Assembly (NCBI GenBank): GCA_029263395.1
Contig: JAJCXO010000036.1
Span: forward strand, 1,638-65,637
Length of the DNA stretch: 64,000 nucleotides
Reading direction: 5' to 3'
Source: Acidobacteriota bacterium
GTDB taxonomy: Bacteria > Acidobacteriota > Thermoanaerobaculia > Multivoradales > J023
Notes under the pieces: model-generated
Database searches by the model: none
What the model was told of the DNA's origin: nothing
Seen by the model: only the letters and a program-made list of their open reading frames with translations
Position numbers and translations under genes: made by a program
Shown here: positions 1-64,000 of the stretch, piece by piece
Position numbering within the stretch: position 1 is the stretch's first letter
How the letters are laid out: every line of letters starts with the position of its first letter

Positions 1-491
1 GCCCCCCCGCCGTCGTAGGTCAGCACCACACGATCGGCCTCGGTGAGGTCAGTGAGTGCTCCTTGCATCAGCCGCCGATCCTCCGGAAGCTCGCCGGCTA
101 GCTCGACCTTCACCACCGTCGGCTCAGCGCCACTCTGAAGCCGCTGCAACCCCTGCTCCAGCTGATCGTCGGTTGGTAGCTCGTCGCCTTCGCGCAACTG
201 TCGATCCTTACGGCGCCAATGGGACGCCAAGCGTTGGCTGATGATGACGTTGAGCAGCGCCTGAAAACCGCCCTTCTCCGGATCGTCCTTCCAGCCTTTT
301 CGCAGCCGCCAGACCAGCTTCATCATCACGTCCTGGGCGACGTCCTGTGCCTCGTCAGGGTTCTTGAGCTTAGCCTCCGCGATCCTCACCACCTGCGGAT
401 AATAGGTGGCGACGAAGGTCTCCCAGTCGCCGCCCCGGCCGTCCAGCTGACCAAGCAGGGCAGGATCGGTTTTGCGCGTGCAGTGGCCCAT
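1..491 (-). CDS. ECF-type sigma-70 family sigma factor, N-terminal part (gene runs off the left edge)
   Basis: My own minus-strand translation from ATG 491-489 gives MGHCTRKTDPALLGQLDGRGGDWETFVATYYPQVVRIAEAKLKNPDEAQDVAQDVMMKLVWRLRKGW...FQALLNVIISQRLASHWRRKDRQ...LTEADRVVLTY. It shows region-2-like signatures and the beginning of a region-4-like signature. It is missing from the ORF track because no stop codon lies in the window. The ATG sits 3 nt after the TGA (495-497) of the upstream gene. Confidence 0.6.
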   Translation of the reverse strand, partial: MGHCTRKTDPALLGQLDGRGGDWETFVATYYPQVVRIAEAKLKNPDEAQDVAQDVMMKLVWRLRKGWKDDPEKGGFQALLNVIISQRLASHWRRKDRQLREGDELPTDDQLEQGLQRLQSGAEPTVVKVELAGELPEDRRLMQGALTDLTEADRVVLTYDGGG

Positions 492-494
492 GAT

Positions 495-1865
495 TCACCA
501 CTCGTCGGGCGAATAAGGCTGTGGAGCCTGCTCGAACCGAAACGGGCAGCACTTGGCAACCGTTGGATAGCTGGGTGGCAAGGGAGACGGAGCCTGGACA
601 ACCTGGTTGCCATCGGTCCGCGGGGCGGTGCCGGGCGCAGCTGCTGGAGGAGTCCTGCGGGCCTCCAGAACGTGCTCCTGCCACTTCCGACGCACGGATT
701 CCATCCGCTGCTCAGTGCTCTCGAATGGCACCGTCTGCCATAGCTGCGCCATAAACTTGTAGTCGTTCTGGGCGTAGGGGTCCATTCCGAGCTCTTGCTT
801 AATACGAAGGCTGATGTCTACCTCCTGCTGCGTCAGCCCCTCGACCCCGATGTCGGCATCGTAGCCGTGTGCGTAAAGCAGGAGCTTGAGCCTACCGGCC
901 GCGTCAGCCACGTCAGACACCTCAAGCTCCTGGCGATACCAGCGGACGAGTTCCTCGTCGGTGGTGACGTCGGTGACGATCCGCCACCACGGTACCCGGA
1001 AGTAGCGGCCGAGTAGATGGATGATGGCCAGCTCGCTGGCCATGCGCAGCGCCCGGCTCTTGCTCTGAATGCCGACGACCCGCGATCGGAACCCGAGGCC
1101 GCTGCCCTCGAAGAAGATGCCGAAAGCGTAGGACTTGTCACTGCGGGCGACGTTGACGCGGTAGCTTTCGGCTAGGCGGTCGATCGCCGTCATGCGATAG
1201 TTGTCGTAGATCTGAAGATCGATCGCCAGGGTGGTAAGCTCGATGTCTCGATCGGTGCCAAAGCCGAGGTCCAGCTCCTCGTCACGCTGGGCGGCAGTCA
1301 CCGAGCCGCCGGGACGGTTGGTGATCGTCTCGTTGCCGCTCTTTACTGGGATCAGCGCATCCATCTGCACGCCCCATCCCTTGCGCAACCGCGTCTCCCC
1401 CTCGGTGATACTGCCGCGAACGCTGAGAAGAGGCCGGCGCATCAGAGTCTGGTGGTCGAGCTGCCCCATTTCCATCAACCGTAAATCGGTCAGGACCTGC
1501 GTGCGATCCACAACCTCGATCGGGCGCCCGATCTTCGCCAGAATAGTGCGCAGGACTGGAGCCAAGTCGGTCGGCAAGCCGTCGGTGACGCCACTAGTAT
1601 TCAGGATCGGCGGAACCTCGATCGACACTGGATCGGTAAGCGCCCGCGGGTAGGCCCGCAGCATGGTGCCAAACTGAGCGACCGCGCCACCGAACCGGGT
1701 GAAGTTCTGCGCCGGCGGCGCCATTGATTCGTCCTGCTCGAGAATCACCGCGCCGGGCGTCGGCGTGGTCGCGCACGCCGACAACAGCGGCGCCACGGTG
1801 AGCGCAAAAAGGAGAAGAGCCGTGCACGTCGTAGCATCATTCCGTTTGGGAACGAGACGCTTCAT
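495..1865 (-). CDS. CsgG-like outer-membrane lipoprotein (curli-type secretion channel family) with a Pro-rich C-terminal extension
   Basis: This is ORF 495..2054. I place the start at the internal ATG 1865, giving MKRLVPKRNDATTCTALLLFALTVAPLLSAC, a signal peptide plus an L-S-A-C lipobox. CsgG-like blocks are present: LRTILAKIGRPIEVVDRTQVLTDL, LSVRGSITEGE, LTTLAIDLQIYD and RALRMASELAIIHLLGRYF. Confidence 0.6.
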   Translation of the reverse strand: MKRLVPKRNDATTCTALLLFALTVAPLLSACATTPTPGAVILEQDESMAPPAQNFTRFGGAVAQFGTMLRAYPRALTDPVSIEVPPILNTSGVTDGLPTDLAPVLRTILAKIGRPIEVVDRTQVLTDLRLMEMGQLDHQTLMRRPLLSVRGSITEGETRLRKGWGVQMDALIPVKSGNETITNRPGGSVTAAQRDEELDLGFGTDRDIELTTLAIDLQIYDNYRMTAIDRLAESYRVNVARSDKSYAFGIFFEGSGLGFRSRVVGIQSKSRALRMASELAIIHLLGRYFRVPWWRIVTDVTTDEELVRWYRQELEVSDVADAAGRLKLLLYAHGYDADIGVEGLTQQEVDISLRIKQELGMDPYAQNDYKFMAQLWQTVPFESTEQRMESVRRKWQEHVLEARRTPPAAAPGTAPRTDGNQVVQAPSPLPPSYPTVAKCCPFRFEQAPQPYSPDEW

Positions 1866-1881
1866 GATGACCGCCTCACTG

Positions 1882-2412
1882 TCAACGCCCGCCGGTAACG
1901 CCAGGAGAGGACGCGCCGTCGAGCAAGCGACGGGCATTGGCGCCGCCGCTGCCATGAATCCGCAGTGAGGCAAGCTCGACCACTGATTCGACCTCGATCG
2001 GACGACGCCGACGGCGCTCCTCCGGCAGCTTGAGGACGCCAATCTCGAGCTCACGCCCCTGGCGCCGGTCGACGCGTAAAGTTTGCGGTACGTGCGACAC
2101 CAACGCCAGCGAGACCTTGCGCACTCCGTCGGTGTCGGTAAGCGAGGGACTCAGCACTTGCGGGTTGCCGGTTCGCTGCGCGCCCTGTAGCTGAGAATCG
2201 TCGAGGTAGAGATAGAGCTCCCCGCTCGGGCTCACCCGGCCGCCAAAGTATCGGCCGCGATTCTTGATCAGCAGCTGCTCGTAGATGCCGGGGGCACGCG
2301 CCGAAGCAAGCCGAGAGGGTGCACCCAGTATTTGTGCGTCGAGCGACCGCGCCGGGACCAGCAGCCCAAGGACAATGATTGCGGCAAGAATTGAGCAGGT
2401 TGGGAGGTTCAT
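1882..2412 (-). CDS. secreted hypothetical protein (about 176 aa) in the CsgG-like operon
   Basis: This is ORF 1882..2646. The internal ATG at 2412 gives MNLPTCSILAAIIVLGLLVPARSLDAQ, a signal peptide. The gene ends 17 nt before the CsgG-like start. I recognise no family. Confidence 0.45.
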   Translation of the reverse strand: MNLPTCSILAAIIVLGLLVPARSLDAQILGAPSRLASARAPGIYEQLLIKNRGRYFGGRVSPSGELYLYLDDSQLQGAQRTGNPQVLSPSLTDTDGVRKVSLALVSHVPQTLRVDRRQGRELEIGVLKLPEERRRRRPIEVESVVELASLRIHGSGGANARRLLDGASSPGVTGGR

Positions 2413-2512
2413 GGTTCGCTTCCTTTGAAGTTGATGGACTGTTCCGCCGACGCTCTCGAAATGGAGTTCCGCCGGCCGTGTGCCAAAGGTACTCCCCGCC
2501 AGATAGTTCGGG

Positions 2513-3013
2513 TCATTCGACCCGAACCCCGCCAATTTGCACCGTGTGGTTCCGGCCCCAAACCGCAACTGCGCCGCTGAAACTAGTGCTGGCGGAAATG
2601 CTGCCGACCCTGGCCGAGTTAACTTGGAGACCACCAACTTGGGCATCTACGCCCCATCCGACGACGGCAACCGCGCCGCTCATCCGGGTGCGCTCACGCA
2701 ACGAACCGCCGGCACGGGCATCACTTAGCTTCACCCCTCCGACCTGGACGCCAACGTCGGTTCCAGCCGCCACGGCAACTCCGTTGAGGGCCGTGCGGCT
2801 TGCGACATCGCCGCCAGCCACCGAGTCGTCGAGGTGTACGCCGCCGACCTGCACACCGACATTGACGCCGGTCGCTAGCACTGCCCCGTTGACGGTCGCA
2901 CGGCTGGTGACGTCGCCGTCCACCCGGCTACCGGACAGTACCTGGGCGCCTGAGCTAACCGCTGAAACAGTGAGTATCGCGGCCAACGACATGGCCATCA
3001 GATCAGGTTTCAT
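2513..3013 (-). CDS. secreted tandem-repeat protein A (4 x ~35 aa, beta-solenoid/amyloid-subunit candidate)
   Basis: Signal peptide MKPDLMAMSLAAILTVSAVSSGAQ. Repeats follow, such as DVTSRATVNGAVLATGVNVGVQVGGVHLDDS and GDVASRTALNGVAVAAGTDVGVQVGGVKLSDA. A Shine-Dalgarno AAGGAGG lies 5 nt upstream of ATG 3013. It is a paralog of 3145..3654. Confidence 0.7.
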   Translation of the reverse strand: MKPDLMAMSLAAILTVSAVSSGAQVLSGSRVDGDVTSRATVNGAVLATGVNVGVQVGGVHLDDSVAGGDVASRTALNGVAVAAGTDVGVQVGGVKLSDARAGGSLRERTRMSGAVAVVGWGVDAQVGGLQVNSARVGSISASTSFSGAVAVWGRNHTVQIGGVRVE

Positions 3014-3144
3014 TAATGCCTCCTTGTTGTGATGCTCGGTTCGGCGGGTTGCACCGTGCCAGAGACCTCCTTACCCCAAAGGCAGGAGGTGGCACGACAA
3101 AGCGCCGTGCCACAGCTGACAGGATCGTCAGTCCGGTTTCCCGA

Positions 3145-3654
3145 TCAGTCCATCCAGACTCCACCTACCTGGGCTTCGACGTTGGTCCCGGCAGCTAGTA
3201 CGGCACCATTGACCTCGGTGCGGGAATCGATGTTGCCGGTTACCCGTGAATTCTTGATCCGCACCGAACCGACATGGGCGGTGACGTTGGTACCCGCGGC
3301 CAGAACCGCACCGTTCACGACAGTGCGCTCGGTGATGTCACCTTCCACCTGCGAGCCAACGATCCGTACGCCGCCAACCAGGGCTGCGACATTCTCGCCC
3401 GCGGCGAGCACCGCACCGTTGACCCGTACGTTGGAGTCGATGTCACCATCGACCTGAGAACTGCTGATTCGGATCCCGCCGACCTGAGCGAGCGCGTTGG
3501 TGCCTGCGGCTAGCACCGCACCGTTGACCTCGGTACGGGCGGTCAGGTCGCCCTCGACTCGGCTGCCGCCGCCGGACAGTACTTGCGCCTCGGCTCCGAT
3601 GGCTGCAGTCAGAAGGACTACGGCAAACATGAGAGTTCTAGTGCCTGTGTTCAT
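3145..3654 (-). CDS. secreted tandem-repeat protein B (4 x 35 aa, beta-solenoid/amyloid-subunit candidate)
   Basis: Signal peptide MNTGTRTLMFAVVLLTAAIGAEAQ. Four near-regular 35-aa units follow, of the form RVEGDLTARTEVNGAVLAAGTNALAQVGGIRISSS. A Shine-Dalgarno AAGGAG lies 6 nt upstream of ATG 3654. Confidence 0.7.
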   Translation of the reverse strand: MNTGTRTLMFAVVLLTAAIGAEAQVLSGGGSRVEGDLTARTEVNGAVLAAGTNALAQVGGIRISSSQVDGDIDSNVRVNGAVLAAGENVAALVGGVRIVGSQVEGDITERTVVNGAVLAAGTNVTAHVGSVRIKNSRVTGNIDSRTEVNGAVLAAGTNVEAQVGGVWMD

Positions 3655-3905
3655 TGGATTCTCCTTCCCATTCAGGTTTTATTTTCGGCGTCTCAGACGC
3701 CGTATTCATCGAGGTATACCCGCGGTCCCCAAAAAGCGTTACACCGGGGTCGAGACCAACCTCCTACCGATCGATACGACCGACCATGGACCGATCGCCC
3801 TGCCGACCGATAGTGCGGTGCAAGCCGGGTTGGTCGTCGCCGAATCCGCCGTGACGGTCAGCTCGACGTCGGAGAGACCCAGAAACCTCAGTGGTTGCCA
3901 CACCT

Positions 3906-5549
3906 CTAGCTCCCCGGGCGCGGCGTCCGGTCGTTCGCCCAAGCAGGACGATTCTGGCTTCTTGCCTCCTTCTTCGTAGCACCACCGAATCGATAGACCA
4001 TCGACAGACTGACGATGTCGGAACGTTCCGAGAGATCGAAGGCGAGATCGACCTGCACCTTTTTGCCAACGAAGCCCAGCCCTCCAGTGATATGAAGCTC
4101 ATCCTCGCCACGCGGGAACCGAAAGGCGAATCGATCCTCGATCTCACCGATGGCGTCAGGGTCCCTGCCTTCGAAATCGTAGTAGAGCTGATGATCCGGG
4201 TCGTACCAGAGTCCGAAACGCAAAGCGATCGGATTCTGGCGTACAAACACGTACTCGACCCCCAGATGGAATTCGTCGCCATCGTCAATCTTGAAGTTCT
4301 TGAGAAATCGGGAGATGCACGGAACACTGGACCTCAGCTCCGGAGGACTGGCCAGGGGAGTCGGATAGCGATCGCCATCGATGTTGTAATCTCCGCAGCT
4401 ACCCAATTGGAGATCATTCGCCGTGCCCGGCCTTGGTGCGCCTCGCGTTGCCGTGGTAATGACGTTCGCCGCTGGCGTGAGGCTGGAATACTCGACTCGA
4501 TCGTATTCGAATGACACCGTGAGTTTCTGCGTCGGCTTGACCATCCAGCCGACGCTGACGACATCTGGGACTGCAAACTGAGTCGTACCAGTGAGGTCCC
4601 TAACGACACCTGGGTCAGTGAGATTGGGGTTCGGTTGCCCAGCCGATTGGGCTCGTGCTTCGTTGAGCGGTCCCCAATTGAATCCGTAGTCGAAATCAAA
4701 CTCGGGAGCTTGGCGATAGACCAAGCCGAGCCCCCAGCGATCCGATTTGCCCTTCCAAATCAGGCCAACTGTAGCAGCAACGTCGCTATCGTCCCCTGTC
4801 TGTGTGGATCGCTCGGTTTCGTTCGCAGGAACCAACTCCACGGCAGTGGTGATGACTTCACTTACGCCATCAGAGCGAGCCGAGTTGTTGGTCGCATAAC
4901 GACGAGTCAGCGAATCGTAGTCGAAAGTGTAGTACGACAGCCCGATACCTAACCACAGATTCTCGGTCACGCTATAGGCTGCAGACGCACCGTAGTTCAC
5001 GATGTCTAGATCGAGCCGGCCACTAAGAGCGGACAAGCGGCTGCGGGATTGGGTCGGAGTGACACCCGCAGCCACCGGTTTACGGATAAACGATCCTTGG
5101 CTCTCGAGTTGAACCTCGAAAGCCGCCAGCTCGTGTCGATAAAGGGCAACCCTCCACTTCTCACCGAGCACATGAGCATAGGACAAGAAGGAGAGCCCAG
5201 AGACAGCACTTTCGAACTCCCTCAACTCGAGATCTGGATTGGTATCGATGCCGACATTGGTCGGTGTGAAGTTAGCGCTTCCCCCGAAGGGATACTTGGT
5301 CTTGTAGTTACGGTATCTGCCCTCGGTGGATACCTCGCTCTCGTAGATCCAGATCAGCCCCGCTGGGTTGGCGAACGCTGCGGTGGAATCGTCAGCCAGC
5401 CCCGTAAATGCCCCTCCCAGCGCGAGGCTTCGCGCTCCTGGTGGCGCGAAACTGAACTGGAGCCCAGCGTTAATCTCATCATTCGTCTGAGCGCTAGCGA
5501 TCGTCGACGTGATGAATATCACTGCACAAAATCTGACATATATAGGCAT
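3906..5549 (-). CDS. outer-membrane beta-barrel protein, FadL/OmpP1-like
   Basis: Signal peptide MPIYVRFCAVIFITSTIASAQT. The N-terminal block GARSLALGGAFTGLADDSTAAFANPAGL is typical of FadL-type barrels. The protein is Gly/Tyr/Asp-rich with an alternating-strand pattern. Confidence 0.6.
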   Translation of the reverse strand: MPIYVRFCAVIFITSTIASAQTNDEINAGLQFSFAPPGARSLALGGAFTGLADDSTAAFANPAGLIWIYESEVSTEGRYRNYKTKYPFGGSANFTPTNVGIDTNPDLELREFESAVSGLSFLSYAHVLGEKWRVALYRHELAAFEVQLESQGSFIRKPVAAGVTPTQSRSRLSALSGRLDLDIVNYGASAAYSVTENLWLGIGLSYYTFDYDSLTRRYATNNSARSDGVSEVITTAVELVPANETERSTQTGDDSDVAATVGLIWKGKSDRWGLGLVYRQAPEFDFDYGFNWGPLNEARAQSAGQPNPNLTDPGVVRDLTGTTQFAVPDVVSVGWMVKPTQKLTVSFEYDRVEYSSLTPAANVITTATRGAPRPGTANDLQLGSCGDYNIDGDRYPTPLASPPELRSSVPCISRFLKNFKIDDGDEFHLGVEYVFVRQNPIALRFGLWYDPDHQLYYDFEGRDPDAIGEIEDRFAFRFPRGEDELHITGGLGFVGKKVQVDLAFDLSERSDIVSLSMVYRFGGATKKEARSQNRPAWANDRTPRPGS

Positions 5550-5616
5550 TATCTGTGTCCTCTAGGAATTGGTCTGCTCTTGAGGGCATCGCGACATAAA
5601 CCGCATGCTCTCCTCA

Positions 5617-8460
5617 TTAAAACTCAGCTGGCACACTCATTTTCAGAGCTTTGAAGCCGACATCGCTCTCTCCAAAGCTGGGATCATCGAGAAAACCCCA
5701 TTGTGGATTGCTCCGCGGTGAACGCCCCATTTCCGCGACATAGCGCCCCAACTCACGTCCGAGAACCAGGCCGTCCAGGTTGGCGTCGGCGCTACCTCCG
5801 AGGCCAGCAACGACGGCAACTCGGAATGCGCTCTCGTCGGGGACCTCTTGTTGCTCATCGCCAGCAGTCAGGAAGAGACGAGCAGGACGGGAAAGCAGAT
5901 CATCTACCGAGGTGCCTTGAACCTTCTCGATCAAGCGAGCCTTGGCAGCGTTGAACACGGTTCCGGAAAAACAGCTGTCGAAAATGAAGACTACGTCTCT
6001 CGCACGGGCTTCGACCGCGTACTTCTTGAAGTCCTCCATGCTGACGAGAAACCTGAGGTGTTCGCTGCTTTGTCCGGGCGTCGGTGAATCGACAGGAACG
6101 ATATAGCCGAGACTTCGTCCCCAATTGGCTTCAGACCAGCCGTGGCCTGCGTAGTAGACGATCAAGCGGCTGTCGGGCTCAGTACCGCGCCCGGCGATAA
6201 AATCCTCTAGCCTGCTAGCTAGCTCCTTCTTCTTCGGGTTCCAGACAACCTCCACCTCAAAATCCTGGCGCTCGAGCACAGCCTGGACGCGCTTAATGTC
6301 ATCCTTCACTCCGGGTAGCTGCGCCCAGCCGTGCACGTAGTCAACGGCGCCGATCAGCAGGGCGAAACTGTTGGCGTAGATCTTTAGCCGGTCGTCGCGG
6401 GATAGCAGATTCTCGAAGGCGTTGAGAGTAGAGGGGCGGGCCCGGCCCCACCCACGGGCCAAGAGAAGGCTCTCTCTCGCCGCTGCCTTGTCACCACACT
6501 CAAGATAGACGCGGACCCGATGGAGGAACGGGGTGTAGGGCATGCCGAGGGCAGTCTCCAAAGCCTCGACGTTGGCGAGCGCTGCCGTCTCGCCCAGCGC
6601 CGCGTGTACTCGATCGATCTCGTCGATGACGCTCCGATCGCATCCTTCTCCAATCTCAGAGACTGTGGCCGTGTAAGTGGAAATCGCCCGCCTCTGCATC
6701 GCTTGCAGCGCATGCTCGTGGTCTGCGGTTTCGACGGCCTCCACCAGCGAGGCGATCGCTCGCTCCTGAAGATCATCTGTGGGAGTCGATCGCGCCTGCG
6801 CGATGTAGCGACGGCTCTCGTCGAGCTCGCCACACGCTAGGTAGCCGTGCGCTAGGGCAAGATACGGCCGAGCCTGCGAGAGTCCTTCGCTGGCGAGCGC
6901 ACCAAAGAACCCGTCGCCGACCATGGCCTCGAGCCTCAACAGCGGTGCTCGCTGGCAAGAGTCAGTTGTCAGTAGCTTCTCGATCTCCTCAAGGCGAGCC
7001 AGGAGCAGCCTGCGATGGCGTCGCTCCTCGGCCTCGAGCTTCTGCTGGACGGGAACCTCCTGCCAAGGGTCCTGCTCGGCGTCCAACTTTACCTCTTCAA
7101 GTCGCCGAGCCACTTGAGCGACCTGCTCCGGTAGATCGAGCCCCGCATGGCGGACCCTTGAAAGGGCTGCCTCCGCATCGTTGACCTGCTGGCAGGACAG
7201 TTCCGCGTTCGCAATCAGCAATCGAGGTGTGGGCAAGGGAAGCGGAGTACTGGCCTCGGGAGCTGACTCAAGCGAGGCCAAATCTTCCACCAGCTGTGGG
7301 TCACACGCTCCAGTCGCGACTCTTTCGCGGCCGAGCTCATAACGCTTGCTCCATTCCGCCCTGGCGACCGCCTTGCGGACCAATTCCTCGAGCGCCGGGA
7401 TCTCGCTCGCAACCGCCGCCTCACTGCGGGCCTCTTCGAGGTGGAGCCGGGCCTCTTCCAGCTCACCACAAGCCACGCTTACCTGCGTCAACCAGAAGTG
7501 GGGAGCCCTGCCAGAGGTCGCCAAGTCGATCGATAGGCGCTTCGCGCCGACCATAATCCGCTTGATTCTGGCGCCGGCGCTTGCAGGGCAGTCGGCCTCG
7601 GCTGCGATCTCGCCAGCGATTTCGTCTAGCTGGCCAAGAAGGTTATCGACAGACGCTCTTCGCGCCGCCTCAACTCGGCGTTCTTCTTCTCGCCGGGCGA
7701 GGTCTCGAATCGATTCGTGGGACGCCGCCAGCCGCTCCCATGCCGTTCGAACCATGACCTCAGCTTGGCCAGTATCGGTGGCCGCAACCCGATTCTTCTT
7801 TAACAGCTCGGCGGCGGCGGCGAGCCCCTCTTGGATCTCCGCCAGCTTGTCCCTATAGGAAGACGCCGACTCACCTGTAGCCAACTCACCTGTGATGCTG
7901 CTGACAGACGCTCGCTGGCGCTGCATCTCCCTACGAGCCTGCGCGACTTCAACAAGCAACCGTTCGGCCCGCTGAGGCAGCGCAAGATTCAGCTCGGATT
8001 TGAGCTCCTCAAGGGCCCTCCGCAAATTCCCGTTCTTTTTATGGTCGATCGCGCCCTGATCTTCGGACTCTTTCCATGCCTCCAGCGCAGCGTCATATCT
8101 TCCCAAATTATAAAGAGCCAAGCCTTGCTGGAAGTAAGGCAGGTAGGGTTCGAACCTCATACCGTAGGGTCGAATCATCTCGCCTTCCCTCGGCTGTTCT
8201 CTAGACGCAGCGGCAAAGAAAGCAAGTGCCTCTCGCCACTTAGAGAAGGCGGCGGAACGCAGGCCTTCCTTGTAGAGATCGACGTAATCCGCTTTGCCAA
8301 CCTGAGGGAAACAGACAAACAGGATCCAAAGCCAAACGGATCGTCGGTGGCCCCCCCCTACTACTCGGCATCGAGGACTGGCTGAGCCGAAATTGCCAGC
8401 GTGAGAATTTTGCATCGTGTTTGCAGGAGTTGCCTTGTTCAGGCATTTCTGGGTCGTCAA
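5617..8460 (-). CDS. exported TPR/helical-repeat protein with a C-terminal caspase-fold (peptidase C14) domain
   Basis: An N-terminal hydrophobic segment (VWLWILFVCFPQVGKA) is followed by TPR-like sequence (LALYNLGRYDAALEAWKES). The C-terminal ~270 aa carry FALLIGAVDY, the His motif LIVYYAGHGW and the Cys motif VVFIFDSCFSGTVF. The start may instead be the second Met, near 8415. Confidence 0.75.
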   Translation of the reverse strand: MTTQKCLNKATPANTMQNSHAGNFGSASPRCRVVGGGHRRSVWLWILFVCFPQVGKADYVDLYKEGLRSAAFSKWREALAFFAAASREQPREGEMIRPYGMRFEPYLPYFQQGLALYNLGRYDAALEAWKESEDQGAIDHKKNGNLRRALEELKSELNLALPQRAERLLVEVAQARREMQRQRASVSSITGELATGESASSYRDKLAEIQEGLAAAAELLKKNRVAATDTGQAEVMVRTAWERLAASHESIRDLARREEERRVEAARRASVDNLLGQLDEIAGEIAAEADCPASAGARIKRIMVGAKRLSIDLATSGRAPHFWLTQVSVACGELEEARLHLEEARSEAAVASEIPALEELVRKAVARAEWSKRYELGRERVATGACDPQLVEDLASLESAPEASTPLPLPTPRLLIANAELSCQQVNDAEAALSRVRHAGLDLPEQVAQVARRLEEVKLDAEQDPWQEVPVQQKLEAEERRHRRLLLARLEEIEKLLTTDSCQRAPLLRLEAMVGDGFFGALASEGLSQARPYLALAHGYLACGELDESRRYIAQARSTPTDDLQERAIASLVEAVETADHEHALQAMQRRAISTYTATVSEIGEGCDRSVIDEIDRVHAALGETAALANVEALETALGMPYTPFLHRVRVYLECGDKAAARESLLLARGWGRARPSTLNAFENLLSRDDRLKIYANSFALLIGAVDYVHGWAQLPGVKDDIKRVQAVLERQDFEVEVVWNPKKKELASRLEDFIAGRGTEPDSRLIVYYAGHGWSEANWGRSLGYIVPVDSPTPGQSSEHLRFLVSMEDFKKYAVEARARDVVFIFDSCFSGTVFNAAKARLIEKVQGTSVDDLLSRPARLFLTAGDEQQEVPDESAFRVAVVAGLGGSADANLDGLVLGRELGRYVAEMGRSPRSNPQWGFLDDPSFGESDVGFKALKMSVPAEF

Positions 8461-8776
8461 GAATCGAATTCTCTAAAGAGCCTTCGGTTGGAGCCCGGCC
8501 GGACGACCAGACCGGCCCCGCTCTGCCAAGCCTCCGAGCCCTCCCAATGAATTCAATTTGAGCCGCTCAACGCCTAGTCTTTGGTGAAGCCCAATTCCAC
8601 AGCCGACTGAAGCTCGAAATCGACTTCGTCATTCACTCCTCCTTTTAGTCCCTTGAAAAGAGACGCACGAACCCGTGCAAAAGCAGGCCAGTGAAGTGAC
8701 GAAGCTCAAACTAGACGAATCAGGCGGGGCTGATGCCGCCCACGAACGCGATCTCGACGGTGGGCCGCTACTCGTT

Positions 8777-10381
8777 CTAAGAATCCAAGCTCAAGCCCAA
8801 AGCACTCATCCGCAATTTCAAGCCCCGCCGCGATACCCCGAGGATTTCGACCATCGCGTCGAGGGCCCCGCTCGCGCTCCGAATCGCGTCGACGATCTCG
8901 TCGCGGCTCAGGTCCGCGGCCTTGCGCACCTGCCGACTCTCGTCGATCCGCCGGTAGAGAGAGGAACGGGAGACGCCGAGAGAGGCGGCCGCGAGCGTGA
9001 TGTTCTGGCCGTGCTCGGAAAGCGCGGTGAGGAGCTCTTCCTCACCGATCTCAGTCACTGCGCGATAGCTCGTTTGCTCGGGCTTGGTAACCGCATCATC
9101 AGAGGAACCGCTGGGATCCCTCGATAAACTCAGTAGCCCCTCGATCGCGGGCGTCAGCTGCAACTCTTCCTGCTCCAGACTAGCGACCAGCAATCTGCGG
9201 GCGACGGCACGGAGTTGGCGCACGTTCCCGGGCCACGGGTAGCCAACCAGTCGGGCGACGATCTCAGCCGGCACGGCCGGCGCCTCGTACCTCGCTACTC
9301 CCCGTTGGGACTTGTTTGCCGAATCGAGCGCTTCTGAGAGGAAGTGGAAGAAGAGACGACCGATGTCGTCGCGCCGTTCACGGAGCGGCGGCAGCTTGAT
9401 CTCATACTCGGAGATCCGATGGAAGAGGGGTGCTCGGAACTCGTCGCTCTCGACGGCTCCTTCGAGATCGAGATCGGTCGCGGTGATCAAGCGGACGTCG
9501 ACGCTCACCTGCTCGGCAGCGCCGACCGGTTGGATCTGCCCGTTGTCGATCGCGCGCAGCAACTGAACCTGGACATCAGGCGCCGTCTCCCCAATCTCAT
9601 CAAGGAAGAGCGTGCCACCATCAGCTCTCTGGAAGTAGCCTCGACGTTGCTTGTCTGCACTCGTGAAAGCGCCTCGGGTCGCCCCGAACAGCTCCGACGC
9701 GGCAAGGTTGGAAGGGACAGCGGCGGCATTGACGCACACATAAGGCTGTCGACTTCTCGGCCCAGCCTGGTGCAGGGCGCGGGCTACCAACTCCTTGCCG
9801 GTCCCGGTCTCGCCACGCAGGAGGACCGTGAAGTCGAGCTCTGCCAGGCGCTCGATCTCCTGGCGCAAGCGGAGCATCGGGGAACTCTCGCCGATGAACC
9901 CGAAATCCCCGGGACGGCTGGTGAGGGGCAACAGCGAGTGCAGCAAAAGCGCGCTACTTTGCCCGAGCACGAGGACGACCCCACCCTCGAGATCGACCAA
10001 TGAAAACTCGCGGGAGCGCGTCAGGGAACGGCCGTCGACCTCGACGGCCGAGGCTGTGGCACTGAGGGAAGCGCGCACTCCACCGTCAGCTGTGGCGCTG
10101 AACTCGACCATCGGGCGGCGGCTGACGTAGGGATCGGCCAGGGGCCGCGGCGTGCCACCCGCCGGTTGCGCGAAATAGGGCTCTCCGCGCGACAGCGACT
10201 CACGCCCCCCAGCCACCAGCCCGGTGAGGGACGCGACCTCGCCGACGCGACGCGGATCCGGGTGACAGAGGACCGTCAGGCTGGGGACGCCGATACCGCC
10301 GATCCGGCTCCGGACGTTTGGCGCGGCACGCGTCGTGGCCTCTAGGTCGTCGCGCCAGGTTTGATCATCTTCAGGCATCAC
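8777..10381 (-). CDS. sigma-54-dependent transcriptional activator (bEBP) with an N-terminal FHA-like domain and C-terminal Fis-type HTH
   Basis: AAA+ motifs are present: LLRGETGTGKELVARALH, a GAFTSA loop (variant of GAFTGA), GGTLFLDEIG and RLITATDLDL. The N-terminus is FHA-like (ADPYVSRRPMVEF...VEVDGRSL). The C-terminus is HTH-like (ITLAAASLGVSRSSLYRRI and LGVSRRGLKLRMSALGL). Confidence 0.85.
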   Translation of the reverse strand: MMPEDDQTWRDDLEATTRAAPNVRSRIGGIGVPSLTVLCHPDPRRVGEVASLTGLVAGGRESLSRGEPYFAQPAGGTPRPLADPYVSRRPMVEFSATADGGVRASLSATASAVEVDGRSLTRSREFSLVDLEGGVVLVLGQSSALLLHSLLPLTSRPGDFGFIGESSPMLRLRQEIERLAELDFTVLLRGETGTGKELVARALHQAGPRSRQPYVCVNAAAVPSNLAASELFGATRGAFTSADKQRRGYFQRADGGTLFLDEIGETAPDVQVQLLRAIDNGQIQPVGAAEQVSVDVRLITATDLDLEGAVESDEFRAPLFHRISEYEIKLPPLRERRDDIGRLFFHFLSEALDSANKSQRGVARYEAPAVPAEIVARLVGYPWPGNVRQLRAVARRLLVASLEQEELQLTPAIEGLLSLSRDPSGSSDDAVTKPEQTSYRAVTEIGEEELLTALSEHGQNITLAAASLGVSRSSLYRRIDESRQVRKAADLSRDEIVDAIRSASGALDAMVEILGVSRRGLKLRMSALGLSLDS

Positions 10382-10506
10382 GGAAGTGTAGCTGATGAAC
10401 TGTTCGCGAACGGTAGTGGACGGTATGGGCGGTCCGATGACTCGTGATCAATGCGTCATCAAGCCACACAAAAAGGAGAAATAACAACTAAATAAGAGAT
10501 CTACAT

Positions 10507-10522
10507 TGGCAAGCTGCTTGCT
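10507..10522 (+). promoter_or_regulatory. sigma-54 (-24/-12) promoter
   Basis: TGGCAAGCTGCTTGCT matches the TGGCAC-N5-TTGCW consensus with the canonical 10-nt gap between GG and GC. It lies 96 nt upstream of the ATG at 10618 and is divergent from the bEBP gene. Confidence 0.7.
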
Positions 10523-10617
10523 CTAACAAAGGCTGACTGACAAGCGGAGACGGGCCCGCCGACGCTTCATGACCACGGGTCAATAAGACCCCTCGACATC
10601 TTATCTAGGAGAATGCC

Positions 10618-11835
10618 ATGCATGAAGCAAGCCCGAAGTGTGCCCACAAACTGCCCCTGATACTACTCTTTGCCCTTTGCTTCGTAGGTACCCTCGACGC
10701 GGACCCACCCCTCGACGCGGACCTTGACCTCGATTGCGCCGGTGCCATTTCCATCCCCTTGGGCGATCCGTATACCGATGAGCTCGGCGGTGACGGCCGG
10801 TCGACCTGCTATCGGCTGCAAGTCGACGCCTCGGGCGTCCTGCTTGCCTCCGTCGACTCCCACCCGGCGGCGACGAAGCTGCGCCTGCGCGACGATCTCA
10901 GTTCTGCCCGTGCCACCATCCTGCCCGGGACTGACCTCGGCCATCACCTCATCCTGCGGGTCCGCGAGCCCGGTTCCCTGGTCTTCGAGGTGGCTCCCCA
11001 GGACGCCCGGCAGGGCTTCGCAGGGCTCGTCTTTACCAACCGGTTCGTCGCCGAGGTGGACGCTGTCGAGCTGGATCTAAAGGATGCTAGGCCGCCGACC
11101 TTCACCAAGGAAGGCGACGAGATCGATCCAGTACTACTCACCATCCTCGATCCGCCGCTCACCTGCGTCACCAAGGAAGGCGACGAGATTGATCCAGTCC
11201 TGCTCATCGACCTCGCGCCGCCGGTCGTCTTTGAAACCAAGGAGGGTGACGAGATCGATCAAGTGCTGCTCACCGACCCCTCGCCGGCACCTTGCGTCGC
11301 CAAGGAAGACGACGAGTTTGATCCGGTTTTGTTCAGCGTGCGGCGAAGCGACCTAAACTTGCGGGCCGTACGCTCTGGTCTACTGCTGTTTGCCTCGGGA
11401 GGCGCCGCCCTCGTCCAGGCTGGCGACGAGTTCGTGCTGCGCGCGGAAACCGGAGACTCCAGGGTTCGCTTCTACGACGTCTGCGACTCCCATCCCACGG
11501 ATGACCACGCCGACTTCTTCGCCTGTGCCTCCCCGTTGGGAGCCAAGGGCAGCCTGCTCGGCGAGCTCGACGGCGGTTGGCCCTACGACTACGACGTCTT
11601 CACCTTCTGGCTCGGCGATCGACGGGCGGTGATCTTCGAAACCGGCGGCGAGGTCGCCACGGCCGGCGCCCTTTACGATCGACGAGGTCAACGACTCGCG
11701 CTCCCGGAGATCGCCGGCGACATTCCGTTCCGCTTCGTCCGCAACCTGGCCCCGGGGCGCTACTTCGTGCGCGTCTCTGGACGAGACGGAGCACCAGGCC
11801 GCTACACGGTGAGCTTCACGACGTCCGCCTGGTAG
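10618..11835 (+). CDS. secreted protein with two PPC-like beta-sandwich regions flanking four TKEGDEIDPVLL repeats
   Basis: Signal peptide KLPLILLFALCFVGTLDA. The four repeats are TKEGDEIDPVLLTILDPP, TKEGDEIDPVLLIDLAPP, TKEGDEIDQVLLTDPSP and AKEDDEFDPVLFS. The C-terminal end, YFVRVSGRDGAPGRYTVSFT, resembles a pre-peptidase C-terminal domain. Confidence 0.6.
   Translation: MHEASPKCAHKLPLILLFALCFVGTLDADPPLDADLDLDCAGAISIPLGDPYTDELGGDGRSTCYRLQVDASGVLLASVDSHPAATKLRLRDDLSSARATILPGTDLGHHLILRVREPGSLVFEVAPQDARQGFAGLVFTNRFVAEVDAVELDLKDARPPTFTKEGDEIDPVLLTILDPPLTCVTKEGDEIDPVLLIDLAPPVVFETKEGDEIDQVLLTDPSPAPCVAKEDDEFDPVLFSVRRSDLNLRAVRSGLLLFASGGAALVQAGDEFVLRAETGDSRVRFYDVCDSHPTDDHADFFACASPLGAKGSLLGELDGGWPYDYDVFTFWLGDRRAVIFETGGEVATAGALYDRRGQRLALPEIAGDIPFRFVRNLAPGRYFVRVSGRDGAPGRYTVSFTTSAW
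11098..11340 (+). repeat. in-frame tandem repeat, about 66 bp x 4 (22-aa units)
   Basis: ACCAAGGAAGGCGACGAGAT(C/T)GATCCAGT recurs at 11104, 11170 and 11236. A diverged copy lies at 11299. Confidence 0.85.
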
Positions 11836-11850
11836 GTGTCGCGACACGGT

Positions 11851-11876
11851 GGTCAGCCGAGGAGACTCGGCTGACC
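11851..11876. terminator. bidirectional hairpin between convergent genes
   Basis: GGTCAGCCGAG-GAGA-CTCGGCTGACC forms a perfect 11-bp stem with a tetraloop. It lies between the stops at 11835 (+) and 11879 (-). Confidence 0.55.
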
Positions 11877-11878
11877 GC

Positions 11879-14464
11879 CTAGCATCGTCCGCCTGGGGAC
11901 CTGGCCGCAACTGCAAGGTAGACTTCGCCGAGTTCCGGCTTGTCCCAGGACTCATAGAGCTCGACCAAACGGCACGCTGCGGCCCGAGTGTAGGGAGCGT
12001 TCTCGCCGCGAGCCTCGCGGATGACCTCGAAGCTGCGCTCGAGGGGCGCCTCGGCTTCGGCGTACCGTCCCATCCGCGCCAGGCTGGCGGCATGAACGCT
12101 CTCGGCGTCGGCCATGCGCCAGGACTCCGCTCTCTGGCTGGCGCGCAGCGTCGCGATGGCTTCGCTGGCCAGGGTTCGGGCGGCTTCTGGATCATCCTTC
12201 GCGATCAGGGTCACCGCCAGGTTGATCTTGGTCAGGGCTACCTCATAGTGACCGTCCTCCAACTGCTCACGGTAGATCGACAAGGCCTCCAAGTAGGCGC
12301 TCTCCGCCGCCTCGAGAGCTCCTCGGCCGTGGAGGATCTTGCCGAGGTTGTTGAGCACTACGGCGACGTTGCGATGCTCTGAGCCGTAGACCGCGCGGCG
12401 GATCCGCAGTGCCTGCCGCGCCTCGTCCTCAGCGAGCCCGAGTCGACCCTGAGCATAGAGCACGGTTGCCAACTGGTTGCGGCTATTGGCGACATTCTTG
12501 TGCATCGGCCCAACGGAAGCGAGGCGAATCTCGAGGCTCCGCCGGTAGACCTCCTCGGCCGCACCGTAGTCACCCTGCTCCAATAGCACGGTGGCCAGGT
12601 TGTTGCGTGCTAGAACGACGTCCGGATGCTCCTCACCGAGACTCCGAGTACGCATGTCCACAACCCGGCTGAACAGCGCCTGCGCCTCGGCGTACAACCC
12701 CCGATCGTAGGCGGTGATCGCCAGCGTATTGATACTCTCCGCGATCCCGCCAGCGTCCAGCCCGGAGCTCTTGGCGCGTATCCTGAGCGACTCGCGCAGG
12801 CGCTCCTCGGCCCTCTCGGTCTCGCCGGTGTGCTGGTCGAGAAAAGCAAGGTTGTGCAGGCTCTCGGCGACTAGGACATGGTCCTCACCGAGGTTCTCAA
12901 GCCGGACCTCGAGAGCGCGCTCGAGCAACGCTGACGCGCGCTCATAGCGGCCGAGGGCGGTGTATCCCCTCCCCAAGGAGTCCATCAGCAAGGCCTGATC
13001 GAGGGGGTGGTCAGCGAAGAGCGGATCGCTGACGATGCGGGCGGCTCGGTTCAGGGCCTCCTCAAGCTCGACCCGCTGGTCTGGAGTCGCCGGCTGCAGT
13101 GCCTTGAGCAGGCCAAGCAGCGATTCCGAAACTCGGCGCGACTGCTTGATCTCCTGTGCCTGATCCCACACCATGACGCCACCCTGAAAGACTAGGACGG
13201 CGGCAGCGGCTACCGGCAACCAATGACGACGGACGAACTTGCCAGCGCGATGCGCCAGCGTCGGCTTGCGGGCTTCGACTGGCATCCCGGTCAGATGCCG
13301 GCGAATGTCCGCCGCAAGCTGGTCGACCGACGCGAACCGGTCCTCGGGCCTGCGGGCCATGGCCTTCAGCACGATCGCGTCCAGGTCGCCGGCCAGCCGT
13401 CGACGGAGCCGGCGAGGGCTGCCGTCCCGGACACGGCTAATCTCCTCCGGAGTGAGGCGGGCGGCAACGCTCTCGGCGTTGCTTTCGACGCGCAGGACGG
13501 CGACGCTAGGCGCTTCAGGCTGCTGCCGCTCGATGACCGCTCGGATCGCTTCGAGCTCGCTACTCTCGAGCCGGTAGGGCAATCGACCGGTGAGCAGCTG
13601 GTACAGGAGGACGCCGAGCGAGTAGATGTCGGACGCGGTTGTCAGGGGCTGCCCGGCGAGCTGCTCGGGGCTGGAATAGAAGGGTGTCAGGCCGCTGGCG
13701 AGCGGCCGCGAGTCTTCCCCAACGGTGTCGAGGGACTCGCCGACTGCGCCGGACGACCGCTCGACGTCCAGCGGCTTGGCGATGCCGAAATCGAGCAGCT
13801 TGGGGATGCCTTCCCCGGTGACCAGGATATTGCCCGGCTTCAGATCCCGATGGACGACTCGCAGCTTTTGGTGGGCCAAGTGAACCGCCGAGCAAACCTG
13901 GAGGAAGAGCTCGAGGCGCTGGCGGGTGGTCAGCCGCTGCTCATCGCAGTACTCCCCGATGGGCTTGCCTTCGACGTACTCCATGACGAAGTACGGCCGG
14001 CCGTCAAGGGTGGTGCCGCCGTCATAGAGCTGGGCAACGTTGGGGTGCCGGATCCCGGCCAGAATCTGCTGCTCCTCCGCGAAGCGACGAACCGTGTCCG
14101 GGTGGAGAATCTCCGGCCGGATGAGCTTCAACGCGACCCGTCTCTTGAAGGGCTCTTCCTGATGCGCCAGGTACACGGTGCCCATCCCGCCCTCGCCGAG
14201 CTCCCTAGCGAGCCGGTAAGCCCCAATCCTGGGAACCAGCACACCGTCGTCGATGTTCTCGGAACCTAGAGGTACGAGTGGTTTCTCTAGAAAGTGGTCC
14301 AGTCGATCGTCGTACTCAAGGAAGGCCTGGACCTGATCGCAGAGATCCGGGTCGTCGCGGCGCGTCTCGTCCAGCAGCCCAGGCTTCTCAGCCGGCGGTA
14401 GGTCATCAAACCTGTCGAGCACGTCTTGGACCTGGCGCCAGCGCTCAGCGGTCAACGTCCCCAT
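11879..14464 (-). CDS. Ser/Thr protein kinase with a TM segment and C-terminal TPR array
   Basis: Kinase motifs are LGEGGMGTVYLA, VALKLI, HRDLKPGNILV, DFGIAK and SPEQ. A TM segment (WLPVAAAAVLVF) follows. The C-terminus has many TPR-type units such as NLAFLDQHTGETERAE. Confidence 0.9.
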   Translation of the reverse strand: MGTLTAERWRQVQDVLDRFDDLPPAEKPGLLDETRRDDPDLCDQVQAFLEYDDRLDHFLEKPLVPLGSENIDDGVLVPRIGAYRLARELGEGGMGTVYLAHQEEPFKRRVALKLIRPEILHPDTVRRFAEEQQILAGIRHPNVAQLYDGGTTLDGRPYFVMEYVEGKPIGEYCDEQRLTTRQRLELFLQVCSAVHLAHQKLRVVHRDLKPGNILVTGEGIPKLLDFGIAKPLDVERSSGAVGESLDTVGEDSRPLASGLTPFYSSPEQLAGQPLTTASDIYSLGVLLYQLLTGRLPYRLESSELEAIRAVIERQQPEAPSVAVLRVESNAESVAARLTPEEISRVRDGSPRRLRRRLAGDLDAIVLKAMARRPEDRFASVDQLAADIRRHLTGMPVEARKPTLAHRAGKFVRRHWLPVAAAAVLVFQGGVMVWDQAQEIKQSRRVSESLLGLLKALQPATPDQRVELEEALNRAARIVSDPLFADHPLDQALLMDSLGRGYTALGRYERASALLERALEVRLENLGEDHVLVAESLHNLAFLDQHTGETERAEERLRESLRIRAKSSGLDAGGIAESINTLAITAYDRGLYAEAQALFSRVVDMRTRSLGEEHPDVVLARNNLATVLLEQGDYGAAEEVYRRSLEIRLASVGPMHKNVANSRNQLATVLYAQGRLGLAEDEARQALRIRRAVYGSEHRNVAVVLNNLGKILHGRGALEAAESAYLEALSIYREQLEDGHYEVALTKINLAVTLIAKDDPEAARTLASEAIATLRASQRAESWRMADAESVHAASLARMGRYAEAEAPLERSFEVIREARGENAPYTRAAACRLVELYESWDKPELGEVYLAVAARSPGGRC

Positions 14465-14509
14465 AGTCTTCCTCCACTAGGCAGACGTGCCAGCCGCAAG
14501 AAAAGCGGG

Positions 14510-15307
14510 TCACTCGTCAGATGGTTCGTCAGAATACTCGTCGAGCTCGCGGGCCAAAAAGCGCTTGGCGTTACGCCACTTCCGACTGACGGTCTTGACC
14601 GAAACACCGAGCGCCTCGGCGGTTTCCTCTCGCGTAAGCCCGATCAGGTGGCGCAGACGAACGACATCGGCTTGAACCGGATCGAGCTTGGCGAGGTCGG
14701 CGAGCTTCTCCGCGATGTCGACTGCGACGCCTATGACCTGTATCGCTGCCTCGCGACTCGAAGCCTCCGGCAGCGGAGCCACAGGTCCGACGAACAGGGA
14801 CGAGGCGTCGCTGCCAACAGCGAGATCTAGAGCCTCGACGATCGGAACCGTGGTCGCCTGCCCACCACGTTTCTCTGTATTGAGTGCGCGCTTGTAGTTG
14901 CGCAGGGTCCGCTCGATGAGGAAAGCGGCAAAATTGTAGAACTGACCACGGCTCTCCCATTTGACGGACCTCTGCTTGAGCAGGACCTCGTAGAGCTCAC
15001 CGATCAGCGCGGTGGGCTGGATACTCTTGACTGGAAGTCGACCATAGTGCTTACGCGCCAGCCGCCGCAGATCCTCGAAGGCGAGTGGAAAGATGGCGTT
15101 GAGAGCTTCAATATCACCCTGACTCCAGGCGACCAACAGGTGAGTAATGTCACCCGAGGAATCTACCAGCGCAGCGTCCTTCGTGGCCTTCTCCGGCGGC
15201 TCCGGCTCGCCCGAGCTGGCCTTGGCTTCCGAACTCTCTTGACTCGGCAGGGCGACCAGACTCTCGGAGTCGCGCCGGCCTTCGCTATCTGACGAACCCT
15301 CTGTCAT
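14510..15307 (-). CDS. ECF sigma factor (TIGR02999-like, kinase-associated type)
   Basis: ITHLLVAWSQGDIEALNAIFPLAFEDLRRLARKHYG and the C-terminal LGVSVKTVSRKWRNAKRFLAREL are typical of this ECF subgroup. The gene lies immediately upstream of the kinase gene on the same strand. Confidence 0.75.
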   Translation of the reverse strand: MTEGSSDSEGRRDSESLVALPSQESSEAKASSGEPEPPEKATKDAALVDSSGDITHLLVAWSQGDIEALNAIFPLAFEDLRRLARKHYGRLPVKSIQPTALIGELYEVLLKQRSVKWESRGQFYNFAAFLIERTLRNYKRALNTEKRGGQATTVPIVEALDLAVGSDASSLFVGPVAPLPEASSREAAIQVIGVAVDIAEKLADLAKLDPVQADVVRLRHLIGLTREETAEALGVSVKTVSRKWRNAKRFLARELDEYSDEPSDE

Positions 15308-15671
15308 GGATGGCTCCGACTGGCATCACTGAAGGGATGGCGATCATGCTCGCGGTAACAAAGATCCTGATGATATCCTCTGGACGTCACAGCGACAACA
15401 GAGGTCTATGGATGCGATAAAGCGCCAAGCGCTTTACGCAGAGTTGAAGTTGCGGGGCTTCGCCGCCAACTATGCAGCGGCGGCCTTGCATTCCTGTGTT
15501 TGCAGGTGCCGAGCAAGGCGCTCGAGCTAACCTGGTTATGGTTTAGGTAGGGAGAGACGGGCAGATTCAATGGTTCCTCGGTCTGCAGCTGTAGGCCATC
15601 CCAAGCGGCCTCGAGCTGGCCTGAATCTCACGCCGTCCTGAGGTCAGAAGGCAGGCGGGTGACCACATCCG

Positions 15672-15686
15672 TGGCATGAGCCTTGT
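15672..15686 (+). promoter_or_regulatory. possible sigma-54-like -24/-12 element with an imperfect -12
   Basis: TGGCATGAGCCTTGT has correct spacing, but the -12 element reads TTGT instead of TTGC. It lies 91 nt upstream of ATG 15777. Confidence 0.2.
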
Positions 15687-15706
15687 CCTCTTCCGAGCGG
15701 CTTTTC

Positions 15707-15728
15707 GCACGTCTTGAATTAGACGTGC
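15707..15728 (+). promoter_or_regulatory. perfect 8-bp inverted repeat in the leader of the giant gene
   Basis: GCACGTCT-TGAATT-AGACGTGC lies 49 nt upstream of the start codon. It could be an operator or a leader hairpin. Confidence 0.3.
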
Positions 15729-15776
15729 CGGAATCTTCGTCCGGTCAGTCCTGAGCAGCAAAGGGGTATCTGAACA

Positions 15777-18700
15777 ATGCAAGTGATTCATCGACAGTAC
15801 AGCGTTCGAAAATCCGAATTTCAGGCAAGATGCTTCGCGGCACGCAAGATCCTTGCGCTCTCGGCCATCGTGCTCAGCTCGGCCTGGGCCACGCCAAGCC
15901 ATGGCGGGTGCACTTCGGAGAACATCGGCCATGCCGGTAGCCTCCTTGACGGCGCTGGTGGCGCGTTGCTCTTCACCGCTCAGGATGTTTTCGTCTCCGG
16001 CAACTTCGCCTACGTCGCGTCGCGCTACGCCAGTGCGCTCGAGATCATCGACATCTCCAACCCGGCGACGCCTGTCCACGCTGGGGTGATCCAGCATGGC
16101 GATGGCGGTGCCCAACTCCGCGATCCGGCAGGCGTTTTCGTCTCCGACGGATACGCCTACGTCACCTCGTCCGATTATTCCACGTTCGAAGTGGTCGACG
16201 TCTCCGACCCCACCGCCCCGAGCCACGTCGCAGCCCTGACGGACGGCCAAGGGGGAGCCTCCCTGGGCGGCGCCGAATCGGTCTATGTCAGCGATGGTTT
16301 CGCCTACGTCACCGCGTTCCAGGATGGCGTCCTCGAGATCATCGATGTCTCGAACCCGCTAGCGCCGGCACATGTCGCGTCTTCTCCGGTCGACACCCCG
16401 TGGTCGGTGGTCGTCGACGGGGACTATGCGTATGTCGTTTCGCGGCACGAAAACAAAATGGTTGTTATCGACGTGTCGAATCCTCATGTACCGGTCCTCG
16501 CCGGGTCGATCGCCGACGACGAAGGCGGGGCCGTCTTTGATAGCCCCTCGGCCGTTCGAGTGCGCGGGCAGTATGCCTACGTCGCCGGTGAAAACGATTT
16601 CGAGATCGTCGACATCAGCGACCCCACCAACCCCACCCACCTGGGTTGGACTTCGACCGGCGGCAACAGAAGGGAGGCCGGACTCTTCATCGCCGGCGGT
16701 TATGCCTTCATCGCGGCCTCCGAAACGGATTCCCTAGAGATTGTCAATATCTTTGACCCCGCAGCCCCACAGAAGGTGGCCAGCCTGACCCACGGCGCAG
16801 CCGGAGCCATGCTGGAAGGAGCCTTCGCAGTCTTTGTCGACGGCGACTATGCGTTCGTCGCAGCCAGAAATTCCGACGCACTGGAGGTGGTGGATGTCTT
16901 CGATTTCGCCGTCGACTGCCCCCCCGAACTCGAGATCGATGAGCCGGACGGTTTCGGCGACCTCGCGGACCAGAGCTTTGACATCGAGTGGACGGACAGC
17001 GACGACGAAAATGCGTCCATAACGTTTTTTTACGATACCGACAGAAGCGGTGAAAACGGGATTCGGATCCCCGGCGTCTTCGACGAAGACGACACGGCGG
17101 ATCAATTCACCTGGGACACATCCGAAGTCCCTGATGGCTCCTATTACGTTTACGGCCGGATCGACGATGGTGCACAAGTTGTCGTCGATTACAGCTTCGG
17201 ACCGGTCACGGTCAGCCACCCTGACACCCCGCCGACGATCACGATTCTCGAGCCGGACGGTGTCGACGACCTCGCCGACCTGAATTACACGATCACCTGG
17301 AACGACGACGATCCTGAAGACAACGCATCAATCACACTGTTTTACGACGACGACAACACCGGAGCGAACGGCACACAGATCACCACCGGACTCATCGATG
17401 AAAATGATCCCGCGGACACATTCGTGTGGGACACGGCCATGGTACCGGCGGGGACCTATTACATTTACGGCAGGATCGACGATGGTGCACAAGTCGTCGT
17501 CGATTACAGCTCGGGGCCGGTCACCATCAGTCACGCCAACTCGTCGCCGACGATCACGCTCCTCGAGCCGGACGGCATCGGCGACGTCGCCGATGCCGTC
17601 TACACCATCACTTGGGAAGACGAGGATCCAGACGACAACGCAGCCGTCCGCCTATTCTACGATGACGACGCGTCGGGCGAGAACGGCACCCTGATCACGG
17701 TCTCCGGGCCGATCGACGAGGATGACGGGTCCGACCAGTTCATCTGGAACACGGCCGGAATCCCAGCCGGTCAGTACTACCTCTATGCCGAAATCGACGA
17801 CGGTACCAACGCGCCGGTCACGAACTACAGCTCCGCCTCCGTCACCATCGAGCACTTGGCGCCGTCCGATTGGCAACCCGCCAGACTGCTGAGGACGCCG
17901 CGCAAGAATCACACCTCAACCTTGCTCCTGTCGGGCAAGGTCCTGGTCACCGGTGGTGAGTTCGGTGGATTTCTGAGTGGCACAGAGATCTATGACCCGC
18001 AGGACGGCAGCTGGACGTTCTCCGGGGCGATGGGCTACGCTCGGGAGGAGCACACCGCGACGATCCTGCCCACGGGCGAGGTGCTGATCGTCGGAGGCTG
18101 GGGCGGCGCCGGCAGCTGGCCGGAGACCGGACGCAGCGCCGAGCTCTTCGACCCTGACACCGGAATCTGGAAATCTGCCGGTTTCCTAACCAACCCCAGG
18201 CAAGGACACACCGCCACTCTACTGCACTCGGGCAAAATTCTAGTAGCCGGCGGCCTCGGCGACGATCCTTCAACCGTAGAACTCTATGACCCGGAAACCG
18301 GCGACTGGGAAACCACCGGTAGCCTGAGTTCGGCCCGTTACCAGCACACTGCCACCCTTCTGCCCGATGGTCAGGTCCTGGTCGCAGGTGGGCGGGGCGG
18401 CGGCCTTCACTTTGCGAGCGCCGAGATCTACGATCCGCAGACCCGTACCTGGACCGGCACCGGGTCTCTGGGCAGTCCGCGAGCCCGCCACACCGCAACC
18501 CTGCTCCCCACGGGCCAGGTGCTGGCCGCCGGAGGCAACCTCGGTAACGCCCGGTTGGCCGGCGCGGAGCTCTTCGATCCCGTGACCGGGTCCTGGACTC
18601 CAACCGGCTCGCTCAATTACTCCCGGATCGCTCACACCGCAACGCAACTTCCCTCGGGGGACGTCCTGGTCACCGGCGGCAGGTATGAACCGTCTTCATT

Positions 18701-21700
18701 CAATGGTGAGGTCTACGATCACCTCGCCGGCACCTGGGGCCGGACGAGTCTCTTGGGCAGTGAACGATACCTACACACCGCGACCCTGCTGCCGTCGGGA
18801 GACGTCCTCGTCGCCGGAGGCCTGGAAGATACCACTCCGACCACCGAACTCTATCGCCCGGAACCGGGAGTCTGGAGCGATACCGGATTCCTCTCCGCCC
18901 CCCGCAGAGAACACACCGCCACCTTGCTCACCTCCGGCGAGGTGCTGGTCGCTGGCGGCCATCAGAGTGGCTTCGGCCGGTTGTCGAGCGTCGAGCTCTA
19001 TAACGCAGACAGCGGAGCCTGGATGACCACTCGGTCCCTCGACGAAGCCCGATCGGAGCACGCCGCGGCAGCTCTCAGGTCGGGCAAAATCCTGGTGGTC
19101 GGAGGGATCGGCGACGGCGAAGTACTGAGGAGCGCCGAGGTCTACGATCCGATCGATCGGATCTGGAGCGACGCCGGCTCACTCCAGACTCCCAGGTACC
19201 AGCACACCGCTACCCTGCTGCCGTCCTCGGGGAAGATCCTGGTCACCGGCGGCGACGACGGAGTGCCGAGTTACCTGTCCAGTTGCGAGCTTTATGACCC
19301 GGCCAGGATCTCCTGGGACCCTACCGGTGGCATGAATACGGGCAGACAGCGGCACGCCGCAACGCTCCTGCCTTCGGGCAAGGTGCTGGTTGTCGGCGGT
19401 TTCGACTCAGGCTCCAGTCTGGCGAGTGCCGAGATCTACGATCCCGATGACGGGACCTGGGAACCGACGGCCTTCTTGACCCATCTCAGGGCGTGGCCAA
19501 CCGCAACGCTCCTGCCCTCGGGCAACGTGCTGGTGACCGGGGGATTCGATGGCGACAACGCCCTGGCGAGCGCCGAGATCTACGATCCCGATGCCGAGAC
19601 CTGGGCGGATACTGGCTCGCTCTTGACGGCGCGCTTCCGGCACACTGCCACCTTGCTGCCGTCCGGCCATGTCTTGGTGACGGGTGGCGGGGAGGAGGCC
19701 GAGGTCTTCGACCCGGGCACGGGAACCTGGAAGGCTGCCGCTTCCCCGGCGATACCGCGAAGCGGGCACACCGCCACATTGCTGTCCACCGGCAAGGTGC
19801 TGGTCGCCGGGGAAGACCAGGCCGAGCTGTACAACCCGTCTCCCGGCACGGAGGTGCGCAGGCCGATCATCCAGTCGATTCCGACAGCGATCAGCCACGG
19901 CGTCCCGTTCTCGATCACCGGCCTGCTGTTCCGTGGCGACTCGGAGGCCGACGGCGGCACCAGCGCAAGCTCGGCCACCAACTATCCCCTAGTCCGGCTC
20001 CACCACGTCGACAGCGGCGATCTCGACTGGCTGCCTTTCGACCCACCCTCGCCTGCGTCGAGTTTTTGGGAAGATCCGATCGAGCTCCAGTTCAGTGAGC
20101 TGCCTCCAGAGTACGATCCAGGACGATATCTAGTGACCGTTTTCGCCAACGGCATTTCGTCCAAGGCACGGGCGGTAGAGCTCACCTGCAGCCTCGCGAT
20201 CTCCGAAGGGCCGACGGACGCGGAGGCAGTGCCGCTCGGTACTCCGGCGACCTTCTCCGTCGTGGCGCTGGGCGCCCGTGCCATGCAGTGGCAGAAGTTC
20301 TTGGGGATCGGCGCGCCCGGCGCCAACGAAGAGGGTTACGCCGACATCGACGGCGCCGTTGGGTCGACGTATACCACCCCTCCGGTCACAGCCGCCGACG
20401 CTGGCGCGCAGTATCGCGTCGTCGCCGACAGCCGCTGCCTCGATCTGCAGGGCCAGGAGGTCATCCAGTCCTCCGACGCCGCGACACTCCATGTCTTCGA
20501 CGAGACTCCGCCCGTCGCCACCGTCGTGTCGCCCAACGGCGGCGAGTACCTGCCGCTGTCCGACCCCGCGATCTCCGAGCCCAACCGGGAAGTCGTCACC
20601 TGGGAGATGAGCGACAACGTCCGCGTCTGCCAGGTCCGCGTCAGCCTGTTGTTTTCTGATGACGGCGGCGCCAACTACCACCCCGCTCCTGAAGGCGGCG
20701 GCTTGCCTGCCAACTCCGGCTCCGGAGGGGCGTGTGCGCACCCTGGAGAGCTCGACACCAACGTCATCTACGAGTTGCCCGCCGAGCCTCCCTCGGGCAC
20801 GGCGGGCTCGCTCTACCTGATCCAGGTGGAAGTGACCGACCAGGCCGGCAACACTACGATCGCCAAGAGTGGAAACCCATTCTTTATCGTGCAGCCCGGC
20901 TCGGACTTCAAGACCCTCATCGTCTCGAACCTGGTGAGGATGAGGGAGATCTGGGGATCGGAGACCGACGCTCTGGCCACTCACCTCCGGGACCTCGCCA
21001 ATCATCCCAATGTCCGTGGGTTCCTGGTCGATCTCAACGTCAACACCAGCCTGGCGACCCTTTACTCTCAATGGGACGACGATCCCGCCAATGCAGACCT
21101 CGCCAACCGAATTCTCTTCGGCTGTCATGACCCCTTCCCGGCCGACTGTGACACCGACATAGACGGCATCCACGACCGCCTTCGAAGCCTGCTGCGAATC
21201 TACGACAGCGTCGAGTCCATCGTGCTCGTCGGCGACGATCGCATCATCCCCATGACTCGGATTGCCGATCGCACCACCCTTATCTCCGAGCAAGACTACC
21301 CGCGGAACGGTGACCTTACGCCCGACGGCACCACGGTCGGCCAGGCGCTGGCCGCCAACATGTACCTGAGCGACGACCCGCTTACCGTCCTCGACCCGAT
21401 TCACACCGATGAGCTCGACTCGAGCATCTTCATACCTGATCTTGCGATCGGGCGTCTGGTCGAGACCCCACCGGAGATCATTGGCACCATCGCGACCTAC
21501 ATCAGTCAGAACGGCGTTCTCGATCTCTCCGAACTCAACGCCGACTCGGGGCACAAGGTGCAGGTCAGCGGCTACGACTTTCTCCAAGACTGCGCGAAGA
21601 GGATTCGGCAGCGATGGAAGACAGCCTTCGAACGCTTGACGGCGCCCGAGTCCTTGGCGCCTGTCGACGGCACGCTCATCAGCCAGAGCTGGGACGACCA

Positions 21701-24700
21701 GGATCTGCTCGAGCATCTCTGCGGCAACGGCGATGCGCCCTACGGCCTGTTGAGCCTCAACGGCCACGCTGTCCACTACGCTGAAGGCATCCCAGGCAGC
21801 GATCCTTTTGATATCCGTGGCCTCGACGCCGCCGACCTCGTCGATCCCGCCGCATGTGGCGGCGGCCCCCTCGACCTCTCCGGCAGCGTGCTCTACTCCA
21901 TCGGCTGTCACAGCGGCCTGCCGGTTGCAGGCAGCGACCCAGCGGATGCCGACCACTCTCTCGACCTGCCTCAGACCTTCCTATCGTTGGGCGCTGTCGC
22001 CTACGCCGCCAACTCCGGTTACGGCTGGGGACTCAAAAGCGGCGTCGGCTACAGCGAGCGGCTGGTCGAGCTCTTTACCGAGGCAATGAGCCAGGGGGGC
22101 ACGATCGGCGTCGGTGAGGCGGTGAAGCTCGCCAAGCAACGCTACTTCCTGGAGTCGCCGCGCTTCGATCCCTACGACGAAAAGACCCTGATGCAGTGGA
22201 CCCTCTTCGGCTTGCCGATGTATGCCGTCAACACCGGCATCCCGAGCGGCGGCGAAGGCGAGTCCTCTCTCGACGATAGGCCGAGGCGGTTGGAAGAGCT
22301 GCCCGAGACCGAGAGCTTTGACAGCCTCGAGGTCACGCGTGACCTCGACGTGGCGACGGCCAAAATCGGACTCGAGACACCGCCTCCGGAATATCTCCTT
22401 CGCCTACCCCAACGATTCGACCTCAATGCCGAAGGCTTCTATACGAAGTATGACGCTGGCGGCGAAGTCATCGACAATCCGGCCGACGGCTGTCCCAACC
22501 CGGACGGGTGCTACTACACCTTCAATGGCCTAGCCACCGGCAAGACCGACCTGCCGATCCAGCCCTTCTTTATCTACGACTCGCGGATTTCCGCTACCAG
22601 CCAGCACGGCATTCTGTGGATGGGCGGGGAGTACGACGAGGAAGTCGACTGGGTGCCGATCGTCGCCGAGCTGATGTCGAATGGCGGTGACGCCTCGGAA
22701 TTCGGCGCCACTCCCCGCTTGTACCACAGCGTACCCACCGGTCTGCACCTCGTTCCTGGCGAAAATCCGGCGGTCTGCCGGTCGAGCGACCGCGAGTTGA
22801 ACTCCATGGTGGTGACCCTCGGAGAGGTGCTCAAGCATCAGCTATCGGACCCGGTCTACAACATCCAGCGACTCTATCGCGCCGTCGATGTCGAGTTGCT
22901 CTACTACAACAACACCGTGGACAGCACCTTGAACTGCGACCGAGAAGGTCCACTCATGGAGCCAGGTCCCCTGGGTGGCCAGTACCACCAGGTCGTCGCG
23001 ACAACCGTCGAATGGGCGGTACCGATCCTCCCAGAGGAAGAGGCGTGGCGGGTCATCGTGGCCTACAACGACCACACGCTCGACAGCGAGGGCCGAGGGC
23101 GCTGGCTGCCGATCGAGCTCGCCGATGAAGGTGGCACGTGGCGAGGCAGCATCGACGCGGCAGGAGCGTCGCGGCTCACCTACATGGTGCAGGCAGTGGA
23201 CCGCCGCGGCAACGTCAGCTGGCTCAAGTTCACCGCCGCTGAACTGCCGGCCAGCGGCGTCCCGCTGGGGTTGCCAGATCCGATCGACGTCGACATCTCG
23301 TTGGGAACGGCCGACCTGGCCATCGCGGTCAACGACGCACCGGATCCGGTTCAGGCCGGGAACCCCTTGATCTACACCGTCACGGTCCAGAACCTGGGCC
23401 CCGATCCGGCCTCTCAGGTGACGGTCACCGACTCGCTTCCCGAAGGGGCGAGTCTGGTGTCGGCTAGTGACGAAACCTGGGAGTGCACTGGCAACGCCAC
23501 AACTGTGACCTGCGACCTGGGCTTCCTCGACGCAGGGGCGAGCGCACCGCCGCTCAACGTGGTGCTGGCCGCCCCATCGGCGAGGGGAACCCTCGCCAAC
23601 GCCGTCTCGGTCGAGGCTCTGCAGATTGACCCCGATCCGGCGAATAACGGGGCGAGCGAAACTACCGAGGTCATCGATCTCGCCGATCTGTCCTTGACCA
23701 AGGACGACGGACGGACGATCGCGGTCCCCGGAGAGGCGATCAGCTACCTGATCACGGTCGCCAACGTCGGGCCGGGCACGGTGACCGACCTCTCGGTGAC
23801 CGACGACCTCCCAGCAGCGATCCTCGAACCCGTCTTCACGCCCAGTTCCGGCAACTATGACAGCGACACCGGCACCTGGACCGGCCTCGAGCTGGGACCC
23901 GGGCAAAACGTCACCCTCACCCTCGACGGGACCGTCGATCCACAGGCGAGCGGAACACTGGTCAATACCGCCTCGGTCACTCCAAGGTCCGGCGTGATCG
24001 ATCTGTACCCCGATAACAACGCCGATGCGGACACCGACGTCCTGGAGACCCCGCCGTCGATCGAGGTGACGCTGACCGCGGATCCGCCGACCGTCGAGGA
24101 ACCGGGCGAGTCCGTGACCTACACAGTGGTCGTGGCCAACAACAGCTCCCCGACTGATCCTCTGACCCTCCTGTTTTTGTTCGACGATGTCGGCGATCTC
24201 GACGGCGTGGGCGACTGCCTGATACCGCCGCCCCTGGACGCCGGGAACATCTACACTTGCAGCTACAACCGCGAGGTCGCGGGCGATGCTGGCGATACGG
24301 TCACCACCAACGTCACCGTCGAAGCGGAAGACGACGAGGGCGATGCCACCACCGCCAGCGACTCGGCGACGGTCTCCGTCGTCGGAACGGACTACGGCGA
24401 CGCTCCGGACCCTGGCTACCCGACACTGATGGCCAGTGATGGGGCCCGCCACACGATTCGCCCCGGCTTCTATCTCGGTAACGGGGTCGACGCCGACTCT
24501 GACGGTCAGCCAGCCGTCGACGCCGAGGGCGACGACCTGGCCCGTGGCGACGACGAAGACGGTGTCCTTCTCACCCTCCCGCTGGTGGCGGACGATAGGG
24601 TTACGATTACGGTCGTCGCGTCGATGGCCGGAGTACTCGATGCCTGGATCGACTTCAACGGCGACGGCGACTGGAGCGATGCCGGCGAGAGAATCCTCGA

Positions 24701-25811
24701 CGGCTTGGCGTTGATCTCCGGCAGCAACGACGTGCCGTTCGACGTCTCGACCGACGCGACGGACGATGTCGTCAGTTTCGCCCGCTTCCGTCTGAGCAGC
24801 ACCGGGATCACCGGCCCAACCGGCCCCGCCAGCGACGGCGAAGTCGAGGACTATCGTGTCGAGATCATCGCGCCGCCGGTCGTGGAGCGCTTCCACTCGG
24901 TCGCGAGCACCGGCGGTGGCGGGCTCGACCCTGGCGAGCAAACAATCGCTGCGATCACTCAGCTTTCTGTGACCTTCAGCGAACCGGTCGTTGGCGGCGA
25001 CGTCGCCGCTAACTACCTGCTGGTCGCCACCGGGGCCGACGGCGACTTCCAGACCGACACCTGTGCCGGCAGCCTGCAGGGCGACGACCAGGCAGTGGCT
25101 ATCGACGGGGTCGACTACGACACCGACACCGACACCGCCCACCTGTGGCTCCACGGCGGCCAGCCCTTGCCCCGAGGAGCCTACCGGATCTTCGCGTGCG
25201 GCGGCATCGAAGACCTGGAGGGTAACTCCCTGCCGGAAATCGGACACGACTTCAGGATCCTGGTGGACCACCTGCTGCTCAACCCGAACTTCGATCAGGA
25301 CCTCGTGGGGTGGTTGCTGAACAGCCCGCCCCCAACGTCGACCGTCCACAGCGCGCAGGACTTCGACCAAGCCACGACGTCCGGATCGGCCCTGGTCATC
25401 GACCTCAGCGGTCCCGAGCCGGCCGCGCTGTCGCAGTGTCTGGCGGGCAACGCCGGCGCCATCTTGACCTTCGGCGGCGCGGCGCGGATCGCCAGTCCGA
25501 GCGCTCAGGAGCCGGCCGTCGGCGCCTTGCTCGAGGCCTTTGCCTCGCCCGACTGCACCGGCGAACCGCTTGCCGGGGCCTCGTCGGTACCCCTCGCCGG
25601 CGACGGCGGCGACCTTTGGCAGGTCTTGCCGGCGGGCGCGCTCCAAGTACCGGATGCGGCTGGATCGGTCTTGATCTCGTTCGTGGTCCAGGCGGGGACA
25701 GCAGCCGGATTCGACGTCGGATTCGACGACCTTCTCCTCTTCGAGCAGCAGATTTTCGCTGACAGCTTCGAGTCCGGCGACACCTCGGAGTGGTCCGCGA
25801 CCGTCCCGTAA
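15777..25811 (+). CDS. giant secreted multidomain protein (3344 aa): LVIVD repeats, 3 x ~103-aa acidic repeats, 14 Kelch repeats, caspase-fold C25-like peptidase, DUF11 repeats and a GEVED domain
   Basis: Signal peptide ILALSAIVLSSAWATPSHG. Seven units of YAYV..LEI(I/V)D(I/V)S(N/D)P (LVIVD type) follow. Fourteen HTATLLPSGKVLV(A/T)GG Kelch units are present. The peptidase region has LNGHAVHY and YSIGCHSG. The DUF11 signature is PDPVQAGNPLIYTVTVQNLGPDPASQVTVTDSLP. The GEVED signature is DGEVEDYRVEI. Confidence 0.85.
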   Translation: MQVIHRQYSVRKSEFQARCFAARKILALSAIVLSSAWATPSHGGCTSENIGHAGSLLDGAGGALLFTAQDVFVSGNFAYVASRYASALEIIDISNPATPVHAGVIQHGDGGAQLRDPAGVFVSDGYAYVTSSDYSTFEVVDVSDPTAPSHVAALTDGQGGASLGGAESVYVSDGFAYVTAFQDGVLEIIDVSNPLAPAHVASSPVDTPWSVVVDGDYAYVVSRHENKMVVIDVSNPHVPVLAGSIADDEGGAVFDSPSAVRVRGQYAYVAGENDFEIVDISDPTNPTHLGWTSTGGNRREAGLFIAGGYAFIAASETDSLEIVNIFDPAAPQKVASLTHGAAGAMLEGAFAVFVDGDYAFVAARNSDALEVVDVFDFAVDCPPELEIDEPDGFGDLADQSFDIEWTDSDDENASITFFYDTDRSGENGIRIPGVFDEDDTADQFTWDTSEVPDGSYYVYGRIDDGAQVVVDYSFGPVTVSHPDTPPTITILEPDGVDDLADLNYTITWNDDDPEDNASITLFYDDDNTGANGTQITTGLIDENDPADTFVWDTAMVPAGTYYIYGRIDDGAQVVVDYSSGPVTISHANSSPTITLLEPDGIGDVADAVYTITWEDEDPDDNAAVRLFYDDDASGENGTLITVSGPIDEDDGSDQFIWNTAGIPAGQYYLYAEIDDGTNAPVTNYSSASVTIEHLAPSDWQPARLLRTPRKNHTSTLLLSGKVLVTGGEFGGFLSGTEIYDPQDGSWTFSGAMGYAREEHTATILPTGEVLIVGGWGGAGSWPETGRSAELFDPDTGIWKSAGFLTNPRQGHTATLLHSGKILVAGGLGDDPSTVELYDPETGDWETTGSLSSARYQHTATLLPDGQVLVAGGRGGGLHFASAEIYDPQTRTWTGTGSLGSPRARHTATLLPTGQVLAAGGNLGNARLAGAELFDPVTGSWTPTGSLNYSRIAHTATQLPSGDVLVTGGRYEPSSFNGEVYDHLAGTWGRTSLLGSERYLHTATLLPSGDVLVAGGLEDTTPTTELYRPEPGVWSDTGFLSAPRREHTATLLTSGEVLVAGGHQSGFGRLSSVELYNADSGAWMTTRSLDEARSEHAAAALRSGKILVVGGIGDGEVLRSAEVYDPIDRIWSDAGSLQTPRYQHTATLLPSSGKILVTGGDDGVPSYLSSCELYDPARISWDPTGGMNTGRQRHAATLLPSGKVLVVGGFDSGSSLASAEIYDPDDGTWEPTAFLTHLRAWPTATLLPSGNVLVTGGFDGDNALASAEIYDPDAETWADTGSLLTARFRHTATLLPSGHVLVTGGGEEAEVFDPGTGTWKAAASPAIPRSGHTATLLSTGKVLVAGEDQAELYNPSPGTEVRRPIIQSIPTAISHGVPFSITGLLFRGDSEADGGTSASSATNYPLVRLHHVDSGDLDWLPFDPPSPASSFWEDPIELQFSELPPEYDPGRYLVTVFANGISSKARAVELTCSLAISEGPTDAEAVPLGTPATFSVVALGARAMQWQKFLGIGAPGANEEGYADIDGAVGSTYTTPPVTAADAGAQYRVVADSRCLDLQGQEVIQSSDAATLHVFDETPPVATVVSPNGGEYLPLSDPAISEPNREVVTWEMSDNVRVCQVRVSLLFSDDGGANYHPAPEGGGLPANSGSGGACAHPGELDTNVIYELPAEPPSGTAGSLYLIQVEVTDQAGNTTIAKSGNPFFIVQPGSDFKTLIVSNLVRMREIWGSETDALATHLRDLANHPNVRGFLVDLNVNTSLATLYSQWDDDPANADLANRILFGCHDPFPADCDTDIDGIHDRLRSLLRIYDSVESIVLVGDDRIIPMTRIADRTTLISEQDYPRNGDLTPDGTTVGQALAANMYLSDDPLTVLDPIHTDELDSSIFIPDLAIGRLVETPPEIIGTIATYISQNGVLDLSELNADSGHKVQVSGYDFLQDCAKRIRQRWKTAFERLTAPESLAPVDGTLISQSWDDQDLLEHLCGNGDAPYGLLSLNGHAVHYAEGIPGSDPFDIRGLDAADLVDPAACGGGPLDLSGSVLYSIGCHSGLPVAGSDPADADHSLDLPQTFLSLGAVAYAANSGYGWGLKSGVGYSERLVELFTEAMSQGGTIGVGEAVKLAKQRYFLESPRFDPYDEKTLMQWTLFGLPMYAVNTGIPSGGEGESSLDDRPRRLEELPETESFDSLEVTRDLDVATAKIGLETPPPEYLLRLPQRFDLNAEGFYTKYDAGGEVIDNPADGCPNPDGCYYTFNGLATGKTDLPIQPFFIYDSRISATSQHGILWMGGEYDEEVDWVPIVAELMSNGGDASEFGATPRLYHSVPTGLHLVPGENPAVCRSSDRELNSMVVTLGEVLKHQLSDPVYNIQRLYRAVDVELLYYNNTVDSTLNCDREGPLMEPGPLGGQYHQVVATTVEWAVPILPEEEAWRVIVAYNDHTLDSEGRGRWLPIELADEGGTWRGSIDAAGASRLTYMVQAVDRRGNVSWLKFTAAELPASGVPLGLPDPIDVDISLGTADLAIAVNDAPDPVQAGNPLIYTVTVQNLGPDPASQVTVTDSLPEGASLVSASDETWECTGNATTVTCDLGFLDAGASAPPLNVVLAAPSARGTLANAVSVEALQIDPDPANNGASETTEVIDLADLSLTKDDGRTIAVPGEAISYLITVANVGPGTVTDLSVTDDLPAAILEPVFTPSSGNYDSDTGTWTGLELGPGQNVTLTLDGTVDPQASGTLVNTASVTPRSGVIDLYPDNNADADTDVLETPPSIEVTLTADPPTVEEPGESVTYTVVVANNSSPTDPLTLLFLFDDVGDLDGVGDCLIPPPLDAGNIYTCSYNREVAGDAGDTVTTNVTVEAEDDEGDATTASDSATVSVVGTDYGDAPDPGYPTLMASDGARHTIRPGFYLGNGVDADSDGQPAVDAEGDDLARGDDEDGVLLTLPLVADDRVTITVVASMAGVLDAWIDFNGDGDWSDAGERILDGLALISGSNDVPFDVSTDATDDVVSFARFRLSSTGITGPTGPASDGEVEDYRVEIIAPPVVERFHSVASTGGGGLDPGEQTIAAITQLSVTFSEPVVGGDVAANYLLVATGADGDFQTDTCAGSLQGDDQAVAIDGVDYDTDTDTAHLWLHGGQPLPRGAYRIFACGGIEDLEGNSLPEIGHDFRILVDHLLLNPNFDQDLVGWLLNSPPPTSTVHSAQDFDQATTSGSALVIDLSGPEPAALSQCLAGNAGAILTFGGAARIASPSAQEPAVGALLEAFASPDCTGEPLAGASSVPLAGDGGDLWQVLPAGALQVPDAAGSVLISFVVQAGTAAGFDVGFDDLLLFEQQIFADSFESGDTSEWSATVP
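17880..19830 (+). repeat. coding array of 14 Kelch-type repeats (~48 aa each)
   Basis: I counted 14 occurrences of the (H/P)T(A/S)T(L/I/Q)L...G.VLV.GG blade signature. Confidence 0.8.
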
Positions 25812-25818
25812 ACGGATT

Positions 25819-25844
25819 CGTTGGCGCGCTTCGGCGCGCCAACG
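25819..25844. terminator. bidirectional hairpin between convergent genes
   Basis: CGTTGGCGCGC-TTCG-GCGCGCCAACG forms a perfect 11-bp stem with a UUCG loop. It lies between the stops at 25811 (+) and 25852 (-). Confidence 0.6.
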
Positions 25845-25851
25845 CGCAGAC

Positions 25852-28800
25852 TCAGCCGCCGTCAGGTCCGCCGACCGCCGCCGCGCGGTCGGCGATCTGA
25901 ATGTACCCGTGGCCACGGGCTTCACTCTCCACGCCCGCGAGACGCGCCATCGAGGAAGCCCGGCGGCCGACCCGCATCTCGATCTCCCCTGCCGCGAGCC
26001 GAGCCTCGAAGTGTTCCTCGAGGTAGCCTGCTTCCCCGGCATCCGCAGCGATCTGCTCGAGATTCGCGACCGCCGCGGCAGAACCCCTTCCTGAAGCGGC
26101 CCACACATTCGCTGCCGCGATGCCCACAACCAGCTGACTCCGCCGATCTGCGCTCTTCTCGGTGAGCGCCTCTGCACGAGCCAAGGCCCGCGCTGCTTCC
26201 TCGGTACGTTCGGAGTCCACGAGCGCACGTACCAGAACCGCCCCCGCCATCACGGCAGCATCATTCCATTGTTGCGTCCGCAGCACTTCTTCAGCTTCCC
26301 GAGCCAGGTCCACGGCTGATTTCGGCTTCCCCATCAACAGATCGAGCACTGCCAGCTCCAGCTGCGTCTGAGCCGCTGCCGCAGGCTCGTCCTTCTGCAT
26401 GGCGAGCGCTTCTTCGAACTTCCGGCGCGCAGCTATGAGATCGCCCTGCGCAGCGAAGATCTTGCCCAGGCGACACGTGTCATATGCGATGCCAGCCCGG
26501 TCGCCAATCTCGCGATTGATCGCCAGGGCATCCTCGTGCATTCGTCGCGCCTCCTCGAGCTCGCCACGCGCATAGAGGATCTCGGCGATGTTGGTCGTGG
26601 CGATAGCCGCACCCCTCTTGTCGCTCAGCCCGTCAAAGAGAGACAAAGCCTCTTCGTACCTCAGGATCGCATCATCAAGCTCGCCCTGGGCGCTGAGGGT
26701 GTAGCCCATTGCGATGAGGACGCGCCCTTCTTCGGACCGATCGCCGATCTCACGCAACGTCGCTAGGGACTGCTCGAAGACCTCGAATGCCTCCTCAAGC
26801 CGCCCCTCGTCCGCGTGGATCGCTGCCAGCGTTGCCGAAACACTCGCTTCCCGACCTCGGGTGCCCAGTTCCTGGTAAACCGCCAGGGCATTCTCGAGAT
26901 GTCTCCGAGCCTCTGCCAGTTGACCCCGGTTCCGCACGGCAATCGCCATCGCCTCGAGGGTCTTGGCGTAACCCAGCCGGTCTCCGGCGTCGGAAAAGAT
27001 CCGCCTCGCCTCCTGCAGAGCATCGAGCGCCCGGTCGTTGTTTCCTAACCCCAGCTCGGCTCCCGCCATCTCGAGGCGGCCTCTCGCCTCCACCAGGGGT
27101 AGCTGGACCACTTTGGCCCTCTCCACTGCTGCTAACGCAGCGGACTGCGCCTGCTCGAACTTCCCCAGTCTCTTCAAAGCGACCGACCGGGCGATATCGA
27201 TGCGCGGATCGAGGCGCCAGGGCTCCGGAAGTCGTCGCAGCTGCTCGAGCGTGACCAATGCGCCAGTGGGCTCTCCGGCCTTGATCTGAGCCTCCCCCAG
27301 CCTAAAACCGAGGTCGATATCGTCCGGAAAAGCAGCGAACAGGTCACCGTAGATCCGTGCCGCCTCGTCCCATTCCGTAGCGGTGGCGAAGAAGCGTGCT
27401 TCGATCCGCTGGCGTACCGTGCCCGAGAGACCGCCGGCAAGCTCTCTCGCCTTGCCGGCGACCTGCCGTGCCTCGTCGTCGTACCCCAGGACTAACCAGG
27501 CCTCAGCCAACGCCGCATGGGCCAAGGGGAATTCGGGCTCTTCCGAGGTTGCCGCCTGCAGCAAGTCGCGCGCCGCCAGGGCATCAAACTCGCGGAGCTT
27601 TGCCAAACCCTCCGCATAGTTCCTCAATGCATTCGGTGCGACTGGTAGGGAGGCTTCGACAGCCAGCGCCTGCGCAGGCTTCAGGGGCCCCGCCCCTAAC
27701 TCCTTGCGAAGCCCCGCCGCGGCCCGATCGATGAGGGCGAAGAGCCGTTGTGGAGTGCCCGTGGCCCTACCGGTCGCCACCGTCTCTCCGCTGGTCGCGC
27801 TCTTCAAGAGCAGGTCGAGCTGCAGCAGCGAGGCGGCCTGCCCCCCCAGGTCGCTGAAGGTTCCCTCAACCACAAAATCGACGCCTAGGTTCCGGCCCAG
27901 CCGCACGAAGTCCTCAGCGGTCATCCCTGCTGGATCGCCCACTCCGAGCTCCAGACCGGCATGCGCCGAGTCACCGTTGCCGACCACCCGGATCTGATCC
28001 CCGGCCGCGAGCTCAGTGACCAGCATCTCGGCCATCGCGACGGCGAGCCAGGCATCGTTCGGCACCTTGGAGACGGCCTCGAGACCAAAAACTGCGACCG
28101 ACGGCCGCATCACCGGAGGGCGCAGCACTTCGGCCGTGGCCGAAGCTGGGGACTTCTGGTCGGTCCCGACCGGGCCGAAGCGCCAAAAAGCCGTCGCCGC
28201 CAAGACCGCCAGCGCCACGGTCAGAGCCACCAAGACATACTGCCGGCGGTTCGGCGCCACTCTGGATGGCGGATCGAGACGAGGTCGAACCGGGCTTCGA
28301 ACGGTGGAATCCTCAATGGACAGACGACTGAGCTCCGCGGCGACCTCGGCGGCGCTCTGCGGCCGATTCTTCGGATCCTTCTGCAGCAGTCGGACGACGA
28401 GATCAGAGAGTTCCAGCGAGATCCGGGGATCGACTTCCGCCACCGGCGCCGGATGGTACATACATACTTTGGTCAGGATCGCGACGCCGCTATCTGCTGC
28501 GAACGGCATCTCGCCGGTCAGCGCCTGATACAAAACAGCTCCGAACGCGAACAGATCGGAACGGTGGTCAACCTTCTCACCCTGCGCCTGCTCCGGTGAC
28601 ATCGTATGCGGCGTACCGACGATCATCCCGCTGGTTGTCAGCGGCGCCTCGAGCGTGTCTGCTTGCTTGGCGAGACCGAAGTCCAGGATCTTCGCTTGCC
28701 CCTGGTCCGACATCATCACGTTCCCGGGTTTGAGGTCCCGGTGAACAATACCTTTGGCGTGGGCGGCCGCGAGTCCCTCCGCGACCTCTCGAAAGAACGC

Positions 28801-29232
28801 TGCCGCGCGCCGGGGCGCCAGGGGCCCCTCTTTCAGGACCTCGGCCAGGCTGCGGCCCTCGACCAGTTCCATCACGATACAGTCCCGGCCTTCCTCGAGC
28901 AACACCTGGTAGGTCTGGACGATCGCCGGGTGGTTCAGGGCCGCTGCACTCCGCGCCTCTCGACGAAAGCGCTCTCTCGCATTGACGCTGGAAATCTCTC
29001 CGGCCTTGACGACCTTGATTGCCACCGGCCGATCGAGCCCTTCATCGTACGCGCGCCAGACCTCTCCCATGCCACCACGGCCGAGCCGGCCTTCGATACG
29101 GAAATCGCCGATGCGCTCGATGGGATCCGTGGCTTTCGCCAGCGCCTCGAAGGTGGATGCCTCAGGCTTCAGATCTTCCGAATCGACGCCCCCAGACGTC
29201 GATGTCGAGCGTTCTTCCATATATTTCACCAC
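25852..29232 (-). CDS. Ser/Thr protein kinase with a TM segment, periplasmic alpha/beta module and long TPR array
   Basis: Kinase motifs are LGRGGMGEVWRA, VAIKVV, HRDLKPGNVMM, DFGLAK and SPEQ. A TM segment (YVLVALTVALAVLAATAF) follows. The C-terminus has more than 10 TPR-like units such as IGDRAGIAYDTCRLGKIFAAQGDL. Confidence 0.9.
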   Translation of the reverse strand: MVKYMEERSTSTSGGVDSEDLKPEASTFEALAKATDPIERIGDFRIEGRLGRGGMGEVWRAYDEGLDRPVAIKVVKAGEISSVNARERFRREARSAAALNHPAIVQTYQVLLEEGRDCIVMELVEGRSLAEVLKEGPLAPRRAAAFFREVAEGLAAAHAKGIVHRDLKPGNVMMSDQGQAKILDFGLAKQADTLEAPLTTSGMIVGTPHTMSPEQAQGEKVDHRSDLFAFGAVLYQALTGEMPFAADSGVAILTKVCMYHPAPVAEVDPRISLELSDLVVRLLQKDPKNRPQSAAEVAAELSRLSIEDSTVRSPVRPRLDPPSRVAPNRRQYVLVALTVALAVLAATAFWRFGPVGTDQKSPASATAEVLRPPVMRPSVAVFGLEAVSKVPNDAWLAVAMAEMLVTELAAGDQIRVVGNGDSAHAGLELGVGDPAGMTAEDFVRLGRNLGVDFVVEGTFSDLGGQAASLLQLDLLLKSATSGETVATGRATGTPQRLFALIDRAAAGLRKELGAGPLKPAQALAVEASLPVAPNALRNYAEGLAKLREFDALAARDLLQAATSEEPEFPLAHAALAEAWLVLGYDDEARQVAGKARELAGGLSGTVRQRIEARFFATATEWDEAARIYGDLFAAFPDDIDLGFRLGEAQIKAGEPTGALVTLEQLRRLPEPWRLDPRIDIARSVALKRLGKFEQAQSAALAAVERAKVVQLPLVEARGRLEMAGAELGLGNNDRALDALQEARRIFSDAGDRLGYAKTLEAMAIAVRNRGQLAEARRHLENALAVYQELGTRGREASVSATLAAIHADEGRLEEAFEVFEQSLATLREIGDRSEEGRVLIAMGYTLSAQGELDDAILRYEEALSLFDGLSDKRGAAIATTNIAEILYARGELEEARRMHEDALAINREIGDRAGIAYDTCRLGKIFAAQGDLIAARRKFEEALAMQKDEPAAAAQTQLELAVLDLLMGKPKSAVDLAREAEEVLRTQQWNDAAVMAGAVLVRALVDSERTEEAARALARAEALTEKSADRRSQLVVGIAAANVWAASGRGSAAAVANLEQIAADAGEAGYLEEHFEARLAAGEIEMRVGRRASSMARLAGVESEARGHGYIQIADRAAAVGGPDGG

Positions 29233-29529
29233 TAAAGCCGTAATTCTAACGGATCGGCCGTGAACACCCTTCGGTACTCGAGCCGTGCTCGTTCAGCCAG
29301 CACGTTCCCGGAAAACATGACAAGGCCTCTGCGAATCGGAATAATCTTTTCTCGCTGTGGGCACGCTACGTTATCACTCCGCCATGGCCAGGAATCACCC
29401 ACCGCACCGCGGACCCCAGCTCGAACTCGCTGGCGACCTCAACGTGGCCTGCGTCAAACACCGCCGGGCGCGAAGGTCCCGATCGCTGTTGTTCGGAAGG
29501 CGGGAGAGCGCCACCCCCCGTTTCACATA

Positions 29530-29566
29530 CTCGGCACCACATAAGTTGCAACAACCTGGTGCCGAG
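29530..29566. terminator. 10-bp perfect-stem hairpin downstream of the permease gene
   Basis: CTCGGCACCA-N17-TGGTGCCGAG lies about 75 nt past the stop at 29640 (minus strand). No U-tract follows, so it may be a terminator or another structure. Confidence 0.3.
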
Positions 29567-29639
29567 CAACTTCCGGACGATCCGGATCATGGCGGCTTAT
29601 CTGGAAGGTCGGTTGTTAACGGGCGACTGAGCGGTCGAA

Positions 29640-32048
29640 TCACCCGTCGCGCAGCGCAACAATCGGGTCGACGTGGGCAGCGCGACGAGCCGGCAGGTAA
29701 CAGGCAGCGGCAGCGGCCACCAGCAGCACGATGACAACACCGATGAAGGTCACCGGATCGGTGGGTGCCACGCCGAAGAGGCTCGCGGCGAGGTAACGGG
29801 TGAGGCCCAAGGAAGCTCCCATGCCGAGCACAACGCCAATGGCTGCCAACTTCATCCCCCAGCTCATCACCAATCCGACAACACCCCAACGGCGCGCCCC
29901 GAGCGCCATGCGGATCCCCATTTCATGACTCCGCTGGGCGGTGGAATAGCTCATCACTCCGTAGATACCGATGGCTGCCAACACCATGGCGAGGGTGGCG
30001 AAGCCGCTCAATAGTTGGGTTGCCAGGCGACGTTGGCCAACCGAGCCGGCGACCACCGCTTCGAGGGTGCGCACCGCGGACAGGGCTTGTTCGGGATCGA
30101 TCGCCTGCACCTCTCGGCGGACCACCTCGATCAGAGTCTCGGGATCGGTTTTGGAACGCACCACCACTCGCATCGATGACTGGGTGTTTTGCGCAAACGG
30201 TACGTAGGTCGCCGCACGGTAGGCTTCGCCGAGCTGACGATGGCGAACGTTACCCACCACGCCCACGATCTCTTGGAGACCCTCGCTGTTCCACTGAAAA
30301 TCGATACGCTGGCCGATCGGGCTGCGGTTCGGGAAGTACAGGCGGGCAAATCCTTCGTCGACGATCGCTACGGCCTGGGCCTCGGCGCGGTCGTCGGCGT
30401 CGAAGAAGCGTCCCGCAATCAACGGGATGTCGAGGGCTCTGAAGTAGTCGGCTGAAACCCGACGTTTCTCGGCGTGTGGCGCCCCGTCTTCCGGCCAGGT
30501 CAGCCCTTCGACGGCGAAGCCGCCGCTGGGACCATCGGTCAGGGGTGGCGTGTTGGTGATCGCCGTGCTTTCGACGCCTGGCAGGGTCTCGAGTCGACCG
30601 AGCAACTGATCAAAAAAGGCCACTTGCTGGTCGGCCTGAGGGTACTTCACCTCCGGCAGATAGAGACGAAAGGTCAGGACCTGTGCGGGTTCGAAGCCAA
30701 GCTCTTGATCCATCAGGCCCTTGAAACTGCGGACCAACAGACCGGCGCCGATCAGCAGCATCAACGACAAGGCCACCTCTGCGACCACCAAAGCGTCTCG
30801 GGTACGATGACGGCTGAGACCGCCGGCTTGACGACCGGCTTCGCGGCAGGTCTCCGCCAGTCGCCCGGCGGTCGCCTGTAAGGCTGGCGCGAAGCCAAAA
30901 AGCACCGCCGTCATCAAACTGAGCCCCAAGGCAAATACCAGGACTCTCGGGTCGAGAGTGAACATCTCGGGCCGCGGCAGATCATCGAGGCGGGCAGCCG
31001 CCAGAGCTCGCAAGCTCCACCAGCTTGCGAGGACTCCTAATCCACCCGCCGCCAAGGCCAGTAACAAGCTCTCAGTTCCAAGCTGTCGGATCAGCCGCCA
31101 GCGACTGGCGCCGATCGCCATCCGGACGGCAATCTCGCGACGCCGCGAGGCGGCACGGGCAAGCAGCAGGTTGGCGACATTGGCACAGCCGATCAATAAC
31201 ACCAGGCCCATGGTGCCGAAGAGCATCAGGAGGGGCGACTTCGCGTCCCGGGTCAACACCTCGGAGAGCGCATTCAGCGCGATACCATGCCGTGTTTTAC
31301 CCTCGTCTTGTAGCCGCGCCGCAATCGCTTCGACTTCTCCGGCAGCTCCTGCCAAGGCCAACTCGGGGCGCAATCGACCCAGTACGCTGAGAAAGTGCAG
31401 GCCGCGCGGTGCCCCCTCCTCTTCGAGCCGCAGCGGCAGCCAAACGTGACGCTCAGCGCCAGCGTAAAAGTCTTCCGGTCGACGCGCCGCCTGACCAGCG
31501 GCAAGCACGCCAACCACCTCGACGCTTTCACCGTCGAGGTGCAGGCTACGTCCGATGAGGTCGGGATCACCGCCGAACTGTTGTTGCCATAGGTCGTGGC
31601 TCAGCACCGCCACTCGGGCGGCCCCAGGTGGTTCGTCGTCGACTGCCAGTAGACGGCCGAACGCCGGCCTCAGACCGAGCATAGTCATCACCGACGCCGA
31701 GGTTCGTACCGCATCGAGCCGCTCGGGGGTGGCGTCGCCGGTGAGCGTCACGACGTCATCGAAGTAGGCCCCGAGACCTTCGAAGATCTCACTCTGGTCC
31801 CGCCAGTCGATGAACTCGGGAAAGGAAGCTGGTGCTTCCGCAAGCTGCGATTGGACGTCAACCACCTGCACCAAGCGGTCGACGTCGGGATACGGCAACG
31901 CCTCGAGCAACACCGCGTTGACCAGGCTGAAAATTGCAGTGTTGGCACCGATCCCAACGGCCAGCGTCAAGACCGCAACCAGGGTAAATCCAGGGCGCTT
32001 GGCCAGCGTTCGCAACGCATACGTCACATCCTGCCAAATCGTTTCCAT
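29640..32048 (-). CDS. ADOP-family duplicated MacB/FtsX-type ABC transporter permease
   Basis: The N-terminus [48 protein letters not shown] is the hallmark of this family. The 802 aa contain two FtsX-like halves. Confidence 0.8.
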
Positions 32049-32134
32049 GGTGCCTCCTTGTCGTCTCTAGGGGATTAGACGCTGGTGGGACTACATGGTT
32101 TGCATCGCGGCGGATCCTTTCCTGGCGCCGAGAC

Positions 32135-32373
32135 GATCAAGCAGCGCTATGTGCTTGATCGCATCTGTCCTGGGTTCGATCAAGCAACGCTGTGTGCTTG
32201 ATCGCATCTGTCTTGGTTTTGATCAAGCATACCCTGATGCTTGATCGCATCTGTCTTGGGTTCGATCAAGCAGACCCTGCGATTGATCGGAACTGTCTTG
32301 ATTTAGATCAAGCAAACGCTTGCGTTTGATCGCACCTGTCTCGAGGACGATCAAGCCAGTCGCGCTGGTAGCC
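32135..32373. repeat. tandem array of 43-bp units (5 full units plus 1 degenerate), each with a GATC-capped palindrome
   Basis: Units start at 32135, 32178, 32221, 32264, 32306 and 32349. Each unit is GATCAAGCA-N8-TGCTTGATC followed by a conserved 17-nt linker, GCATCTGTC(C/T)TGG(G/T)TT(C/T). Confidence 0.9.
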
Positions 32374-32378
32374 CAACG

Positions 32379-33983
32379 TTAGCCCAAGTCTTCTCTGAGG
32401 GCCGTCCGGTTGATCTTGCCGCTGCCGGTGCGCGGCAGTTCACCCCGAATCTCGATCCGCGACGGCACGGCATAAACCGACAAACGTTTTGCTGCGCCGC
32501 GCCTCAGGGCGTTGGCGTCAACCCTAGACCCTTCACGCAACAGCACCGCCGCAAAAATCGTCACTTGGCCTTCTTCGTCACGCAGGTCGACTGCGGCAGC
32601 TTCGGCAACGTCGGGCAACGCATTGAGCACAGCTTCCACTTCGTCGAGCTCGACACGATAGCCGCGGACTTTGACTAGGCGATCCCGGCGCCCCAGGAAA
32701 ATCAGATGGCCATCACCACGGTCTCGCACCAGATCGCCGGTGCGGTAGAAGACCTTTTCGAAGTCGGTAAATAGAACCTGGCGAAAGAACGCTTGTTGGT
32801 TGAGATCGGGACGCGCCCAATAGCCGCGCATCATGGTGGGAGCCCGAATCAGCAATTCGCCAGGTTCACCGGGCTCTACCGTGCGGTCCTCGCCATCAAC
32901 GATCAAACCTTCCGCACCGGGCCAGACCGGACCGATCGGGATCGACTGCTCGCGGTCGAAGTCGTCAGGGAGATGGTAGGCGGTACATTGGTTGACCTCG
33001 GCGGGGCCGTAGGAGTTCGAAAAACGAGCGTTCGGCCACAGCTCGGCCAGCCGCGCCAGATGTTTGGGGGCAAAAGGCTCGCCGCCGAAAAGCACCCAAC
33101 GCAGGCTGCTCAGATCACGGTCTTCGATCCCCCCCTGCTCGAGCAGCTGGATCAGCGCCAGCGGGACCGAGTACCAGAAGGTCAGCTGCTCCTGCTCGAT
33201 CAGCTCCGCCAGGCTGCGCGGGAACATGGTGACTTCCTCGGGAATAATCACGGTGGTTGCGCCACACAGCGGGCCGGTGAGGTATTCGAAGGTCGACATG
33301 TCGAAGTGCAACGGCGAGTGGTTGCCGAGTCGATCCGTAGGCATCACGCCGTACTCGCGGGCTGACAGCCGGGCATACGCAAGACCGCTGGCGTGAGTGT
33401 GCATCAATCCCTTGGGCACTCCGGTCGAACCCGAGGTATACATGATGTACGCCAGGTCTTGTTCGACCAGCTGGACCGCGGGGTCGACTCGCTGCACGGG
33501 GTCGACTCGCTGCACGGCCTCGACTACCGCATCGACGGCCTGCCAGGCAGTAAACGAGATCTTCGATTCGGCGGCAACGTTGGTGGGCGCGTCTGCTCCA
33601 ATGACATGTTGGAGCTCCGGCACATCCACCGCCACCCGGGCCACCTTACGGGCGTGCGACGGGTCGGTGATGAGATGCCGAATGCCACAGTCTTCGACGA
33701 TGAACTGCACCCGCGCCGGCGGTGCGGTCGGATCGATCGGTACGTAGGCAGCCCCTGCCTTGAGGATGCCATAAAGCGCCACCGGCAGCTCGAGGCATTT
33801 GTTCATGTAGATGCCGACGCGGTCGTGGGGGGCCACCCCCTGCTCTACCAGCACGTTGGCCAGGCGGTTGGCACGGTCCACCAGTTCGGCATAACTCAGG
33901 CTGCATCGCGCAAAACGGAACGCCTCGCGCTCAGGGTTGCGGTCTGCCGCCTCGTCGATCGAGTGATGGAGCAGAAAGCCCAC
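32379..33983 (-). CDS. stand-alone amino-acid adenylation enzyme (AMP-binding, DltA-like)
   Basis: A-domain core motifs are present: YIMYTSGSTGVPKG, NSYGPAEV, YRTGDLV, GRRDRLVKVRGYRVELDEVE and GSGKINR. Confidence 0.8.
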   Translation of the reverse strand: MGFLLHHSIDEAADRNPEREAFRFARCSLSYAELVDRANRLANVLVEQGVAPHDRVGIYMNKCLELPVALYGILKAGAAYVPIDPTAPPARVQFIVEDCGIRHLITDPSHARKVARVAVDVPELQHVIGADAPTNVAAESKISFTAWQAVDAVVEAVQRVDPVQRVDPAVQLVEQDLAYIMYTSGSTGVPKGLMHTHASGLAYARLSAREYGVMPTDRLGNHSPLHFDMSTFEYLTGPLCGATTVIIPEEVTMFPRSLAELIEQEQLTFWYSVPLALIQLLEQGGIEDRDLSSLRWVLFGGEPFAPKHLARLAELWPNARFSNSYGPAEVNQCTAYHLPDDFDREQSIPIGPVWPGAEGLIVDGEDRTVEPGEPGELLIRAPTMMRGYWARPDLNQQAFFRQVLFTDFEKVFYRTGDLVRDRGDGHLIFLGRRDRLVKVRGYRVELDEVEAVLNALPDVAEAAAVDLRDEEGQVTIFAAVLLREGSRVDANALRRGAAKRLSVYAVPSRIEIRGELPRTGSGKINRTALREDLG

Positions 33984-34010
33984 GGGTTCTCGCGAGGTTT
34001 GAGGGGTGGA

Positions 34011-35162
34011 TTAGAGGCCGAGCAGGCTGGTGATGAGGCTGCGCTGGATATCCGAGGTGCCAGCGTAGATGACTCCACCGATCGAGTCGCGCAGTTGCCG
34101 TTCGACGCCGTGTTCCTCGAGATAACCCCGCGCCCCGTGGATTCGTACCGCGTCGGTCGCACATGCCAGCAGGGCTTCGGAAATATGCAGATTGGCCATC
34201 GCACATTCAATCCCGGCGTCTTCTTCTGCGTCTTTCATCGCCGCAACCTTGTACATCAGCAGGCGTGACGTCTCGAGTCGCAGACGCATGTCAGCGATGC
34301 GATTCGACACCGATTGGAAGTTGCCGATCGGCTGGCCAAACTGTCGACGCTCCTTGGCATATTTCAAACAGCGCTCGAACAGATGCTGCATCGCCCCGAG
34401 GTGGCCGGCGTGAATGAAGGCCCGCTCCCAGGAAATCGTCTGGGTAAACAGGCTCATGCCGATGCCTTCGCCACCGAGCAGATGTTCATCAGGAACAAAA
34501 CAATCCTCGAAGAGGAGGTCGCCCATCGGATTGGTGCGGGTACCAGTTTTGGCCCGCGGCTCACTCCGGGAGCAGCCGGGGCTGCTGGTTTCGACCAGAA
34601 ACGCGGAGACGCCCCATTTGCCAGACTCCGGGTCGGAGTTGGCGAGGACCAGCGCCAGATCTGCCACCGGCGCCATGCCGATATACATCTTGCGACCGTT
34701 GAGCAGATATCCGCCGTCTGTTTTGGTGGCAGTGGTCTGCAGACTCAAGGCGTCGGATCCTGAGGTTTCCTCGCTGACGCCGTGGCAGCCGATCCACTCG
34801 CCGGAACAGAGTCGTGGCAAAAATTTCTGCTTCTGCTCTTCGTTGCCGTAGATCAAAATCGGCTCTTGCACGCTCCAAGTCTGGCCACCAACCCCCAGGG
34901 TCAGACCGTTGTCGCGGCAACCGTAACCCAACGCCTCCAGGATCAAAACTGTGGTGACGGCGTCCAAGCCTTGGCCGCCATACTCGACGGGAATGTGGCT
35001 ACCCAAGATGCCCTGGGCGCCACAACGGTGCCAGTCCTCCCGCGGAAAGGTACTGGTCCGGTCGTGGTCGCGCAGCTGAGAACCGAGCTCGCTACGGGCG
35101 AACTCGAGCGTCTGCTCTCGGCGGGTTAACTGCTCTTCGTCGAAAGCAGGAGTCATAGTCAC
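34011..35162 (-). CDS. acyl-CoA dehydrogenase family protein
   Basis: The 383-aa protein has typical ACAD blocks: GCHGVSEETSGSD, YIGMAPVADL, the FQSVSNRIADM region and IYAGTSDIQ. Confidence 0.8.
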   Translation of the reverse strand: MTMTPAFDEEQLTRREQTLEFARSELGSQLRDHDRTSTFPREDWHRCGAQGILGSHIPVEYGGQGLDAVTTVLILEALGYGCRDNGLTLGVGGQTWSVQEPILIYGNEEQKQKFLPRLCSGEWIGCHGVSEETSGSDALSLQTTATKTDGGYLLNGRKMYIGMAPVADLALVLANSDPESGKWGVSAFLVETSSPGCSRSEPRAKTGTRTNPMGDLLFEDCFVPDEHLLGGEGIGMSLFTQTISWERAFIHAGHLGAMQHLFERCLKYAKERRQFGQPIGNFQSVSNRIADMRLRLETSRLLMYKVAAMKDAEEDAGIECAMANLHISEALLACATDAVRIHGARGYLEEHGVERQLRDSIGGVIYAGTSDIQRSLITSLLGL

Positions 35163-35267
35163 CTTTATATTTTAACATTCGTTGCCTGATCGAGCCTAGA
35201 CTGAATCGGACCCGATACAGTTGGCGAAGACACACTAAACAACCGGCAGACTTTGTGTCGGCCCGCG

Positions 35268-38200
35268 ATGTATTCACAGTTGGAGTTGCTATTGGACGTT
35301 CAGACAGAGCAGGAAACACCGCTGGCCCACAACCAGTTAGCGATCTGGATCGGGCAACAGCTGCATCGGGACAGTCCGCTCTACAACATGACGTTCGCTT
35401 GGATTTTCCAAGTAGATGTTCGCACGGATCTCTTTCAGCAAGCCTGGCAACGGGTCGCCGATGGCAGCGATGCCCTCAGGACCCAGATCGTGGAACGCGA
35501 CGGCGTGGGCCTGCGACGGATCAGCCCAGGAGGCAGCTGCCTCACGACGGTACTCGACTTACCACCCGATAGCGACAGCAACCCGGAAGCACACTTCCTC
35601 CGCTGGTGCCGCGAGCGCTGCGCTCGCCCCCTGAACTACGGCGACCAACTGGTCGACAGCGTGCTGGTCGAGCTCGGGGAGGGCAAAACAGGCTGGTATC
35701 TGAACCTGCATCATCTGATCACCGACGCGTCATCGACCGTCCTGCTCTACCGCCAAGTGGCGGCGGAGTATGCCGCATTGATCGACGGCAAGGCTCCGAT
35801 TCCGGTGCTCTATGACTACTATCCGACGTTGGCCAATCTGGCAGCCAAGACGCGGCCGTCGGACACCGCCCGCCAGCACTGGGCCGACCGGCTAAAGCGC
35901 CAGGATCGGTTGATTCCGTTGTACGGTCGTCAGGCCGAGCCGGTGGGGACGGCCAGTACCCGCTTAACCCTACAACTCGACCCGCAGCGCACGCGAGCAC
36001 TCGATCGGCTGTGCGCCGAAACCGGTTTCGCCAGCCTGTCGCGCAAGATGTCGCGTTTCGCTTTGTTTGCGACGCTGCTGCTGAGCTGGCTCCACCGGGT
36101 CAGCGGGCAGGCGGCTCTGGGTTTCGACGCACCGGTGAGCGGCCGCCCGACTGCCAAGTCCAAACGGGCTCTTGGCCTCTTCATCGAGATGTTCCCGTTC
36201 GCCGTGACGGTCGAGCCACAGGATACCTTCAGGACGCTCGGCGCCAAGTGCCTGGCGGAGGCTGAGCTTTTCCTGAGCCACGCCTTGCCTGGAACAAGCT
36301 CCCCCTCCGGTGCGGCCGCCAGCAACGTCGTGCTCAACTTCTTCCCCGACACTTTTGGCGACTTCGCTGGGACCCCGGCCGCGGTCGAGTGGGTCCATCC
36401 CGGTCACGGTGACAGCGTGCACGCATTGCGCCTCCAGGTTCACGACTTCGCCGGTTCGGGTGGCACCACTCTACATTTCGACTTCAATGATCGGGCGCTA
36501 TCGGATCGCCTGCGGCGTCGAAGTCTTCGGCACTTCGAGAGGATCGTCACGGCGCTGCTCGACGATGTGGATGGGCGCATTGCGGCCGTCGACATGCTGA
36601 CCGACGACGAAACCTTGGCCTTGGCAGAGCTGAATGCGACGGCGGGTTCACCACTGCCGGATCAAACGGTGGTCGAGATGTTCCTGGCACAGGCCGCAAC
36701 CAATCCCCAACGGATCGCGTTGCGTCAAGGTGAGGCAGAGCTATCGTTTGAGGATCTCCGTAGTCAGGCCGAAGCCTTGGCAGCCACGCTGGTTCAGGCT
36801 GGTATTACGCCAGGGGACGCTATTGCGCCAGGGGACGGTGCTACGCCAGGGGGCCGTGTCGGAATACTTTCCCGACGTTCGATGGATACCGTCGTCGCTA
36901 TCCTGGCGACGCTGCTGGCCCGCGCAGCGTACGTCCCGATCGACCCGGCGTATCCCCGGCAGCGCAGAGACCATATTCTCCATGACTCCGCGGCCTGTCT
37001 GGTGCTGGTCGGCGAGGACGTAGAAGCCCCTGCGGCGTCAGGCACAGCCTCGCGTAACCCGAACCCCGACGTCCCCGTCCTCTCGATCCGCGAGGGAATC
37101 CGCGCCGGACGGGATACACCATTCAACCGACCGCACCCAACGCTCGACGATCTCGCCTACGTGCTCTACACCTCCGGCTCTACCGGCCAACCCAAGGGGG
37201 TTTTGATCGAACATGGCGGACTTGCAGCCTATTTGCAGTGGGCGGAGCGCCAGTACGTGCGCGGAGACCGGCTGCGATTCCCGCTGTTCACCTCGCTGTC
37301 GTTCGACTTGACCGTCACCAGCCTATTTCTGCCGTTGATCACCGGCGGGGTGCTGGAGATTTATCCTGAGCCGGCCGGCCCCGTTGACTCGGCGCTGATG
37401 GACGTCGTCCGAGCCAACGCTGTCGACTTCATCAAACTCACCCCGTCCCATCTTTCGCTGCTGCTGCAAATGAACCCGACCCCATCGCAGCTCCGGCGTA
37501 TGGTGATCGGTGGCGAGGATCTGAAGACGCAACTGGCGACCGAAGTCAGCGCTCGGTTTGGAAATTCACTCGAGATCACCAACGAATACGGGCCGACGGA
37601 AGCGGTTGTGGGCTGTATTGCCCACCGTTATGACCCCGCGGTCGACGATGATCTTCGGGACCCTAGTCCTCGGGTTCCGATCGGGGTGCCGGCGGATCAT
37701 GTCCAGATCGAGATCCTGAATGCGGCACAATCGCCGGTACCGGAGGGGGTTCCAGGGGAACTGTGGATCTCTCGTTACGGTCTGGCCCGTGGCTATCAAG
37801 GCCTCGACGAGTTGACGGCTGAACGGTTTCAGGCCCGCCCGCAGCACAGCAACGGGCGGCGCTACCGGACGGGTGATCGGGTGCGCATGGTGAGTCCAAA
37901 CAAGCTTGAATATTTGGGACGTCTCGATCGGCAGTTGAAGATTTCAGGCTTTCGCGTCGAGCCGGCAGAGATCGAAAACGCCTTGTTGTCGCTGCCCGGA
38001 ATCGAGCAGTGCGCGGTGATCGCACGCCGGCGCACCGCCTCCCCGTCCAAGGAGCGCTTGGACCGTGCAGACGGTCAGCCGAGCAGTGACGGCCTGACGG
38101 GCACGGCAGACCTGACGAGCACTGTAGCCCTGTCGAGAACGGCAGACCCGACGTGTATTCGGTGCGGCCTACCGTCGAGCCACCCTCGTGCAGTCTTCGA

Positions 38201-39692
38201 TCGCCAGGGAGTCTGCAGCGTCTGTCGTTCCTATGAGTCGATCAAGGAGCACGCTCGAGGCTATTTCAAGACCATGGACGACCTACGCGAGATATTCGCC
38301 AGGTCTGCCCAGGCAAAAACTAGCAGCCCACCGTACGATTGCATGATGCTGCTCAGCGGCGGTAAAGACAGCACCTACGCGCTGTGTCGGTTGGTCGAGA
38401 TGGGCTTATCGGTTTATGCCTTCAGCCTCGACAACGGCTTTATCTCCGAAGAAGCCAAAGACAACATTCGCCGAGTGACCGGACAACTCGGCGTGCCGGT
38501 TGAACTCGCCACAACACCGGCGATGAACGCCATCTTCAGGGACAGCCTGACCCGTTTTGCCAACGTCTGCCAGGGCTGTTTCAAGACGATCTACACCTTG
38601 AGTACCCAACGGGCTCATGCGTTGGGGATTCCGATCATCGTCACCGGGCTGTCGCGCGGGCAAATGTTCGAAACCCGACTGACCGAGGAGATGTTTCGCG
38701 ACGGTCGGTGTAGCCCCGAAGAGGTTGACGCCGCGGTGCTGGCGGCGCGCAAGGTTTACCACCGACTCGACGACGAGGTCTCCCGTTCGCTGGATGTACG
38801 GATCTTTCAGGACGATCAAATCTTCGAGCAGATCCAGTATGTCGACTTCTATCGCTATTGTGATGTCGGCCTGAGTGAGCTCCATACCTATCTCCAGCGT
38901 AAGGTGTCCTGGGTACGCCCGCGGGATACTGGACGCTCGACCAATTGCCTGATCAACGATGTCGGGATTTATGTCCACAACCGACAGCTCGGTTACCACA
39001 ACTATGCCCTGCCCTATAGCTGGGACGTGCGCATGGGCCACAAAACCCGGGACGAAGCCCACGACGAGCTCAATGACAGCATCGACGTCGGGTTCGTGCG
39101 CAAAACGTTGGCCGAGATCGGCAGCGATGTCGAAGGCTTGACCGCCGACGGCAGCCAGCCACAGCTGGTCGCGTTTTATGTGGTTTCAAAAGATGCCGTT
39201 TCGAAAGACGCCGTTTCGAAAGGCCTGTCCGATGACGAGCTTCGTCGACAGCTTGCCGAGCGTCTGCCGGCACCTTTCATACCAGCTCATCTCCAGCGGA
39301 TCGACACCATCCCACTAACTGCCCACGGCAAAGTTGATGAACAAGCCTTACCAGCCATCGAACACATTCGGCTCACCGAGGCACAGTACCGGCCGCCCGA
39401 AGGCCCGGTTGAGGAATATCTCGCCAACGTCTGGCAAGAACAGCTCGGCACTACCCGGGTCGGCGCCGACGATAGCTTCTTTCAGCTCGGCGGTACGTCG
39501 CTCGGCGCGATGGAGGTCATGATCCGCCTATGCCAGGAATACGACATCGACCTGCCATTGGAAACGTTGTTCTCGCATCCGACCCTCGGCAAGCTGGCCC
39601 GCGTCGCCGAAGACCGGATCATGGCGGACATCGATGCCTTGACCGAGGACGAACAGCAAAACCTAATCGTTGAAGGCGAGCTTCTCGGTTGA
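35268..39692 (+). CDS. NRPS module C-A-T whose A domain is interrupted by a Zn-ribbon/PP-loop ATPase domain
   Basis: The C domain has HHLITDA. The A domain has YVLYTSGSTGQPKG, NEYGPTEA, YRTGDRV and GRLDRQLKISGFRVEPAEIE, then a ~377-aa insert, then LVAFYV, LPAPFIPA and AHGKVD. The T domain has FFQLGGTSL. The ORF opens with TTG at 35253, and the first ATG is at 35268. Confidence 0.85.
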   Translation: MYSQLELLLDVQTEQETPLAHNQLAIWIGQQLHRDSPLYNMTFAWIFQVDVRTDLFQQAWQRVADGSDALRTQIVERDGVGLRRISPGGSCLTTVLDLPPDSDSNPEAHFLRWCRERCARPLNYGDQLVDSVLVELGEGKTGWYLNLHHLITDASSTVLLYRQVAAEYAALIDGKAPIPVLYDYYPTLANLAAKTRPSDTARQHWADRLKRQDRLIPLYGRQAEPVGTASTRLTLQLDPQRTRALDRLCAETGFASLSRKMSRFALFATLLLSWLHRVSGQAALGFDAPVSGRPTAKSKRALGLFIEMFPFAVTVEPQDTFRTLGAKCLAEAELFLSHALPGTSSPSGAAASNVVLNFFPDTFGDFAGTPAAVEWVHPGHGDSVHALRLQVHDFAGSGGTTLHFDFNDRALSDRLRRRSLRHFERIVTALLDDVDGRIAAVDMLTDDETLALAELNATAGSPLPDQTVVEMFLAQAATNPQRIALRQGEAELSFEDLRSQAEALAATLVQAGITPGDAIAPGDGATPGGRVGILSRRSMDTVVAILATLLARAAYVPIDPAYPRQRRDHILHDSAACLVLVGEDVEAPAASGTASRNPNPDVPVLSIREGIRAGRDTPFNRPHPTLDDLAYVLYTSGSTGQPKGVLIEHGGLAAYLQWAERQYVRGDRLRFPLFTSLSFDLTVTSLFLPLITGGVLEIYPEPAGPVDSALMDVVRANAVDFIKLTPSHLSLLLQMNPTPSQLRRMVIGGEDLKTQLATEVSARFGNSLEITNEYGPTEAVVGCIAHRYDPAVDDDLRDPSPRVPIGVPADHVQIEILNAAQSPVPEGVPGELWISRYGLARGYQGLDELTAERFQARPQHSNGRRYRTGDRVRMVSPNKLEYLGRLDRQLKISGFRVEPAEIENALLSLPGIEQCAVIARRRTASPSKERLDRADGQPSSDGLTGTADLTSTVALSRTADPTCIRCGLPSSHPRAVFDRQGVCSVCRSYESIKEHARGYFKTMDDLREIFARSAQAKTSSPPYDCMMLLSGGKDSTYALCRLVEMGLSVYAFSLDNGFISEEAKDNIRRVTGQLGVPVELATTPAMNAIFRDSLTRFANVCQGCFKTIYTLSTQRAHALGIPIIVTGLSRGQMFETRLTEEMFRDGRCSPEEVDAAVLAARKVYHRLDDEVSRSLDVRIFQDDQIFEQIQYVDFYRYCDVGLSELHTYLQRKVSWVRPRDTGRSTNCLINDVGIYVHNRQLGYHNYALPYSWDVRMGHKTRDEAHDELNDSIDVGFVRKTLAEIGSDVEGLTADGSQPQLVAFYVVSKDAVSKDAVSKGLSDDELRRQLAERLPAPFIPAHLQRIDTIPLTAHGKVDEQALPAIEHIRLTEAQYRPPEGPVEEYLANVWQEQLGTTRVGADDSFFQLGGTSLGAMEVMIRLCQEYDIDLPLETLFSHPTLGKLARVAEDRIMADIDALTEDEQQNLIVEGELLG
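36804..36857 (+). repeat. in-frame 18-bp x 3 tandem repeat inside the A domain (ITPGDA/IAPGDG/ATPGGR)
   Basis: ATTACGCCAGGGGACGCT ATTGCGCCAGGGGACGGT GCTACGCCAGGGGGCCGT. Confidence 0.8.
38030..39160 (+). other. inserted domain: CxxC...CxxC Zn ribbon plus PP-loop (SGGKDS) N-type ATP pyrophosphatase, PseA/WbpG/WbuX-like
   Basis: CIRCGLPSSHPRAVFDRQGVCSVCRSY lies at 38154-38234. YDCMMLLSGGKDSTYAL contains SGGKDS at 38355-38372. Confidence 0.65.
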
Positions 39693-39699
39693 GGCTGAC

Positions 39700-40242
39700 T
39701 CAGCTGTCGTTCCGCTGTGACTCGACCCGGATCCAATTCCGTCCACCCTTCCTTAGCTTGCAGAGGCGACCGTCATCAAACCGTGCATGCGCTACAAAAA
39801 CGTGCTTCCCTGGCTTGAGCACAGATGTCGGCAGACGGAGTCCCCAGCCGCTGGCCTCCAATCCTGGCTTGGCGGCGAGCCGTCGAATATCCGACCGTGG
39901 CAAATCGACTCGCGCCAATTCCCGCAGCGGCCTGCCATTCATCGACACCATCACCGCCTGCGCGGGTCGGTCGAACCGCGGATCGAACGCCCAACCCCAG
40001 ATCATCACACCGCCGTTCGCATCCAGCCGAACCCCATCCACGTAACCACACTTCACCCCTTCGACCAGCCTTTCTGCGGTGATCTCTGACATCGACGCAA
40101 GAATTGAAGAACTCTCCAGAGGCTGGACCCACGCAGCACCCGGGCGGGCACCGCTGAGCCACAAGAGCCCTCCTACGGCAAACACGGAGAACAGCAACAA
40201 GCCGATGGCCAGCACGCTTTGGGGCTTTGTATCGCGTCGCAT
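39700..40242 (-). CDS. membrane-anchored hypothetical protein (180 aa)
   Basis: An N-terminal TM segment (VLAIGLLLFSVFAVGGLLWL) is followed by a beta-rich extracytoplasmic domain. I recognise no family. Confidence 0.5.
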   Translation of the reverse strand: MRRDTKPQSVLAIGLLLFSVFAVGGLLWLSGARPGAAWVQPLESSSILASMSEITAERLVEGVKCGYVDGVRLDANGGVMIWGWAFDPRFDRPAQAVMVSMNGRPLRELARVDLPRSDIRRLAAKPGLEASGWGLRLPTSVLKPGKHVFVAHARFDDGRLCKLRKGGRNWIRVESQRNDS

Positions 40243-40336
40243 TTCGGTTCATCCAACGGTTATCGACAACCCTGCGAGAGTCGTCATCTGATGAGGCTAG
40301 TCTAGTTGAAAGCAGAAACCGGTTCGCGCCTCCCGG

Positions 40337-40500
40337 GGAGCCCCCTGTGGAGCGAGCACGCAGCGAGTATGTATGAGCAAGAGAACAGACCATCGCTCTC
40401 CAAACTATTGTAACCAATAGGGTTGACTGACATTAAGGCGCCGAGGCGAGTTACGCAGCTGGGCGCGCAGTCCACAGGGTGCGACCGGACAACCCACGTC
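40337..40500 (-). repeat. copy 1 of the ~165-bp conserved intergenic element (inverted relative to copy 2)
   Basis: The reverse complement aligns with 49068-49232 at roughly 90 percent identity. A 90-nt core has only 2 mismatches. Confidence 0.9.
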
Positions 40501-40521
40501 ATTGGACGGGATCTAGTCTAG

Positions 40522-42273
40522 TTGAAACCGATCATGCAGAAACCGATGACGGCAGCAGCCGATAACCAGCGCTGGCTCGACTCTCCATCGTTGTGGATCC
40601 CCGTCGCAGTGGTGCTGGGAGCCATCGTTCGCCTAGCGATCGCGCCCCATTTCGATTTCTACGGCGACGAGTTCTTCACCCTGGAGTGGTGCCAGAAGTC
40701 GTTTCGAGAAATCCAATCGAGCTTTGGCCCCGGGATCACGATGCATCTCTACATCCTCCTGATGAAGGGATGGGGAACGCTCGTGGGCTATTCACCATGG
40801 ACCATGAAACTCCCTTCGTTGGTTGCCGGTATTGCACTGATTCCGCTGCTGGCCCGCTTGGGCTCCAGGTGGTTCAATCACCAGGCCGCGGCGGTTGCGA
40901 TCGCCATCTTGGTCACCAGCAGCCCGCTCATCAACACCGCGAGGACGGCAAGAGTGTATGCCCTACTCGCGCTGGGTGTTGTCGTCTCGATGATGATATT
41001 CTCTCGCGCCCTGCGGACTGGCTCCGTTAAATATCTATTATTGAATGCCATAGTCAACGCGAGCCTCATGGCCTTGTCGTTACATGCGGTGTATATCTTT
41101 ATTATCCAAGCGGCGAGTGCTGCCCTCGAATTTCTCTGCCCTCCCAGAATCTCGTTCCGTCGCTTGGCAGGTCTCGCCGCAAGCCTGGGTTTGTCGGCTG
41201 TTTTATCCTTGCTTTTTTACTCTGGCGCGCTCCCCAAAATTATTGCACTCTTCACCGCCTCGTCGGTCTCGACCAGTGCATCTGTGATGCTGTCGAGCCC
41301 ACTCCAATATCGCCCCAAAGTCTTCTTACAACTGTGGCTGCCGTTTTCTTGGAATCACGCGGCTTCGCCAGTGATCATGCTGTTATGCCTGGCGCTCGGA
41401 GTTTTTGTTGCCTGTCGTTGGTATGGAGCTCGCGGGCGACTACTGGTCTTGTGGGCGGTCATTCCACCTTTCTTCTACCTTATCGTCCCCTTCGGCTTTG
41501 TGCCGGATAGCATCGCTCGGTATCTCGTCCCGGTGGTAGCTGCCCAGATCCTCTTGGTCGCCTTGGGTGCTCTTTGGATCGTTCAACTCGTACCTTTCGG
41601 CAAACGACTTTCACCGACATTCGCTTTTTCTATCGCGTTGATTTTGACCCTGATACCCAACGCATTCCGGAACCAGCTATTTATTCAGTCAGAGCCAAGC
41701 AGTCTGACTCTCCGTCACGTGGCCGAAATTGCACAACCCGGTGACGTGGTGACCAGTTATCCAGGCCACTACCAAGCGATGATCGATCTGCATCGTGATC
41801 TGAACGGCGGCCAGCTCTCTGCCTTGGTCAACCAACCGTCGCTACCGGCCCCAGGAAGATTGATCATCATCCTCCGATCCGTTCCCAAAGTAAAAAATTG
41901 GTGGCTAGAGTATTTTGAGGGCTATCAGGTGGGCGGCCCAGGGTACACACACAACATTATTGTTTTAGTTTCTCCACGCCTATCTCCCGGCCCCAAGGCG
42001 TTGATCGAACCGATGCACCACTTCTACTATGGCTTTCTGAAAACGATGGCAACAGAGGGCACGTTACATCGTTATCCAAGTATCCAACTCGGGCTACTCA
42101 GGCGTGTCCATAGCCGCCTCGCACGACTTGCTGACCTGGCGGGCAATAATAAAGAGTACCAGGAGCATCTTCTGCTGGTACAAAACCCGGAGTCATGGCT
42201 GATAAAACCCTTTGATTCCCCAGAAATCATGAAGGTGCTGGACCGCGACGGATCTCAAGCAACCGTTCGGTAA
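40522..42273 (+). CDS. GT-C fold membrane glycosyltransferase (family 39/83, ArnT/PMT-like)
   Basis: There are more than 10 predicted TM segments. FDFYGDEFFT sits in the first extracytoplasmic loop (a DE motif). The ORF starts with TTG at 40522, and an alternative ATG lies at 40534. The gene is visibly A/T-richer than its neighbours. Confidence 0.55.
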   Translation: MKPIMQKPMTAAADNQRWLDSPSLWIPVAVVLGAIVRLAIAPHFDFYGDEFFTLEWCQKSFREIQSSFGPGITMHLYILLMKGWGTLVGYSPWTMKLPSLVAGIALIPLLARLGSRWFNHQAAAVAIAILVTSSPLINTARTARVYALLALGVVVSMMIFSRALRTGSVKYLLLNAIVNASLMALSLHAVYIFIIQAASAALEFLCPPRISFRRLAGLAASLGLSAVLSLLFYSGALPKIIALFTASSVSTSASVMLSSPLQYRPKVFLQLWLPFSWNHAASPVIMLLCLALGVFVACRWYGARGRLLVLWAVIPPFFYLIVPFGFVPDSIARYLVPVVAAQILLVALGALWIVQLVPFGKRLSPTFAFSIALILTLIPNAFRNQLFIQSEPSSLTLRHVAEIAQPGDVVTSYPGHYQAMIDLHRDLNGGQLSALVNQPSLPAPGRLIIILRSVPKVKNWWLEYFEGYQVGGPGYTHNIIVLVSPRLSPGPKALIEPMHHFYYGFLKTMATEGTLHRYPSIQLGLLRRVHSRLARLADLAGNNKEYQEHLLLVQNPESWLIKPFDSPEIMKVLDRDGSQATVR

Positions 42274-43094
42274 CTCCGCAGGAGATGCAGCAGCACCCCG
42301 AGGCGCTGCGCGGCACTGAGCTCGCGAAAAGTTTCAATCTGCGAGTTTGTGCCGGTATAAAGCCTTAGGCGTTGGGCGCGTTGCCTGGCGTGCTCGAACT
42401 CCAGATGGGTAATCTTCATCGAAGGACGATAGGCCATCCTCAAGTCGGGGCGACGCACGGCCAAGCGGTGAACAAACTCGCTGTCGCCAGCGCGTTGCCA
42501 CGTTTCGAACGGCCCCAACTCGTCGAACAGAGAAGCCCGAACCGCCATGTTGTTGCAGTACGCAAAATGGTGGGCGGCGGCGCAGCGACTGATCACATAG
42601 TCGGTTCTTGCATTCTCGTAGGCGCCTAGCCATCGCAGCGCAAGCGACGCCGTGGTTGGGTATCGACAATGTCCAACCAGCACCGCAGTCTGTGGCTCCC
42701 GCAAGCCTGCCAGGATCGACCGCAGCCAATCAGAATCAACGACGCAGTCGGCATCAGTGAAGGCAATCACAGGAGCGCTCGCGTGTTGGATAGCCGTGTT
42801 GCGCGCCGCGTAGGCACCGGGAGTCGACTCGCTGAGTGATATCACCTCGGGATAACCCTGGACGATGGTCGCGGAAGTATCGGACGATCGATTGTCGACG
42901 AGAATGATCTCGTACGGCGCCGGGCAGTCTTCCTGCGCGAGCAGCGATTCGATACATGCCGCAAGCGTGCGCTCGCTGTTGTAGAACGGCACCACCACCG
43001 AGATGCAAGGGTGCTCAGTCTTGCCACGTAACTCAGTCTTGCCACGCAACTCAATGCTGCTACGTAACTCAGTCTTGCCTCGTAACTCAGTCAT
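42255..43094 (-). CDS. family 2 glycosyltransferase with an N-terminal hexapeptide repeat
   Basis: ISVVVPFYNSERTLAACIESLLAQ...IILVDNRSSD...FTDADC is a GT2 signature. The N-terminus reads MTELRGK TELRSS IELRGK TELRGK. Confidence 0.8.
   Translation of the reverse strand: MTELRGKTELRSSIELRGKTELRGKTEHPCISVVVPFYNSERTLAACIESLLAQEDCPAPYEIILVDNRSSDTSATIVQGYPEVISLSESTPGAYAARNTAIQHASAPVIAFTDADCVVDSDWLRSILAGLREPQTAVLVGHCRYPTTASLALRWLGAYENARTDYVISRCAAAHHFAYCNNMAVRASLFDELGPFETWQRAGDSEFVHRLAVRRPDLRMAYRPSMKITHLEFEHARQRAQRLRLYTGTNSQIETFRELSAAQRLGVLLHLLRSYRTVA
43015..43093 (-). repeat. in-frame 18-bp x 4 tandem repeat at the 5' end of the GT2 gene
   Basis: Plus strand: CAGTCTTGCCACGTAACT, CAGTCTTGCCACGCAACT, CAATGCTGCTACGTAACT, CAGTCTTGCCTCGTAACT. 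Confidence 0.85.
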
Positions 43095-44119
43095 GCCGCA
43101 TGCTCACGCAGTCGTGTGTAGAGGTCATGCCGCAAGGCTTGACTCGCCCACTCTCCCTGGGCTGCGGTCAAAACCTGCTCAGACGTACCAGAGCGGCGGA
43201 CGCCTCGGTCGACACCAGCTTTCCAGGTTTCCTCTGGGGTGACCAGCTGACTGGAGCTCTGGCCATATCGCTCGAGGATTTCGGGATCCCACGCCAGGCC
43301 GAGGTCCTGGAGGAGTCGTTCGAGGGTCGACTCGGGCTGGGAGGTCAGGTCTTCATAGACAACGAAGTGATCGTTAGCCACCGCGTTAGCCTTTTGGACC
43401 CGACTCAACGAGAAGCGAACGTCTGCGTTCCAGCGTTCAACACAGGTTTCCAGATCATACGGGTGTTGCCAATGTTTGGAAGCCTTGTGCAATGAAGCAA
43501 CGGTCTCCAATCCATCACGGACGACGTGCACGAAGTCGGTGCGTGTCTTGGGGCCAGCCAGCTTTTCGAGGAATGGGATGTAACGCAGGTGCTTCGGTGT
43601 CTTTTCGACCCATGTCGACTGCCCCCTGGACAATGCCAACTGGTCGAGAACTCGTAACAGCTGCTGTGCCACTTCGCGGGTGCGGAAAGGTAGCAACAAC
43701 CTGGTGGGCTCTCCTTCGACAAGAGAAGCCCACGCACCATCTCCCATCACACCAGCAATGCTGGAGGCGTCGAAGTCGTTCTCGGCCAGGAACTCGACCA
43801 GGCGCGACTTGGGATTCTTCGTCAAGATGACCGACGACCCAGGCAATAGCTTGAAGTGGCGGCTGAAGAAATGGCTTTCGGTGAACGACGTCACCTCACT
43901 ATGCGCGGCTAGCAGGCTCTGGACCAAGGTGGTGCCGGAGCGTGGCACTCCGACGACGAAGATCCGTCGTTTCACCTCGGTAGGCTTCTTGAGAGTACCG
44001 TGAGTCACGAGATCACGCGCCAACTTTGATAGCGACCAGAGTGAAGAACGGGCGGAAGGAGGGTGCCAGCCGCTCCGCGAGTCCGACGATACCCCGCCCG
44101 TAACCACCACGGTAGACAA
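43091..44119 (-). CDS. sulfotransferase family protein
   Basis: RIFVVGVPRSGTTLVQSLL is a 5'-PSB PAPS-binding loop. Starting at ATG 44119 would overlap the upstream gene by 107 nt. An in-frame GTG at 44008 would remove the overlap. Confidence 0.7.
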   Translation of the reverse strand: MSTVVVTGGVSSDSRSGWHPPSARSSLWSLSKLARDLVTHGTLKKPTEVKRRIFVVGVPRSGTTLVQSLLAAHSEVTSFTESHFFSRHFKLLPGSSVILTKNPKSRLVEFLAENDFDASSIAGVMGDGAWASLVEGEPTRLLLPFRTREVAQQLLRVLDQLALSRGQSTWVEKTPKHLRYIPFLEKLAGPKTRTDFVHVVRDGLETVASLHKASKHWQHPYDLETCVERWNADVRFSLSRVQKANAVANDHFVVYEDLTSQPESTLERLLQDLGLAWDPEILERYGQSSSQLVTPEETWKAGVDRGVRRSGTSEQVLTAAQGEWASQALRHDLYTRLREHAA

Positions 44120-44786
44120 TCTTCTCGGAGCAAAAACCGACCCGGCTGAGAAAGTCCGAAACCTCGCGGGTGGTGTATTCCCTCACATGCCCCATATGCC
44201 CCAACGTCTCGAGCTTCTCGTACTGACGGTATACACCGGCGGATGCTGCATGGCCTTGGTTGTGGAGCAACAGATTGCGGATGCCGCGGAAGGACCGCAG
44301 GTTGGGAGTCGACAGCAACAGCACGCCACCCGGTTTCAACACTCGGCACACCTCGCGCAGCGTCAGGATCGGATTGATTCTGAGATGCTCGAACAGCTCG
44401 TTGAAGACGATTGCGTCGAAGGTCTCGTCCGCAAAGGGTGCCGGCTCGGTCTCGAGGTTACATTGCCTGACGTCGATCCCCAGGCTTGTGATGGCCGCCA
44501 TGAATCGCTCAGGCGCCAGGTCGACAGCGCTGACCTCGTAGCCAAGCTCGACCAGTACGCCGGTCATCAACAGCGGCACCGCTCCACACTCCAGGACCCG
44601 TGCCCCCGGTTCGACATGCTGCTCGATGATCCGTAGATCCGCGGCGAGTCGAGTCCGATGTTGCTGCCGATAGCCCGCGAACCACTTCCCGAGGGCAGCA
44701 TCATCCGGCTCGATGTTCGAGGCGATCGCGTCGAGCAACCGATAGCTCCGCTCCGGAAATCGCCACGGTTCGGATTCTTTCAACAT
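44013..44786 (-). CDS. class I SAM-dependent methyltransferase
   Basis: VLECGAVPLLM is motif I-like. FDAIVFNELFEHL and VLKPGGVLLLSTPN are also present. Confidence 0.75.
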   Translation of the reverse strand: MLKESEPWRFPERSYRLLDAIASNIEPDDAALGKWFAGYRQQHRTRLAADLRIIEQHVEPGARVLECGAVPLLMTGVLVELGYEVSAVDLAPERFMAAITSLGIDVRQCNLETEPAPFADETFDAIVFNELFEHLRINPILTLREVCRVLKPGGVLLLSTPNLRSFRGIRNLLLHNQGHAASAGVYRQYEKLETLGHMGHVREYTTREVSDFLSRVGFCSEKIVYRGGYGRGIVGLAERLAPSFRPFFTLVAIKVGA

Positions 44787-44805
44787 GGTGTTGTCAGTGC
44801 TCTAC

Positions 44806-47800
44806 TCATGGCTGCCCCAGATCACTGAGGTGGTGCAAGATCTGCTCTTTGGCAGTCCGGACTGACCCTTCGTCCAGGTGCGGATCCGGAGTTTGGTGGA
44901 CTGTGAACGGACCTTGAAAATAGGGACGCCAAGTTGCCGCAGCATCAGTTGCGGGCTCCCGAGCGTTGAAGATGACCGTCGGCGTGCGAAGGATACCGGG
45001 TTGGTAGTGGGAGTGGAGACGAAACCGCTCCAACCGCACATCAGCGTGGAGAATCTGCGCCGTCAGCGGCAATCCGGCGAGGCCGCGTAGCCGCCCGATC
45101 CAACACAGCAGCCGACGCCACGGCTGGATCGCAAGGTATCGCCAGAGACGCTGGTAGGCACGCCGAGTGAGTGGATGGTTGTCACGGGCAAACCGTTGGA
45201 TCGCCTGTCCGAGAGACAGCTCTTCGACCGGTTGACGCAGGCCATCGATCTGCAGACGGCAGGGGCCGAAGCGATAGAAGTCGACCGGCATCGGCGCAAT
45301 CAAGATCAGGCGTTCCACCGGGATCCCACGCTCCTCCATCAGGCGAACCGCTTCGACCGCCATGGTGGCGCCGAAAGAATAACCCGCCATGATGATCGCT
45401 TGGTTGGGAAAACGGCGACAGACTTCTTGCACCAACTCGTCACCCAGCTCTCGCATCGTCCGCCATCGACCCCGGTTGCCCTCCGGTCGCAGGCTGACCC
45501 CACGCAGGCCATACACCGGCCGCTCACCGCGGAATCGGGTTGCAACCATCTCCGAAAAGAAGTGGGGCACGCAAAAGAGAAACGGCGTCTGCCGTCCTCC
45601 CGGCTGGATCGGAAAGAGATGCGAATAGGTGGGTGCTCCGGAATCGCTGCGCTGCTCGATCCGCTGAGCCAACTCTCGCACCGTCGGATGCTGAAAAACC
45701 TCCGCTGGCGCCAACACGGCTCCGAAGTCTCGCTCGATGGCGGTCGTCATCTCGACAACGAGCAGCGAATGCCCACCGAGTTGAAAGAAGTTGTCGGAGG
45801 AGCGGATTCCGGGCCGTCCCAGCAACCCCTCCCACAGTGAGATTAATGCCTGCTCACGTTCGTCGAGCACTGGAGGATCGGAGGTCTGCAACCCCTCCAC
45901 AAGTGTCGCCTCGGGGTCCAAAACCATTTTGCGGAGCCGGTTGCGATCAACCTTGCCGTTCGGCAAAGTCGGCAACTCAGCAAGCTCGACGAGTCGAGCC
46001 GGGACCATAAAGTCCGGCAGACGTTGGGCCAACCGTTCCCGCCAGGACTCCGCGACGGTTGCAGTCGGAACCGTATTGGGCGGCACCGTTACGGGCACCT
46101 CGACAAACGCGACCAACTGAGTTCCCTCACGCACTACAACAGCAGCCTTCTCGACTTCGGGGAGTTCAAGCAGGACTGCTTCGATCTCACCAGGTTCGAT
46201 GCGAAAGCCACGCAGCTTGATCTGGTCGTCGACGCGCCCCAGGAACAGCAATCTTCCATCGTCCGTCCAACAGAGGCGGTCGCCAGTGCGGTACATCCGG
46301 ACGTCTGGTTCGGCTCTCGGACCCGGTTCAATGGGACGTCTGAGGAAACGTTCGTCGGTCAGGTCTTGGCGTCGCCAGTAGCCCTCGGCTAGGGTTGGTC
46401 CAGAGATCCAGCCTTGGCCTGGAATTCCAGCCGGTACCCGGCGCCCCATCCCATCCAACACGTCAACTCGCACGCCGGGTATCGGACCACCGATCGCAAC
46501 GGAGCGTCCGGCATCTTCAGGTTTGATCTCGTGCACCGTCGCCCATACCGTCGCTTCGGTTGGCCCGTACTCGTTGTACAGGCGAGTTTGTGGAAGCTGT
46601 TGGAAATGCGCTTCGACTAGCGACGGAGGACAGCTTTCACCGGCGACAATCACCGTGTCGAGCCCCTGCAATTGCTCTGTCCCCATGTCCAACAGGTGGC
46701 TGTAGAGTGATGGCACACAGAGCAGGCTGGTAACCTCGGCTTCGATAATCAGCTGCGCTAGACGACGCGGGTCGCCCGCTTCCTCATCGGTTGGAATGAC
46801 CAGTGCCCCGCCCGTCGCCAGCGTCCAGAAGAGCCCCGCAACCGAACTGTCAAAAGCGATGCTCGACAACAACAAGAAACGCTTCGGCGGCGTGTTATAC
46901 ACCTGGGAACGCGCCCCGTTCGAGACGCTCAAGTTGCCGTGCGTAATCACGACCCCCTTGGGGCGCCCGGTCGAACCCGAGGTGTAGAGGATGTAGGCTG
47001 GATGCTTAGCCTGCAGGTCAGGTCCTAGGATGCCCTCCGTCGATTTGTCCTCCAAGCTGCCGACCGCGAGGGTGTCGACGTCAATGATGAACGGTACCTG
47101 AGTAGGCAACCGATCATGCAGAGCGGAACTGGTGAGGACGGCTACCACTTCGGCATCCTCGAGGACGTCTCGATTCCTGGCCGACGGATACGCCGGGTCC
47201 AGTGGCACATAGGCAGCACCTGCCCAGTGGCTGCCGAGGAGACCGGCAATCATCCACGGCGAGCGATCGAGAAACAGCCCCACTCGGTCCCCGGGCTGTA
47301 CGCCGCGATGGGTCAACTCACGAGCAATACAGCGTGCGATGCGGGCCAACTCGGCATAACTCCAGTGTTCATCACCGCTGATCACCGCCGAAGCCCGTGG
47401 CAAACGAAGGGCTTGGGCACGAATCTGCTGCGGCAGGAACGAATCCTCGGTCTCGGTTGTGGGTGCCCCTTGCGCCCAATCGCGCAGCACGCCAGCCTCC
47501 TCCAGAGGCAGCATCGGCACCTCAGCCGTCTGTCGCTCGAGATCGTCCGCCAGATGCTCGATCAGGGTTTGGTAGTGACCGAGCAGATTCTGCATCCAGA
47601 CTTCGTCGAAACGATCCGTACGATACTCGACCGCAATCTCGAGCGAAGGTGCACCCTCCGTCTCGGGGCGCTCGGTAACGGACCGTTCGGTTACAAACAG
47701 GGTCAGATCAAACTTCGACTCGCCTAGATCCAAGGTGATCGGTTCGAGTCGAACCCCTCCCATCTCCGGCGATGGTGGCGTCTCTTGGTAGACGAACATC

Positions 47801-49026
47801 GTTTGAAAGATGGGGTGCCGATCGTGTTGGCGGGTCGGCGACAACTCCTCGACCAGCAGATCGAAGGGGACTGAGCCATGGGTCAGAAAGTCTCTCATTC
47901 GGCGACTGAAGGCGCGGATTGCCTGGTCAACGGGCCGCTGTTCGTCGATCAGCGCACAGATCACCACCGGATTCAGGAAATACCCAATCATTGCGGCGGT
48001 GGCGGGATGCGAGCGTTGCGACACCGGTGTGGCAAAGGCGACGTTTCGCCCCTCCGTGTAACGATGTAGGAGCAATCGGAACAGGAAGGCAAACACGATG
48101 AATGGCGTCGTCTCGGTGGCGGCGGCAACTTGTCGGATCTGCCGTTGCTCCTCGGCTCCGAGAAGCCGAGTCATCAGACGCCCTGGTGGCACAACCTCGT
48201 CTAGCCCTTTGGCCGTCGTGCTGGCCACACGTTCGAAAGGAAGCATCGAAGCCTCGGGCATGGGCTCTAGCTGGTGTTGCCAATAGGCGAGCTCCGTTGG
48301 CCGTGATGGTGCCGCTTGCCCGGCCAGCCAAAACACGTAGTCGTCATATTGCGGTAGCTCTGCAACCTCGGTCGATCGGCCGTCATACTCCGCGGCCAAT
48401 TCCTGCCAGAGGAAGCCGAGCGACCTCTCGTCAGCGAGGATGTGATGGAGGACGAGGACCAACAGGCGCTCCCCAGACGTCGCCTCGATCAGCACACATC
48501 GGATCAGTGGCCCTGTTTCGAGATCGAAGGGCCTGCGGACCTCAGCGACAGCTCTGGCCAAAACTTTGTGCTGCCCTGGCGCCCGCGATTCGACAGTGAT
48601 CGTCTCCACCGTCAACGGACGATGGGGATTCATGACCTGCAACACTCGGTCCTGTTGCGCACGAAACGTTGACCGCAACAGGCGATGACGCGCCACAACG
48701 TGATTCAGACTGCGCTCGAACCCGGACACGTCGAAAGAGCCCGAGACGCGAAACGCGCTGGCGAGATTGTAAGCGGGTGAGGCCGGTTCCAGCTGGTGCA
48801 GCAGCCAAAGGCTACGCTGTAGCTCGCCGAGGACTGCGTCCGAAGCTTCAGGCCGGGACGGAAGCGCTGCAGTGCCTTGTTGAGTCACCGCACCAGATGG
48901 ACCGGAGCCTTGCTGCGTCCGTGAGCGTGCTGCAGCCCGCTTCAATCGGATAGCCTGCTGCAGCCGCTCGGTGCGGCTAGCTTGGTTTTCGGTGGTCACT
49001 TCAAGTCCTTCGAAAGGATTGGCCAT
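44806..49026 (-). CDS. NRPS module C-A-T-TE
   Basis: The C domain has HHILADERS. The A domain has AYILYTSGSTGRPKG, NEYGPTEA, YRTGDRL, GRVDDQIKLRGFRIEPGEIE, LPDFMVPA and LPNGKVDR. The T domain has FFQLGGHSL. The TE domain has MAGYSFGA. Confidence 0.9.
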   Translation of the reverse strand: MANPFEGLEVTTENQASRTERLQQAIRLKRAAARSRTQQGSGPSGAVTQQGTAALPSRPEASDAVLGELQRSLWLLHQLEPASPAYNLASAFRVSGSFDVSGFERSLNHVVARHRLLRSTFRAQQDRVLQVMNPHRPLTVETITVESRAPGQHKVLARAVAEVRRPFDLETGPLIRCVLIEATSGERLLVLVLHHILADERSLGFLWQELAAEYDGRSTEVAELPQYDDYVFWLAGQAAPSRPTELAYWQHQLEPMPEASMLPFERVASTTAKGLDEVVPPGRLMTRLLGAEEQRQIRQVAAATETTPFIVFAFLFRLLLHRYTEGRNVAFATPVSQRSHPATAAMIGYFLNPVVICALIDEQRPVDQAIRAFSRRMRDFLTHGSVPFDLLVEELSPTRQHDRHPIFQTMFVYQETPPSPEMGGVRLEPITLDLGESKFDLTLFVTERSVTERPETEGAPSLEIAVEYRTDRFDEVWMQNLLGHYQTLIEHLADDLERQTAEVPMLPLEEAGVLRDWAQGAPTTETEDSFLPQQIRAQALRLPRASAVISGDEHWSYAELARIARCIARELTHRGVQPGDRVGLFLDRSPWMIAGLLGSHWAGAAYVPLDPAYPSARNRDVLEDAEVVAVLTSSALHDRLPTQVPFIIDVDTLAVGSLEDKSTEGILGPDLQAKHPAYILYTSGSTGRPKGVVITHGNLSVSNGARSQVYNTPPKRFLLLSSIAFDSSVAGLFWTLATGGALVIPTDEEAGDPRRLAQLIIEAEVTSLLCVPSLYSHLLDMGTEQLQGLDTVIVAGESCPPSLVEAHFQQLPQTRLYNEYGPTEATVWATVHEIKPEDAGRSVAIGGPIPGVRVDVLDGMGRRVPAGIPGQGWISGPTLAEGYWRRQDLTDERFLRRPIEPGPRAEPDVRMYRTGDRLCWTDDGRLLFLGRVDDQIKLRGFRIEPGEIEAVLLELPEVEKAAVVVREGTQLVAFVEVPVTVPPNTVPTATVAESWRERLAQRLPDFMVPARLVELAELPTLPNGKVDRNRLRKMVLDPEATLVEGLQTSDPPVLDEREQALISLWEGLLGRPGIRSSDNFFQLGGHSLLVVEMTTAIERDFGAVLAPAEVFQHPTVRELAQRIEQRSDSGAPTYSHLFPIQPGGRQTPFLFCVPHFFSEMVATRFRGERPVYGLRGVSLRPEGNRGRWRTMRELGDELVQEVCRRFPNQAIIMAGYSFGATMAVEAVRLMEERGIPVERLILIAPMPVDFYRFGPCRLQIDGLRQPVEELSLGQAIQRFARDNHPLTRRAYQRLWRYLAIQPWRRLLCWIGRLRGLAGLPLTAQILHADVRLERFRLHSHYQPGILRTPTVIFNAREPATDAAATWRPYFQGPFTVHQTPDPHLDEGSVRTAKEQILHHLSDLGQP

Positions 49027-49067
49027 CCAGACGCATTCTGTTGACGATTCTAATGAGTCTCGTCCAA

Positions 49068-49232
49068 GACCGTGGTTGTCCGGTCGCCCCCGGTGGACTG
49101 CGCGCGCAGCTGCGTAACTCGTCTCGGCGCTTTAGTGTCCGCCAAACCTATTGGTTACAATAGTTTGGAGAGCGACGGTCTATTCTCTTGCTCATACATA
49201 CTCGCTGCGTGCTCGCTCCACAGGGGGCTCCC
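49068..49232 (+). repeat. copy 2 of the ~165-bp conserved intergenic element
   Basis: See copy 1. The element contains the palindrome CTGCGCGCGCAG, the dyad CCAAAC-C-TATTG-GTTA-CAATA-GTTTGG and a TACAAT hexamer. Confidence 0.9.
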
Positions 49233-49354
49233 TCCCCGAGCCGGAAATGGCGAATCTGGGGATGGCTCAAATTTGATGGTGACTGGTCCTATCGGAACGC
49301 TTGGCGATGTTACGATCACCGACCGATGCGATGAGCGCCCCGCCACACACCCCA

Positions 49355-50530
49355 ATGCGAATTCTAGAGATCGAAACCTTCGGTCGCGGTGGACTCACGC
49401 ATTATGCCTACAATCTGTCGAGGGCGCTGGCCGAGCGTGGCCATCAGGTCACCATGGTGACCGCTGCTGCCTTTGAGCTCGAAGGGCGACCCGACCAGCC
49501 CAACGTCGAGATCATCACAACGATTGCACGCGGCAGCCATCGGCTGAGACGCCTACCATGGGTGCAGAAGATATTCCGCAAGTTCGAAGCCATCTTCGAC
49601 GCCCTGGCCGTGACCAGGTTGGCGCACCGTCTCCGCCCAGACGTGATTCATATCCACTGCACCAATCCGATTGTGCTGGTCTACCTCAGTGCCTTGCAGA
49701 GACTGGGACACCCCCTGGTTGCCACTGCCCACGTCGTGACACCCCATGAGCGGATCCGCTGGCAAAAGGTCATCTACCGACGCATCCACAAGCTCGGCCA
49801 ACTGATCATCGCCCACTCACAATTCGACCAGCAACGTTTGCTGCAGGAATTCTCCGTCGACGCGAAGCGGGTGACGGTGATTCCCCATGGCGAATACAGT
49901 TTCTTCGAGGGCGGCGGGGAAAAGACCGATCGCAGAGCGGCTCGGGAAAGCCTTGGCCTCGAACCACAGGATAAGGTTGCATTGTTCTTCGGCTACATCC
50001 GAGAGTACAAAGGCCTCGATGTGCTGTTCGAAGCCTGGTCCACGGTTGCGGAGGCGCAGCCAGCAGCACGCCTCGTCGTCGCTGGCGATCCAGTTCAACT
50101 CGGTGCGGAGCGACGTGACGAGTTGGAGCGCTGGGCGACAGACCTGGGGGCAATCCATCACTTCGGCTACATCCCTTTTTCTGAGGTAGCACAGTACTTC
50201 GCGGCCGCCGACGTGCTTGTCATGCCGTATCGCCACATCAGCCAGTCCGGCGTGCTGTACCTCGCGCTGTCGCTCGGCGTACCCGTCGTCGCCACCCGGG
50301 TGGGAGCACTGCCGGAGATGTTGCAAGATGGCGACAGCGCACTCCTGGTACAGCCGGAATCACCCCGTGCTCTCGCACAAGCTTTGATCCGGGCACTCGG
50401 TGATGCCAGCCTGCGACTTCGACTAGCCCAGGGCGGCCTACGAGTTGCAGAAGAACACTCCTGGCCGTCGATCGCTGAACAGACCGAAGGTGCATTCAGA
50501 AAGCTCGTCGATCAGCGAGACAACACCTGA
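49355..50530 (+). CDS. family 4 (group 1) glycosyltransferase
   Basis: MRILEIETFGRGGLTHYAYNLSRALAERGHQV is a typical GT4 N-terminus, so I prefer ATG 49355 to the ORF-track start at 49301. The C-terminal region has PYRHISQSGVLYLALSLGVPVVAT. Confidence 0.8.
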   Translation: MRILEIETFGRGGLTHYAYNLSRALAERGHQVTMVTAAAFELEGRPDQPNVEIITTIARGSHRLRRLPWVQKIFRKFEAIFDALAVTRLAHRLRPDVIHIHCTNPIVLVYLSALQRLGHPLVATAHVVTPHERIRWQKVIYRRIHKLGQLIIAHSQFDQQRLLQEFSVDAKRVTVIPHGEYSFFEGGGEKTDRRAARESLGLEPQDKVALFFGYIREYKGLDVLFEAWSTVAEAQPAARLVVAGDPVQLGAERRDELERWATDLGAIHHFGYIPFSEVAQYFAAADVLVMPYRHISQSGVLYLALSLGVPVVATRVGALPEMLQDGDSALLVQPESPRALAQALIRALGDASLRLRLAQGGLRVAEEHSWPSIAEQTEGAFRKLVDQRDNT

Positions 50531-52056
50531 AGCAATCGCCGTTCGATACCCGCCGGCCGCCCCTCAGATCGCCAGATCGTGTATTGGATGGTGCAGAAGA
50601 CCACACCGCCCACGCCGATCTTAGTCACCAAAGCCAGCCAGGAGCCGGCAGCTGAGAACAACTCGAGGGATTGGATCCCGCCGAGCGCCATGACAGCAAT
50701 TACCATCAGCATGGCAGCAATCAGGGGACGTCTGAGCTGCCGCAGAATATCGCCCAGCGATATATCGAGGGTCCGTTTCAGCAACCAGACGTTCAAGTAC
50801 GAGTAGAAAAACCCGGCCAAAACGATGCTACCGATCGCCCCTACCAACCCGAAGAAGATCGTGCCGACGATGAACGCCGGAATGTGGATCAAGGCGTAGA
50901 CAACGCTGACCTGAAACAGCAGCCGGGTTCTTCCCAAAGCCATGACGCACGGCAACGTCATCGACAGTGTACCGCGCAGCCCTAGAAACGGCACCAGAAT
51001 CGTCAGCAACAACACAATCGGCTGCCACTGCTCACCAAGCGCCAAAGGCACCACGTCGTTGGCGACCAGAGCGAAGCCAAAACCGGCAGGTAGGCTGAGA
51101 CTGCCGAGCACATTGACCGACTCACAGACCACCCGTCGCAACCTTGCTGGGTCGTCCGCAATTTCGCTGAAGGACGGAAACAGAATCCGCTGCAGCGGGC
51201 TCACCAACTCCCTGGTGGGCAGGACTCCGACTCGCTGGGTCATGAAGTACAGCCCGGCGTCGGCGATGCCGAGTAAACGGCCGACGATGATCTTGTCGGT
51301 TTCCATCGACAACGTCGTGACGATGGTCGTCAACGACATCCAGCCACTGAAGGCAAAAATCTCCGAGGATCGAGCAAACGATAGGCCGGGACGGTAGGGC
51401 CGCAGGGCATAACTCAACAGCAAGCTAGCCAGCGAGCCAACGAGGATCCCAATCACCAGCGCCCAATGCGTGCGATAAAAGACGGCGATGACCAAGGTCA
51501 CGCAGAACGCGACGAGTTTGGCGCCGAGAGTCAGCCAGGCCAGTTTGGAATAGACCAGGTTGCGCTCGAACGTGACAAACCGGGGATTGGACAAGCCCTT
51601 CAGCAGCGGACTCCAGGCCAACACGAACAACACCGCAGCAATCCGAGCATCGGTCAAGAGCACAGCGATCAAGACCATGACCAGTGCTGACAGGAGTCCA
51701 CGCAGGGCGGACAACGTCCACGCGCTGTTATAAAGCGAGCGATCTACGTCGTGTTGGCTCCCCTCCTTTGTGGGGACATCTTCCCGGATTCGAATCAACG
51801 CTTTGTTGACATCGAAGTCACTGAGGCCATCGACGATAGCCACGATGGAGGCGGCAATGGCTACCAAGCCAAAGTCTTCCGGGGCCAGCAGACGCGCCAA
51901 CACGACAATCGAGATCAGATCGAGTAAACGCTCCCCCCAGCGGTAGGTGTAAAGCCAGCCAGCGCCAGTCGCCACCCGTTTGGCGGTATCGCGTTCGACA
52001 GTACCGCGTTCGACAGTGTCGCGTTTGGCAGTATCGCGTTCGGCGGTATCAGTCAT
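50512..52056 (-). CDS. polysaccharide biosynthesis/export protein (Wzx-like flippase, MOP superfamily)
   Basis: There are about 12-14 TM segments. ISIVVLARLLAPEDFGLVAIA is typical of Polysacc_synt-type flippases. The N-terminal tail has pentapeptide repeats. Confidence 0.7.
   Translation of the reverse strand: MTDTAERDTAKRDTVERGTVERDTAKRVATGAGWLYTYRWGERLLDLISIVVLARLLAPEDFGLVAIAASIVAIVDGLSDFDVNKALIRIREDVPTKEGSQHDVDRSLYNSAWTLSALRGLLSALVMVLIAVLLTDARIAAVLFVLAWSPLLKGLSNPRFVTFERNLVYSKLAWLTLGAKLVAFCVTLVIAVFYRTHWALVIGILVGSLASLLLSYALRPYRPGLSFARSSEIFAFSGWMSLTTIVTTLSMETDKIIVGRLLGIADAGLYFMTQRVGVLPTRELVSPLQRILFPSFSEIADDPARLRRVVCESVNVLGSLSLPAGFGFALVANDVVPLALGEQWQPIVLLLTILVPFLGLRGTLSMTLPCVMALGRTRLLFQVSVVYALIHIPAFIVGTIFFGLVGAIGSIVLAGFFYSYLNVWLLKRTLDISLGDILRQLRRPLIAAMLMVIAVMALGGIQSLELFSAAGSWLALVTKIGVGGVVFCTIQYTIWRSEGRPAGIERRLLQVLSR
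51979..52053 (-). repeat. in-frame 15-bp x 5 tandem repeat at the 5' end of the flippase gene
   Basis: Plus strand: TTTGGCGGTATCGCG, TTCGACAGTACCGCG, TTCGACAGTGTCGCG, TTTGGCAGTATCGCG, TTCGGCGGTATCAGT. The protein reads TDTAE RDTAK RDTVE RGTVE RDTAK. Confidence 0.85.
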
Positions 52057-53414
52057 GGGCTGGTCTGTTGACGAGCTTGATCGAGCAGCCGCTCGACGGC
52101 CCGCTCCGCAACTCGATCCTCAGAATAGGCCGCGTAACGTGTGCACAGCTGCTGAACGTTGCGGGCAAACCGTGGCTCTTTCAGCAGGCGCTCGATCTGC
52201 TCACCGATAGCTTGTGAGCTATCTCGTTGACGATCACCGGCGATACCGAGTTGGTGGTGCTCTACCCGCGAGGTGTTTCCAGCCATGTCCGTGTGATGGC
52301 CACAGTAGATGAGCATCGGAACGCCAGAGAGCACACATTCATCGATTGTGTTGATGCCGCCATGCGTGACCGCAACGTCAGCATGTCGCAACACCTCGAG
52401 TTGGGGCACCCAGTCGAAGGCAGTGATATGTGCCGGCAACTGACCCAACTCTGCCAGATCGACACGGCCACCGAGGGATATCACAAGATCCCAATCATCG
52501 CGAGCTTGCACCGCCTCGATCAACCGCCGAAGGAGGCCTAGATCGGTCGAAAAGAAAGACCCGAACCCGGCATAAATCAACGCCCGTTGGCTCTTTCGAC
52601 GACGCTCGAAGAGCATGTCCAATTTGGCATGGACGGTGTCGTCAACGCGTGGGTCGTTGCGGGTTTCGAGCAACATCGGTCCGACATAACGCACCCGTTC
52701 AGGCGGACGATGGGGAAATTCAAACTCCTGGGCATGGAGGCTCAACACCGGTAACCGTCGGTAGGTCAGTGGCATGAGCCATTGGCTATTATCGGTTTCG
52801 CGACGAAAGTCGAAACCGTTGTCCCGTGCCAACTGGCGCAGCAGCGACAGGCGATCACACCCGACACGTTGCACCTTGTGCATCAGCGCTCTGCGCCGCT
52901 TCTCGAGCCAAAGCGCTTGCCATAAACACCATATCCCGATCTGGGTGCCCTTCCAGCCGACACCGGGACGCACCAGGTAGTGTGGAGGAGGCAAACCGGG
53001 TTGCCGCCAGATCGAGACGAAACTGTTCAACAGGGCCATCGGTACACCGCAAGCTGCTACCGCAATGATGTGCTCGTGCATCTCTCCGTCAATCAGGATG
53101 AGATCGGGGGCCCTCGAATGGACCGTTCTGAGTAAGCCGGAGACAGCTAGTGAATCCAAGGCTCGTGTCCGTCGAGCCCTCAGATGACGTAACCGCTGCA
53201 CCTGTCCGGTCTTGGTGTCGGTGGCAAGAAACTCGTCATAGCGGCTGGTCTCCAGAGCCATGAACTCGAGACCCTGTGCCTCGACGGTTGCGCGAGCCTC
53301 GGAGAAACTGGCGTAGGTCACCCGGTGCCCAGCCAGCGCTAAACGGCGAGCCAACTCGACCCCCGCGAAGAGTACGCCAGGTACCGTGCTCGTCACGCAG
53401 AAGATCGTCGCCAT
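52053..53414 (-). CDS. GT1-family (MGT/UDP-glycosyltransferase-like) glycosyltransferase
   Basis: The C-terminal donor-binding block THGGINTIDECVLSGVPMLIYCGHHTDMAGNTSRVE is present. A 4-nt overlap (ATGA) with the downstream flippase gene suggests translational coupling. Confidence 0.65.
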   Translation of the reverse strand: MATIFCVTSTVPGVLFAGVELARRLALAGHRVTYASFSEARATVEAQGLEFMALETSRYDEFLATDTKTGQVQRLRHLRARRTRALDSLAVSGLLRTVHSRAPDLILIDGEMHEHIIAVAACGVPMALLNSFVSIWRQPGLPPPHYLVRPGVGWKGTQIGIWCLWQALWLEKRRRALMHKVQRVGCDRLSLLRQLARDNGFDFRRETDNSQWLMPLTYRRLPVLSLHAQEFEFPHRPPERVRYVGPMLLETRNDPRVDDTVHAKLDMLFERRRKSQRALIYAGFGSFFSTDLGLLRRLIEAVQARDDWDLVISLGGRVDLAELGQLPAHITAFDWVPQLEVLRHADVAVTHGGINTIDECVLSGVPMLIYCGHHTDMAGNTSRVEHHQLGIAGDRQRDSSQAIGEQIERLLKEPRFARNVQQLCTRYAAYSEDRVAERAVERLLDQARQQTSP

Positions 53415-53417
53415 ACT

Positions 53418-54197
53418 TCAATCGGGCGGATAGCCGAGTTGCTCAACCAACCCGGCATACCTGGTATCAAAAGCCTGCTTCACTCGGGGCGTAAAGTGCT
53501 TGCGCCACTGCCCGGAGGCCGGATTTCGCACATGAGGATCGGATGCAATCTTCCGGAACGAGTAGCGTTTGACGAACCAATGACCCAGGGTTCGCTCGAG
53601 GGACGACAAGTCATAAAAAGTGAACAGCTCGTCAAAAACTCGTGCCTCGTCACCCAGGATCTCTTCATAGCGGTAAGTCACGATGTCCGGGTGCTGAGAC
53701 GGCCAGTTAGCCATCGACTCGAAGTGGTATCGCCTAAACTCCAACTCTGCCAAGAGCCCGTCTTCTTCGGGGATCGATTGCAGGTAGCTCGCGAAGGAAG
53801 AGCCACCAGCTGAGCGAGCCCCTCCTTGGGCTTGTAAGCCCTCGGGCAAACAACCATTGGCAAAGTACCAATCCTCAGCGGTCGGCGCCTCGATGTTCAC
53901 CCACGCTTCGGCGCCGCGCCGGTGATAGTGGTAACCGGAGACGACAAGGTCTCGCGGATCGCGGACAAAACGTGACAGTCGGAACTGCCCCAACCGACTC
54001 AACTCCAGGGTTCGATTGTTGACCGAGGCGATGCGAAGCCGCTGGAAACTGTCGTAGAAGTCGTCGAGATGACTGTTGAAGTGCTGATAGCCCCTACTCC
54101 ACGGCAAGCAGCGGTTGAACACCGCATGCATGACGCGTTTGTAATAGACCGTCAAACACTTGTGGTACGAACAGTGGATGAGGTGAGTGTCGGTCAT
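53418..54197 (-). CDS. sulfotransferase-like protein
   Basis: VRDPRDLVVSGYHYH is a 3'-PB-like block. The N-terminal IHCSYHKCLTVYY occupies the position of the PAPS loop but is non-canonical. Confidence 0.45.
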   Translation of the reverse strand: MTDTHLIHCSYHKCLTVYYKRVMHAVFNRCLPWSRGYQHFNSHLDDFYDSFQRLRIASVNNRTLELSRLGQFRLSRFVRDPRDLVVSGYHYHRRGAEAWVNIEAPTAEDWYFANGCLPEGLQAQGGARSAGGSSFASYLQSIPEEDGLLAELEFRRYHFESMANWPSQHPDIVTYRYEEILGDEARVFDELFTFYDLSSLERTLGHWFVKRYSFRKIASDPHVRNPASGQWRKHFTPRVKQAFDTRYAGLVEQLGYPPD

Positions 54198-54235
54198 GCC
54201 GAGTCAGGAATCCCAGATCACGTTGGCCCCGACTG

Positions 54236-55366
54236 CTAACGGCGCCACTTCTGTCCCAAGTGCACCATCAATCCGGCCCCAAAGGCGACGCTGCTATAGA
54301 GATAGTAGAGCACGTGGACGGGAATGACTTGGATCACGAACCATAGATGTTTCGCCTTGTACAAGAACAGATAGAAACGTCGGTTGAGGACCACGATACC
54401 GAACGTCAAAGCCAACGCCAACAGCAGCCACAACTGGCTCAGAGCAACAACCAGCCCAGCGGACATCACCGCGCTCAGGCGTTGGCTGTGGCGCAAATTG
54501 AGGTCATTGGGAATCTTGCCTTGGCGCAGGAGCAACAATGTCCAAGGAATACCCCGATTCTTGATATCGGTCAGGATCATCAGCCAAAAGGTCCAGCGCT
54601 TCATGTGCTTGACCTGAATGCTCTTGACGAGCTCGACGCGGTGCCCGGCATCACGCAAGCGCGAGCCGAGCTCAATATCTTCAATGCTGGCGTTGGAATA
54701 GGTGGTATCGAATCCACCCAACCCGAGAAACACGGATTTTTTGATCGCCCCGCAGCCACTCCAAAAACTGAAGGCGTCTTGTTTGCCGTCCTGGTGCACG
54801 AAGTGATGCAGCAGATTGCGGTACTGAGAAAGAAAGCCAGGGGCTCCAGGGCTGGCATCATAGGAGCCGAAGAACGCGTCGACAGCGGGATCGATGAGAA
54901 ACTTCGCCGCCACCAATCCGAGAGTGCCAGGCTGCACACAGACATCCGCATCGAGGAAGAACAGAGTCGTATGCTGGGCAGCTTCAGCGCCACGGTTGCG
55001 GGCGGCCGCCGGCCCTGAACGGGTGTCTTGACGGATCAGGCAAACATCGTGTCGACGGGCGACTTCAGCTGTGTCGTCAGTGGAGGCATCGTCCACCACG
55101 ATAATCTCGTAGTCGACATATTCTGAGGATTCCAAGGCCAGCAAACAGAGCTCGAGGTTGGCAGGATCGTTGCGAACCGGAATAACAACCGACAGCGAGA
55201 CCCGCTCCGCAGCCTTGGCAACTCCATATGGGCCGGTCTTCCGAACACCAGCTTCAGCTCGCGACGTGTTATCCCGGGACGAGCTATCCCGGGACGTCGT
55301 GAGCGCCTCGTCGGATCCATCACGGTCCTGGAACGCCGCCGCTGGCAACTGAATATTGGAGCTCAC
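54236..55366 (-). CDS. family 2 glycosyltransferase with C-terminal TM segments
   Basis: LSVVIPVRNDPANLELCLLAL...IIVVDDASTDDT...FLDADV is a GT2 signature. The C-terminus has 3-4 TM helices. Confidence 0.8.
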   Translation of the reverse strand: MSSNIQLPAAAFQDRDGSDEALTTSRDSSSRDNTSRAEAGVRKTGPYGVAKAAERVSLSVVIPVRNDPANLELCLLALESSEYVDYEIIVVDDASTDDTAEVARRHDVCLIRQDTRSGPAAARNRGAEAAQHTTLFFLDADVCVQPGTLGLVAAKFLIDPAVDAFFGSYDASPGAPGFLSQYRNLLHHFVHQDGKQDAFSFWSGCGAIKKSVFLGLGGFDTTYSNASIEDIELGSRLRDAGHRVELVKSIQVKHMKRWTFWLMILTDIKNRGIPWTLLLLRQGKIPNDLNLRHSQRLSAVMSAGLVVALSQLWLLLALALTFGIVVLNRRFYLFLYKAKHLWFVIQVIPVHVLYYLYSSVAFGAGLMVHLGQKWRR

Positions 55367-55552
55367 GAATTCCTTCTGAGCCGGAGATGCCCCGGCTTGG
55401 TCGAAGCGATCGCTTCCCGCTTAAGTTGTTTCGAGGTTGGGCGGTTGTGCAGGAGTCGCAGTCTAGAAGATCACAGTCTACTAGGTTTGTTCGCAGGTTC
55501 TGTGCAGTCAGATTCCGACTCGTCGTCAAATTCGGCCAATATCAACGTCAGC

Positions 55553-56554
55553 TCAACTATGACCTAACACCGGATGTGGCTGGTAAGGCTCTTCCAGGAG
55601 CGCTAGGGAGGCCTCATCAAGCTCGAGGTCGACAGCAGCAACCGCGTCTTCGAGATGATGAATCTTGCTGGCACCGATGATCGGAGCTGTCACCGTCGGC
55701 TGGTGTAGCAACCAGGCAAGTGCGGTTTGGGCAGGAGAGACGCCAAGGCGTTTGGCTAGATCGAGATTACGCTCGACAACAGCAAAATCATCGTCACGAT
55801 AGTAGAGATCCTGGGCGTAGTCGTCGGTCTTGGCGCGCACCGTCTCACCGCTGCGACCGTCGCCACCGCCGTCCTTGTCGTGGTGCCGATTGCCGACCAG
55901 GAAACCACGCGCCAGTGGACTCCACGGCAAGATGCCCAGGCCCTCGTCATCACAGAGCGGCAGCATCTCTCGCTCCTCCTCGCGGTACACCAAGTTGTAA
56001 TGGTTCTGCATGGTGGCAAAACGCGTCCAGCCGCCAAGATCAGCAGTGTAAAGCGCTTTGGAGAGTTGCCATGCAAACATGCTGGAGGCTCCGATGTAGC
56101 GCGCTTTGCCCGCCCGCACCACGTCGTGTAATGCTTCGAGGGTTTCTTCGAGCGGTGTCTCGGGATCCCAACGATGGATCTGGTAAAGGTCGACATAGTC
56201 GGTACCGAGGCGGCGTAACGAAGCGTCGATAGCATCGAAGATATGTTTACGAGACAACCCACGATCATTGGGACCTTCCCCCATCGGGAAGAATACCTTA
56301 GAGGCGATCACCACCTGATCTCGCGATGCTAGCTCGGCCAAAGCACGACCGGTGATCTCCTCGCTCCGTCCGAGCGAGTACATGTCGGCGGTGTCGAAAA
56401 AATTGATGCCGAGCTCGAGAGCCCGAGCGATGAACGGCCGACTGGTCGCTTCATCGAGAACCCAAGGTCGCCATTGCGGATCACCGTAGGTCATACACCC
56501 GAGACAGATGCGCGATACCTTCAAGCCGGTTGTCCCGAGGTTCACATACTTCAC
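55553..56554 (-). CDS. aldo/keto reductase
   Basis: MKYVNLGTTGLKVSRICLGCMTYG...FFDTADMYS...IGASS are AKR signatures. Confidence 0.85.
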   Translation of the reverse strand: MKYVNLGTTGLKVSRICLGCMTYGDPQWRPWVLDEATSRPFIARALELGINFFDTADMYSLGRSEEITGRALAELASRDQVVIASKVFFPMGEGPNDRGLSRKHIFDAIDASLRRLGTDYVDLYQIHRWDPETPLEETLEALHDVVRAGKARYIGASSMFAWQLSKALYTADLGGWTRFATMQNHYNLVYREEEREMLPLCDDEGLGILPWSPLARGFLVGNRHHDKDGGGDGRSGETVRAKTDDYAQDLYYRDDDFAVVERNLDLAKRLGVSPAQTALAWLLHQPTVTAPIIGASKIHHLEDAVAAVDLELDEASLALLEEPYQPHPVLGHS

Positions 56555-56872
56555 AGCGTCAGTCTCCTGGGAGCCGCCTCCCTCATCAGGTAACCCCTCG
56601 GTCCGGGGTGTTTATTAGGTCACAGCTTGATCCTGTCCGAGAGCGCATCGAGAGCTCGGTCGGTCTTGTGGGCTCGCTGCTTGCTCCACAAAACCTCCTT
56701 CACGGAGCCGAATATGGCAAGACGTAGAGGATCTTACCAAGCTCCGCTCATTAGGCTCCGCTCATTGAGATACAGTTCTGTCACTCTGTGATCCTATTTC
56801 GAGTGCCTATTGCCATATGCTCCAACATCGCAAGAATGCAGGCGTCGACTTTCGAGTAACTAGGAGAATCTC

Positions 56873-59593
56873 GTGACCCACCACGTCTACCTCTTCATCA
56901 AGCACCGCAGTACTCCCAGCGACGGTCCCGAGCTATTAGGTGGCAAGGGAGCCAACCTGGCCGAAATGAGCCGACTCGGTTTACCTGTGCCGCCGGGCTT
57001 CACGCTATCGACCGAAGTCTGCAACCACTTCCTCGCCCATAAGGGAGAGTATCCCAAAGGGTTGCACGCCGACGTCGAGGAGGCTTTGGCAGCAATTGGC
57101 GAAGTGATGGGCTCACATTTCGGTGATCCTGACGATCCACTGCTGGTCAGCGTACGCTCCGGGGCTCGACAGTCGATGCCGGGAATGATGGAGACGGTGC
57201 TCAACGTAGGTCTCACCCCGAACACCCTACCGGCCATGATCGAGAAGACCGGTAACCCCCGCTTCGTATATGACGCGTATCGTCGCCTCATCACGATGTA
57301 CAGCGATGTCGTCATGGAAAAGGGTGCTGGCATCAACCCGGGAGAAGACGCAGGGATTCGGGTCCAGCTCGATGCGATGCTGGAGGAGGTCAAGCATGAG
57401 CACGGACACACCACCGACGCCGACTTGACCGCTGACCAGCTGAAAGTATTGTGTGATCGCTACCGTGATCGAATCCAGGAAGTTCTTGGATGCCCGTTCC
57501 CTGATGACCCGCTGGAACAGTTGTGGGGTGCCGTCAGCGCGGTCTTTACGTCGTGGAATGGCAAACGAGCCAAAAGCTATCGCCGGATCGAGGGCATCCC
57601 GGACGCTTGGGGTACGGCGGTCAACGTCCAGGCGATGGTCTTCGGCAATATGGGCCCAACGTCGGCCACCGGCGTCGCGTTTACCCGCAACCCGGCTACC
57701 GGCAGCAACGTCTTCTACGGCGAATGGTTGCCCAATGCCCAGGGTGAGGACGTGGTTGCCGGCACCCGCACTCCCTATGCTCTCAACCAAGAGAGCAAAA
57801 CCAACACCAACACCGAGCTCCCGACCCTCGAGGATATCCAGCCCGAGGCATATCAGCAGTTGGTCGAAATCCGTACGACCCTCGAGCAACGCTACCGCGA
57901 CATGCAAGACATCGAGTTCACCGTGCAGGAAGGGCGCCTGTGGATGCTGCAAACCCGCACGGGCAAACGCAACGGAGCAGCCGCGCTACACATCGCGGTC
58001 GACATGGTCGAAGAAGGCCTGATCGAGCATCGCGAAGCGATCCAGCGGGTCCTTCCGTCTCAGCTCGACGAGTTGTTACACCCGATGATCGACCCGGTGG
58101 CCGAGGGCAGCTGCACGCCGTTGGCGCGGGGGCTCCCCGCTGGCCCTGGCGGCGCCGGAGGCAAAATCGTCTTGACCGCGGATCGCGCCGAGAAACTCGG
58201 TAAGGCGGGCGAGCAAGTTGTCCTGGTACGAGCCGAAACCAGCCCAGAGGATGTCCACGGCATGCATGTGGCCCAGGCCATTGTGACCGCCAAAGGTGGC
58301 ATGACGTCACACGCGGCGTTGGTTGCCCGCGGCTGGGGCAAAACCTGTGTCGTCGGCTGTGGCGAGCTCGACATCCAACTCGCGGCCGGCACTGTCACGG
58401 TGACCGGTGCGGATGGCGAGACCGTTCTACGTGAAGGAGACTGGCTGACAGTCAACGGCTCAACCGGTGCCGTTTATTCCGAAGAGCTCGCGCTGGTCGA
58501 TACCGACCCTGAGAAGAATCCGATTCTGTCGACATTCTTGGGCTGGTGTGACCGTGTCCGGCGCCTGAACATCCGCACCAATGCCGATAGCCCGGATGAC
58601 GCCGCCCTGGCACGACGCTTTGGCGCCCGCGGTATCGGCCTATGTCGCACCGAACACATGTTCTTCGGTGAAGAACGTATCCTGGCAATGCGCGAGATGA
58701 TCCTCGCCGACACTCCGGAGGAGCAAGAGGAAGCGGTGGCCAAGCTGCTGCCCTACCAGAAGCAGGACTTCAAAGGCATTTTACGAGTGATGGAGGGTTT
58801 GCCGGTCACCATTCGGCTGCTCGATCCACCGTTGCACGAGTTCATGCCTCAAAACCCTGATCAGATCCGCGAGATCGCCAAGTCCACCGGTAAAGATGAA
58901 GCGGCGGTTCGGCTCCGGATCGAGCAGTTGCACGAGCTCAACCCGATGCTCGGCCACCGTGGCTGTCGTCTCGGTATCACCCATCCGGCGATCACCCGCA
59001 TGCAAGCACGCGCGATCCTCGAAGCGGCGGCTGAGCTCACGCTGGAAGGCGTCGACGCTCGCCCGGAGATCATGGTGCCCTTGGTCAGCCACATCAAAGA
59101 GCTCGAGGACCAGAAGAGCATCATCCAAAGCGTTGCTGCCGAGGTCATGGCCGAGATCGGCGTCGAAGATCTCAAATACCTCGTGGGTACCATGATCGAG
59201 TTACCACGGGCCGCACTGCTCGCTGACGAGATCGCTACCGAAGCTGATTTTTTCAGTTTCGGCACCAACGACCTCACCCAGATGACCTGCGGCTTCAGCC
59301 GAGACGATGTCGTGACCTTCCTGCCGTTCTACTTGGAGCGCGGCATCTATCAGTTCGACCCTTTCGCCAGCCTCGACCGCACCGGCGTCGGTCAACTCGT
59401 GGCCATGGCCACCGAACGTGGCCGTAGCACCCGCAGCGACCTCAAGATTGGAATTTGCGGCGAACACGGTGGCGACCCGGCGTCGATCAGGTTTTTCCAC
59501 CAAGTTGGCCTCGACTATGTCTCGTGTAGTCCATTTCGGGTACCGATTGCTCGGCTGGCCGCAGCCCAGAGTGCGTTGGCCGACGAAGGCTAG
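56873..59593 (+). CDS. ppdK: pyruvate, phosphate dikinase
   Basis: LLGGKGANLAEMSRLGLPVPPGFTLSTEVC is present. The phospho-His region reads TAKGGMTSHAALVARGWGK, and the C-terminal PEP-utilising block reads GICGEHGGDP. The gene has a GTG start preceded by AGGAGA. Confidence 0.9.
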   Translation: MTHHVYLFIKHRSTPSDGPELLGGKGANLAEMSRLGLPVPPGFTLSTEVCNHFLAHKGEYPKGLHADVEEALAAIGEVMGSHFGDPDDPLLVSVRSGARQSMPGMMETVLNVGLTPNTLPAMIEKTGNPRFVYDAYRRLITMYSDVVMEKGAGINPGEDAGIRVQLDAMLEEVKHEHGHTTDADLTADQLKVLCDRYRDRIQEVLGCPFPDDPLEQLWGAVSAVFTSWNGKRAKSYRRIEGIPDAWGTAVNVQAMVFGNMGPTSATGVAFTRNPATGSNVFYGEWLPNAQGEDVVAGTRTPYALNQESKTNTNTELPTLEDIQPEAYQQLVEIRTTLEQRYRDMQDIEFTVQEGRLWMLQTRTGKRNGAAALHIAVDMVEEGLIEHREAIQRVLPSQLDELLHPMIDPVAEGSCTPLARGLPAGPGGAGGKIVLTADRAEKLGKAGEQVVLVRAETSPEDVHGMHVAQAIVTAKGGMTSHAALVARGWGKTCVVGCGELDIQLAAGTVTVTGADGETVLREGDWLTVNGSTGAVYSEELALVDTDPEKNPILSTFLGWCDRVRRLNIRTNADSPDDAALARRFGARGIGLCRTEHMFFGEERILAMREMILADTPEEQEEAVAKLLPYQKQDFKGILRVMEGLPVTIRLLDPPLHEFMPQNPDQIREIAKSTGKDEAAVRLRIEQLHELNPMLGHRGCRLGITHPAITRMQARAILEAAAELTLEGVDARPEIMVPLVSHIKELEDQKSIIQSVAAEVMAEIGVEDLKYLVGTMIELPRAALLADEIATEADFFSFGTNDLTQMTCGFSRDDVVTFLPFYLERGIYQFDPFASLDRTGVGQLVAMATERGRSTRSDLKIGICGEHGGDPASIRFFHQVGLDYVSCSPFRVPIARLAAAQSALADEG

Positions 59594-59601
59594 GGGGCAG
59601 A

Positions 59602-59633
59602 CAGCCCCTCTCTCAAACCGGGAAGAGGGGCTG
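59602..59633. terminator. hairpin between convergent ppdK and the receptor gene
   Basis: CAGCCCCTCT-N12-AGAGGGGCTG forms a perfect 10-bp stem. Confidence 0.45.
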
Positions 59634-59659
59634 GTTGATGGACGCTCTGGGAACTAGGT

Positions 59660-62638
59660 TCAGAACTCGAACCGTGCGCCGATCTGAAACTCCAAGGGGT
59701 TGAAGGCACTGGTCGGCGTCAAGAAAGTCCCGGTACCGACTCGGTTATCGCCCGCAGTATTGCCAAGACCATTGAAGTTGGTCTCGTCGGTGACGTTGAA
59801 GATGTCAGCTAGCAACGTCACCGAGTACCGTGTGGCAAAAGGAAGCTCGTAGCGCAGGGAGAGGTCGAGACGTTCGAAGTCCGGATTTTCGACCCCACGC
59901 AGCTTGCCGTCAGTGTTCGTCGGCACTCCGATGTCCGACGGATTCTGGGGCTGGTAGCTGCCCGACGGCGCCAAGTTACGGTTGCCGTTGTCGAGAAAAC
60001 CACCTGGGATAGAGCTGTCGGCCAAGAGGCGCACCTGGTCGCCACTCATGTTGCGATAGACCCAGGAGACCACAAGGCCTTGATTCTCTCGCCAGGACGT
60101 CTTGGGGACCCGATAGCTACCCGAGATCACCACGTTGTGATCACGATGCCAACGCACCGGGATATCGGTGTTGCGGGGGTCGCCCATATTGAGCGCCAGC
60201 GGGGCGCCGATCAGCTCACCGGTGTCGAAGTTGTAGCCGGATTCGGTACGGGTTTGAAAATACGCTGAGGCCGTGCCGCCAGCGCCTCCCTCGGTGTTGC
60301 CCTCAGAGTTGGCCAACGTGAGGGAGATACGACCTCCGAATCGACCGTTGAATTGTTTACGGACCGACAGTTGAAGAGCATCGTAATCGGTCTCACCCGC
60401 GTTGACGTAGGTCGTGATGCTACCCATATCGACCTGCTGACCGTTCAAGACGCTGAGGTTCGGTCGGCCTCCCTGGGCGCTCGAGTTCGGGTTGAGGTCA
60501 GCAGTGACTAAGATGTCCCGTCCCTCGGAGTGGATCAGATCAGCACCGATCGAAATGCCCGGCCAGAATTCACGTTCGGCCCCTAGCGAGAACGTGTCAA
60601 CGTAACCCTGCTGACGGTCAGGGTTGTCGACCGTCGGTTGGGAGTTGATCAACGTACCGGCGTTACCTTCCAGAATACCGACCAGGACATCACGTAACCC
60701 ATTCAGCGACGTGACCCCGGCCGCCTGTCCAATATCGAAGATCAGTTGACGGTCGGAGCCGGCATCTGGAAAACGCAACAAGAAACCCTGGGACAGGCTG
60801 ACCGAGTCGAGGAAGAAGTTTGCGAAGAACCCAAGCTGAAACCGGTCGTAGAAGCGACCGTAACCACCTCGAACCACGGTTTTACCATCCCCCTTGGGTT
60901 CCCAGGCGAAACCCAACCGCGGTGCGATGTTGTCGTCGTCGGTGATGTCTTCACTGTCGTAACGTAATCCCAGGTTCAGGGTCAATCGGTCGTTGATCCG
61001 CCAATCGTCCTGAGCAAAAACTCCGATGGTCTCGTTGTTGGGGATATCCGCCGTCGCCCCGCCCAGGGCCCGAACATTGAAGAAACCCGGATAGGTCGTG
61101 ATGTTGTTGGGATCAAATGGCTGATCCCCGTTGAAGTCCCGAAATTCTCCATTCAGGGTGCCGAAGTTGGTGAACTCTTCTTCGCGTTCGGAATACTGAA
61201 AGCCGAAGCGGAACTCATGTTCACCTCGCAGTTCTGGCAAATAGAGAGAGAAGGTGTCATCGAATTGCGTGGAACGGTTGAAACGGGATTGGGCAACGGT
61301 GCTGGCACCACCAACAAACCCTGGATGGCGCTCCTGGACATCCTGACCGCGCTGCGAGGCGAAGTCCTGTCCGCCGTTGTTGAAGCCCGGATTGGCAAAG
61401 GACACATCTTCCTTGGTGAACGAAATCCGAGCACTGTTGATCGATCGATCACTGATCACAGAATCCAGCGTGAACACCCAATTCGAGTCGGTGTCGTCCT
61501 CTTCACGAGCTGCCGCCAGCGTGATGTCGACACCCCCCACTGGAATGATCTGGTTAAACTGAGGCGACTCCTCCAACAAGTACCGGAAGGCCAGATGATG
61601 GTTTTGCAACGGTTGGTAGTCGAGCTTGACCAATGTGTTGTCGATGTCATTGTCTTCGGTGGTCGTGAAGTTGAACTCTGGTCGAGTCGGGAAACTGCCG
61701 ACGATCCCTTCCTCATTCAAGTTGTCTTCGTAGCTGACGAAAAAATGCAACTTGTCCCGCACGATCGGACCACCCACCGTAAAGCCCGTAGACTCATACG
61801 ATGTATCGGGGTGCTGCAGATTGTTGCGGGCGGTGAAAAAGTTTTCCTCGTTGAGGCTCGAGTCCTGGAAGAAGTAGAAGGCTGAGCCTAGAAACTTGTT
61901 GCCGCCGCTTTTAGTGACGGCGTTGAGCACACCACCAACGGCGCGACCAAACTCAGCGTCGAACTGGGTGGTCAACACCTGGAACTCTTGGATCGCCTCC
62001 ATCGGCGTACGGGTCTGGGCACCAGCACGGGCACCGATCACGTCGTCATCGTTGTTGGCACCGTCCATGAAAAAGCCATTGTTGTTGTCGTCCTGACCGT
62101 TGACGAAAATGGCATCACCGGCGGTCGAGTCGGTCGACGGCGACGGCGTGACTCCCGGCATCAGGCTGGCGAAGAGCAACGCACTACGATTCTGGGTGGG
62201 TAACGCCTCAAATTCTTCAGTGGTCAAGGTACCGCCGATCTCCTTCGACGTCACCTCGATCACCGGCGATTCACCAGCCACGGTAATCACCTCTTCTACT
62301 GTGCCGAGTTGAAGCGTGACATTGATTCGCGCTTCCTGCCCGACCCGAAGCTGCACCCCAGACTTCTCGACCTGCTGAAAGCCCTCGAGCTGATAGCTCG
62401 CGGCATAGAGGCCTGGTTTCAGACCGTTGATGGCATAGGACCCATTCGCCCCAGTCACTGCGGTGCGAATGTGCCCCGTCGCTTCGTTGCGTGCCGTGAC
62501 CGTGACGCCCGGCAGTGCTCCGCCATTGGAGTCCGTGACAGCCCCGGCGAGATCAGCGTTTGCAAACTGGGCTCCTGCCGCGGTCGAAAGTGTGATCGCG
62601 ACAATCGCGATCATTGCGTAGGCTAGACGACGTCTCAT
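59660..62638 (-). CDS. TonB-dependent receptor-like outer-membrane protein with an N-terminal CarboxypepD_reg-like domain
   Basis: A signal peptide is followed by GAVTDSNGGALPGVTVTARNEATGHIRTAVTGANGSYAINGLKPGLY. A plug and barrel follow, and the protein ends in ...FQIGARFEF. Confidence 0.75.
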   Translation of the reverse strand: MRRRLAYAMIAIVAITLSTAAGAQFANADLAGAVTDSNGGALPGVTVTARNEATGHIRTAVTGANGSYAINGLKPGLYAASYQLEGFQQVEKSGVQLRVGQEARINVTLQLGTVEEVITVAGESPVIEVTSKEIGGTLTTEEFEALPTQNRSALLFASLMPGVTPSPSTDSTAGDAIFVNGQDDNNNGFFMDGANNDDDVIGARAGAQTRTPMEAIQEFQVLTTQFDAEFGRAVGGVLNAVTKSGGNKFLGSAFYFFQDSSLNEENFFTARNNLQHPDTSYESTGFTVGGPIVRDKLHFFVSYEDNLNEEGIVGSFPTRPEFNFTTTEDNDIDNTLVKLDYQPLQNHHLAFRYLLEESPQFNQIIPVGGVDITLAAAREEDDTDSNWVFTLDSVISDRSINSARISFTKEDVSFANPGFNNGGQDFASQRGQDVQERHPGFVGGASTVAQSRFNRSTQFDDTFSLYLPELRGEHEFRFGFQYSEREEEFTNFGTLNGEFRDFNGDQPFDPNNITTYPGFFNVRALGGATADIPNNETIGVFAQDDWRINDRLTLNLGLRYDSEDITDDDNIAPRLGFAWEPKGDGKTVVRGGYGRFYDRFQLGFFANFFLDSVSLSQGFLLRFPDAGSDRQLIFDIGQAAGVTSLNGLRDVLVGILEGNAGTLINSQPTVDNPDRQQGYVDTFSLGAEREFWPGISIGADLIHSEGRDILVTADLNPNSSAQGGRPNLSVLNGQQVDMGSITTYVNAGETDYDALQLSVRKQFNGRFGGRISLTLANSEGNTEGGAGGTASAYFQTRTESGYNFDTGELIGAPLALNMGDPRNTDIPVRWHRDHNVVISGSYRVPKTSWRENQGLVVSWVYRNMSGDQVRLLADSSIPGGFLDNGNRNLAPSGSYQPQNPSDIGVPTNTDGKLRGVENPDFERLDLSLRYELPFATRYSVTLLADIFNVTDETNFNGLGNTAGDNRVGTGTFLTPTSAFNPLEFQIGARFEF

Positions 62639-63123
62639 GACCCTTCTCCTTTGAGAAAGAGGTGGACCGGAAAACGACGAACGGCTACACGCGCCCGTCG
62701 TGTATTCGTCTAGCGATCGGCTGCTCGAGCTCAGCTGCTCGTCTCAGCTGCCCTCAGAACCTTCGGCTCGGATGGAGTTATCTCTTGATGCTCATGTCTA
62801 CATGCTTGCCCAGACTATACGCATCATCCTGAGAAAAGGTTCAACCAAGGTCCGATTCAGGAAACCGCGGCGTTACGCCTGCCGGTCGTTCATCGCTGAC
62901 ACTTCATACTCTTTTCTTGGGGTCCACTGCGCCGGAGCCCAGAGATCGTTCACCTCGGGTTTCTGCGGCAGCATGATAATGCTACGATTCCAGGCCAGGA
63001 AACCTTGATGGCCAGTCAATTCGAGATCGACTTGCGCAGCTTCATGAGCCCAGCTTGCTCAGGATTCCCCAACAAGTATCACCTTCAACGGCTCGCCGCG
63101 ACTCAACTCGTTCGGAGCACCCC

Positions 63124-64000
63124 ATGACGAGCTCGACCTGGTACCTCGAAAGCCGCCAGGACGAACGCGGGAGAGTCCGCAGAACTGTAGTGCGCCCGCT
63201 GCCACTCCGGATCGGTAGACAAGTGGATTCCGACTTGTTTCTCAACTCGAGTCACGGCTCTCAGCGTCATGCTGAGCTCTTTGAGCAACATGGCAAGCTT
63301 TGGATACGTGATCTCGAGAGCACCAACGGCACCTCGGTCAACGGCCAGCGCATCAACGCTCCGCAGGAGCTCCATCACGGCGACATCCTGCATTTTGCTG
63401 ATTGTGAGCTGCGGGCGGTTGAGCTGCCGTCCGAACCCACTATGCAGACCACCCAGGTCTTCTCGCTCGATGAGCGCGAGCGGCTAGAATCTCAAGTCCG
63501 GGCGCCTGCCGCGTTTCGCGAAATGTTACGAAGACGCAATCTCAGAACCGACTTTCAGCCAGTTGTTCAACTCGCGGACCAGCAAGTCACGGGTTATGAA
63601 GTACTGGGCCGCGCAGAACTCGGCGGGATGGACGCGACTCCAGATGAACTGTTCTACATTGCCGAGAAACTCGGTGACGAGATCGAGCTGTCCCAAGCAT
63701 TTCGTGATGTCGGCCTCGATCTCACCCAGCAGCTGCCGCGCTCCGAGCGACCATCTCAGCCGTTGTTCTTCCTCAATACCCATCCAGCTGAACTAGCGAG
63801 GCCAGATGAGTTGATCGCATCGATCCAAGGCCTTCGCCAAAACTTCCCGGCAGAAGAACTGGTGCTCGAAATCCATGAAGCGGCGGTCACGGAGATGTCC
63901 TCACTACGGGCTCTGCGCAATGCTCTCGAAGAGCTCCGAATCGACCTTGCCTTTGATGATTTCGGGACCGGGCAGGCGCGCCTGCTCGAACTCACCGAGA
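63124..64000 (+). CDS. FHA domain - EAL domain protein (c-di-GMP phosphodiesterase-like), 3' end outside the window
   Basis: My own translation in the frame containing position 63124 gives MTSSTWYLESRQDERGRVRRTVVRPLPLRIGRQVDSDLFLNSSHGSQRHAELFEQHGKLWIRDLESTNGTSVNGQRI (FHA). It continues FQPVVQLADQQVTGYEVLGR...LFFLNTHPAEL...LVLEIHE...LAFDDFGTGQARL (EAL). It is missing from the ORF track because no stop codon lies in the window. Confidence 0.75.
   Translation, partial: MTSSTWYLESRQDERGRVRRTVVRPLPLRIGRQVDSDLFLNSSHGSQRHAELFEQHGKLWIRDLESTNGTSVNGQRINAPQELHHGDILHFADCELRAVELPSEPTMQTTQVFSLDERERLESQVRAPAAFREMLRRRNLRTDFQPVVQLADQQVTGYEVLGRAELGGMDATPDELFYIAEKLGDEIELSQAFRDVGLDLTQQLPRSERPSQPLFFLNTHPAELARPDELIASIQGLRQNFPAEELVLEIHEAAVTEMSSLRALRNALEELRIDLAFDDFGTGQARLLELTE

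Follow-up and report, generated by a model that had tools for sequence, protein, structure and literature searches.

A conserved Acidobacteriota gene cluster with the predicted capacity to make a glycosylated, sulfated and methylated small non-ribosomal peptide

Results

Gene content and conservation of the locus

The genes listed in a preliminary description of this DNA (a free A domain, an ACAD, two NRPSs, glycosyltransferases, sulfotransferases, a methyltransferase and a flippase) were all recovered by ORF calls and Pfam and NCBIfam searches at the positions assigned to them, within 32379-55366 of the window, the whole 64-kb stretch of DNA analysed (Table 1). Both 4-nt ATGA overlaps reported there, at 43091-43094 and 52053-52056, are real.

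Table 1. Features of the cluster (window coordinates)
Feature	Position	Strand	Evidence
Stand-alone carrier-protein gene, 3′ remnant (last about 24 codons + stop)	29553..29630	+	tblastn, DNA alignment, profile HMM
Stand-alone amino-acid adenylation enzyme, proline-type (free A)	32379..33983	-	TIGR01733 381 bits, above cut-off; code DMFYVFSQCK
Flavin dehydrogenase, prolyl-carrier-protein dehydrogenase type (AnaB/RedW/PigA-like), ACAD fold	34011..35162	-	PDB and NCBIfam matches
NRPS1, C-A-T, A domain interrupted by AMDH, Asn code DLTKMIEVGK	35253..39692	+	Pfam, NCBIfam, motif map, specificity code
AMDH domain, aa 963-1290 of NRPS1	38139..39122	+	Zn-ribbon CIRC..GVCSVC and PP-loop SGGKDS
180-aa membrane-anchored protein	39700..40242	-	One N-terminal TM segment; co-conserved with GT-C gene
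GT-C fold membrane glycosyltransferase	40522..42273	+	AF2 and Foldseek
GT2a glycosyltransferase, soluble	42255..43094	-	PF00535 104 bits; no TM segment
ST3, PAPS-type sulfotransferase	43091..44008	-	PF13469 96 bits; PAPS-binding motifs PRSGTT, RDG..S
Class I SAM methyltransferase (MT)	44013..44786	-	PF13489, PF08241
NRPS2, C-A-T-TE, His code DSALIAEVWK	44806..49026	-	Pfam; motifs HHxxxD, T-domain serine, GYSFG
GT4 glycosyltransferase	49301..50530	+	PF13692, PF13439, PF00534
PST/Wzx-type MOP family membrane transporter	50512..52056	-	PF13440 208 bits
GT1 (MGT/OleD-like) glycosyltransferase, natural-product type	52053..53414	-	TIGR01426 121 bits
ST1, Sulfotransferase_1-type protein	53418..54197	-	PF00685 38 bits; motif RDPRDLVVS
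GT2b glycosyltransferase, C-terminal hydrophobic helices	54236..55366	-	PF00535 100 bits; TM segments aa 297-330 and beyond

At least 12 other related Acidobacteriota genomes carry these genes in an identical arrangement, and the order GT2a-ST3-MT-NRPS2-GT4-Wzx-GT1-ST1-GT2b is common to the homologous loci L003, L005-L009, L012, L014/L081, L083, L084 and L085. The co-conservation and interleaving of the NRPS genes with the glyco-, sulfo- and methyltransferase and flippase genes agree with their earlier treatment as one locus: the grouping is not due to chance, the cluster is evolutionarily conserved, and because its gene order is kept the NRPS and glycan-type genes constitute a single unit. 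Two unrelated systems that merely adjoin, one an NRPS cluster and the other devoted to glycan modification, would be a very improbable explanation. Although about 12 kb of unrelated genes part the NRPS1 block from the NRPS2/GT block in the L004/L085 genome, and ST3 and MT are missing in L006 and L012, GT2a, ST3 and MT lie between NRPS1 and NRPS2 in the same operon with 4-nt overlaps, and the interleaved order persists, at 50-78% protein identity, in the 12 or more genomes, which range from soil to marine TARA samples. On its right side the cluster ends with GT2b; this gene also closes the cluster in L083 and L084, the flanks differing in each.

A proline-type loading pair

The best single-domain PDB match of the free A enzyme, which is kept beside NRPS1 in 54 loci, is PltF, an L-proline-[carrier protein] ligase (6O6E). 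The neighbouring ACAD-fold dehydrogenase best matches the prolyl-ACP dehydrogenase AnaB (4IRN, 362 bits vs 277 for the next entry) in the PDB, and among NCBIfam models RedW (373 bits) and PigA (362 bits) score highest, neither reaching its equivalog cut-off. The dehydrogenase gene is retained in 37 loci, where its neighbour is often an ornithine cyclodeaminase (OCD) gene; an OCD gene adjoins the A/dehydrogenase pair in 21 homologous loci and a small PP-binding carrier protein gene does so in 34-51. These matches suggest that the two enzymes are a loading/oxidation pair of the prolyl-carrier-protein type, so that an acyl starter, one of the options envisaged earlier, is not borne out. A fatty-acyl starter supplied by this pair was considered and rejected on the best matches, PltF and AnaB/RedW/PigA. 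The starter may undergo two-electron oxidation (to pyrroline) or four-electron oxidation (to pyrrole), between which these data do not discriminate.

NRPS1, NRPS2 and the predicted assembly line

NRPS1 had been described as C-A(PP-loop)-T, and this architecture holds; its PP-loop insert, however, is better read as a known domain. The insert spans about 330 aa between motifs A8 (aa 889-908) and A9 (aa 1338), carries the PP-loop SGGKDS and shares 51% identity (E 2e-124) with the AMDH domain of CysH, the sequence of which was taken from the supplement of PMC7966384. It scores 113.6 bits against TIGR03573 (cut-off 203.2), and Foldseek analysis of its AF2 model (pLDDT 84.6) returned the NASAT structure 8WEX as the top match (E 9e-12). 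The Asn code of NRPS1, DLTKMIEVG, was compared with those of CysH (DLTKLLEVG) and AlbIV (DLTKLVEVG). The insert thus appears to be the AMDH domain already described for CysH and AlbIV; for CysH, dehydration and aminomutation of T-bound Asn have been shown experimentally (PMC7966384).

The code of NRPS2 is a His-activating signature (PMC12283262) and does not vary among about 45 loci from different phyla. The two NRPSs are predicted to act in succession within a single line, Pro-derived starter → Asn* → His → TE, and the released unit is most simply an N-acylated dipeptide (tripeptide-like); the TE behind the earlier proposal of a dipeptidyl product is present, and the unit itself is re-read.

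Homology suggests how this line would run. Proline would be loaded onto a small carrier protein by the stand-alone A enzyme and converted by the AnaB/RedW-like flavoenzyme to a dehydroprolyl or pyrrole-2-carboxyl thioester, which the NRPS1 C domain would couple with asparagine on the NRPS1 T domain. The embedded AMDH, by analogy with its homologue CysH, may activate the Asn side-chain amide in an ATP-driven step to form beta-cyano-alanine or isoasparagine, and NRPS2 would add histidine before release by the TE.

The Pro-derived/Asn*/His core is found in more than 540 species of about ten phyla, its frequent neighbours being HupE/UreJ-type membrane proteins, TonB receptors, GT1 glycosyltransferases and sulfotransferases. 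To this core the Acidobacteriota branch has added GT2a, GT2b, GT4, GT1, two sulfotransferases, the methyltransferase and the Wzx-like transporter, and the window's lineage alone has further added the GT-C enzyme.

Tailoring and transport genes

GT2a homologues (54-69%) occupy the same position in 12 loci, and MT homologues (59-72%) immediately follow NRPS2 in relatives. ST3 is conserved in at least 8 loci and probably starts at GTG 44008 rather than TTG 44119, though the ORF is open to 44119. The GT4 enzyme has homologues of 56-67% in relatives and the transporter of 62-74%. The latter has about 12 or more hydrophobic segments and scores 186 bits against NF007773, below the cut-off; the Wzx-type protein of the preliminary description is indeed present.

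The nearest PDB entries of GT1 are Kcn28, OleD/OleI, CalG1-4 and YjiC, suggesting a glycosyltransferase of the natural-product (aglycone) type. In 17 loci, drawn from several phyla, a GT1 homologue follows NRPS1 or NRPS2, and in cyanobacterial loci GT1 lies inside the NRPS operon with a Stf0-like sulfotransferase (L022) or a methyltransferase (L031). Of the 584 homologues of ST1, the best 120 share at least 66% identity with it, and L083, L084 and L085 have the gene in the corresponding position.

The GT-C membrane transferase of the preliminary description gave a Pfam PMT_2 match of 23 bits, below threshold. Its fold was confirmed at the level of the predicted structure, the AF2 model (pLDDT 80) matching STT3, ArnT, ALG12, PglB and PMT in Foldseek (E about 1e-7, TM about 0.5). 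Only 8 homologues were found in 5.8 billion proteins, and the gene is confined to the window, L001 and L002, outside the conserved set. Next to it lies the 180-aa protein, for which Pfam and NCBIfam searches returned no match; its homologues (55% and 49%) adjoin the GT-C gene in L001 and L002 only.

A truncated carrier-protein gene

The carrier remnant is 67% identical to the L003 carrier protein over residues 63-86 only (tblastn), and in the DNA alignment homology begins near 29553. An HMM built from 34 carrier proteins matches the remnant at positions 73-97 of 104 only and gave no second match elsewhere in the window. HupE and OCD genes are absent from the whole 64 kb. The carrier-gene and free-A stops, 5 bp apart in L003, are separated here by 2.7 kb, comprising 29640-32048 and repeats at 32134-32356.

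Because the loading carrier gene is a 24-codon remnant, the pathway may be impaired in this organism; with the HupE-like gene absent as well, the starter branch would therefore either receive a carrier from elsewhere or be non-functional. Whether the cluster of this genome is a decaying or disabled copy, its carrier gene truncated and a duplicated MacB/FtsX permease gene and repeat array inserted, is a matter for tentative judgement: this is possible but rather doubtful, and would leave the Pro-derived starter undeliverable, with an altered starter-less product at most, or none. The reduced carrier gene, the widened stop-to-stop spacing and the missing HupE and OCD genes point in that direction, whereas all other cluster genes are full-length ORFs with intact catalytic motifs, and the free A and dehydrogenase genes are undisrupted and 75-77% identical to those of L003. 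A carrier gene may also lie beyond the window in another part of the genome, and an artefact of metagenome assembly at the repeats is conceivable.

Discussion

A decorated small peptide or a lipid-carrier glycan

We read the locus, with a probability of roughly 0.5, as a single biosynthetic cluster that would make a small non-ribosomal peptide, most likely with a core of the proline–asparagine–histidine type, and then glycosylate, sulfate and methylate it. Glycosylation of the peptide would begin with the OleD-like GT1, the GT4 and GT2 enzymes would lengthen the sugar chain, and the two PAPS-type sulfotransferases and the SAM methyltransferase would decorate it. The PST/Wzx-type protein may carry the product, or a lipid-linked sugar donor, over the inner membrane, and in the window's lineage the GT-C enzyme could draw on a polyprenyl-phosphate sugar to attach an extra sugar on the periplasmic side. 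We consider a decorated small peptide more likely than a lipid-carrier envelope glycan because GT1 is apparently of the aglycone type and homologous cyanobacterial NRPS operons repeatedly contain GT1, sulfotransferase and methyltransferase genes; it is preferred to an envelope glycolipid since the window was found to lack a priming phosphoglycosyl transferase, a polymerase and any lipid-making enzyme.

It is unlikely that the GT4 and GT2 enzymes instead build a sulfated, methylated oligosaccharide on a polyprenyl carrier, to be flipped by Wzx, transferred by the GT-C enzyme and joined to the NRPS peptide, e.g. by N-acylation of an amino sugar, as an envelope or secreted glycoconjugate. Such a route would suit the Wzx-type PST, the GT-C fold enzyme and GT2b with its C-terminal TM helices, which are co-conserved with the NRPS genes, and four Bacteroidota (Saprospiraceae-type) loci in which an NRPS1-GT1 pair, lacking the His/TE module, is immediately followed by Wza, Wzc, NeuB, epimerase and CMP-sugar synthetase genes. 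The 64-kb window, however, contains no priming phosphoglycosyl transferase (PGT), Wzy, Wzz/Wzc or OPX gene, and no lipid-forming enzyme (FAAL, PKS or acyltransferase) is present; the GT-C gene is limited to three loci, NRPS2 has a terminal TE, as do lines that release a free product, GT1 belongs to the aglycone type, and GT1, ST and MT genes are held by cyanobacterial NRPS operons devoid of glycan machinery. The GT-C and Wzx-type proteins invoked before for lipid-carrier assembly and export are present; an envelope glycan made in this way is less likely, and a glycolipid product has no basis.

Some observations count against the small-peptide reading. Neither the dehydrogenase nor the AMDH-like domain reaches the NCBIfam equivalog/subfamily cut-off; the PST/Wzx protein, the GT2 with C-terminal TM helices and the GT-C enzyme are classical parts of lipid-carrier glycosylation, so that a glycan conjugate keeps some probability; the Saprospiraceae-type loci continue from NRPS1-GT1 into Wza, Wzc and nonulosonic-acid genes; and, the carrier protein, HupE and OCD genes being missing from the window, the pathway may not run.

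More speculatively, the decorated peptide is possibly a metal binder, a role suggested by the conserved X-X-His core and the frequent HupE/UreJ-type and TonB-receptor neighbours (HupE_UreJ_2 in 34-44 homologous loci, a TonB receptor in 16). A search for a metal-responsive riboswitch found none.

Comparison with known systems

As a whole the locus matches no characterised cluster; the core machinery is of a known kind. CysH (cystobactamid) and AlbIV (albicidin) share with NRPS1 the insert between A8 and A9, the SGGKD(S) motif, the T domain that follows and an Asn code of the DLTKxxEVG type. They are, however, stand-alone A(AMDH)-T proteins feeding para-aminobenzoate assembly lines, whereas NRPS1 includes a C domain (C-A(AMDH)-T), is preceded in the predicted line by a Pro-type starter and followed by a His module, and is accompanied by no CysJ-type hydroxylase. 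NASAT (WbuX/WbpG/PseA; PDB 8WEX) has the SGGKDS PP-loop and Zn tetracysteine CXXCXn[GN]XCXXC in common with the AMDH domain and is its best structural match, yet at only 18% identity; the AMDH domain differs in being embedded in an NRPS, with a carrier-bound Asn side chain as predicted substrate and water elimination or isomerisation, not ammonia addition, as the predicted reaction.

Type II prolyl-carrier-protein pathways (PltF/PltL/PltE, RedM/RedO/RedW, PigI/PigG/PigA and AnaC/AnaD/AnaB) likewise pair a stand-alone A enzyme with an ACAD-fold dehydrogenase, and relatives of the window cluster carry the small carrier protein of these pathways, of which the window has a remnant only. Their product passes to a PKS or halogenase, whereas that of the window cluster would pass to an NRPS C domain. 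Wzx/Wzy-dependent O-antigen and exopolysaccharide loci have the PST/Wzx-type protein and the GT2 and GT4 enzymes in common with the window; they differ in their priming phosphoglycosyl transferase, Wzy, Wzz/Wzc and OPX, and the window in its interleaved NRPS and GT genes.

Mycobacterial glycopeptidolipid (GPL) loci combine an NRPS with GT1-type glycosyltransferases and methyltransferases, sulfated variants exist, and the product is a surface glycoconjugate; GPLs have a fatty-acyl starter (FAAL/PKS) and are exported by MmpL, whereas the window has a proline-type starter, no lipid genes and a PST-type transporter. In aeruginosins, teicoplanin/A47934-type glycopeptides, ramoplanin and mannopeptimycin, a short NRPS product is combined with GT1-type glycosyltransferases, PAPS sulfotransferases and methyltransferases, and some of these NRPS clusters include a GT-C (mannosyltransferase) that uses a polyprenyl-phosphate sugar outside the cytoplasm. 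Their peptide core differs, that of the window being much shorter, and the window cluster is set apart from all of them by its four to five glycosyltransferases, its Wzx-type transporter and its Acidobacteriota host.

Conservation of the hybrid cluster

ORF mapping together with Pfam and NCBIfam scans recovered every gene listed for 32379-55366 in the preliminary description, and both ATGA overlaps proved to be real. The glycosyltransferase GT2a, the sulfotransferase ST3 and the SAM methyltransferase MT are encoded between the two synthetases NRPS1 and NRPS2, and GT4, the transporter Wzx, GT1, the second sulfotransferase ST1 and GT2b follow NRPS2. The idea of a single conserved hybrid cluster held: NRPS and glycan-type genes keep a common order in homologous loci from other genomes or scaffolds (L003, L005-L009, L012, L014/L081, L083, L084 and L085), with protein identities of 50-78%. 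L083 belongs to the same MAG as L001, L085 to the same contig as L004, and L084 is a TARA marine scaffold. The glycan-type genes therefore belong to the cluster. Its right border is GT2b, beyond which the flanks differ (PPDK in L083 and the window, MacB in L084).

The gene for the membrane glycosyltransferase GT-C, with an adjoining gene for a 180-aa membrane protein, was confined to the window, L001 and L002. Its product matched Pfam PMT_2 with 23 bits, below the cut-off, and a sequence search against the PDB returned no match. An AF2 model (pLDDT 80) bore out the fold, the top 40 Foldseek matches all being GT-C enzymes (STT3, ArnT, ALG12, PglB, AglB, PMT and Emb), and a YGDEFF acidic motif follows TM1. 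Wzx scored 208 bits to PF13440 and 89 bits to PF01943, and 186 bits to the NCBIfam MOP flippase model, below its cut-off of 273. Members of the cluster family are frequent in soil and marine Acidobacteriota. For ST1 alone there are 584 close homologues, the best 120 of which, from Acidobacteriota, Planctomycetota and many metagenomes, share 66-78% identity. This conservation is unusually high, and ST1 carries only HKCLT at its N-terminus, without the canonical PKxGTTW PAPS loop.

The window has a GC content of 60%, and in a scan of one genome per species the closest related loci were all from Acidobacteriota MAGs. The flanks encode Ser/Thr kinases with TPR repeats, a duplicated MacB/FtsX permease, a CarboxypepD_reg-TonB receptor and PPDK, a gene content that, taken with the GC value, indicates an Acidobacteriota-like genome. 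The 3344-aa ORF to the left probably encodes a giant surface protein, and the long antisense ORFs overlapping it (e.g. 22842-26228) are probably spurious.

Features of the cluster and its left flank (positions in the window unless NRPS1 residues are stated)
Feature	Position	Strand	Remarks
FadL-like outer-membrane protein	3906-5549		further left of the giant gene
Caspase-domain protein	5617-8460		further left of the giant gene
Sigma-54 activator	8777-10381		further left of the giant gene
Ser/Thr kinase-TPR proteins, 861 and 1126 aa	11879-15307 and 25852-29232 (regions)		flank the giant gene
ECF sigma factor	14510-15307		flanks the giant gene
3344-aa ORF (giant gene)	15777-25811	+	LVIVD repeats, many Kelch/galactose-oxidase-like repeats (GlxA-like match), DUF11 repeats, DUF7507, GEVED domain
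Carrier-protein gene remnant	29553-29630		last 24 codons only
Duplicated MacB_PCD/FtsX permease	29640-32048	-	802 aa, no adjoining ATPase gene
Repeat array	32134-32356		five tandem copies of a 43-bp unit
Free A (stand-alone adenylation enzyme)	32379-33983	-
Dehydrogenase (ACAD-fold flavoenzyme)	34011-35162	-
NRPS1, C-A(AMDH)-T	35253-39692	+
A8 motif GRLDRQLKISGFRVEPAEIE	aa 889-908 of NRPS1		motif map
AMDH insert	aa 963-1290 of NRPS1		between A8 and A9
A9 motif LPAPFIP	aa 1338 of NRPS1		motif map
NRPS2, C-A-T-TE	44806-49026	-
ST1 (sulfotransferase)	53418-54197	-

An AMDH-type insert in the adenylation domain of NRPS1

Motif mapping revealed about 330 extra residues between core motifs A8 and A9 of the NRPS1 A domain. 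By BLASTP the insert is 51% identical over 325 aa to the AMDH domain of CysH (E 2e-124), with the ATP-binding SGGKDS aligned. The host A domain reads DLTKMIEVGK, of the same Asn code family as CysH (DLTKLLEVG) and AlbIV (DLTKLVEVG), and DLTKxxEVG, read by motif anchoring rather than by a predictor, is invariant in 80 of 80 fetched homologous loci. Judged by this identity and the shared code family, the interrupted A domain of NRPS1 is of an already known kind. The CysH domain converts T-bound L-Asn in vitro and in vivo to beta-cyano-L-alanine by dehydration or to isoasparagine by isomerisation (PMC7966384). By analogy with CysH, the sole protein for which this has been demonstrated, the NRPS1 insert is predicted to convert T-bound L-Asn to beta-cyano-L-alanine and/or L-isoasparagine.

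Both motifs defined for N-acetyl sugar amidotransferases (NASAT), the SGGXDS PP-loop and the CXXCXn[GN]XCXXC Zn tetracysteine (PMC10607449), are present in the insert as SGGKDS and CIRC...GVCSVC. The insert scored 113.6 bits to TIGR03573 (WbuX, N-acetyl sugar amidotransferase), below the curated cut-off of 203.2, and its AF2 model (pLDDT 84.6) was nearest to the Legionella NASAT 8WEX (E 9e-12, TM ~0.6), followed by YcfA and TtuA. Since the score lies under the cut-off although NASAT is structurally nearest, the insert is a relative of this family rather than a member. No usable template for AMDH was reported in the CysH study (PMC7966384), relative to which assigning AMDH to the NASAT fold family, Zn tetracysteine included, appears to be new. 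Placement in this PP-loop fold family supports ATP-dependent O-adenylation of the carboxamide, for a mechanism that was called unknown in 2021. Action on the peptide bond, as an amidine synthase of NASAT type or a thioamide synthase of YcfA/TtuA/CtaC type, was also considered and dropped in view of the 51% identity to a characterised AMDH.

A putative proline-type starter pair

An acyl or other pre-activated starter had been suggested earlier, and a fatty-acyl or lipopeptide route would require free A to be a FAAL and its neighbour an acyl-CoA dehydrogenase. This route was ruled out. Free A passes the amino-acid adenylation model TIGR01733 with 381 bits, and its best single-domain PDB match is PltF, a proline-carrier-protein ligase (269 bits); its code is DMFYVFSQCK. 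The dehydrogenase is closest to the prolyl-ACP dehydrogenase AnaB (4IRN, 362 bits), with the best ordinary acyl-CoA dehydrogenase 85 bits lower at 277, and its top NCBIfam models are RedW (373 bits, cut-off 650) and PigA (362 bits, cut-off 500), both matched below cut-off. Genes found beside the pair in related loci encode a small PP-binding carrier protein (34-51 loci) and ornithine cyclodeaminase (OCD, 21 loci), of a proline-forming enzyme family. Taken together, these matches and neighbours identify the pair as a putative proline-type loading and oxidation cassette rather than a fatty-acyl starter.

A second type of free A, about 42% identical, is encoded at about 5400-6990 in the sibling Acidobacteriota clusters L004-L009, L012 and L014/L081. 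It is separated by a HupE gene from its dehydrogenase partner, which shows about 40% identity. Its code, CFFYVFVVC, has Cys at position 235, where Asp is usual, and these clusters may use a starter other than an ordinary alpha-amino acid.

A predicted histidine module and the core shared among phyla

NRPS2 retains HHILADE (HHxxxD), the T-domain serine motif LGGHSL and the thioesterase nucleophile motif GYSFGA (GxSxG). Its A-domain code, DSALIAEVWK, is listed among His-activating signatures (PMC12283262), so that the two codes, whose prediction had been proposed earlier, read as Asn (NRPS1) and His (NRPS2). DSALIAEVW is the code of the module after NRPS1 in about 45 of the 80 fetched loci, with representatives in Acidobacteriota, Verrucomicrobiota, Cyanobacteria, Actinomycetota, Bacteroidota, Chloroflexota, Planctomycetota and Proteobacteria. 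Recurrent neighbours, with the number of loci, were free A (54), the dehydrogenase (37), the carrier protein (34-51), a HupE_UreJ_2 membrane protein (34-44), OCD (21), GT1 (17) and a TonB-dependent receptor (16). L015 is a compact example, in the order PPTase-HupE-CP-OCD-DH-A-NRPS1-NRPS2, CP being the stand-alone carrier protein and DH the dehydrogenase.

An AMDH-type insert occurs in more than 542 genomes scanned at one per species. Full-length architectures were taken from a representative library, in which 572 clusters (50% identity) carry the insert with E below 1e-30, typically in proteins of 1370-1420 aa and at about residue 900. A word-indexed protein search with the insert gave only fragments of at most 572 aa, owing to apparent frameshifts in long-read MAGs. 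In five such loci (L081, L085, L005, L043 and L054) the NRPS genes are broken into several called genes, probably by sequencing error and not biology.

The truncated carrier-protein gene

All cluster genes are intact except that for the carrier protein, of which motif scan, tblastn and profile HMM found only the 3' remnant in the window; the gene is intact in 34-51 related loci. In the Acidobacteriota relative L003, 5 bp separate its stop from the free-A stop, whereas in the window the two are kept apart by the permease gene and the repeat array. The permease, lying exactly between remnant and free A, seems to have been inserted into the cluster. L084 has a similar MacB-type permease at the other cluster end (5928-8363). 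With the carrier gene truncated, the starter branch either draws on a carrier whose gene lies outside the window or does not function, and an assembly artefact is possible. Profile HMMs found neither HupE nor OCD in all 64 kb.

Each 43-bp unit of the array, which is situated between the permease gene and the 3' end of free A, contains a perfect palindrome, GATCAAGCA-N8-TGCTTGATC. The motif has 4 matches against 0.05 expected and occurs nowhere else in the window; the array could act as a set of terminators or bind a protein, or it could be an insertion scar.

Nature of the product

The product is best read as a small peptide decorated by glycosylation, sulfation and methylation, to which we give a probability of about one half. 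Among solved structures, GT1 comes closest to natural-product glycosyltransferases (Kcn28, OleD/OleI, CalG1-4 and YjiC). Loci of several phyla have a GT1 homologue directly after NRPS1 or NRPS2; those of cyanobacteria have it within the NRPS operon, accompanied by a Stf0-like sulfotransferase (L022) or a methyltransferase (L031). The type and position of GT1 count for a decorated peptide, as do the TE end of NRPS2 and the gene content of the window, whose ORFs scanned with Pfam include no priming phosphoglycosyl transferase, Wzy, Wzz/Wzc (chain-length) or OPX (export) protein, and which encodes no lipid-forming enzyme. The same two features, the terminal TE and these absences, speak against a conjugate in which the NRPS peptide is borne on a glycan, which we regard as unlikely even though the PST/Wzx-type transporter, the C-terminal TM helices of GT2b and the GT-C enzyme would suit it. 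It also draws on four Saprospiraceae-type loci in which NRPS1-GT1 is immediately followed by genes for Wza, Wzc, NeuB, an epimerase and a CMP-sugar synthetase. The glycolipid and envelope glycan proposed in the preliminary description thus lose their footing, the former for want of a lipid-forming enzyme and the latter of priming, polymerase, chain-length and export genes; of assembly and export on a lipid carrier, the Wzx-type transporter and the GT-C enzyme stand, and the priming transferase, Wzy and chain-length/export genes are missing from the window. In a further reading, the peptide may cap a secreted sulfated glycan.

In the Saprospiraceae-type Bacteroidota loci (L025, L039, L074 and L076) the region concerned lies at ~11.4-21 kb, 3' of NRPS1, the epimerase is a UDP-GlcNAc 2-epimerase, and there is no His/TE module within 10 kb. 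The arrangement could reflect a link to a nonulosonic-acid polysaccharide or mere adjacency.

An X-X-His peptide together with HupE and TonB neighbours suggests a possible metal-binding product. The core co-occurs with a HupE/UreJ-type permease, and in Bacteroidota also with a TonB receptor, across over 540 species from some ten phyla. Rfam scanning of the window and seven related loci yielded one tRNA only and no riboswitch (Ni/Co, cobalamin or other). That the conserved core, a Pro-derived unit followed by beta-cyano-Ala/isoAsn and His, represents an unrecognised class of nitrogen-donor (X-X-His, ATCUN-like) Ni/Co/Cu metallophores, heavily glycosylated and sulfated in Acidobacteriota, is a speculative proposal that we consider doubtful.

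Discussion

To our knowledge, natural products of Acidobacteriota are almost unknown. The truncated carrier gene is a warning that the presence of such a cluster does not equal production.

The CysH study named 25 orphan AMDH homologues, including those of Algoriphagus halophilus, Pricia antarctica, Verrucomicrobiae DG1235 and Microvirga, none of the 25 tied to a product (PMC7966384). These four genomes fall among loci L054, L066, L015 and L035, and our literature search for products of AMDH-bearing orphan clusters found none. Modules named there without context gain a concrete one here: a recurrent line of Pro starter, Asn predicted to be converted to beta-cyano-alanine or isoasparagine, and His-TE, in which GT1, sulfotransferases and methyltransferases recur as tailoring enzymes and metal-transport genes as neighbours, and from which masses can be predicted and functions tested. 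The predicted aglycone is pyrrole-2-carbonyl-(beta-cyano-Ala)-His, C15H16N6O4, with a monoisotopic mass of 344.123; its Asn/isoAsn form would be heavier by 18.011 and its dehydroprolyl form by 2.016, and decoration would add sugar units such as hexose, 79.957 for every sulfate and 14.016 for every methyl group.

A literature search on PP-loop-interrupted adenylation domains, or on nonribosomal systems with an N-acetyl sugar amidotransferase, found nothing. Each enzyme type of the cluster is known, and the AMDH module has already been described. What is new, and has no assigned product, is the combination of a Pro-type starter, modified Asn and His with four to five glycosyltransferases, two sulfotransferases, a methyltransferase and a Wzx-type transporter.

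Follow-up and report, generated by a model that had tools for sequence, protein, structure and literature searches.

A PP-loop AMDH domain interrupts a predicted asparagine-activating adenylation domain in a two-module NRPS locus of an Acidobacteriota bacterium

Introduction

What does an ATP pyrophosphatase do inside the adenylation (A) domain of a nonribosomal peptide synthetase (NRPS)? The question is raised by a gene in the 64,000-nucleotide stretch of Acidobacteriota DNA analysed here (the window). An earlier note on this DNA knew of no A domain interrupted by a PP-loop enzyme, and suggested that the insert could link amino-acid activation to amidation, or to formation of an amidine, with a sugar or the tethered substrate as target.

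A 2020 census of interrupted A domains lists methyltransferase inserts only, and a literature search for interrupted adenylation domains with PP-loop or NASAT inserts returned nothing relevant under those terms. The albicidin and cystobactamid papers describe the aminomutase/amide dehydratase (AMDH) domain, or alpha-ANH-like domain, of AlbIV and CysH (PMC7966384). It was proposed in 2014-2015, its activity was reconstituted in 2021 both in vitro and in vivo (PMC7966384), and reviews cover it (PMC8949500, PMC12283262). For AlbIV, all three of these papers cite Cociancich et al. (2015). In CysH, the AMDH converts thiolation (T) domain-bound L-Asn to beta-cyano-L-Ala with a shift of -18 Da (Gross et al. 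2021, PMC7966384). The isoasparagine linkers of cystobactamid require the AMDH, and both isoAsn and cyanoAla products depend on it; the aminomutase step was not directly observed in vitro, and the ATP requirement was not dissected (PMC7966384). The same work found that CysH without its AMDH still loads Asn, that purified CysH is dark brown, and that a structural template for the domain was unavailable (PMC7966384).

Domain architecture of the NRPS gene

The NRPS gene (35253..39692, + strand; first ATG at 35268) is an open reading frame unbroken by stops or frameshifts. It encodes 1479 aa arranged as condensation (C), AMDH-interrupted A and T domains, or C-A(AMDH)-T. Pfam and NCBIfam models place Condensation at residues 19-329, AMP-binding at 479-848, AMP-binding_C at 1305-1360 and PP-binding at 1388-1450, and TIGR01733 matches residues 499-922. 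The C domain (35307..36239, + strand) carries HHLITDA at residues 153-159.

The first part of the A domain (36687..38030, + strand) contains core motifs A1-A8 and the first A_sub strand: motif A8 (GRLDRQLKISGFRVEPAEIE) occupies residues 889-908, and the strand CAVIARR residues 920-926. The insert then spans residues 927-1304 (nt 38031-39164; 378 aa), between A8 and A9, and so occupies the classical a8-a9 site of interrupted A domains. The remainder of A_sub (39165..39362, + strand) restarts with LVAFYVV at residue 1305 and continues through A9 (LPAPFIPA, 1338) and A10 (AHGKVD, 1357) to the T domain (39414..39602, + strand), whose phosphopantetheine serine, Ser1416, lies in GGTS (39498-39500). 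The order in the window NRPS is A1-A8, insert, A9-A10, PP-binding. A small SKDAV-SKDAV duplication (39186-39224) is present inside the A_sub remainder. The earlier note had put an insert of about 377 residues at 38030-39160, following A8 and preceding a resumption at LVAFYVV, A9 and A10, and residue mapping bears out both the boundaries and the resumption.

Motifs and predicted fold of the insert

The insert, on the + strand throughout, comprises three parts: an N-terminal linker (residues 927-967; 38031..38153), poorly conserved and modelled with low confidence (pLDDT <55 at model residues ~41-70); the AMDH domain (residues 968-1290; 38154..39122); and a C-terminal linker (residues 1291-1304; 39123..39164). 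Homology to CysH, the TIGR03573 match and the fold match to 8WEX identify the central part as a Zn-ribbon and PP-loop ATP pyrophosphatase resembling the N-acetyl sugar amidotransferases (NASATs). Its tetracysteine Zn ribbon, CxxC-x16-CxxC (C968, C971, C988 and C991; 38154..38225), is recognised as a sequence motif, CIRCGL...QGVCSVC, spanning residues 968-991. This fits the NASAT motif CXXCXn[GN]XCXXC (PMC10607449), and the SGGXDS element is likewise present. The PP-loop itself, SGGKDS (residues 1035-1040; 38355..38372), is invariant in the family (93/93 members compared).

TIGR03573 (WbuX, N-acetyl sugar amidotransferase) is the nearest curated family. The match (E 4.1e-34, 118.5 bits) covers model positions 3-317 of 344 and is far above chance; it falls below the curated cutoff of 203.2 bits, and scores of 275 and 338 bits are reached by true NASATs. 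Pfam also gives a weak QueC match at the PP-loop of the insert; a dedicated model for the AMDH domain is absent from both Pfam and NCBIfam. The AF2 model (pLDDT 87, pTM 0.84) finds LpNASAT, 8WEX, as its best Foldseek match in the PDB (E 1.4e-11, target TM 0.55-0.57, ~365 columns). The PP-loop enzymes TtuA, YcfA, LarE and AsnB rank after it, and the TioS A4-M structure 5WMM is also among the fold matches. The earlier note was right to read a Zn ribbon, an SGGxDS element and a sugar-amidotransferase-like domain here: the insert is a Zn-ribbon and PP-loop ATP pyrophosphatase, nearest to the N-acetyl-sugar amidotransferases both among curated families and among solved folds. The searches it had proposed, with AMP-binding, AMP-binding_C and TIGR03573 models, all gave matches.

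Alignment identifies one further conserved element, a CxxC...C triad formed by C1106-x-x-C1109 in NVCQGC (38568..38579) and C1232 in DTGRSTNC (38946..38948). The triad is invariant in all 93 embedded members and in all 119 stand-alone members. It is missing from 8WEX and from a WbpG-like member, and occurs at the same positions in L086, a canonical NASAT with adjoining hisH and hisF. In alignment, the CxxC of the triad also falls on a CxxC of the [4Fe-4S]-LarE sequence, 8CNZ, and CXXC-C is an Fe-S ligand motif in LarE homologues (PMC9283937).

Relationship to CysH and AlbIV

Over 332 aa, the insert is 50% identical to the AMDH of CysH as given in the PMC7966384 supplement (BLASTP, E 2e-124). 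Common to the two are CxxC...CxxC, SGGKDS, NVCxGCFKTIY, GLS[RK]GQxFETRL, DTGRSTNC and YHNYxLPYSWDVRMGH. With this degree of identity to a characterised domain, the suggestion of the earlier note that a PP-loop-interrupted A domain would be new does not hold: the AMDH domains of AlbIV and CysH are published, and the architecture is both widespread and characterised. The architecture by itself adds little, as the studies of albicidin and cystobactamid had already brought Asn A domains with a PP-loop insert to light.

The host A domain belongs with the same precedents. Its core is 38-41% identical to those of AlbIV and CysH (41% for AlbIV), compared with 31-33% for the other A domain of the window. 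The specificity code read from the sequences is D-L-T-K-V-G-E-V-G-(K) in the window and DLTKIGEVGK in both CysH and AlbIV, and the host code is kept in ~74/75 aligned related loci. The code DLTKIGEVGK has been tied to cyanoalanine, Cya-3 (PMC12283262), and in loading assays CysH prefers Asn (PMC7966384). On the published code tables and these CysH assays, the code of the host A domain is predicted to specify L-Asn.

Distribution and gene context

A genome scan recovers the AMDH domain in at least 454 species genomes from ~10 or more phylum-level lineages. Database proteins fall into 572 clusters at 50% identity (E <= 1e-30), most of them full-length, with the domain at approximately residues 830-1320. 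Most of these members are C-A(AMDH)-T. The window protein, having an N-terminal C domain, likewise departs from the stand-alone A-AMDH-T architecture; that layout is a property of the two characterised members and not of the domain family. Identity across phyla is 54-82%, which is high for an NRPS domain, and ~90 alignment columns are invariant, among them the entire PP-loop. Many orphan homologues have been published, and no member of the orphan clade is linked to a product (PMC7966384). Two species on the list of Gross et al., Algoriphagus halophilus and Pricia antarctica (PMC7966384), were also recovered by the genome scan. Database names for AMDH modules are 'non-ribosomal peptide synthetase' and 'AMP-binding protein', with fragments called 'acyl carrier protein'; for stand-alone relatives of the insert the annotation is QueC.

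The AMDH module is nearly always the first module after a fatty-acyl ligase, usually accompanied by an acyl carrier protein (ACP), an acyl-CoA dehydrogenase and a HupE-like protein. The cassette of fatty-acyl ligase and ACP followed by C-A(AMDH)-T is repeated across phyla, and an acyl-CoA dehydrogenase is found in 34/49 long related loci (>= 18 kb). Since fatty-acyl ligase and ACP genes stand ahead of the module in most related loci, the C domain of the window NRPS is probably a lipo-initiation (starter) C domain. In cyanobacterial loci, a match order of 'A2 GT1 T' raised the candidate of a glycosyltransferase embedded in module 2; this was rejected because GT1 is a separate ORF, in another frame, between the C-A gene and the T-containing gene.

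In the window, the conserved partners are the AMP-binding fatty-acyl ligase (32379..33983, - strand) and the acyl-CoA dehydrogenase (34011..35162, - strand); the ACP and HupE-like genes of most related loci are both absent. Downstream lie tailoring genes for a PMT_2-like membrane protein (+ strand), a GT2 (- strand) and a sulfotransferase (- strand) (40522..44119), syntenic in loci L003 and L004, then a SAM-dependent methyltransferase (44013..44786, - strand), 70% identical to that of syntenic locus L002. The second NRPS module, C-A-T-TE, follows (44806..49026, - strand). Beyond it are a GT4, a Wzx-like flippase, an EryCIII-like GT1, a second sulfotransferase and a GT2 (49301..55366). The closest loci, mostly from Acidobacteriota MAGs (L002, L007-L011, L014 and L016), keep the GT4, flippase and GT1 in synteny. 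Among the annotated window genes CysB is absent, and a CysJ-type hydroxylase was not recognised. HisH/HisF-type ammonia donors gave no match in the window at E <= 1e-3 and none in the 49 related loci >= 18 kb; a HisH/HisF pair adjoins both canonical NASAT genes examined.

Proposed function

The account that we regard as probable is that an AMDH-type insert modifies T-bound Asn in the opening module of a lipopeptide assembly line with two modules. In this account, the reaction would involve: activation of L-asparagine by the host A domain and loading onto the downstream T domain; action of the insert in cis on the T-bound asparaginyl thioester; and expenditure of ATP at the PP-loop, by which the oxygen of the side-chain carboxamide is activated. 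Beta-cyano-L-alanine would form if that oxygen is lost, or isoasparagine by rearrangement. The starter C domain would then couple the residue to a fatty acyl chain that comes from the adjacent acyl ligase and is altered by the acyl-CoA dehydrogenase, and the C-A-T-TE module would add a second residue and free the product. Decoration and export would probably fall to the glycosyltransferase, sulfotransferase, methyltransferase and flippase genes nearby.

By analogy, the window domain would have the same activity as the CysH AMDH, and the nature of the final product is predicted on the same footing. At 50% identity, the activity could have diverged from that of CysH. Activation would likely proceed by adenylation rather than phosphorylation. 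PP-loop enzymes generally activate by adenylation; the albicidin scheme was reportedly drawn originally with phosphorylation. The invariant Cys triad, together with the dark-brown color of CysH, suggests a metal cofactor beyond a simple adenylate-and-eliminate scheme.

Alternative functions of the insert

The triad also bears on an alternative in which the insert is an Fe-S-dependent, CtaC-like thioamide synthetase that swaps the amide oxygen of a T-bound substrate for sulfur. The positions D1039/S1040, C1106, C1109 and C1232 are spaced nearly as D77/S78, C154, C157 and C284 are in CtaC, an enzyme that works on PCP-bound substrates. The invariance of the triad, the alignment of its CxxC with [4Fe-4S]-LarE, the presence of TtuA, YcfA and LarE among the top fold matches and the color of CysH all point the same way. 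However, the products and intermediates of CysH contain no added sulfur, the shift being -18 Da, and the AMDH family is much nearer NASAT than TtuA or LarE. As L086, a NASAT, shares the CxxC...C, the triad alone does not indicate sulfur transfer. Sulfur insertion is therefore unlikely here.

Amidine formation, the chemistry favored by the earlier note, would require a NASAT-type amidotransferase: the insert would adenylate an amide carbonyl, whether of an N-acetyl sugar, an N-acyl bond or the Asn side chain, and NH3 would displace AMP. TIGR03573 is the sole strong family match, with near-whole-model coverage, 8WEX is the best structure, the tetracysteine motif and PP-loop of NASATs are both in place, and glycosyltransferase genes are nearby. 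Against this, the score lies well under both the family cutoff and the 275-338 bits of true NASATs, and the homologue CysH dehydrates or isomerises Asn with a change of -18 Da and yields no amidine. Glycan genes are kept only in the closest, mostly Acidobacteriota, loci, whereas the fatty-acyl ligase-ACP/NRPS context extends across phyla. With no HisH/HisF ammonia donor alongside, in the window or in the 49 related loci, a sugar-amidine role is unsupported, and we consider NASAT activity of any of these kinds quite improbable.

A degenerate or structural remnant, without catalysis, in a module that just incorporates Asn, has nothing direct in its favor beyond the loading of Asn by AMDH-deleted CysH. 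It is highly improbable given the 54-82% identity across phyla, the ~90 invariant columns that include the PP-loop and the confidently predicted fold. Finally, although the homologous gene is broken by frameshifts in some long-read MAGs, an assembly chimera or a concealed frameshift fusing two separate genes is excluded in practice on sequence grounds: the window ORF is unbroken, GC3 is alike in the insert (0.729) and the remaining ORF (0.718), the in-frame order Acore-insert-AsubC-T is repeated in ~80 independent genomes, finished ones included, identical in-frame junctions occur in hundreds of full-length database proteins, and on a plasmid of Roseovarius pelagicus RefSeq annotates the same architecture as one NRPS CDS.

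Implications

The 2024 NASAT structure and the AF2 model together place the AMDH firmly in the NASAT-like PP-loop clade. The invariant Cys triad is a candidate metal site and gives concrete mutants for mechanistic study. As a second site in addition to the Zn ribbon, it may bind a [4Fe-4S] cluster that would be used for a non-redox, non-sulfur amide dehydration or rearrangement. A broader, joint proposal is possible, although we hold it only tentatively: that the AMDH domains and their stand-alone relatives form a NASAT-like clade with a second metal site, and that the lipo-initiation clade, which includes the module of the window, makes an undescribed class of N-acyl cyanoalanine or isoasparagine lipopeptides. 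At the Acidobacteriota-type locus of the window, the product may also be glycosylated and sulfated.

The cassette of acyl ligase, ACP, acyl-CoA dehydrogenase, HupE-like protein, C-A(AMDH)-T and C-A-T is among the more widespread orphan NRPS families, and may supply nitrile-bearing lipids. With a dedicated AMDH model, genome-mining tools could predict cyanoalanine or isoasparagine.

Comparison with known systems

Methyltransferase-interrupted A domains such as TioS A4-M (5WMM) share the a8-a9 insertion site and the in-cis tailoring of a T-bound aminoacyl thioester; their guest is a SAM methyltransferase, unrelated to the PP-loop ATPase of the insert. QueC, the 7-cyano-7-deazaguanine synthase, also has a PP-loop, and in the second half of its reaction it uses ATP to turn a carboxamide into a nitrile. 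Its likeness to the insert is confined to the nucleotide-binding core, and it acts on a free deazapurine.

The NASATs (WbpG, WbuX and LpNASAT; TIGR03573; 8WEX) share with the insert the N-terminal CxxC...[GN]xCxxC Zn ribbon, SGGKDS and the overall fold, and both NASAT and AMDH target a carboxamide oxygen. The NASAT substrate is a nucleotide sugar and the product an amidine, whereas the AMDH substrate is a carrier-bound amino acid, from which CysH gives a nitrile or an isomer. Unlike NASATs, the insert scores below the family cutoff and has no HisH/HisF partner.

CtaC, the Fe-S-dependent thioamide synthetase of closthioamide, is a PP-loop (AANH) enzyme restricted to amides tethered to carrier proteins (PMC6772006). 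By published residue positions, it resembles the insert in its Zn-binding residues, its PP-loop and three Cys at very similar spacing. Unlike the insert, it acts in trans, adds sulfur and comes from anaerobes (PMC6772006). A homologue search begun from a stand-alone Bacillus relative of the insert led to a family whose members are annotated as hypothetical, QueC or TilS, with none from Ruminiclostridium.

The closest systems remain the two that carry the same domain. AlbIV (NRPS-2*), from the albicidin pathway of Xanthomonas albilineans, is a stand-alone module and was compared here by its A core and specificity code. In CysH, as in the window, an AMDH of ~340 aa sits in an Asn-specific A domain and is followed by a T domain, and every conserved motif of the insert is shared, the Zn ribbon, SGGKDS and the Cys triad among them. 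The settings differ. CysH is a stand-alone A-AMDH-T protein of a pABA-oligomer antibiotic pathway, partnered by the hydroxylase CysJ, the methyltransferase CysQ and the shuttle CysB, and CysH and AlbIV pass their residue on in trans. In contrast, the window domain sits within a C-A(AMDH)-T module, probably one of lipo-initiation, in a cluster that has two modules and abounds in genes for glycosylation and sulfation.

Architecture of the interrupted adenylation domain

The insert-bearing NRPS of the window is encoded by a single unbroken open reading frame (35253-39692, + strand, 1479 codons; first ATG at 35268). Pfam and NCBIfam models assign to it: a condensation domain (residues 19-329); AMP-binding (479-848) and TIGR01733 amino-acid adenylation (499-922); AMP-binding_C (1305-1360); and PP-binding (1388-1450). 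The A domain runs through motif A8 (GRLDRQLKISGFRVEPAEIE, residues 889-908) and the strand CAVIARR (920-926), and A_sub restarts with LVAFYVV at residue 1305, followed by A9 (LPAPFIPA, residue 1338) and A10 (AHGKVD, residue 1357). Between CAVIARR and LVAFYVV lie 378 residues (nt 38031-39164), in agreement with the earlier note, which had placed an insert of about 377 residues at 38030-39160. A_sub also contains an in-frame tandem duplication, SKDAV-SKDAV-SKG (39186-39224), between the post-insert strand and A9.

The insert contains a CxxC-x16-CxxC ribbon (residues 968-991) and SGGKDS (1035-1040). Searched alone, it matches TIGR03573 (WbuX, N-acetyl sugar amidotransferase, NASAT; E 4.1e-34, 118.5 bits, model positions 3-317 of 344), with the second-best family at an E value of just 1.7e-5. 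Pfam, which lacks a dedicated model for the domain, gives only a weak QueC match at the PP-loop. These matches bear out the Zn-ribbon/PP-loop identity first read from the sequence.

An AlphaFold2 model of residues 891-1376, built from an alignment of 72 sequences, has a mean pLDDT of 87.2 and a pTM of 0.84, low confidence being confined to the N-terminal linker and the final residues. It predicts strands flanking the insert on either side, as A_sub would need, and closure of A_sub around the insert is consistent with this predicted model. The top PDB match by Foldseek is LpNASAT (8WEX; E 1.4e-11, target TM 0.55-0.57, ~365 columns), followed by TtuA-type sulfurtransferases, YcfA, LarE and asparagine synthetase B; a methyltransferase-interrupted A domain (5WMM) stands lower in the list. 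Because the leading matches are a NASAT and other PP-loop enzymes, the predicted fold is that of a PP-loop domain.

Distribution of the architecture

For the interrupted A domain, an assembly artefact is in practice excluded. The insert has a GC3 of 0.729 vs 0.718 for the remaining reading frame, and residues 900-1370 as query retrieve more than 600 proteins, the best 120 of which span both junctions at 45-73% identity. An exhaustive search of 50%-identity representatives yields 572 clusters at E <= 1e-30; the best 150 of these are mostly ~1350-1500, ~1850 or 2300-3100 aa long, with the domain at ~830-1320. With each species represented by a single genome, a scan finds the domain in at least 454 species. 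Cultured carriers include Adonisia turfae, Neolewinella xylanilytica, Algoriphagus halophilus, A. halophytocola, Euzebyella, Gelatiniphilus, Wocania, Pricia antarctica and Microvirga, and on a Roseovarius pelagicus plasmid the domain lies inside one RefSeq CDS labelled merely 'non-ribosomal peptide synthetase'. Among the matches listed, Acidobacteriota MAGs come closest to the window, with identities of up to 87%.

Short database entries are frequent, with two causes seen: short contigs, and genes split by frameshifts in long-read MAGs. In two long-read MAG contigs (L001 and L002), the homologous NRPS is cut into two or three called genes. Splits of this type therefore leave many family entries fragmentary, under the names 'acyl carrier protein' or 'AMP-binding protein'.

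Identification as an AMDH domain

The specificity code of the host A domain was read in a register set by the GrsA fragment, which is identical to 1AMU. It is D-L-T-K-V-G-E-V-G-(K), from FDLTVT, IKLTPSHL, MVIGGE and NEYGPTEAVVG; MAFFT moved the last position one residue, onto the adjacent Cys, and V-G is taken from the ungapped register. As K-[V/I]-G-E-[V/I] at positions 278-330 is kept in ~74 of 75 aligned related loci, the whole interrupted family appears to activate one amino acid. A full-text search with the code string yielded a single paper, which ties DLTKIGEVGK to cyanoalanine (PMC12283262). The code of cystobactamid CysH and albicidin AlbIV is DLTKIGEVGK (N-terminal sequences, source-data file of PMC7966384).

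CysH carries a 38-kDa domain named aminomutase/amide dehydratase (AMDH), 69% identical to that of AlbIV, with seven conserved core regions, SGGKD among them, and no structural template as of 2021 (PMC7966384). L-Asn is the preferred substrate loaded by CysH. When incubation is extended, the mass of the T-bound species falls by 18 Da, corresponding to beta-cyano-L-Ala, a product absent from CysH lacking AMDH; deletion of the domain in a heterologous producer removed every isoasparagine and cyanoalanine linker (PMC7966384).

The insert is 50% identical to the CysH AMDH over 332 residues (E 2e-124), and the A core is 38-41% identical to those of CysH and AlbIV, vs 31-33% for the window's second A domain. 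Given this identity, the near-identical code and the closer A core, sequence comparison assigns the window's domain to the AMDH family, in an orphan clade already noticed by Gross et al. (PMC7966384). Their source-data file gives, with the CysH AMDH sequence, 23 homologues by accession, none tied to a metabolite; they include Algoriphagus halophilus, Pricia antarctica, Lewinella, Microvirga, Gemmatimonadetes and a Verrucomicrobiae strain (PMC7966384). Several genera and two species on that list recur in our scan. A PP-loop-interrupted A domain of this kind is thus already known, characterised and widespread, and the novelty proposed in the earlier note is not supported. Its interest is modest, and lies in what the orphan clade makes, how AMDH works and which cofactor it uses.

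A different arrangement is seen on plasmid NZ_CP108680 of Streptomyces sp. NBC_01216 (L084, 14932-17112), where an AMDH-like domain that shares 40% identity with the insert is fused N-terminal to a condensation domain and not within an A domain. asnB and a 619-aa NRPS lie directly upstream, with a gene for tyrosine 2,3-aminomutase nearby.

A candidate metal site

Beside the Zn ribbon and PP-loop, three more cysteines are invariant: C1106 and C1109 (NVCxGC), and C1232 (GRSTNC). This triad is present in 93/93 embedded domains, CysH included, and in 119/119 stand-alone relatives of 330-410 aa from Bacillus plasmids, Streptomyces and metagenomes, annotated QueC, TilS or hypothetical. The best PDB sequence match is [4Fe-4S]-LarE (8CNZ, E 2e-8), in which a CxxC aligns with C1106/C1109; the Fe-S signature of such LarE enzymes is CXXC-C (PMC9283937). 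In CtaC, a carrier-protein-dependent thioamide synthetase, the Fe-S ligands are Cys154, Cys157 and Cys284 and the PP-loop holds D77/S78 (PMC6772006), a spacing almost the same as in the insert. In contrast, 8WEX and a WbpG-like NASAT are without the triad, whereas one NASAT with adjoining hisH and hisF has it. The triad may thus mark a metal site; given this last case, it need not denote sulfur chemistry. From the triad taken together with the dark brown colour of purified CysH (PMC7966384), an Fe or Fe-S cofactor in AMDH is plausible.

Eleven residues are invariant in the embedded clade only: N1104, K1111, R1135, E1140, R1142, R1166, H1170, R1228, W1257, D1258 and K1264 (insert numbering 137, 144, 168, 173, 175, 199, 203, 261, 290, 291 and 297). 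These are candidates for binding Asn-S-Ppant.

The stand-alone relatives (L087 7932-8954, on a Bacillus pseudomycoides plasmid; proteins P0121-P0240) form a large family of 330-410 aa with Zn ribbon, PP-loop and CxxC...C triad. Like the insert, they score below the TIGR03573 cutoff, and they are annotated '7-cyano-7-deazaguanine synthase', TilS or hypothetical. The Bacillus gene adjoins an S66 peptidase, a PLP aminotransferase, a gltX paralogue and an MFS transporter.

Gene neighbourhood

Upstream of the NRPS gene lie genes for an AMP-binding acyl ligase (32379-33983, -) and an acyl-CoA dehydrogenase (34011-35162, -). Downstream follow: a 180-aa ORF with no family match (39700-40242, -); a PMT_2-like membrane protein (40522-42273, +); a GT2 glycosyltransferase (42255-43094, -); a sulfotransferase (43091-44119, -); a methyltransferase (44013-44786, -); a C-A-T-TE NRPS (44806-49026, -); and, on mixed strands, a GT4, a Wzx-like flippase, an EryCIII-like GT1, a second sulfotransferase and a GT2 (49301-55366).

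Reference domains were mapped on 80 genome loci, 49 of them at least 18 kb long. The order Acore-insert-AsubC-T is kept in nearly all 80, almost always as the first module behind a fatty-acyl ligase, usually with an ACP. An acyl-CoA dehydrogenase occurs in 34 of the 49 long loci and a HupE/UreJ_2 membrane protein in 29; a second C-A-T module usually comes next, often with a GT1 alongside. Glycan and sulfation genes are common to the window and its closest, mostly Acidobacteriota, loci only. Neither the ACP gene nor the HupE/UreJ_2 gene usual in most related loci is present in the window, whose NRPS flanks are 32000-35250 and 39690-40520; the 180-aa ORF, which L003 and L004, the two closest loci, also keep, stands in that place. 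In five cyanobacterial loci (L022, L023, L030, L032 and L052), the second module is split into a C-A gene and a T-containing gene, with a separate EryCIII-like GT1 gene between them, and the first-module protein has an extra C after T (C-A(AMDH)-T-C, ~1830-1890 aa).

Amidation of a sugar, as the earlier note had entertained, is not borne out. Both canonical NASAT genes examined, on plasmids, directly adjoin hisH and hisF (or hisF2); no HisH/HisF pair occurs in the window or the 49 long loci, and CysH yields the -18 Da product. At the edges of the Roseovarius pelagicus plasmid locus (L083, 1-301), hisH and sialic-acid-type genes (acylneuraminate cytidylyltransferase) probably belong to a neighbouring nonulosonic-acid cluster rather than being NRPS partners.

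Elsewhere in the window, a 3344-aa ORF (15777-25811) with Kelch, LVIVD, DUF11, DUF7507 and GEVED domains presumably encodes a giant surface protein. It is flanked by two Ser/Thr protein kinases fused to long TPR arrays (11879-15307 and 25852-29232), one adjoined by an ECF sigma factor. A 947-aa protein (5617-8460) has a C-terminal caspase (Peptidase_C14) domain; upstream are ORFs without family match and a FadL/TodX-like outer-membrane protein (3906-5549).

Proposed reaction and product

The CysH AMDH works in cis, converting asparaginyl-S-T to the nitrile, and isoAsn products need it too (PMC7966384). In the window, the same reaction would take place on the T domain of the first module, with N-acylation by the probable starter C domain either preceding or following it. 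Adenylation of a carbonyl oxygen, with release of AMP and PPi, is the common chemistry of PP-loop enzymes: NASAT adenylates an acetamido group, and QueC a carboxamide en route to a nitrile. AMDH has NASATs as its nearest relatives, so in the simplest scheme the side-chain amide of Asn would be O-adenylated and AMP then eliminated. Purely speculatively, isoAsn could arise by a succinimide-type thioester exchange between the alpha- and beta-carbonyls.

Judged from gene context, the pathway probably ends in an N-acyl-(cyanoAla or isoAsn)-X lipodipeptide. At the window locus, this product would be glycosylated, sulfated or methylated before being flipped across the membrane. The albicidin scheme, as drawn, proceeds by phosphorylation and dephosphorylation; in contrast, the reaction proposed here would proceed by adenylation.
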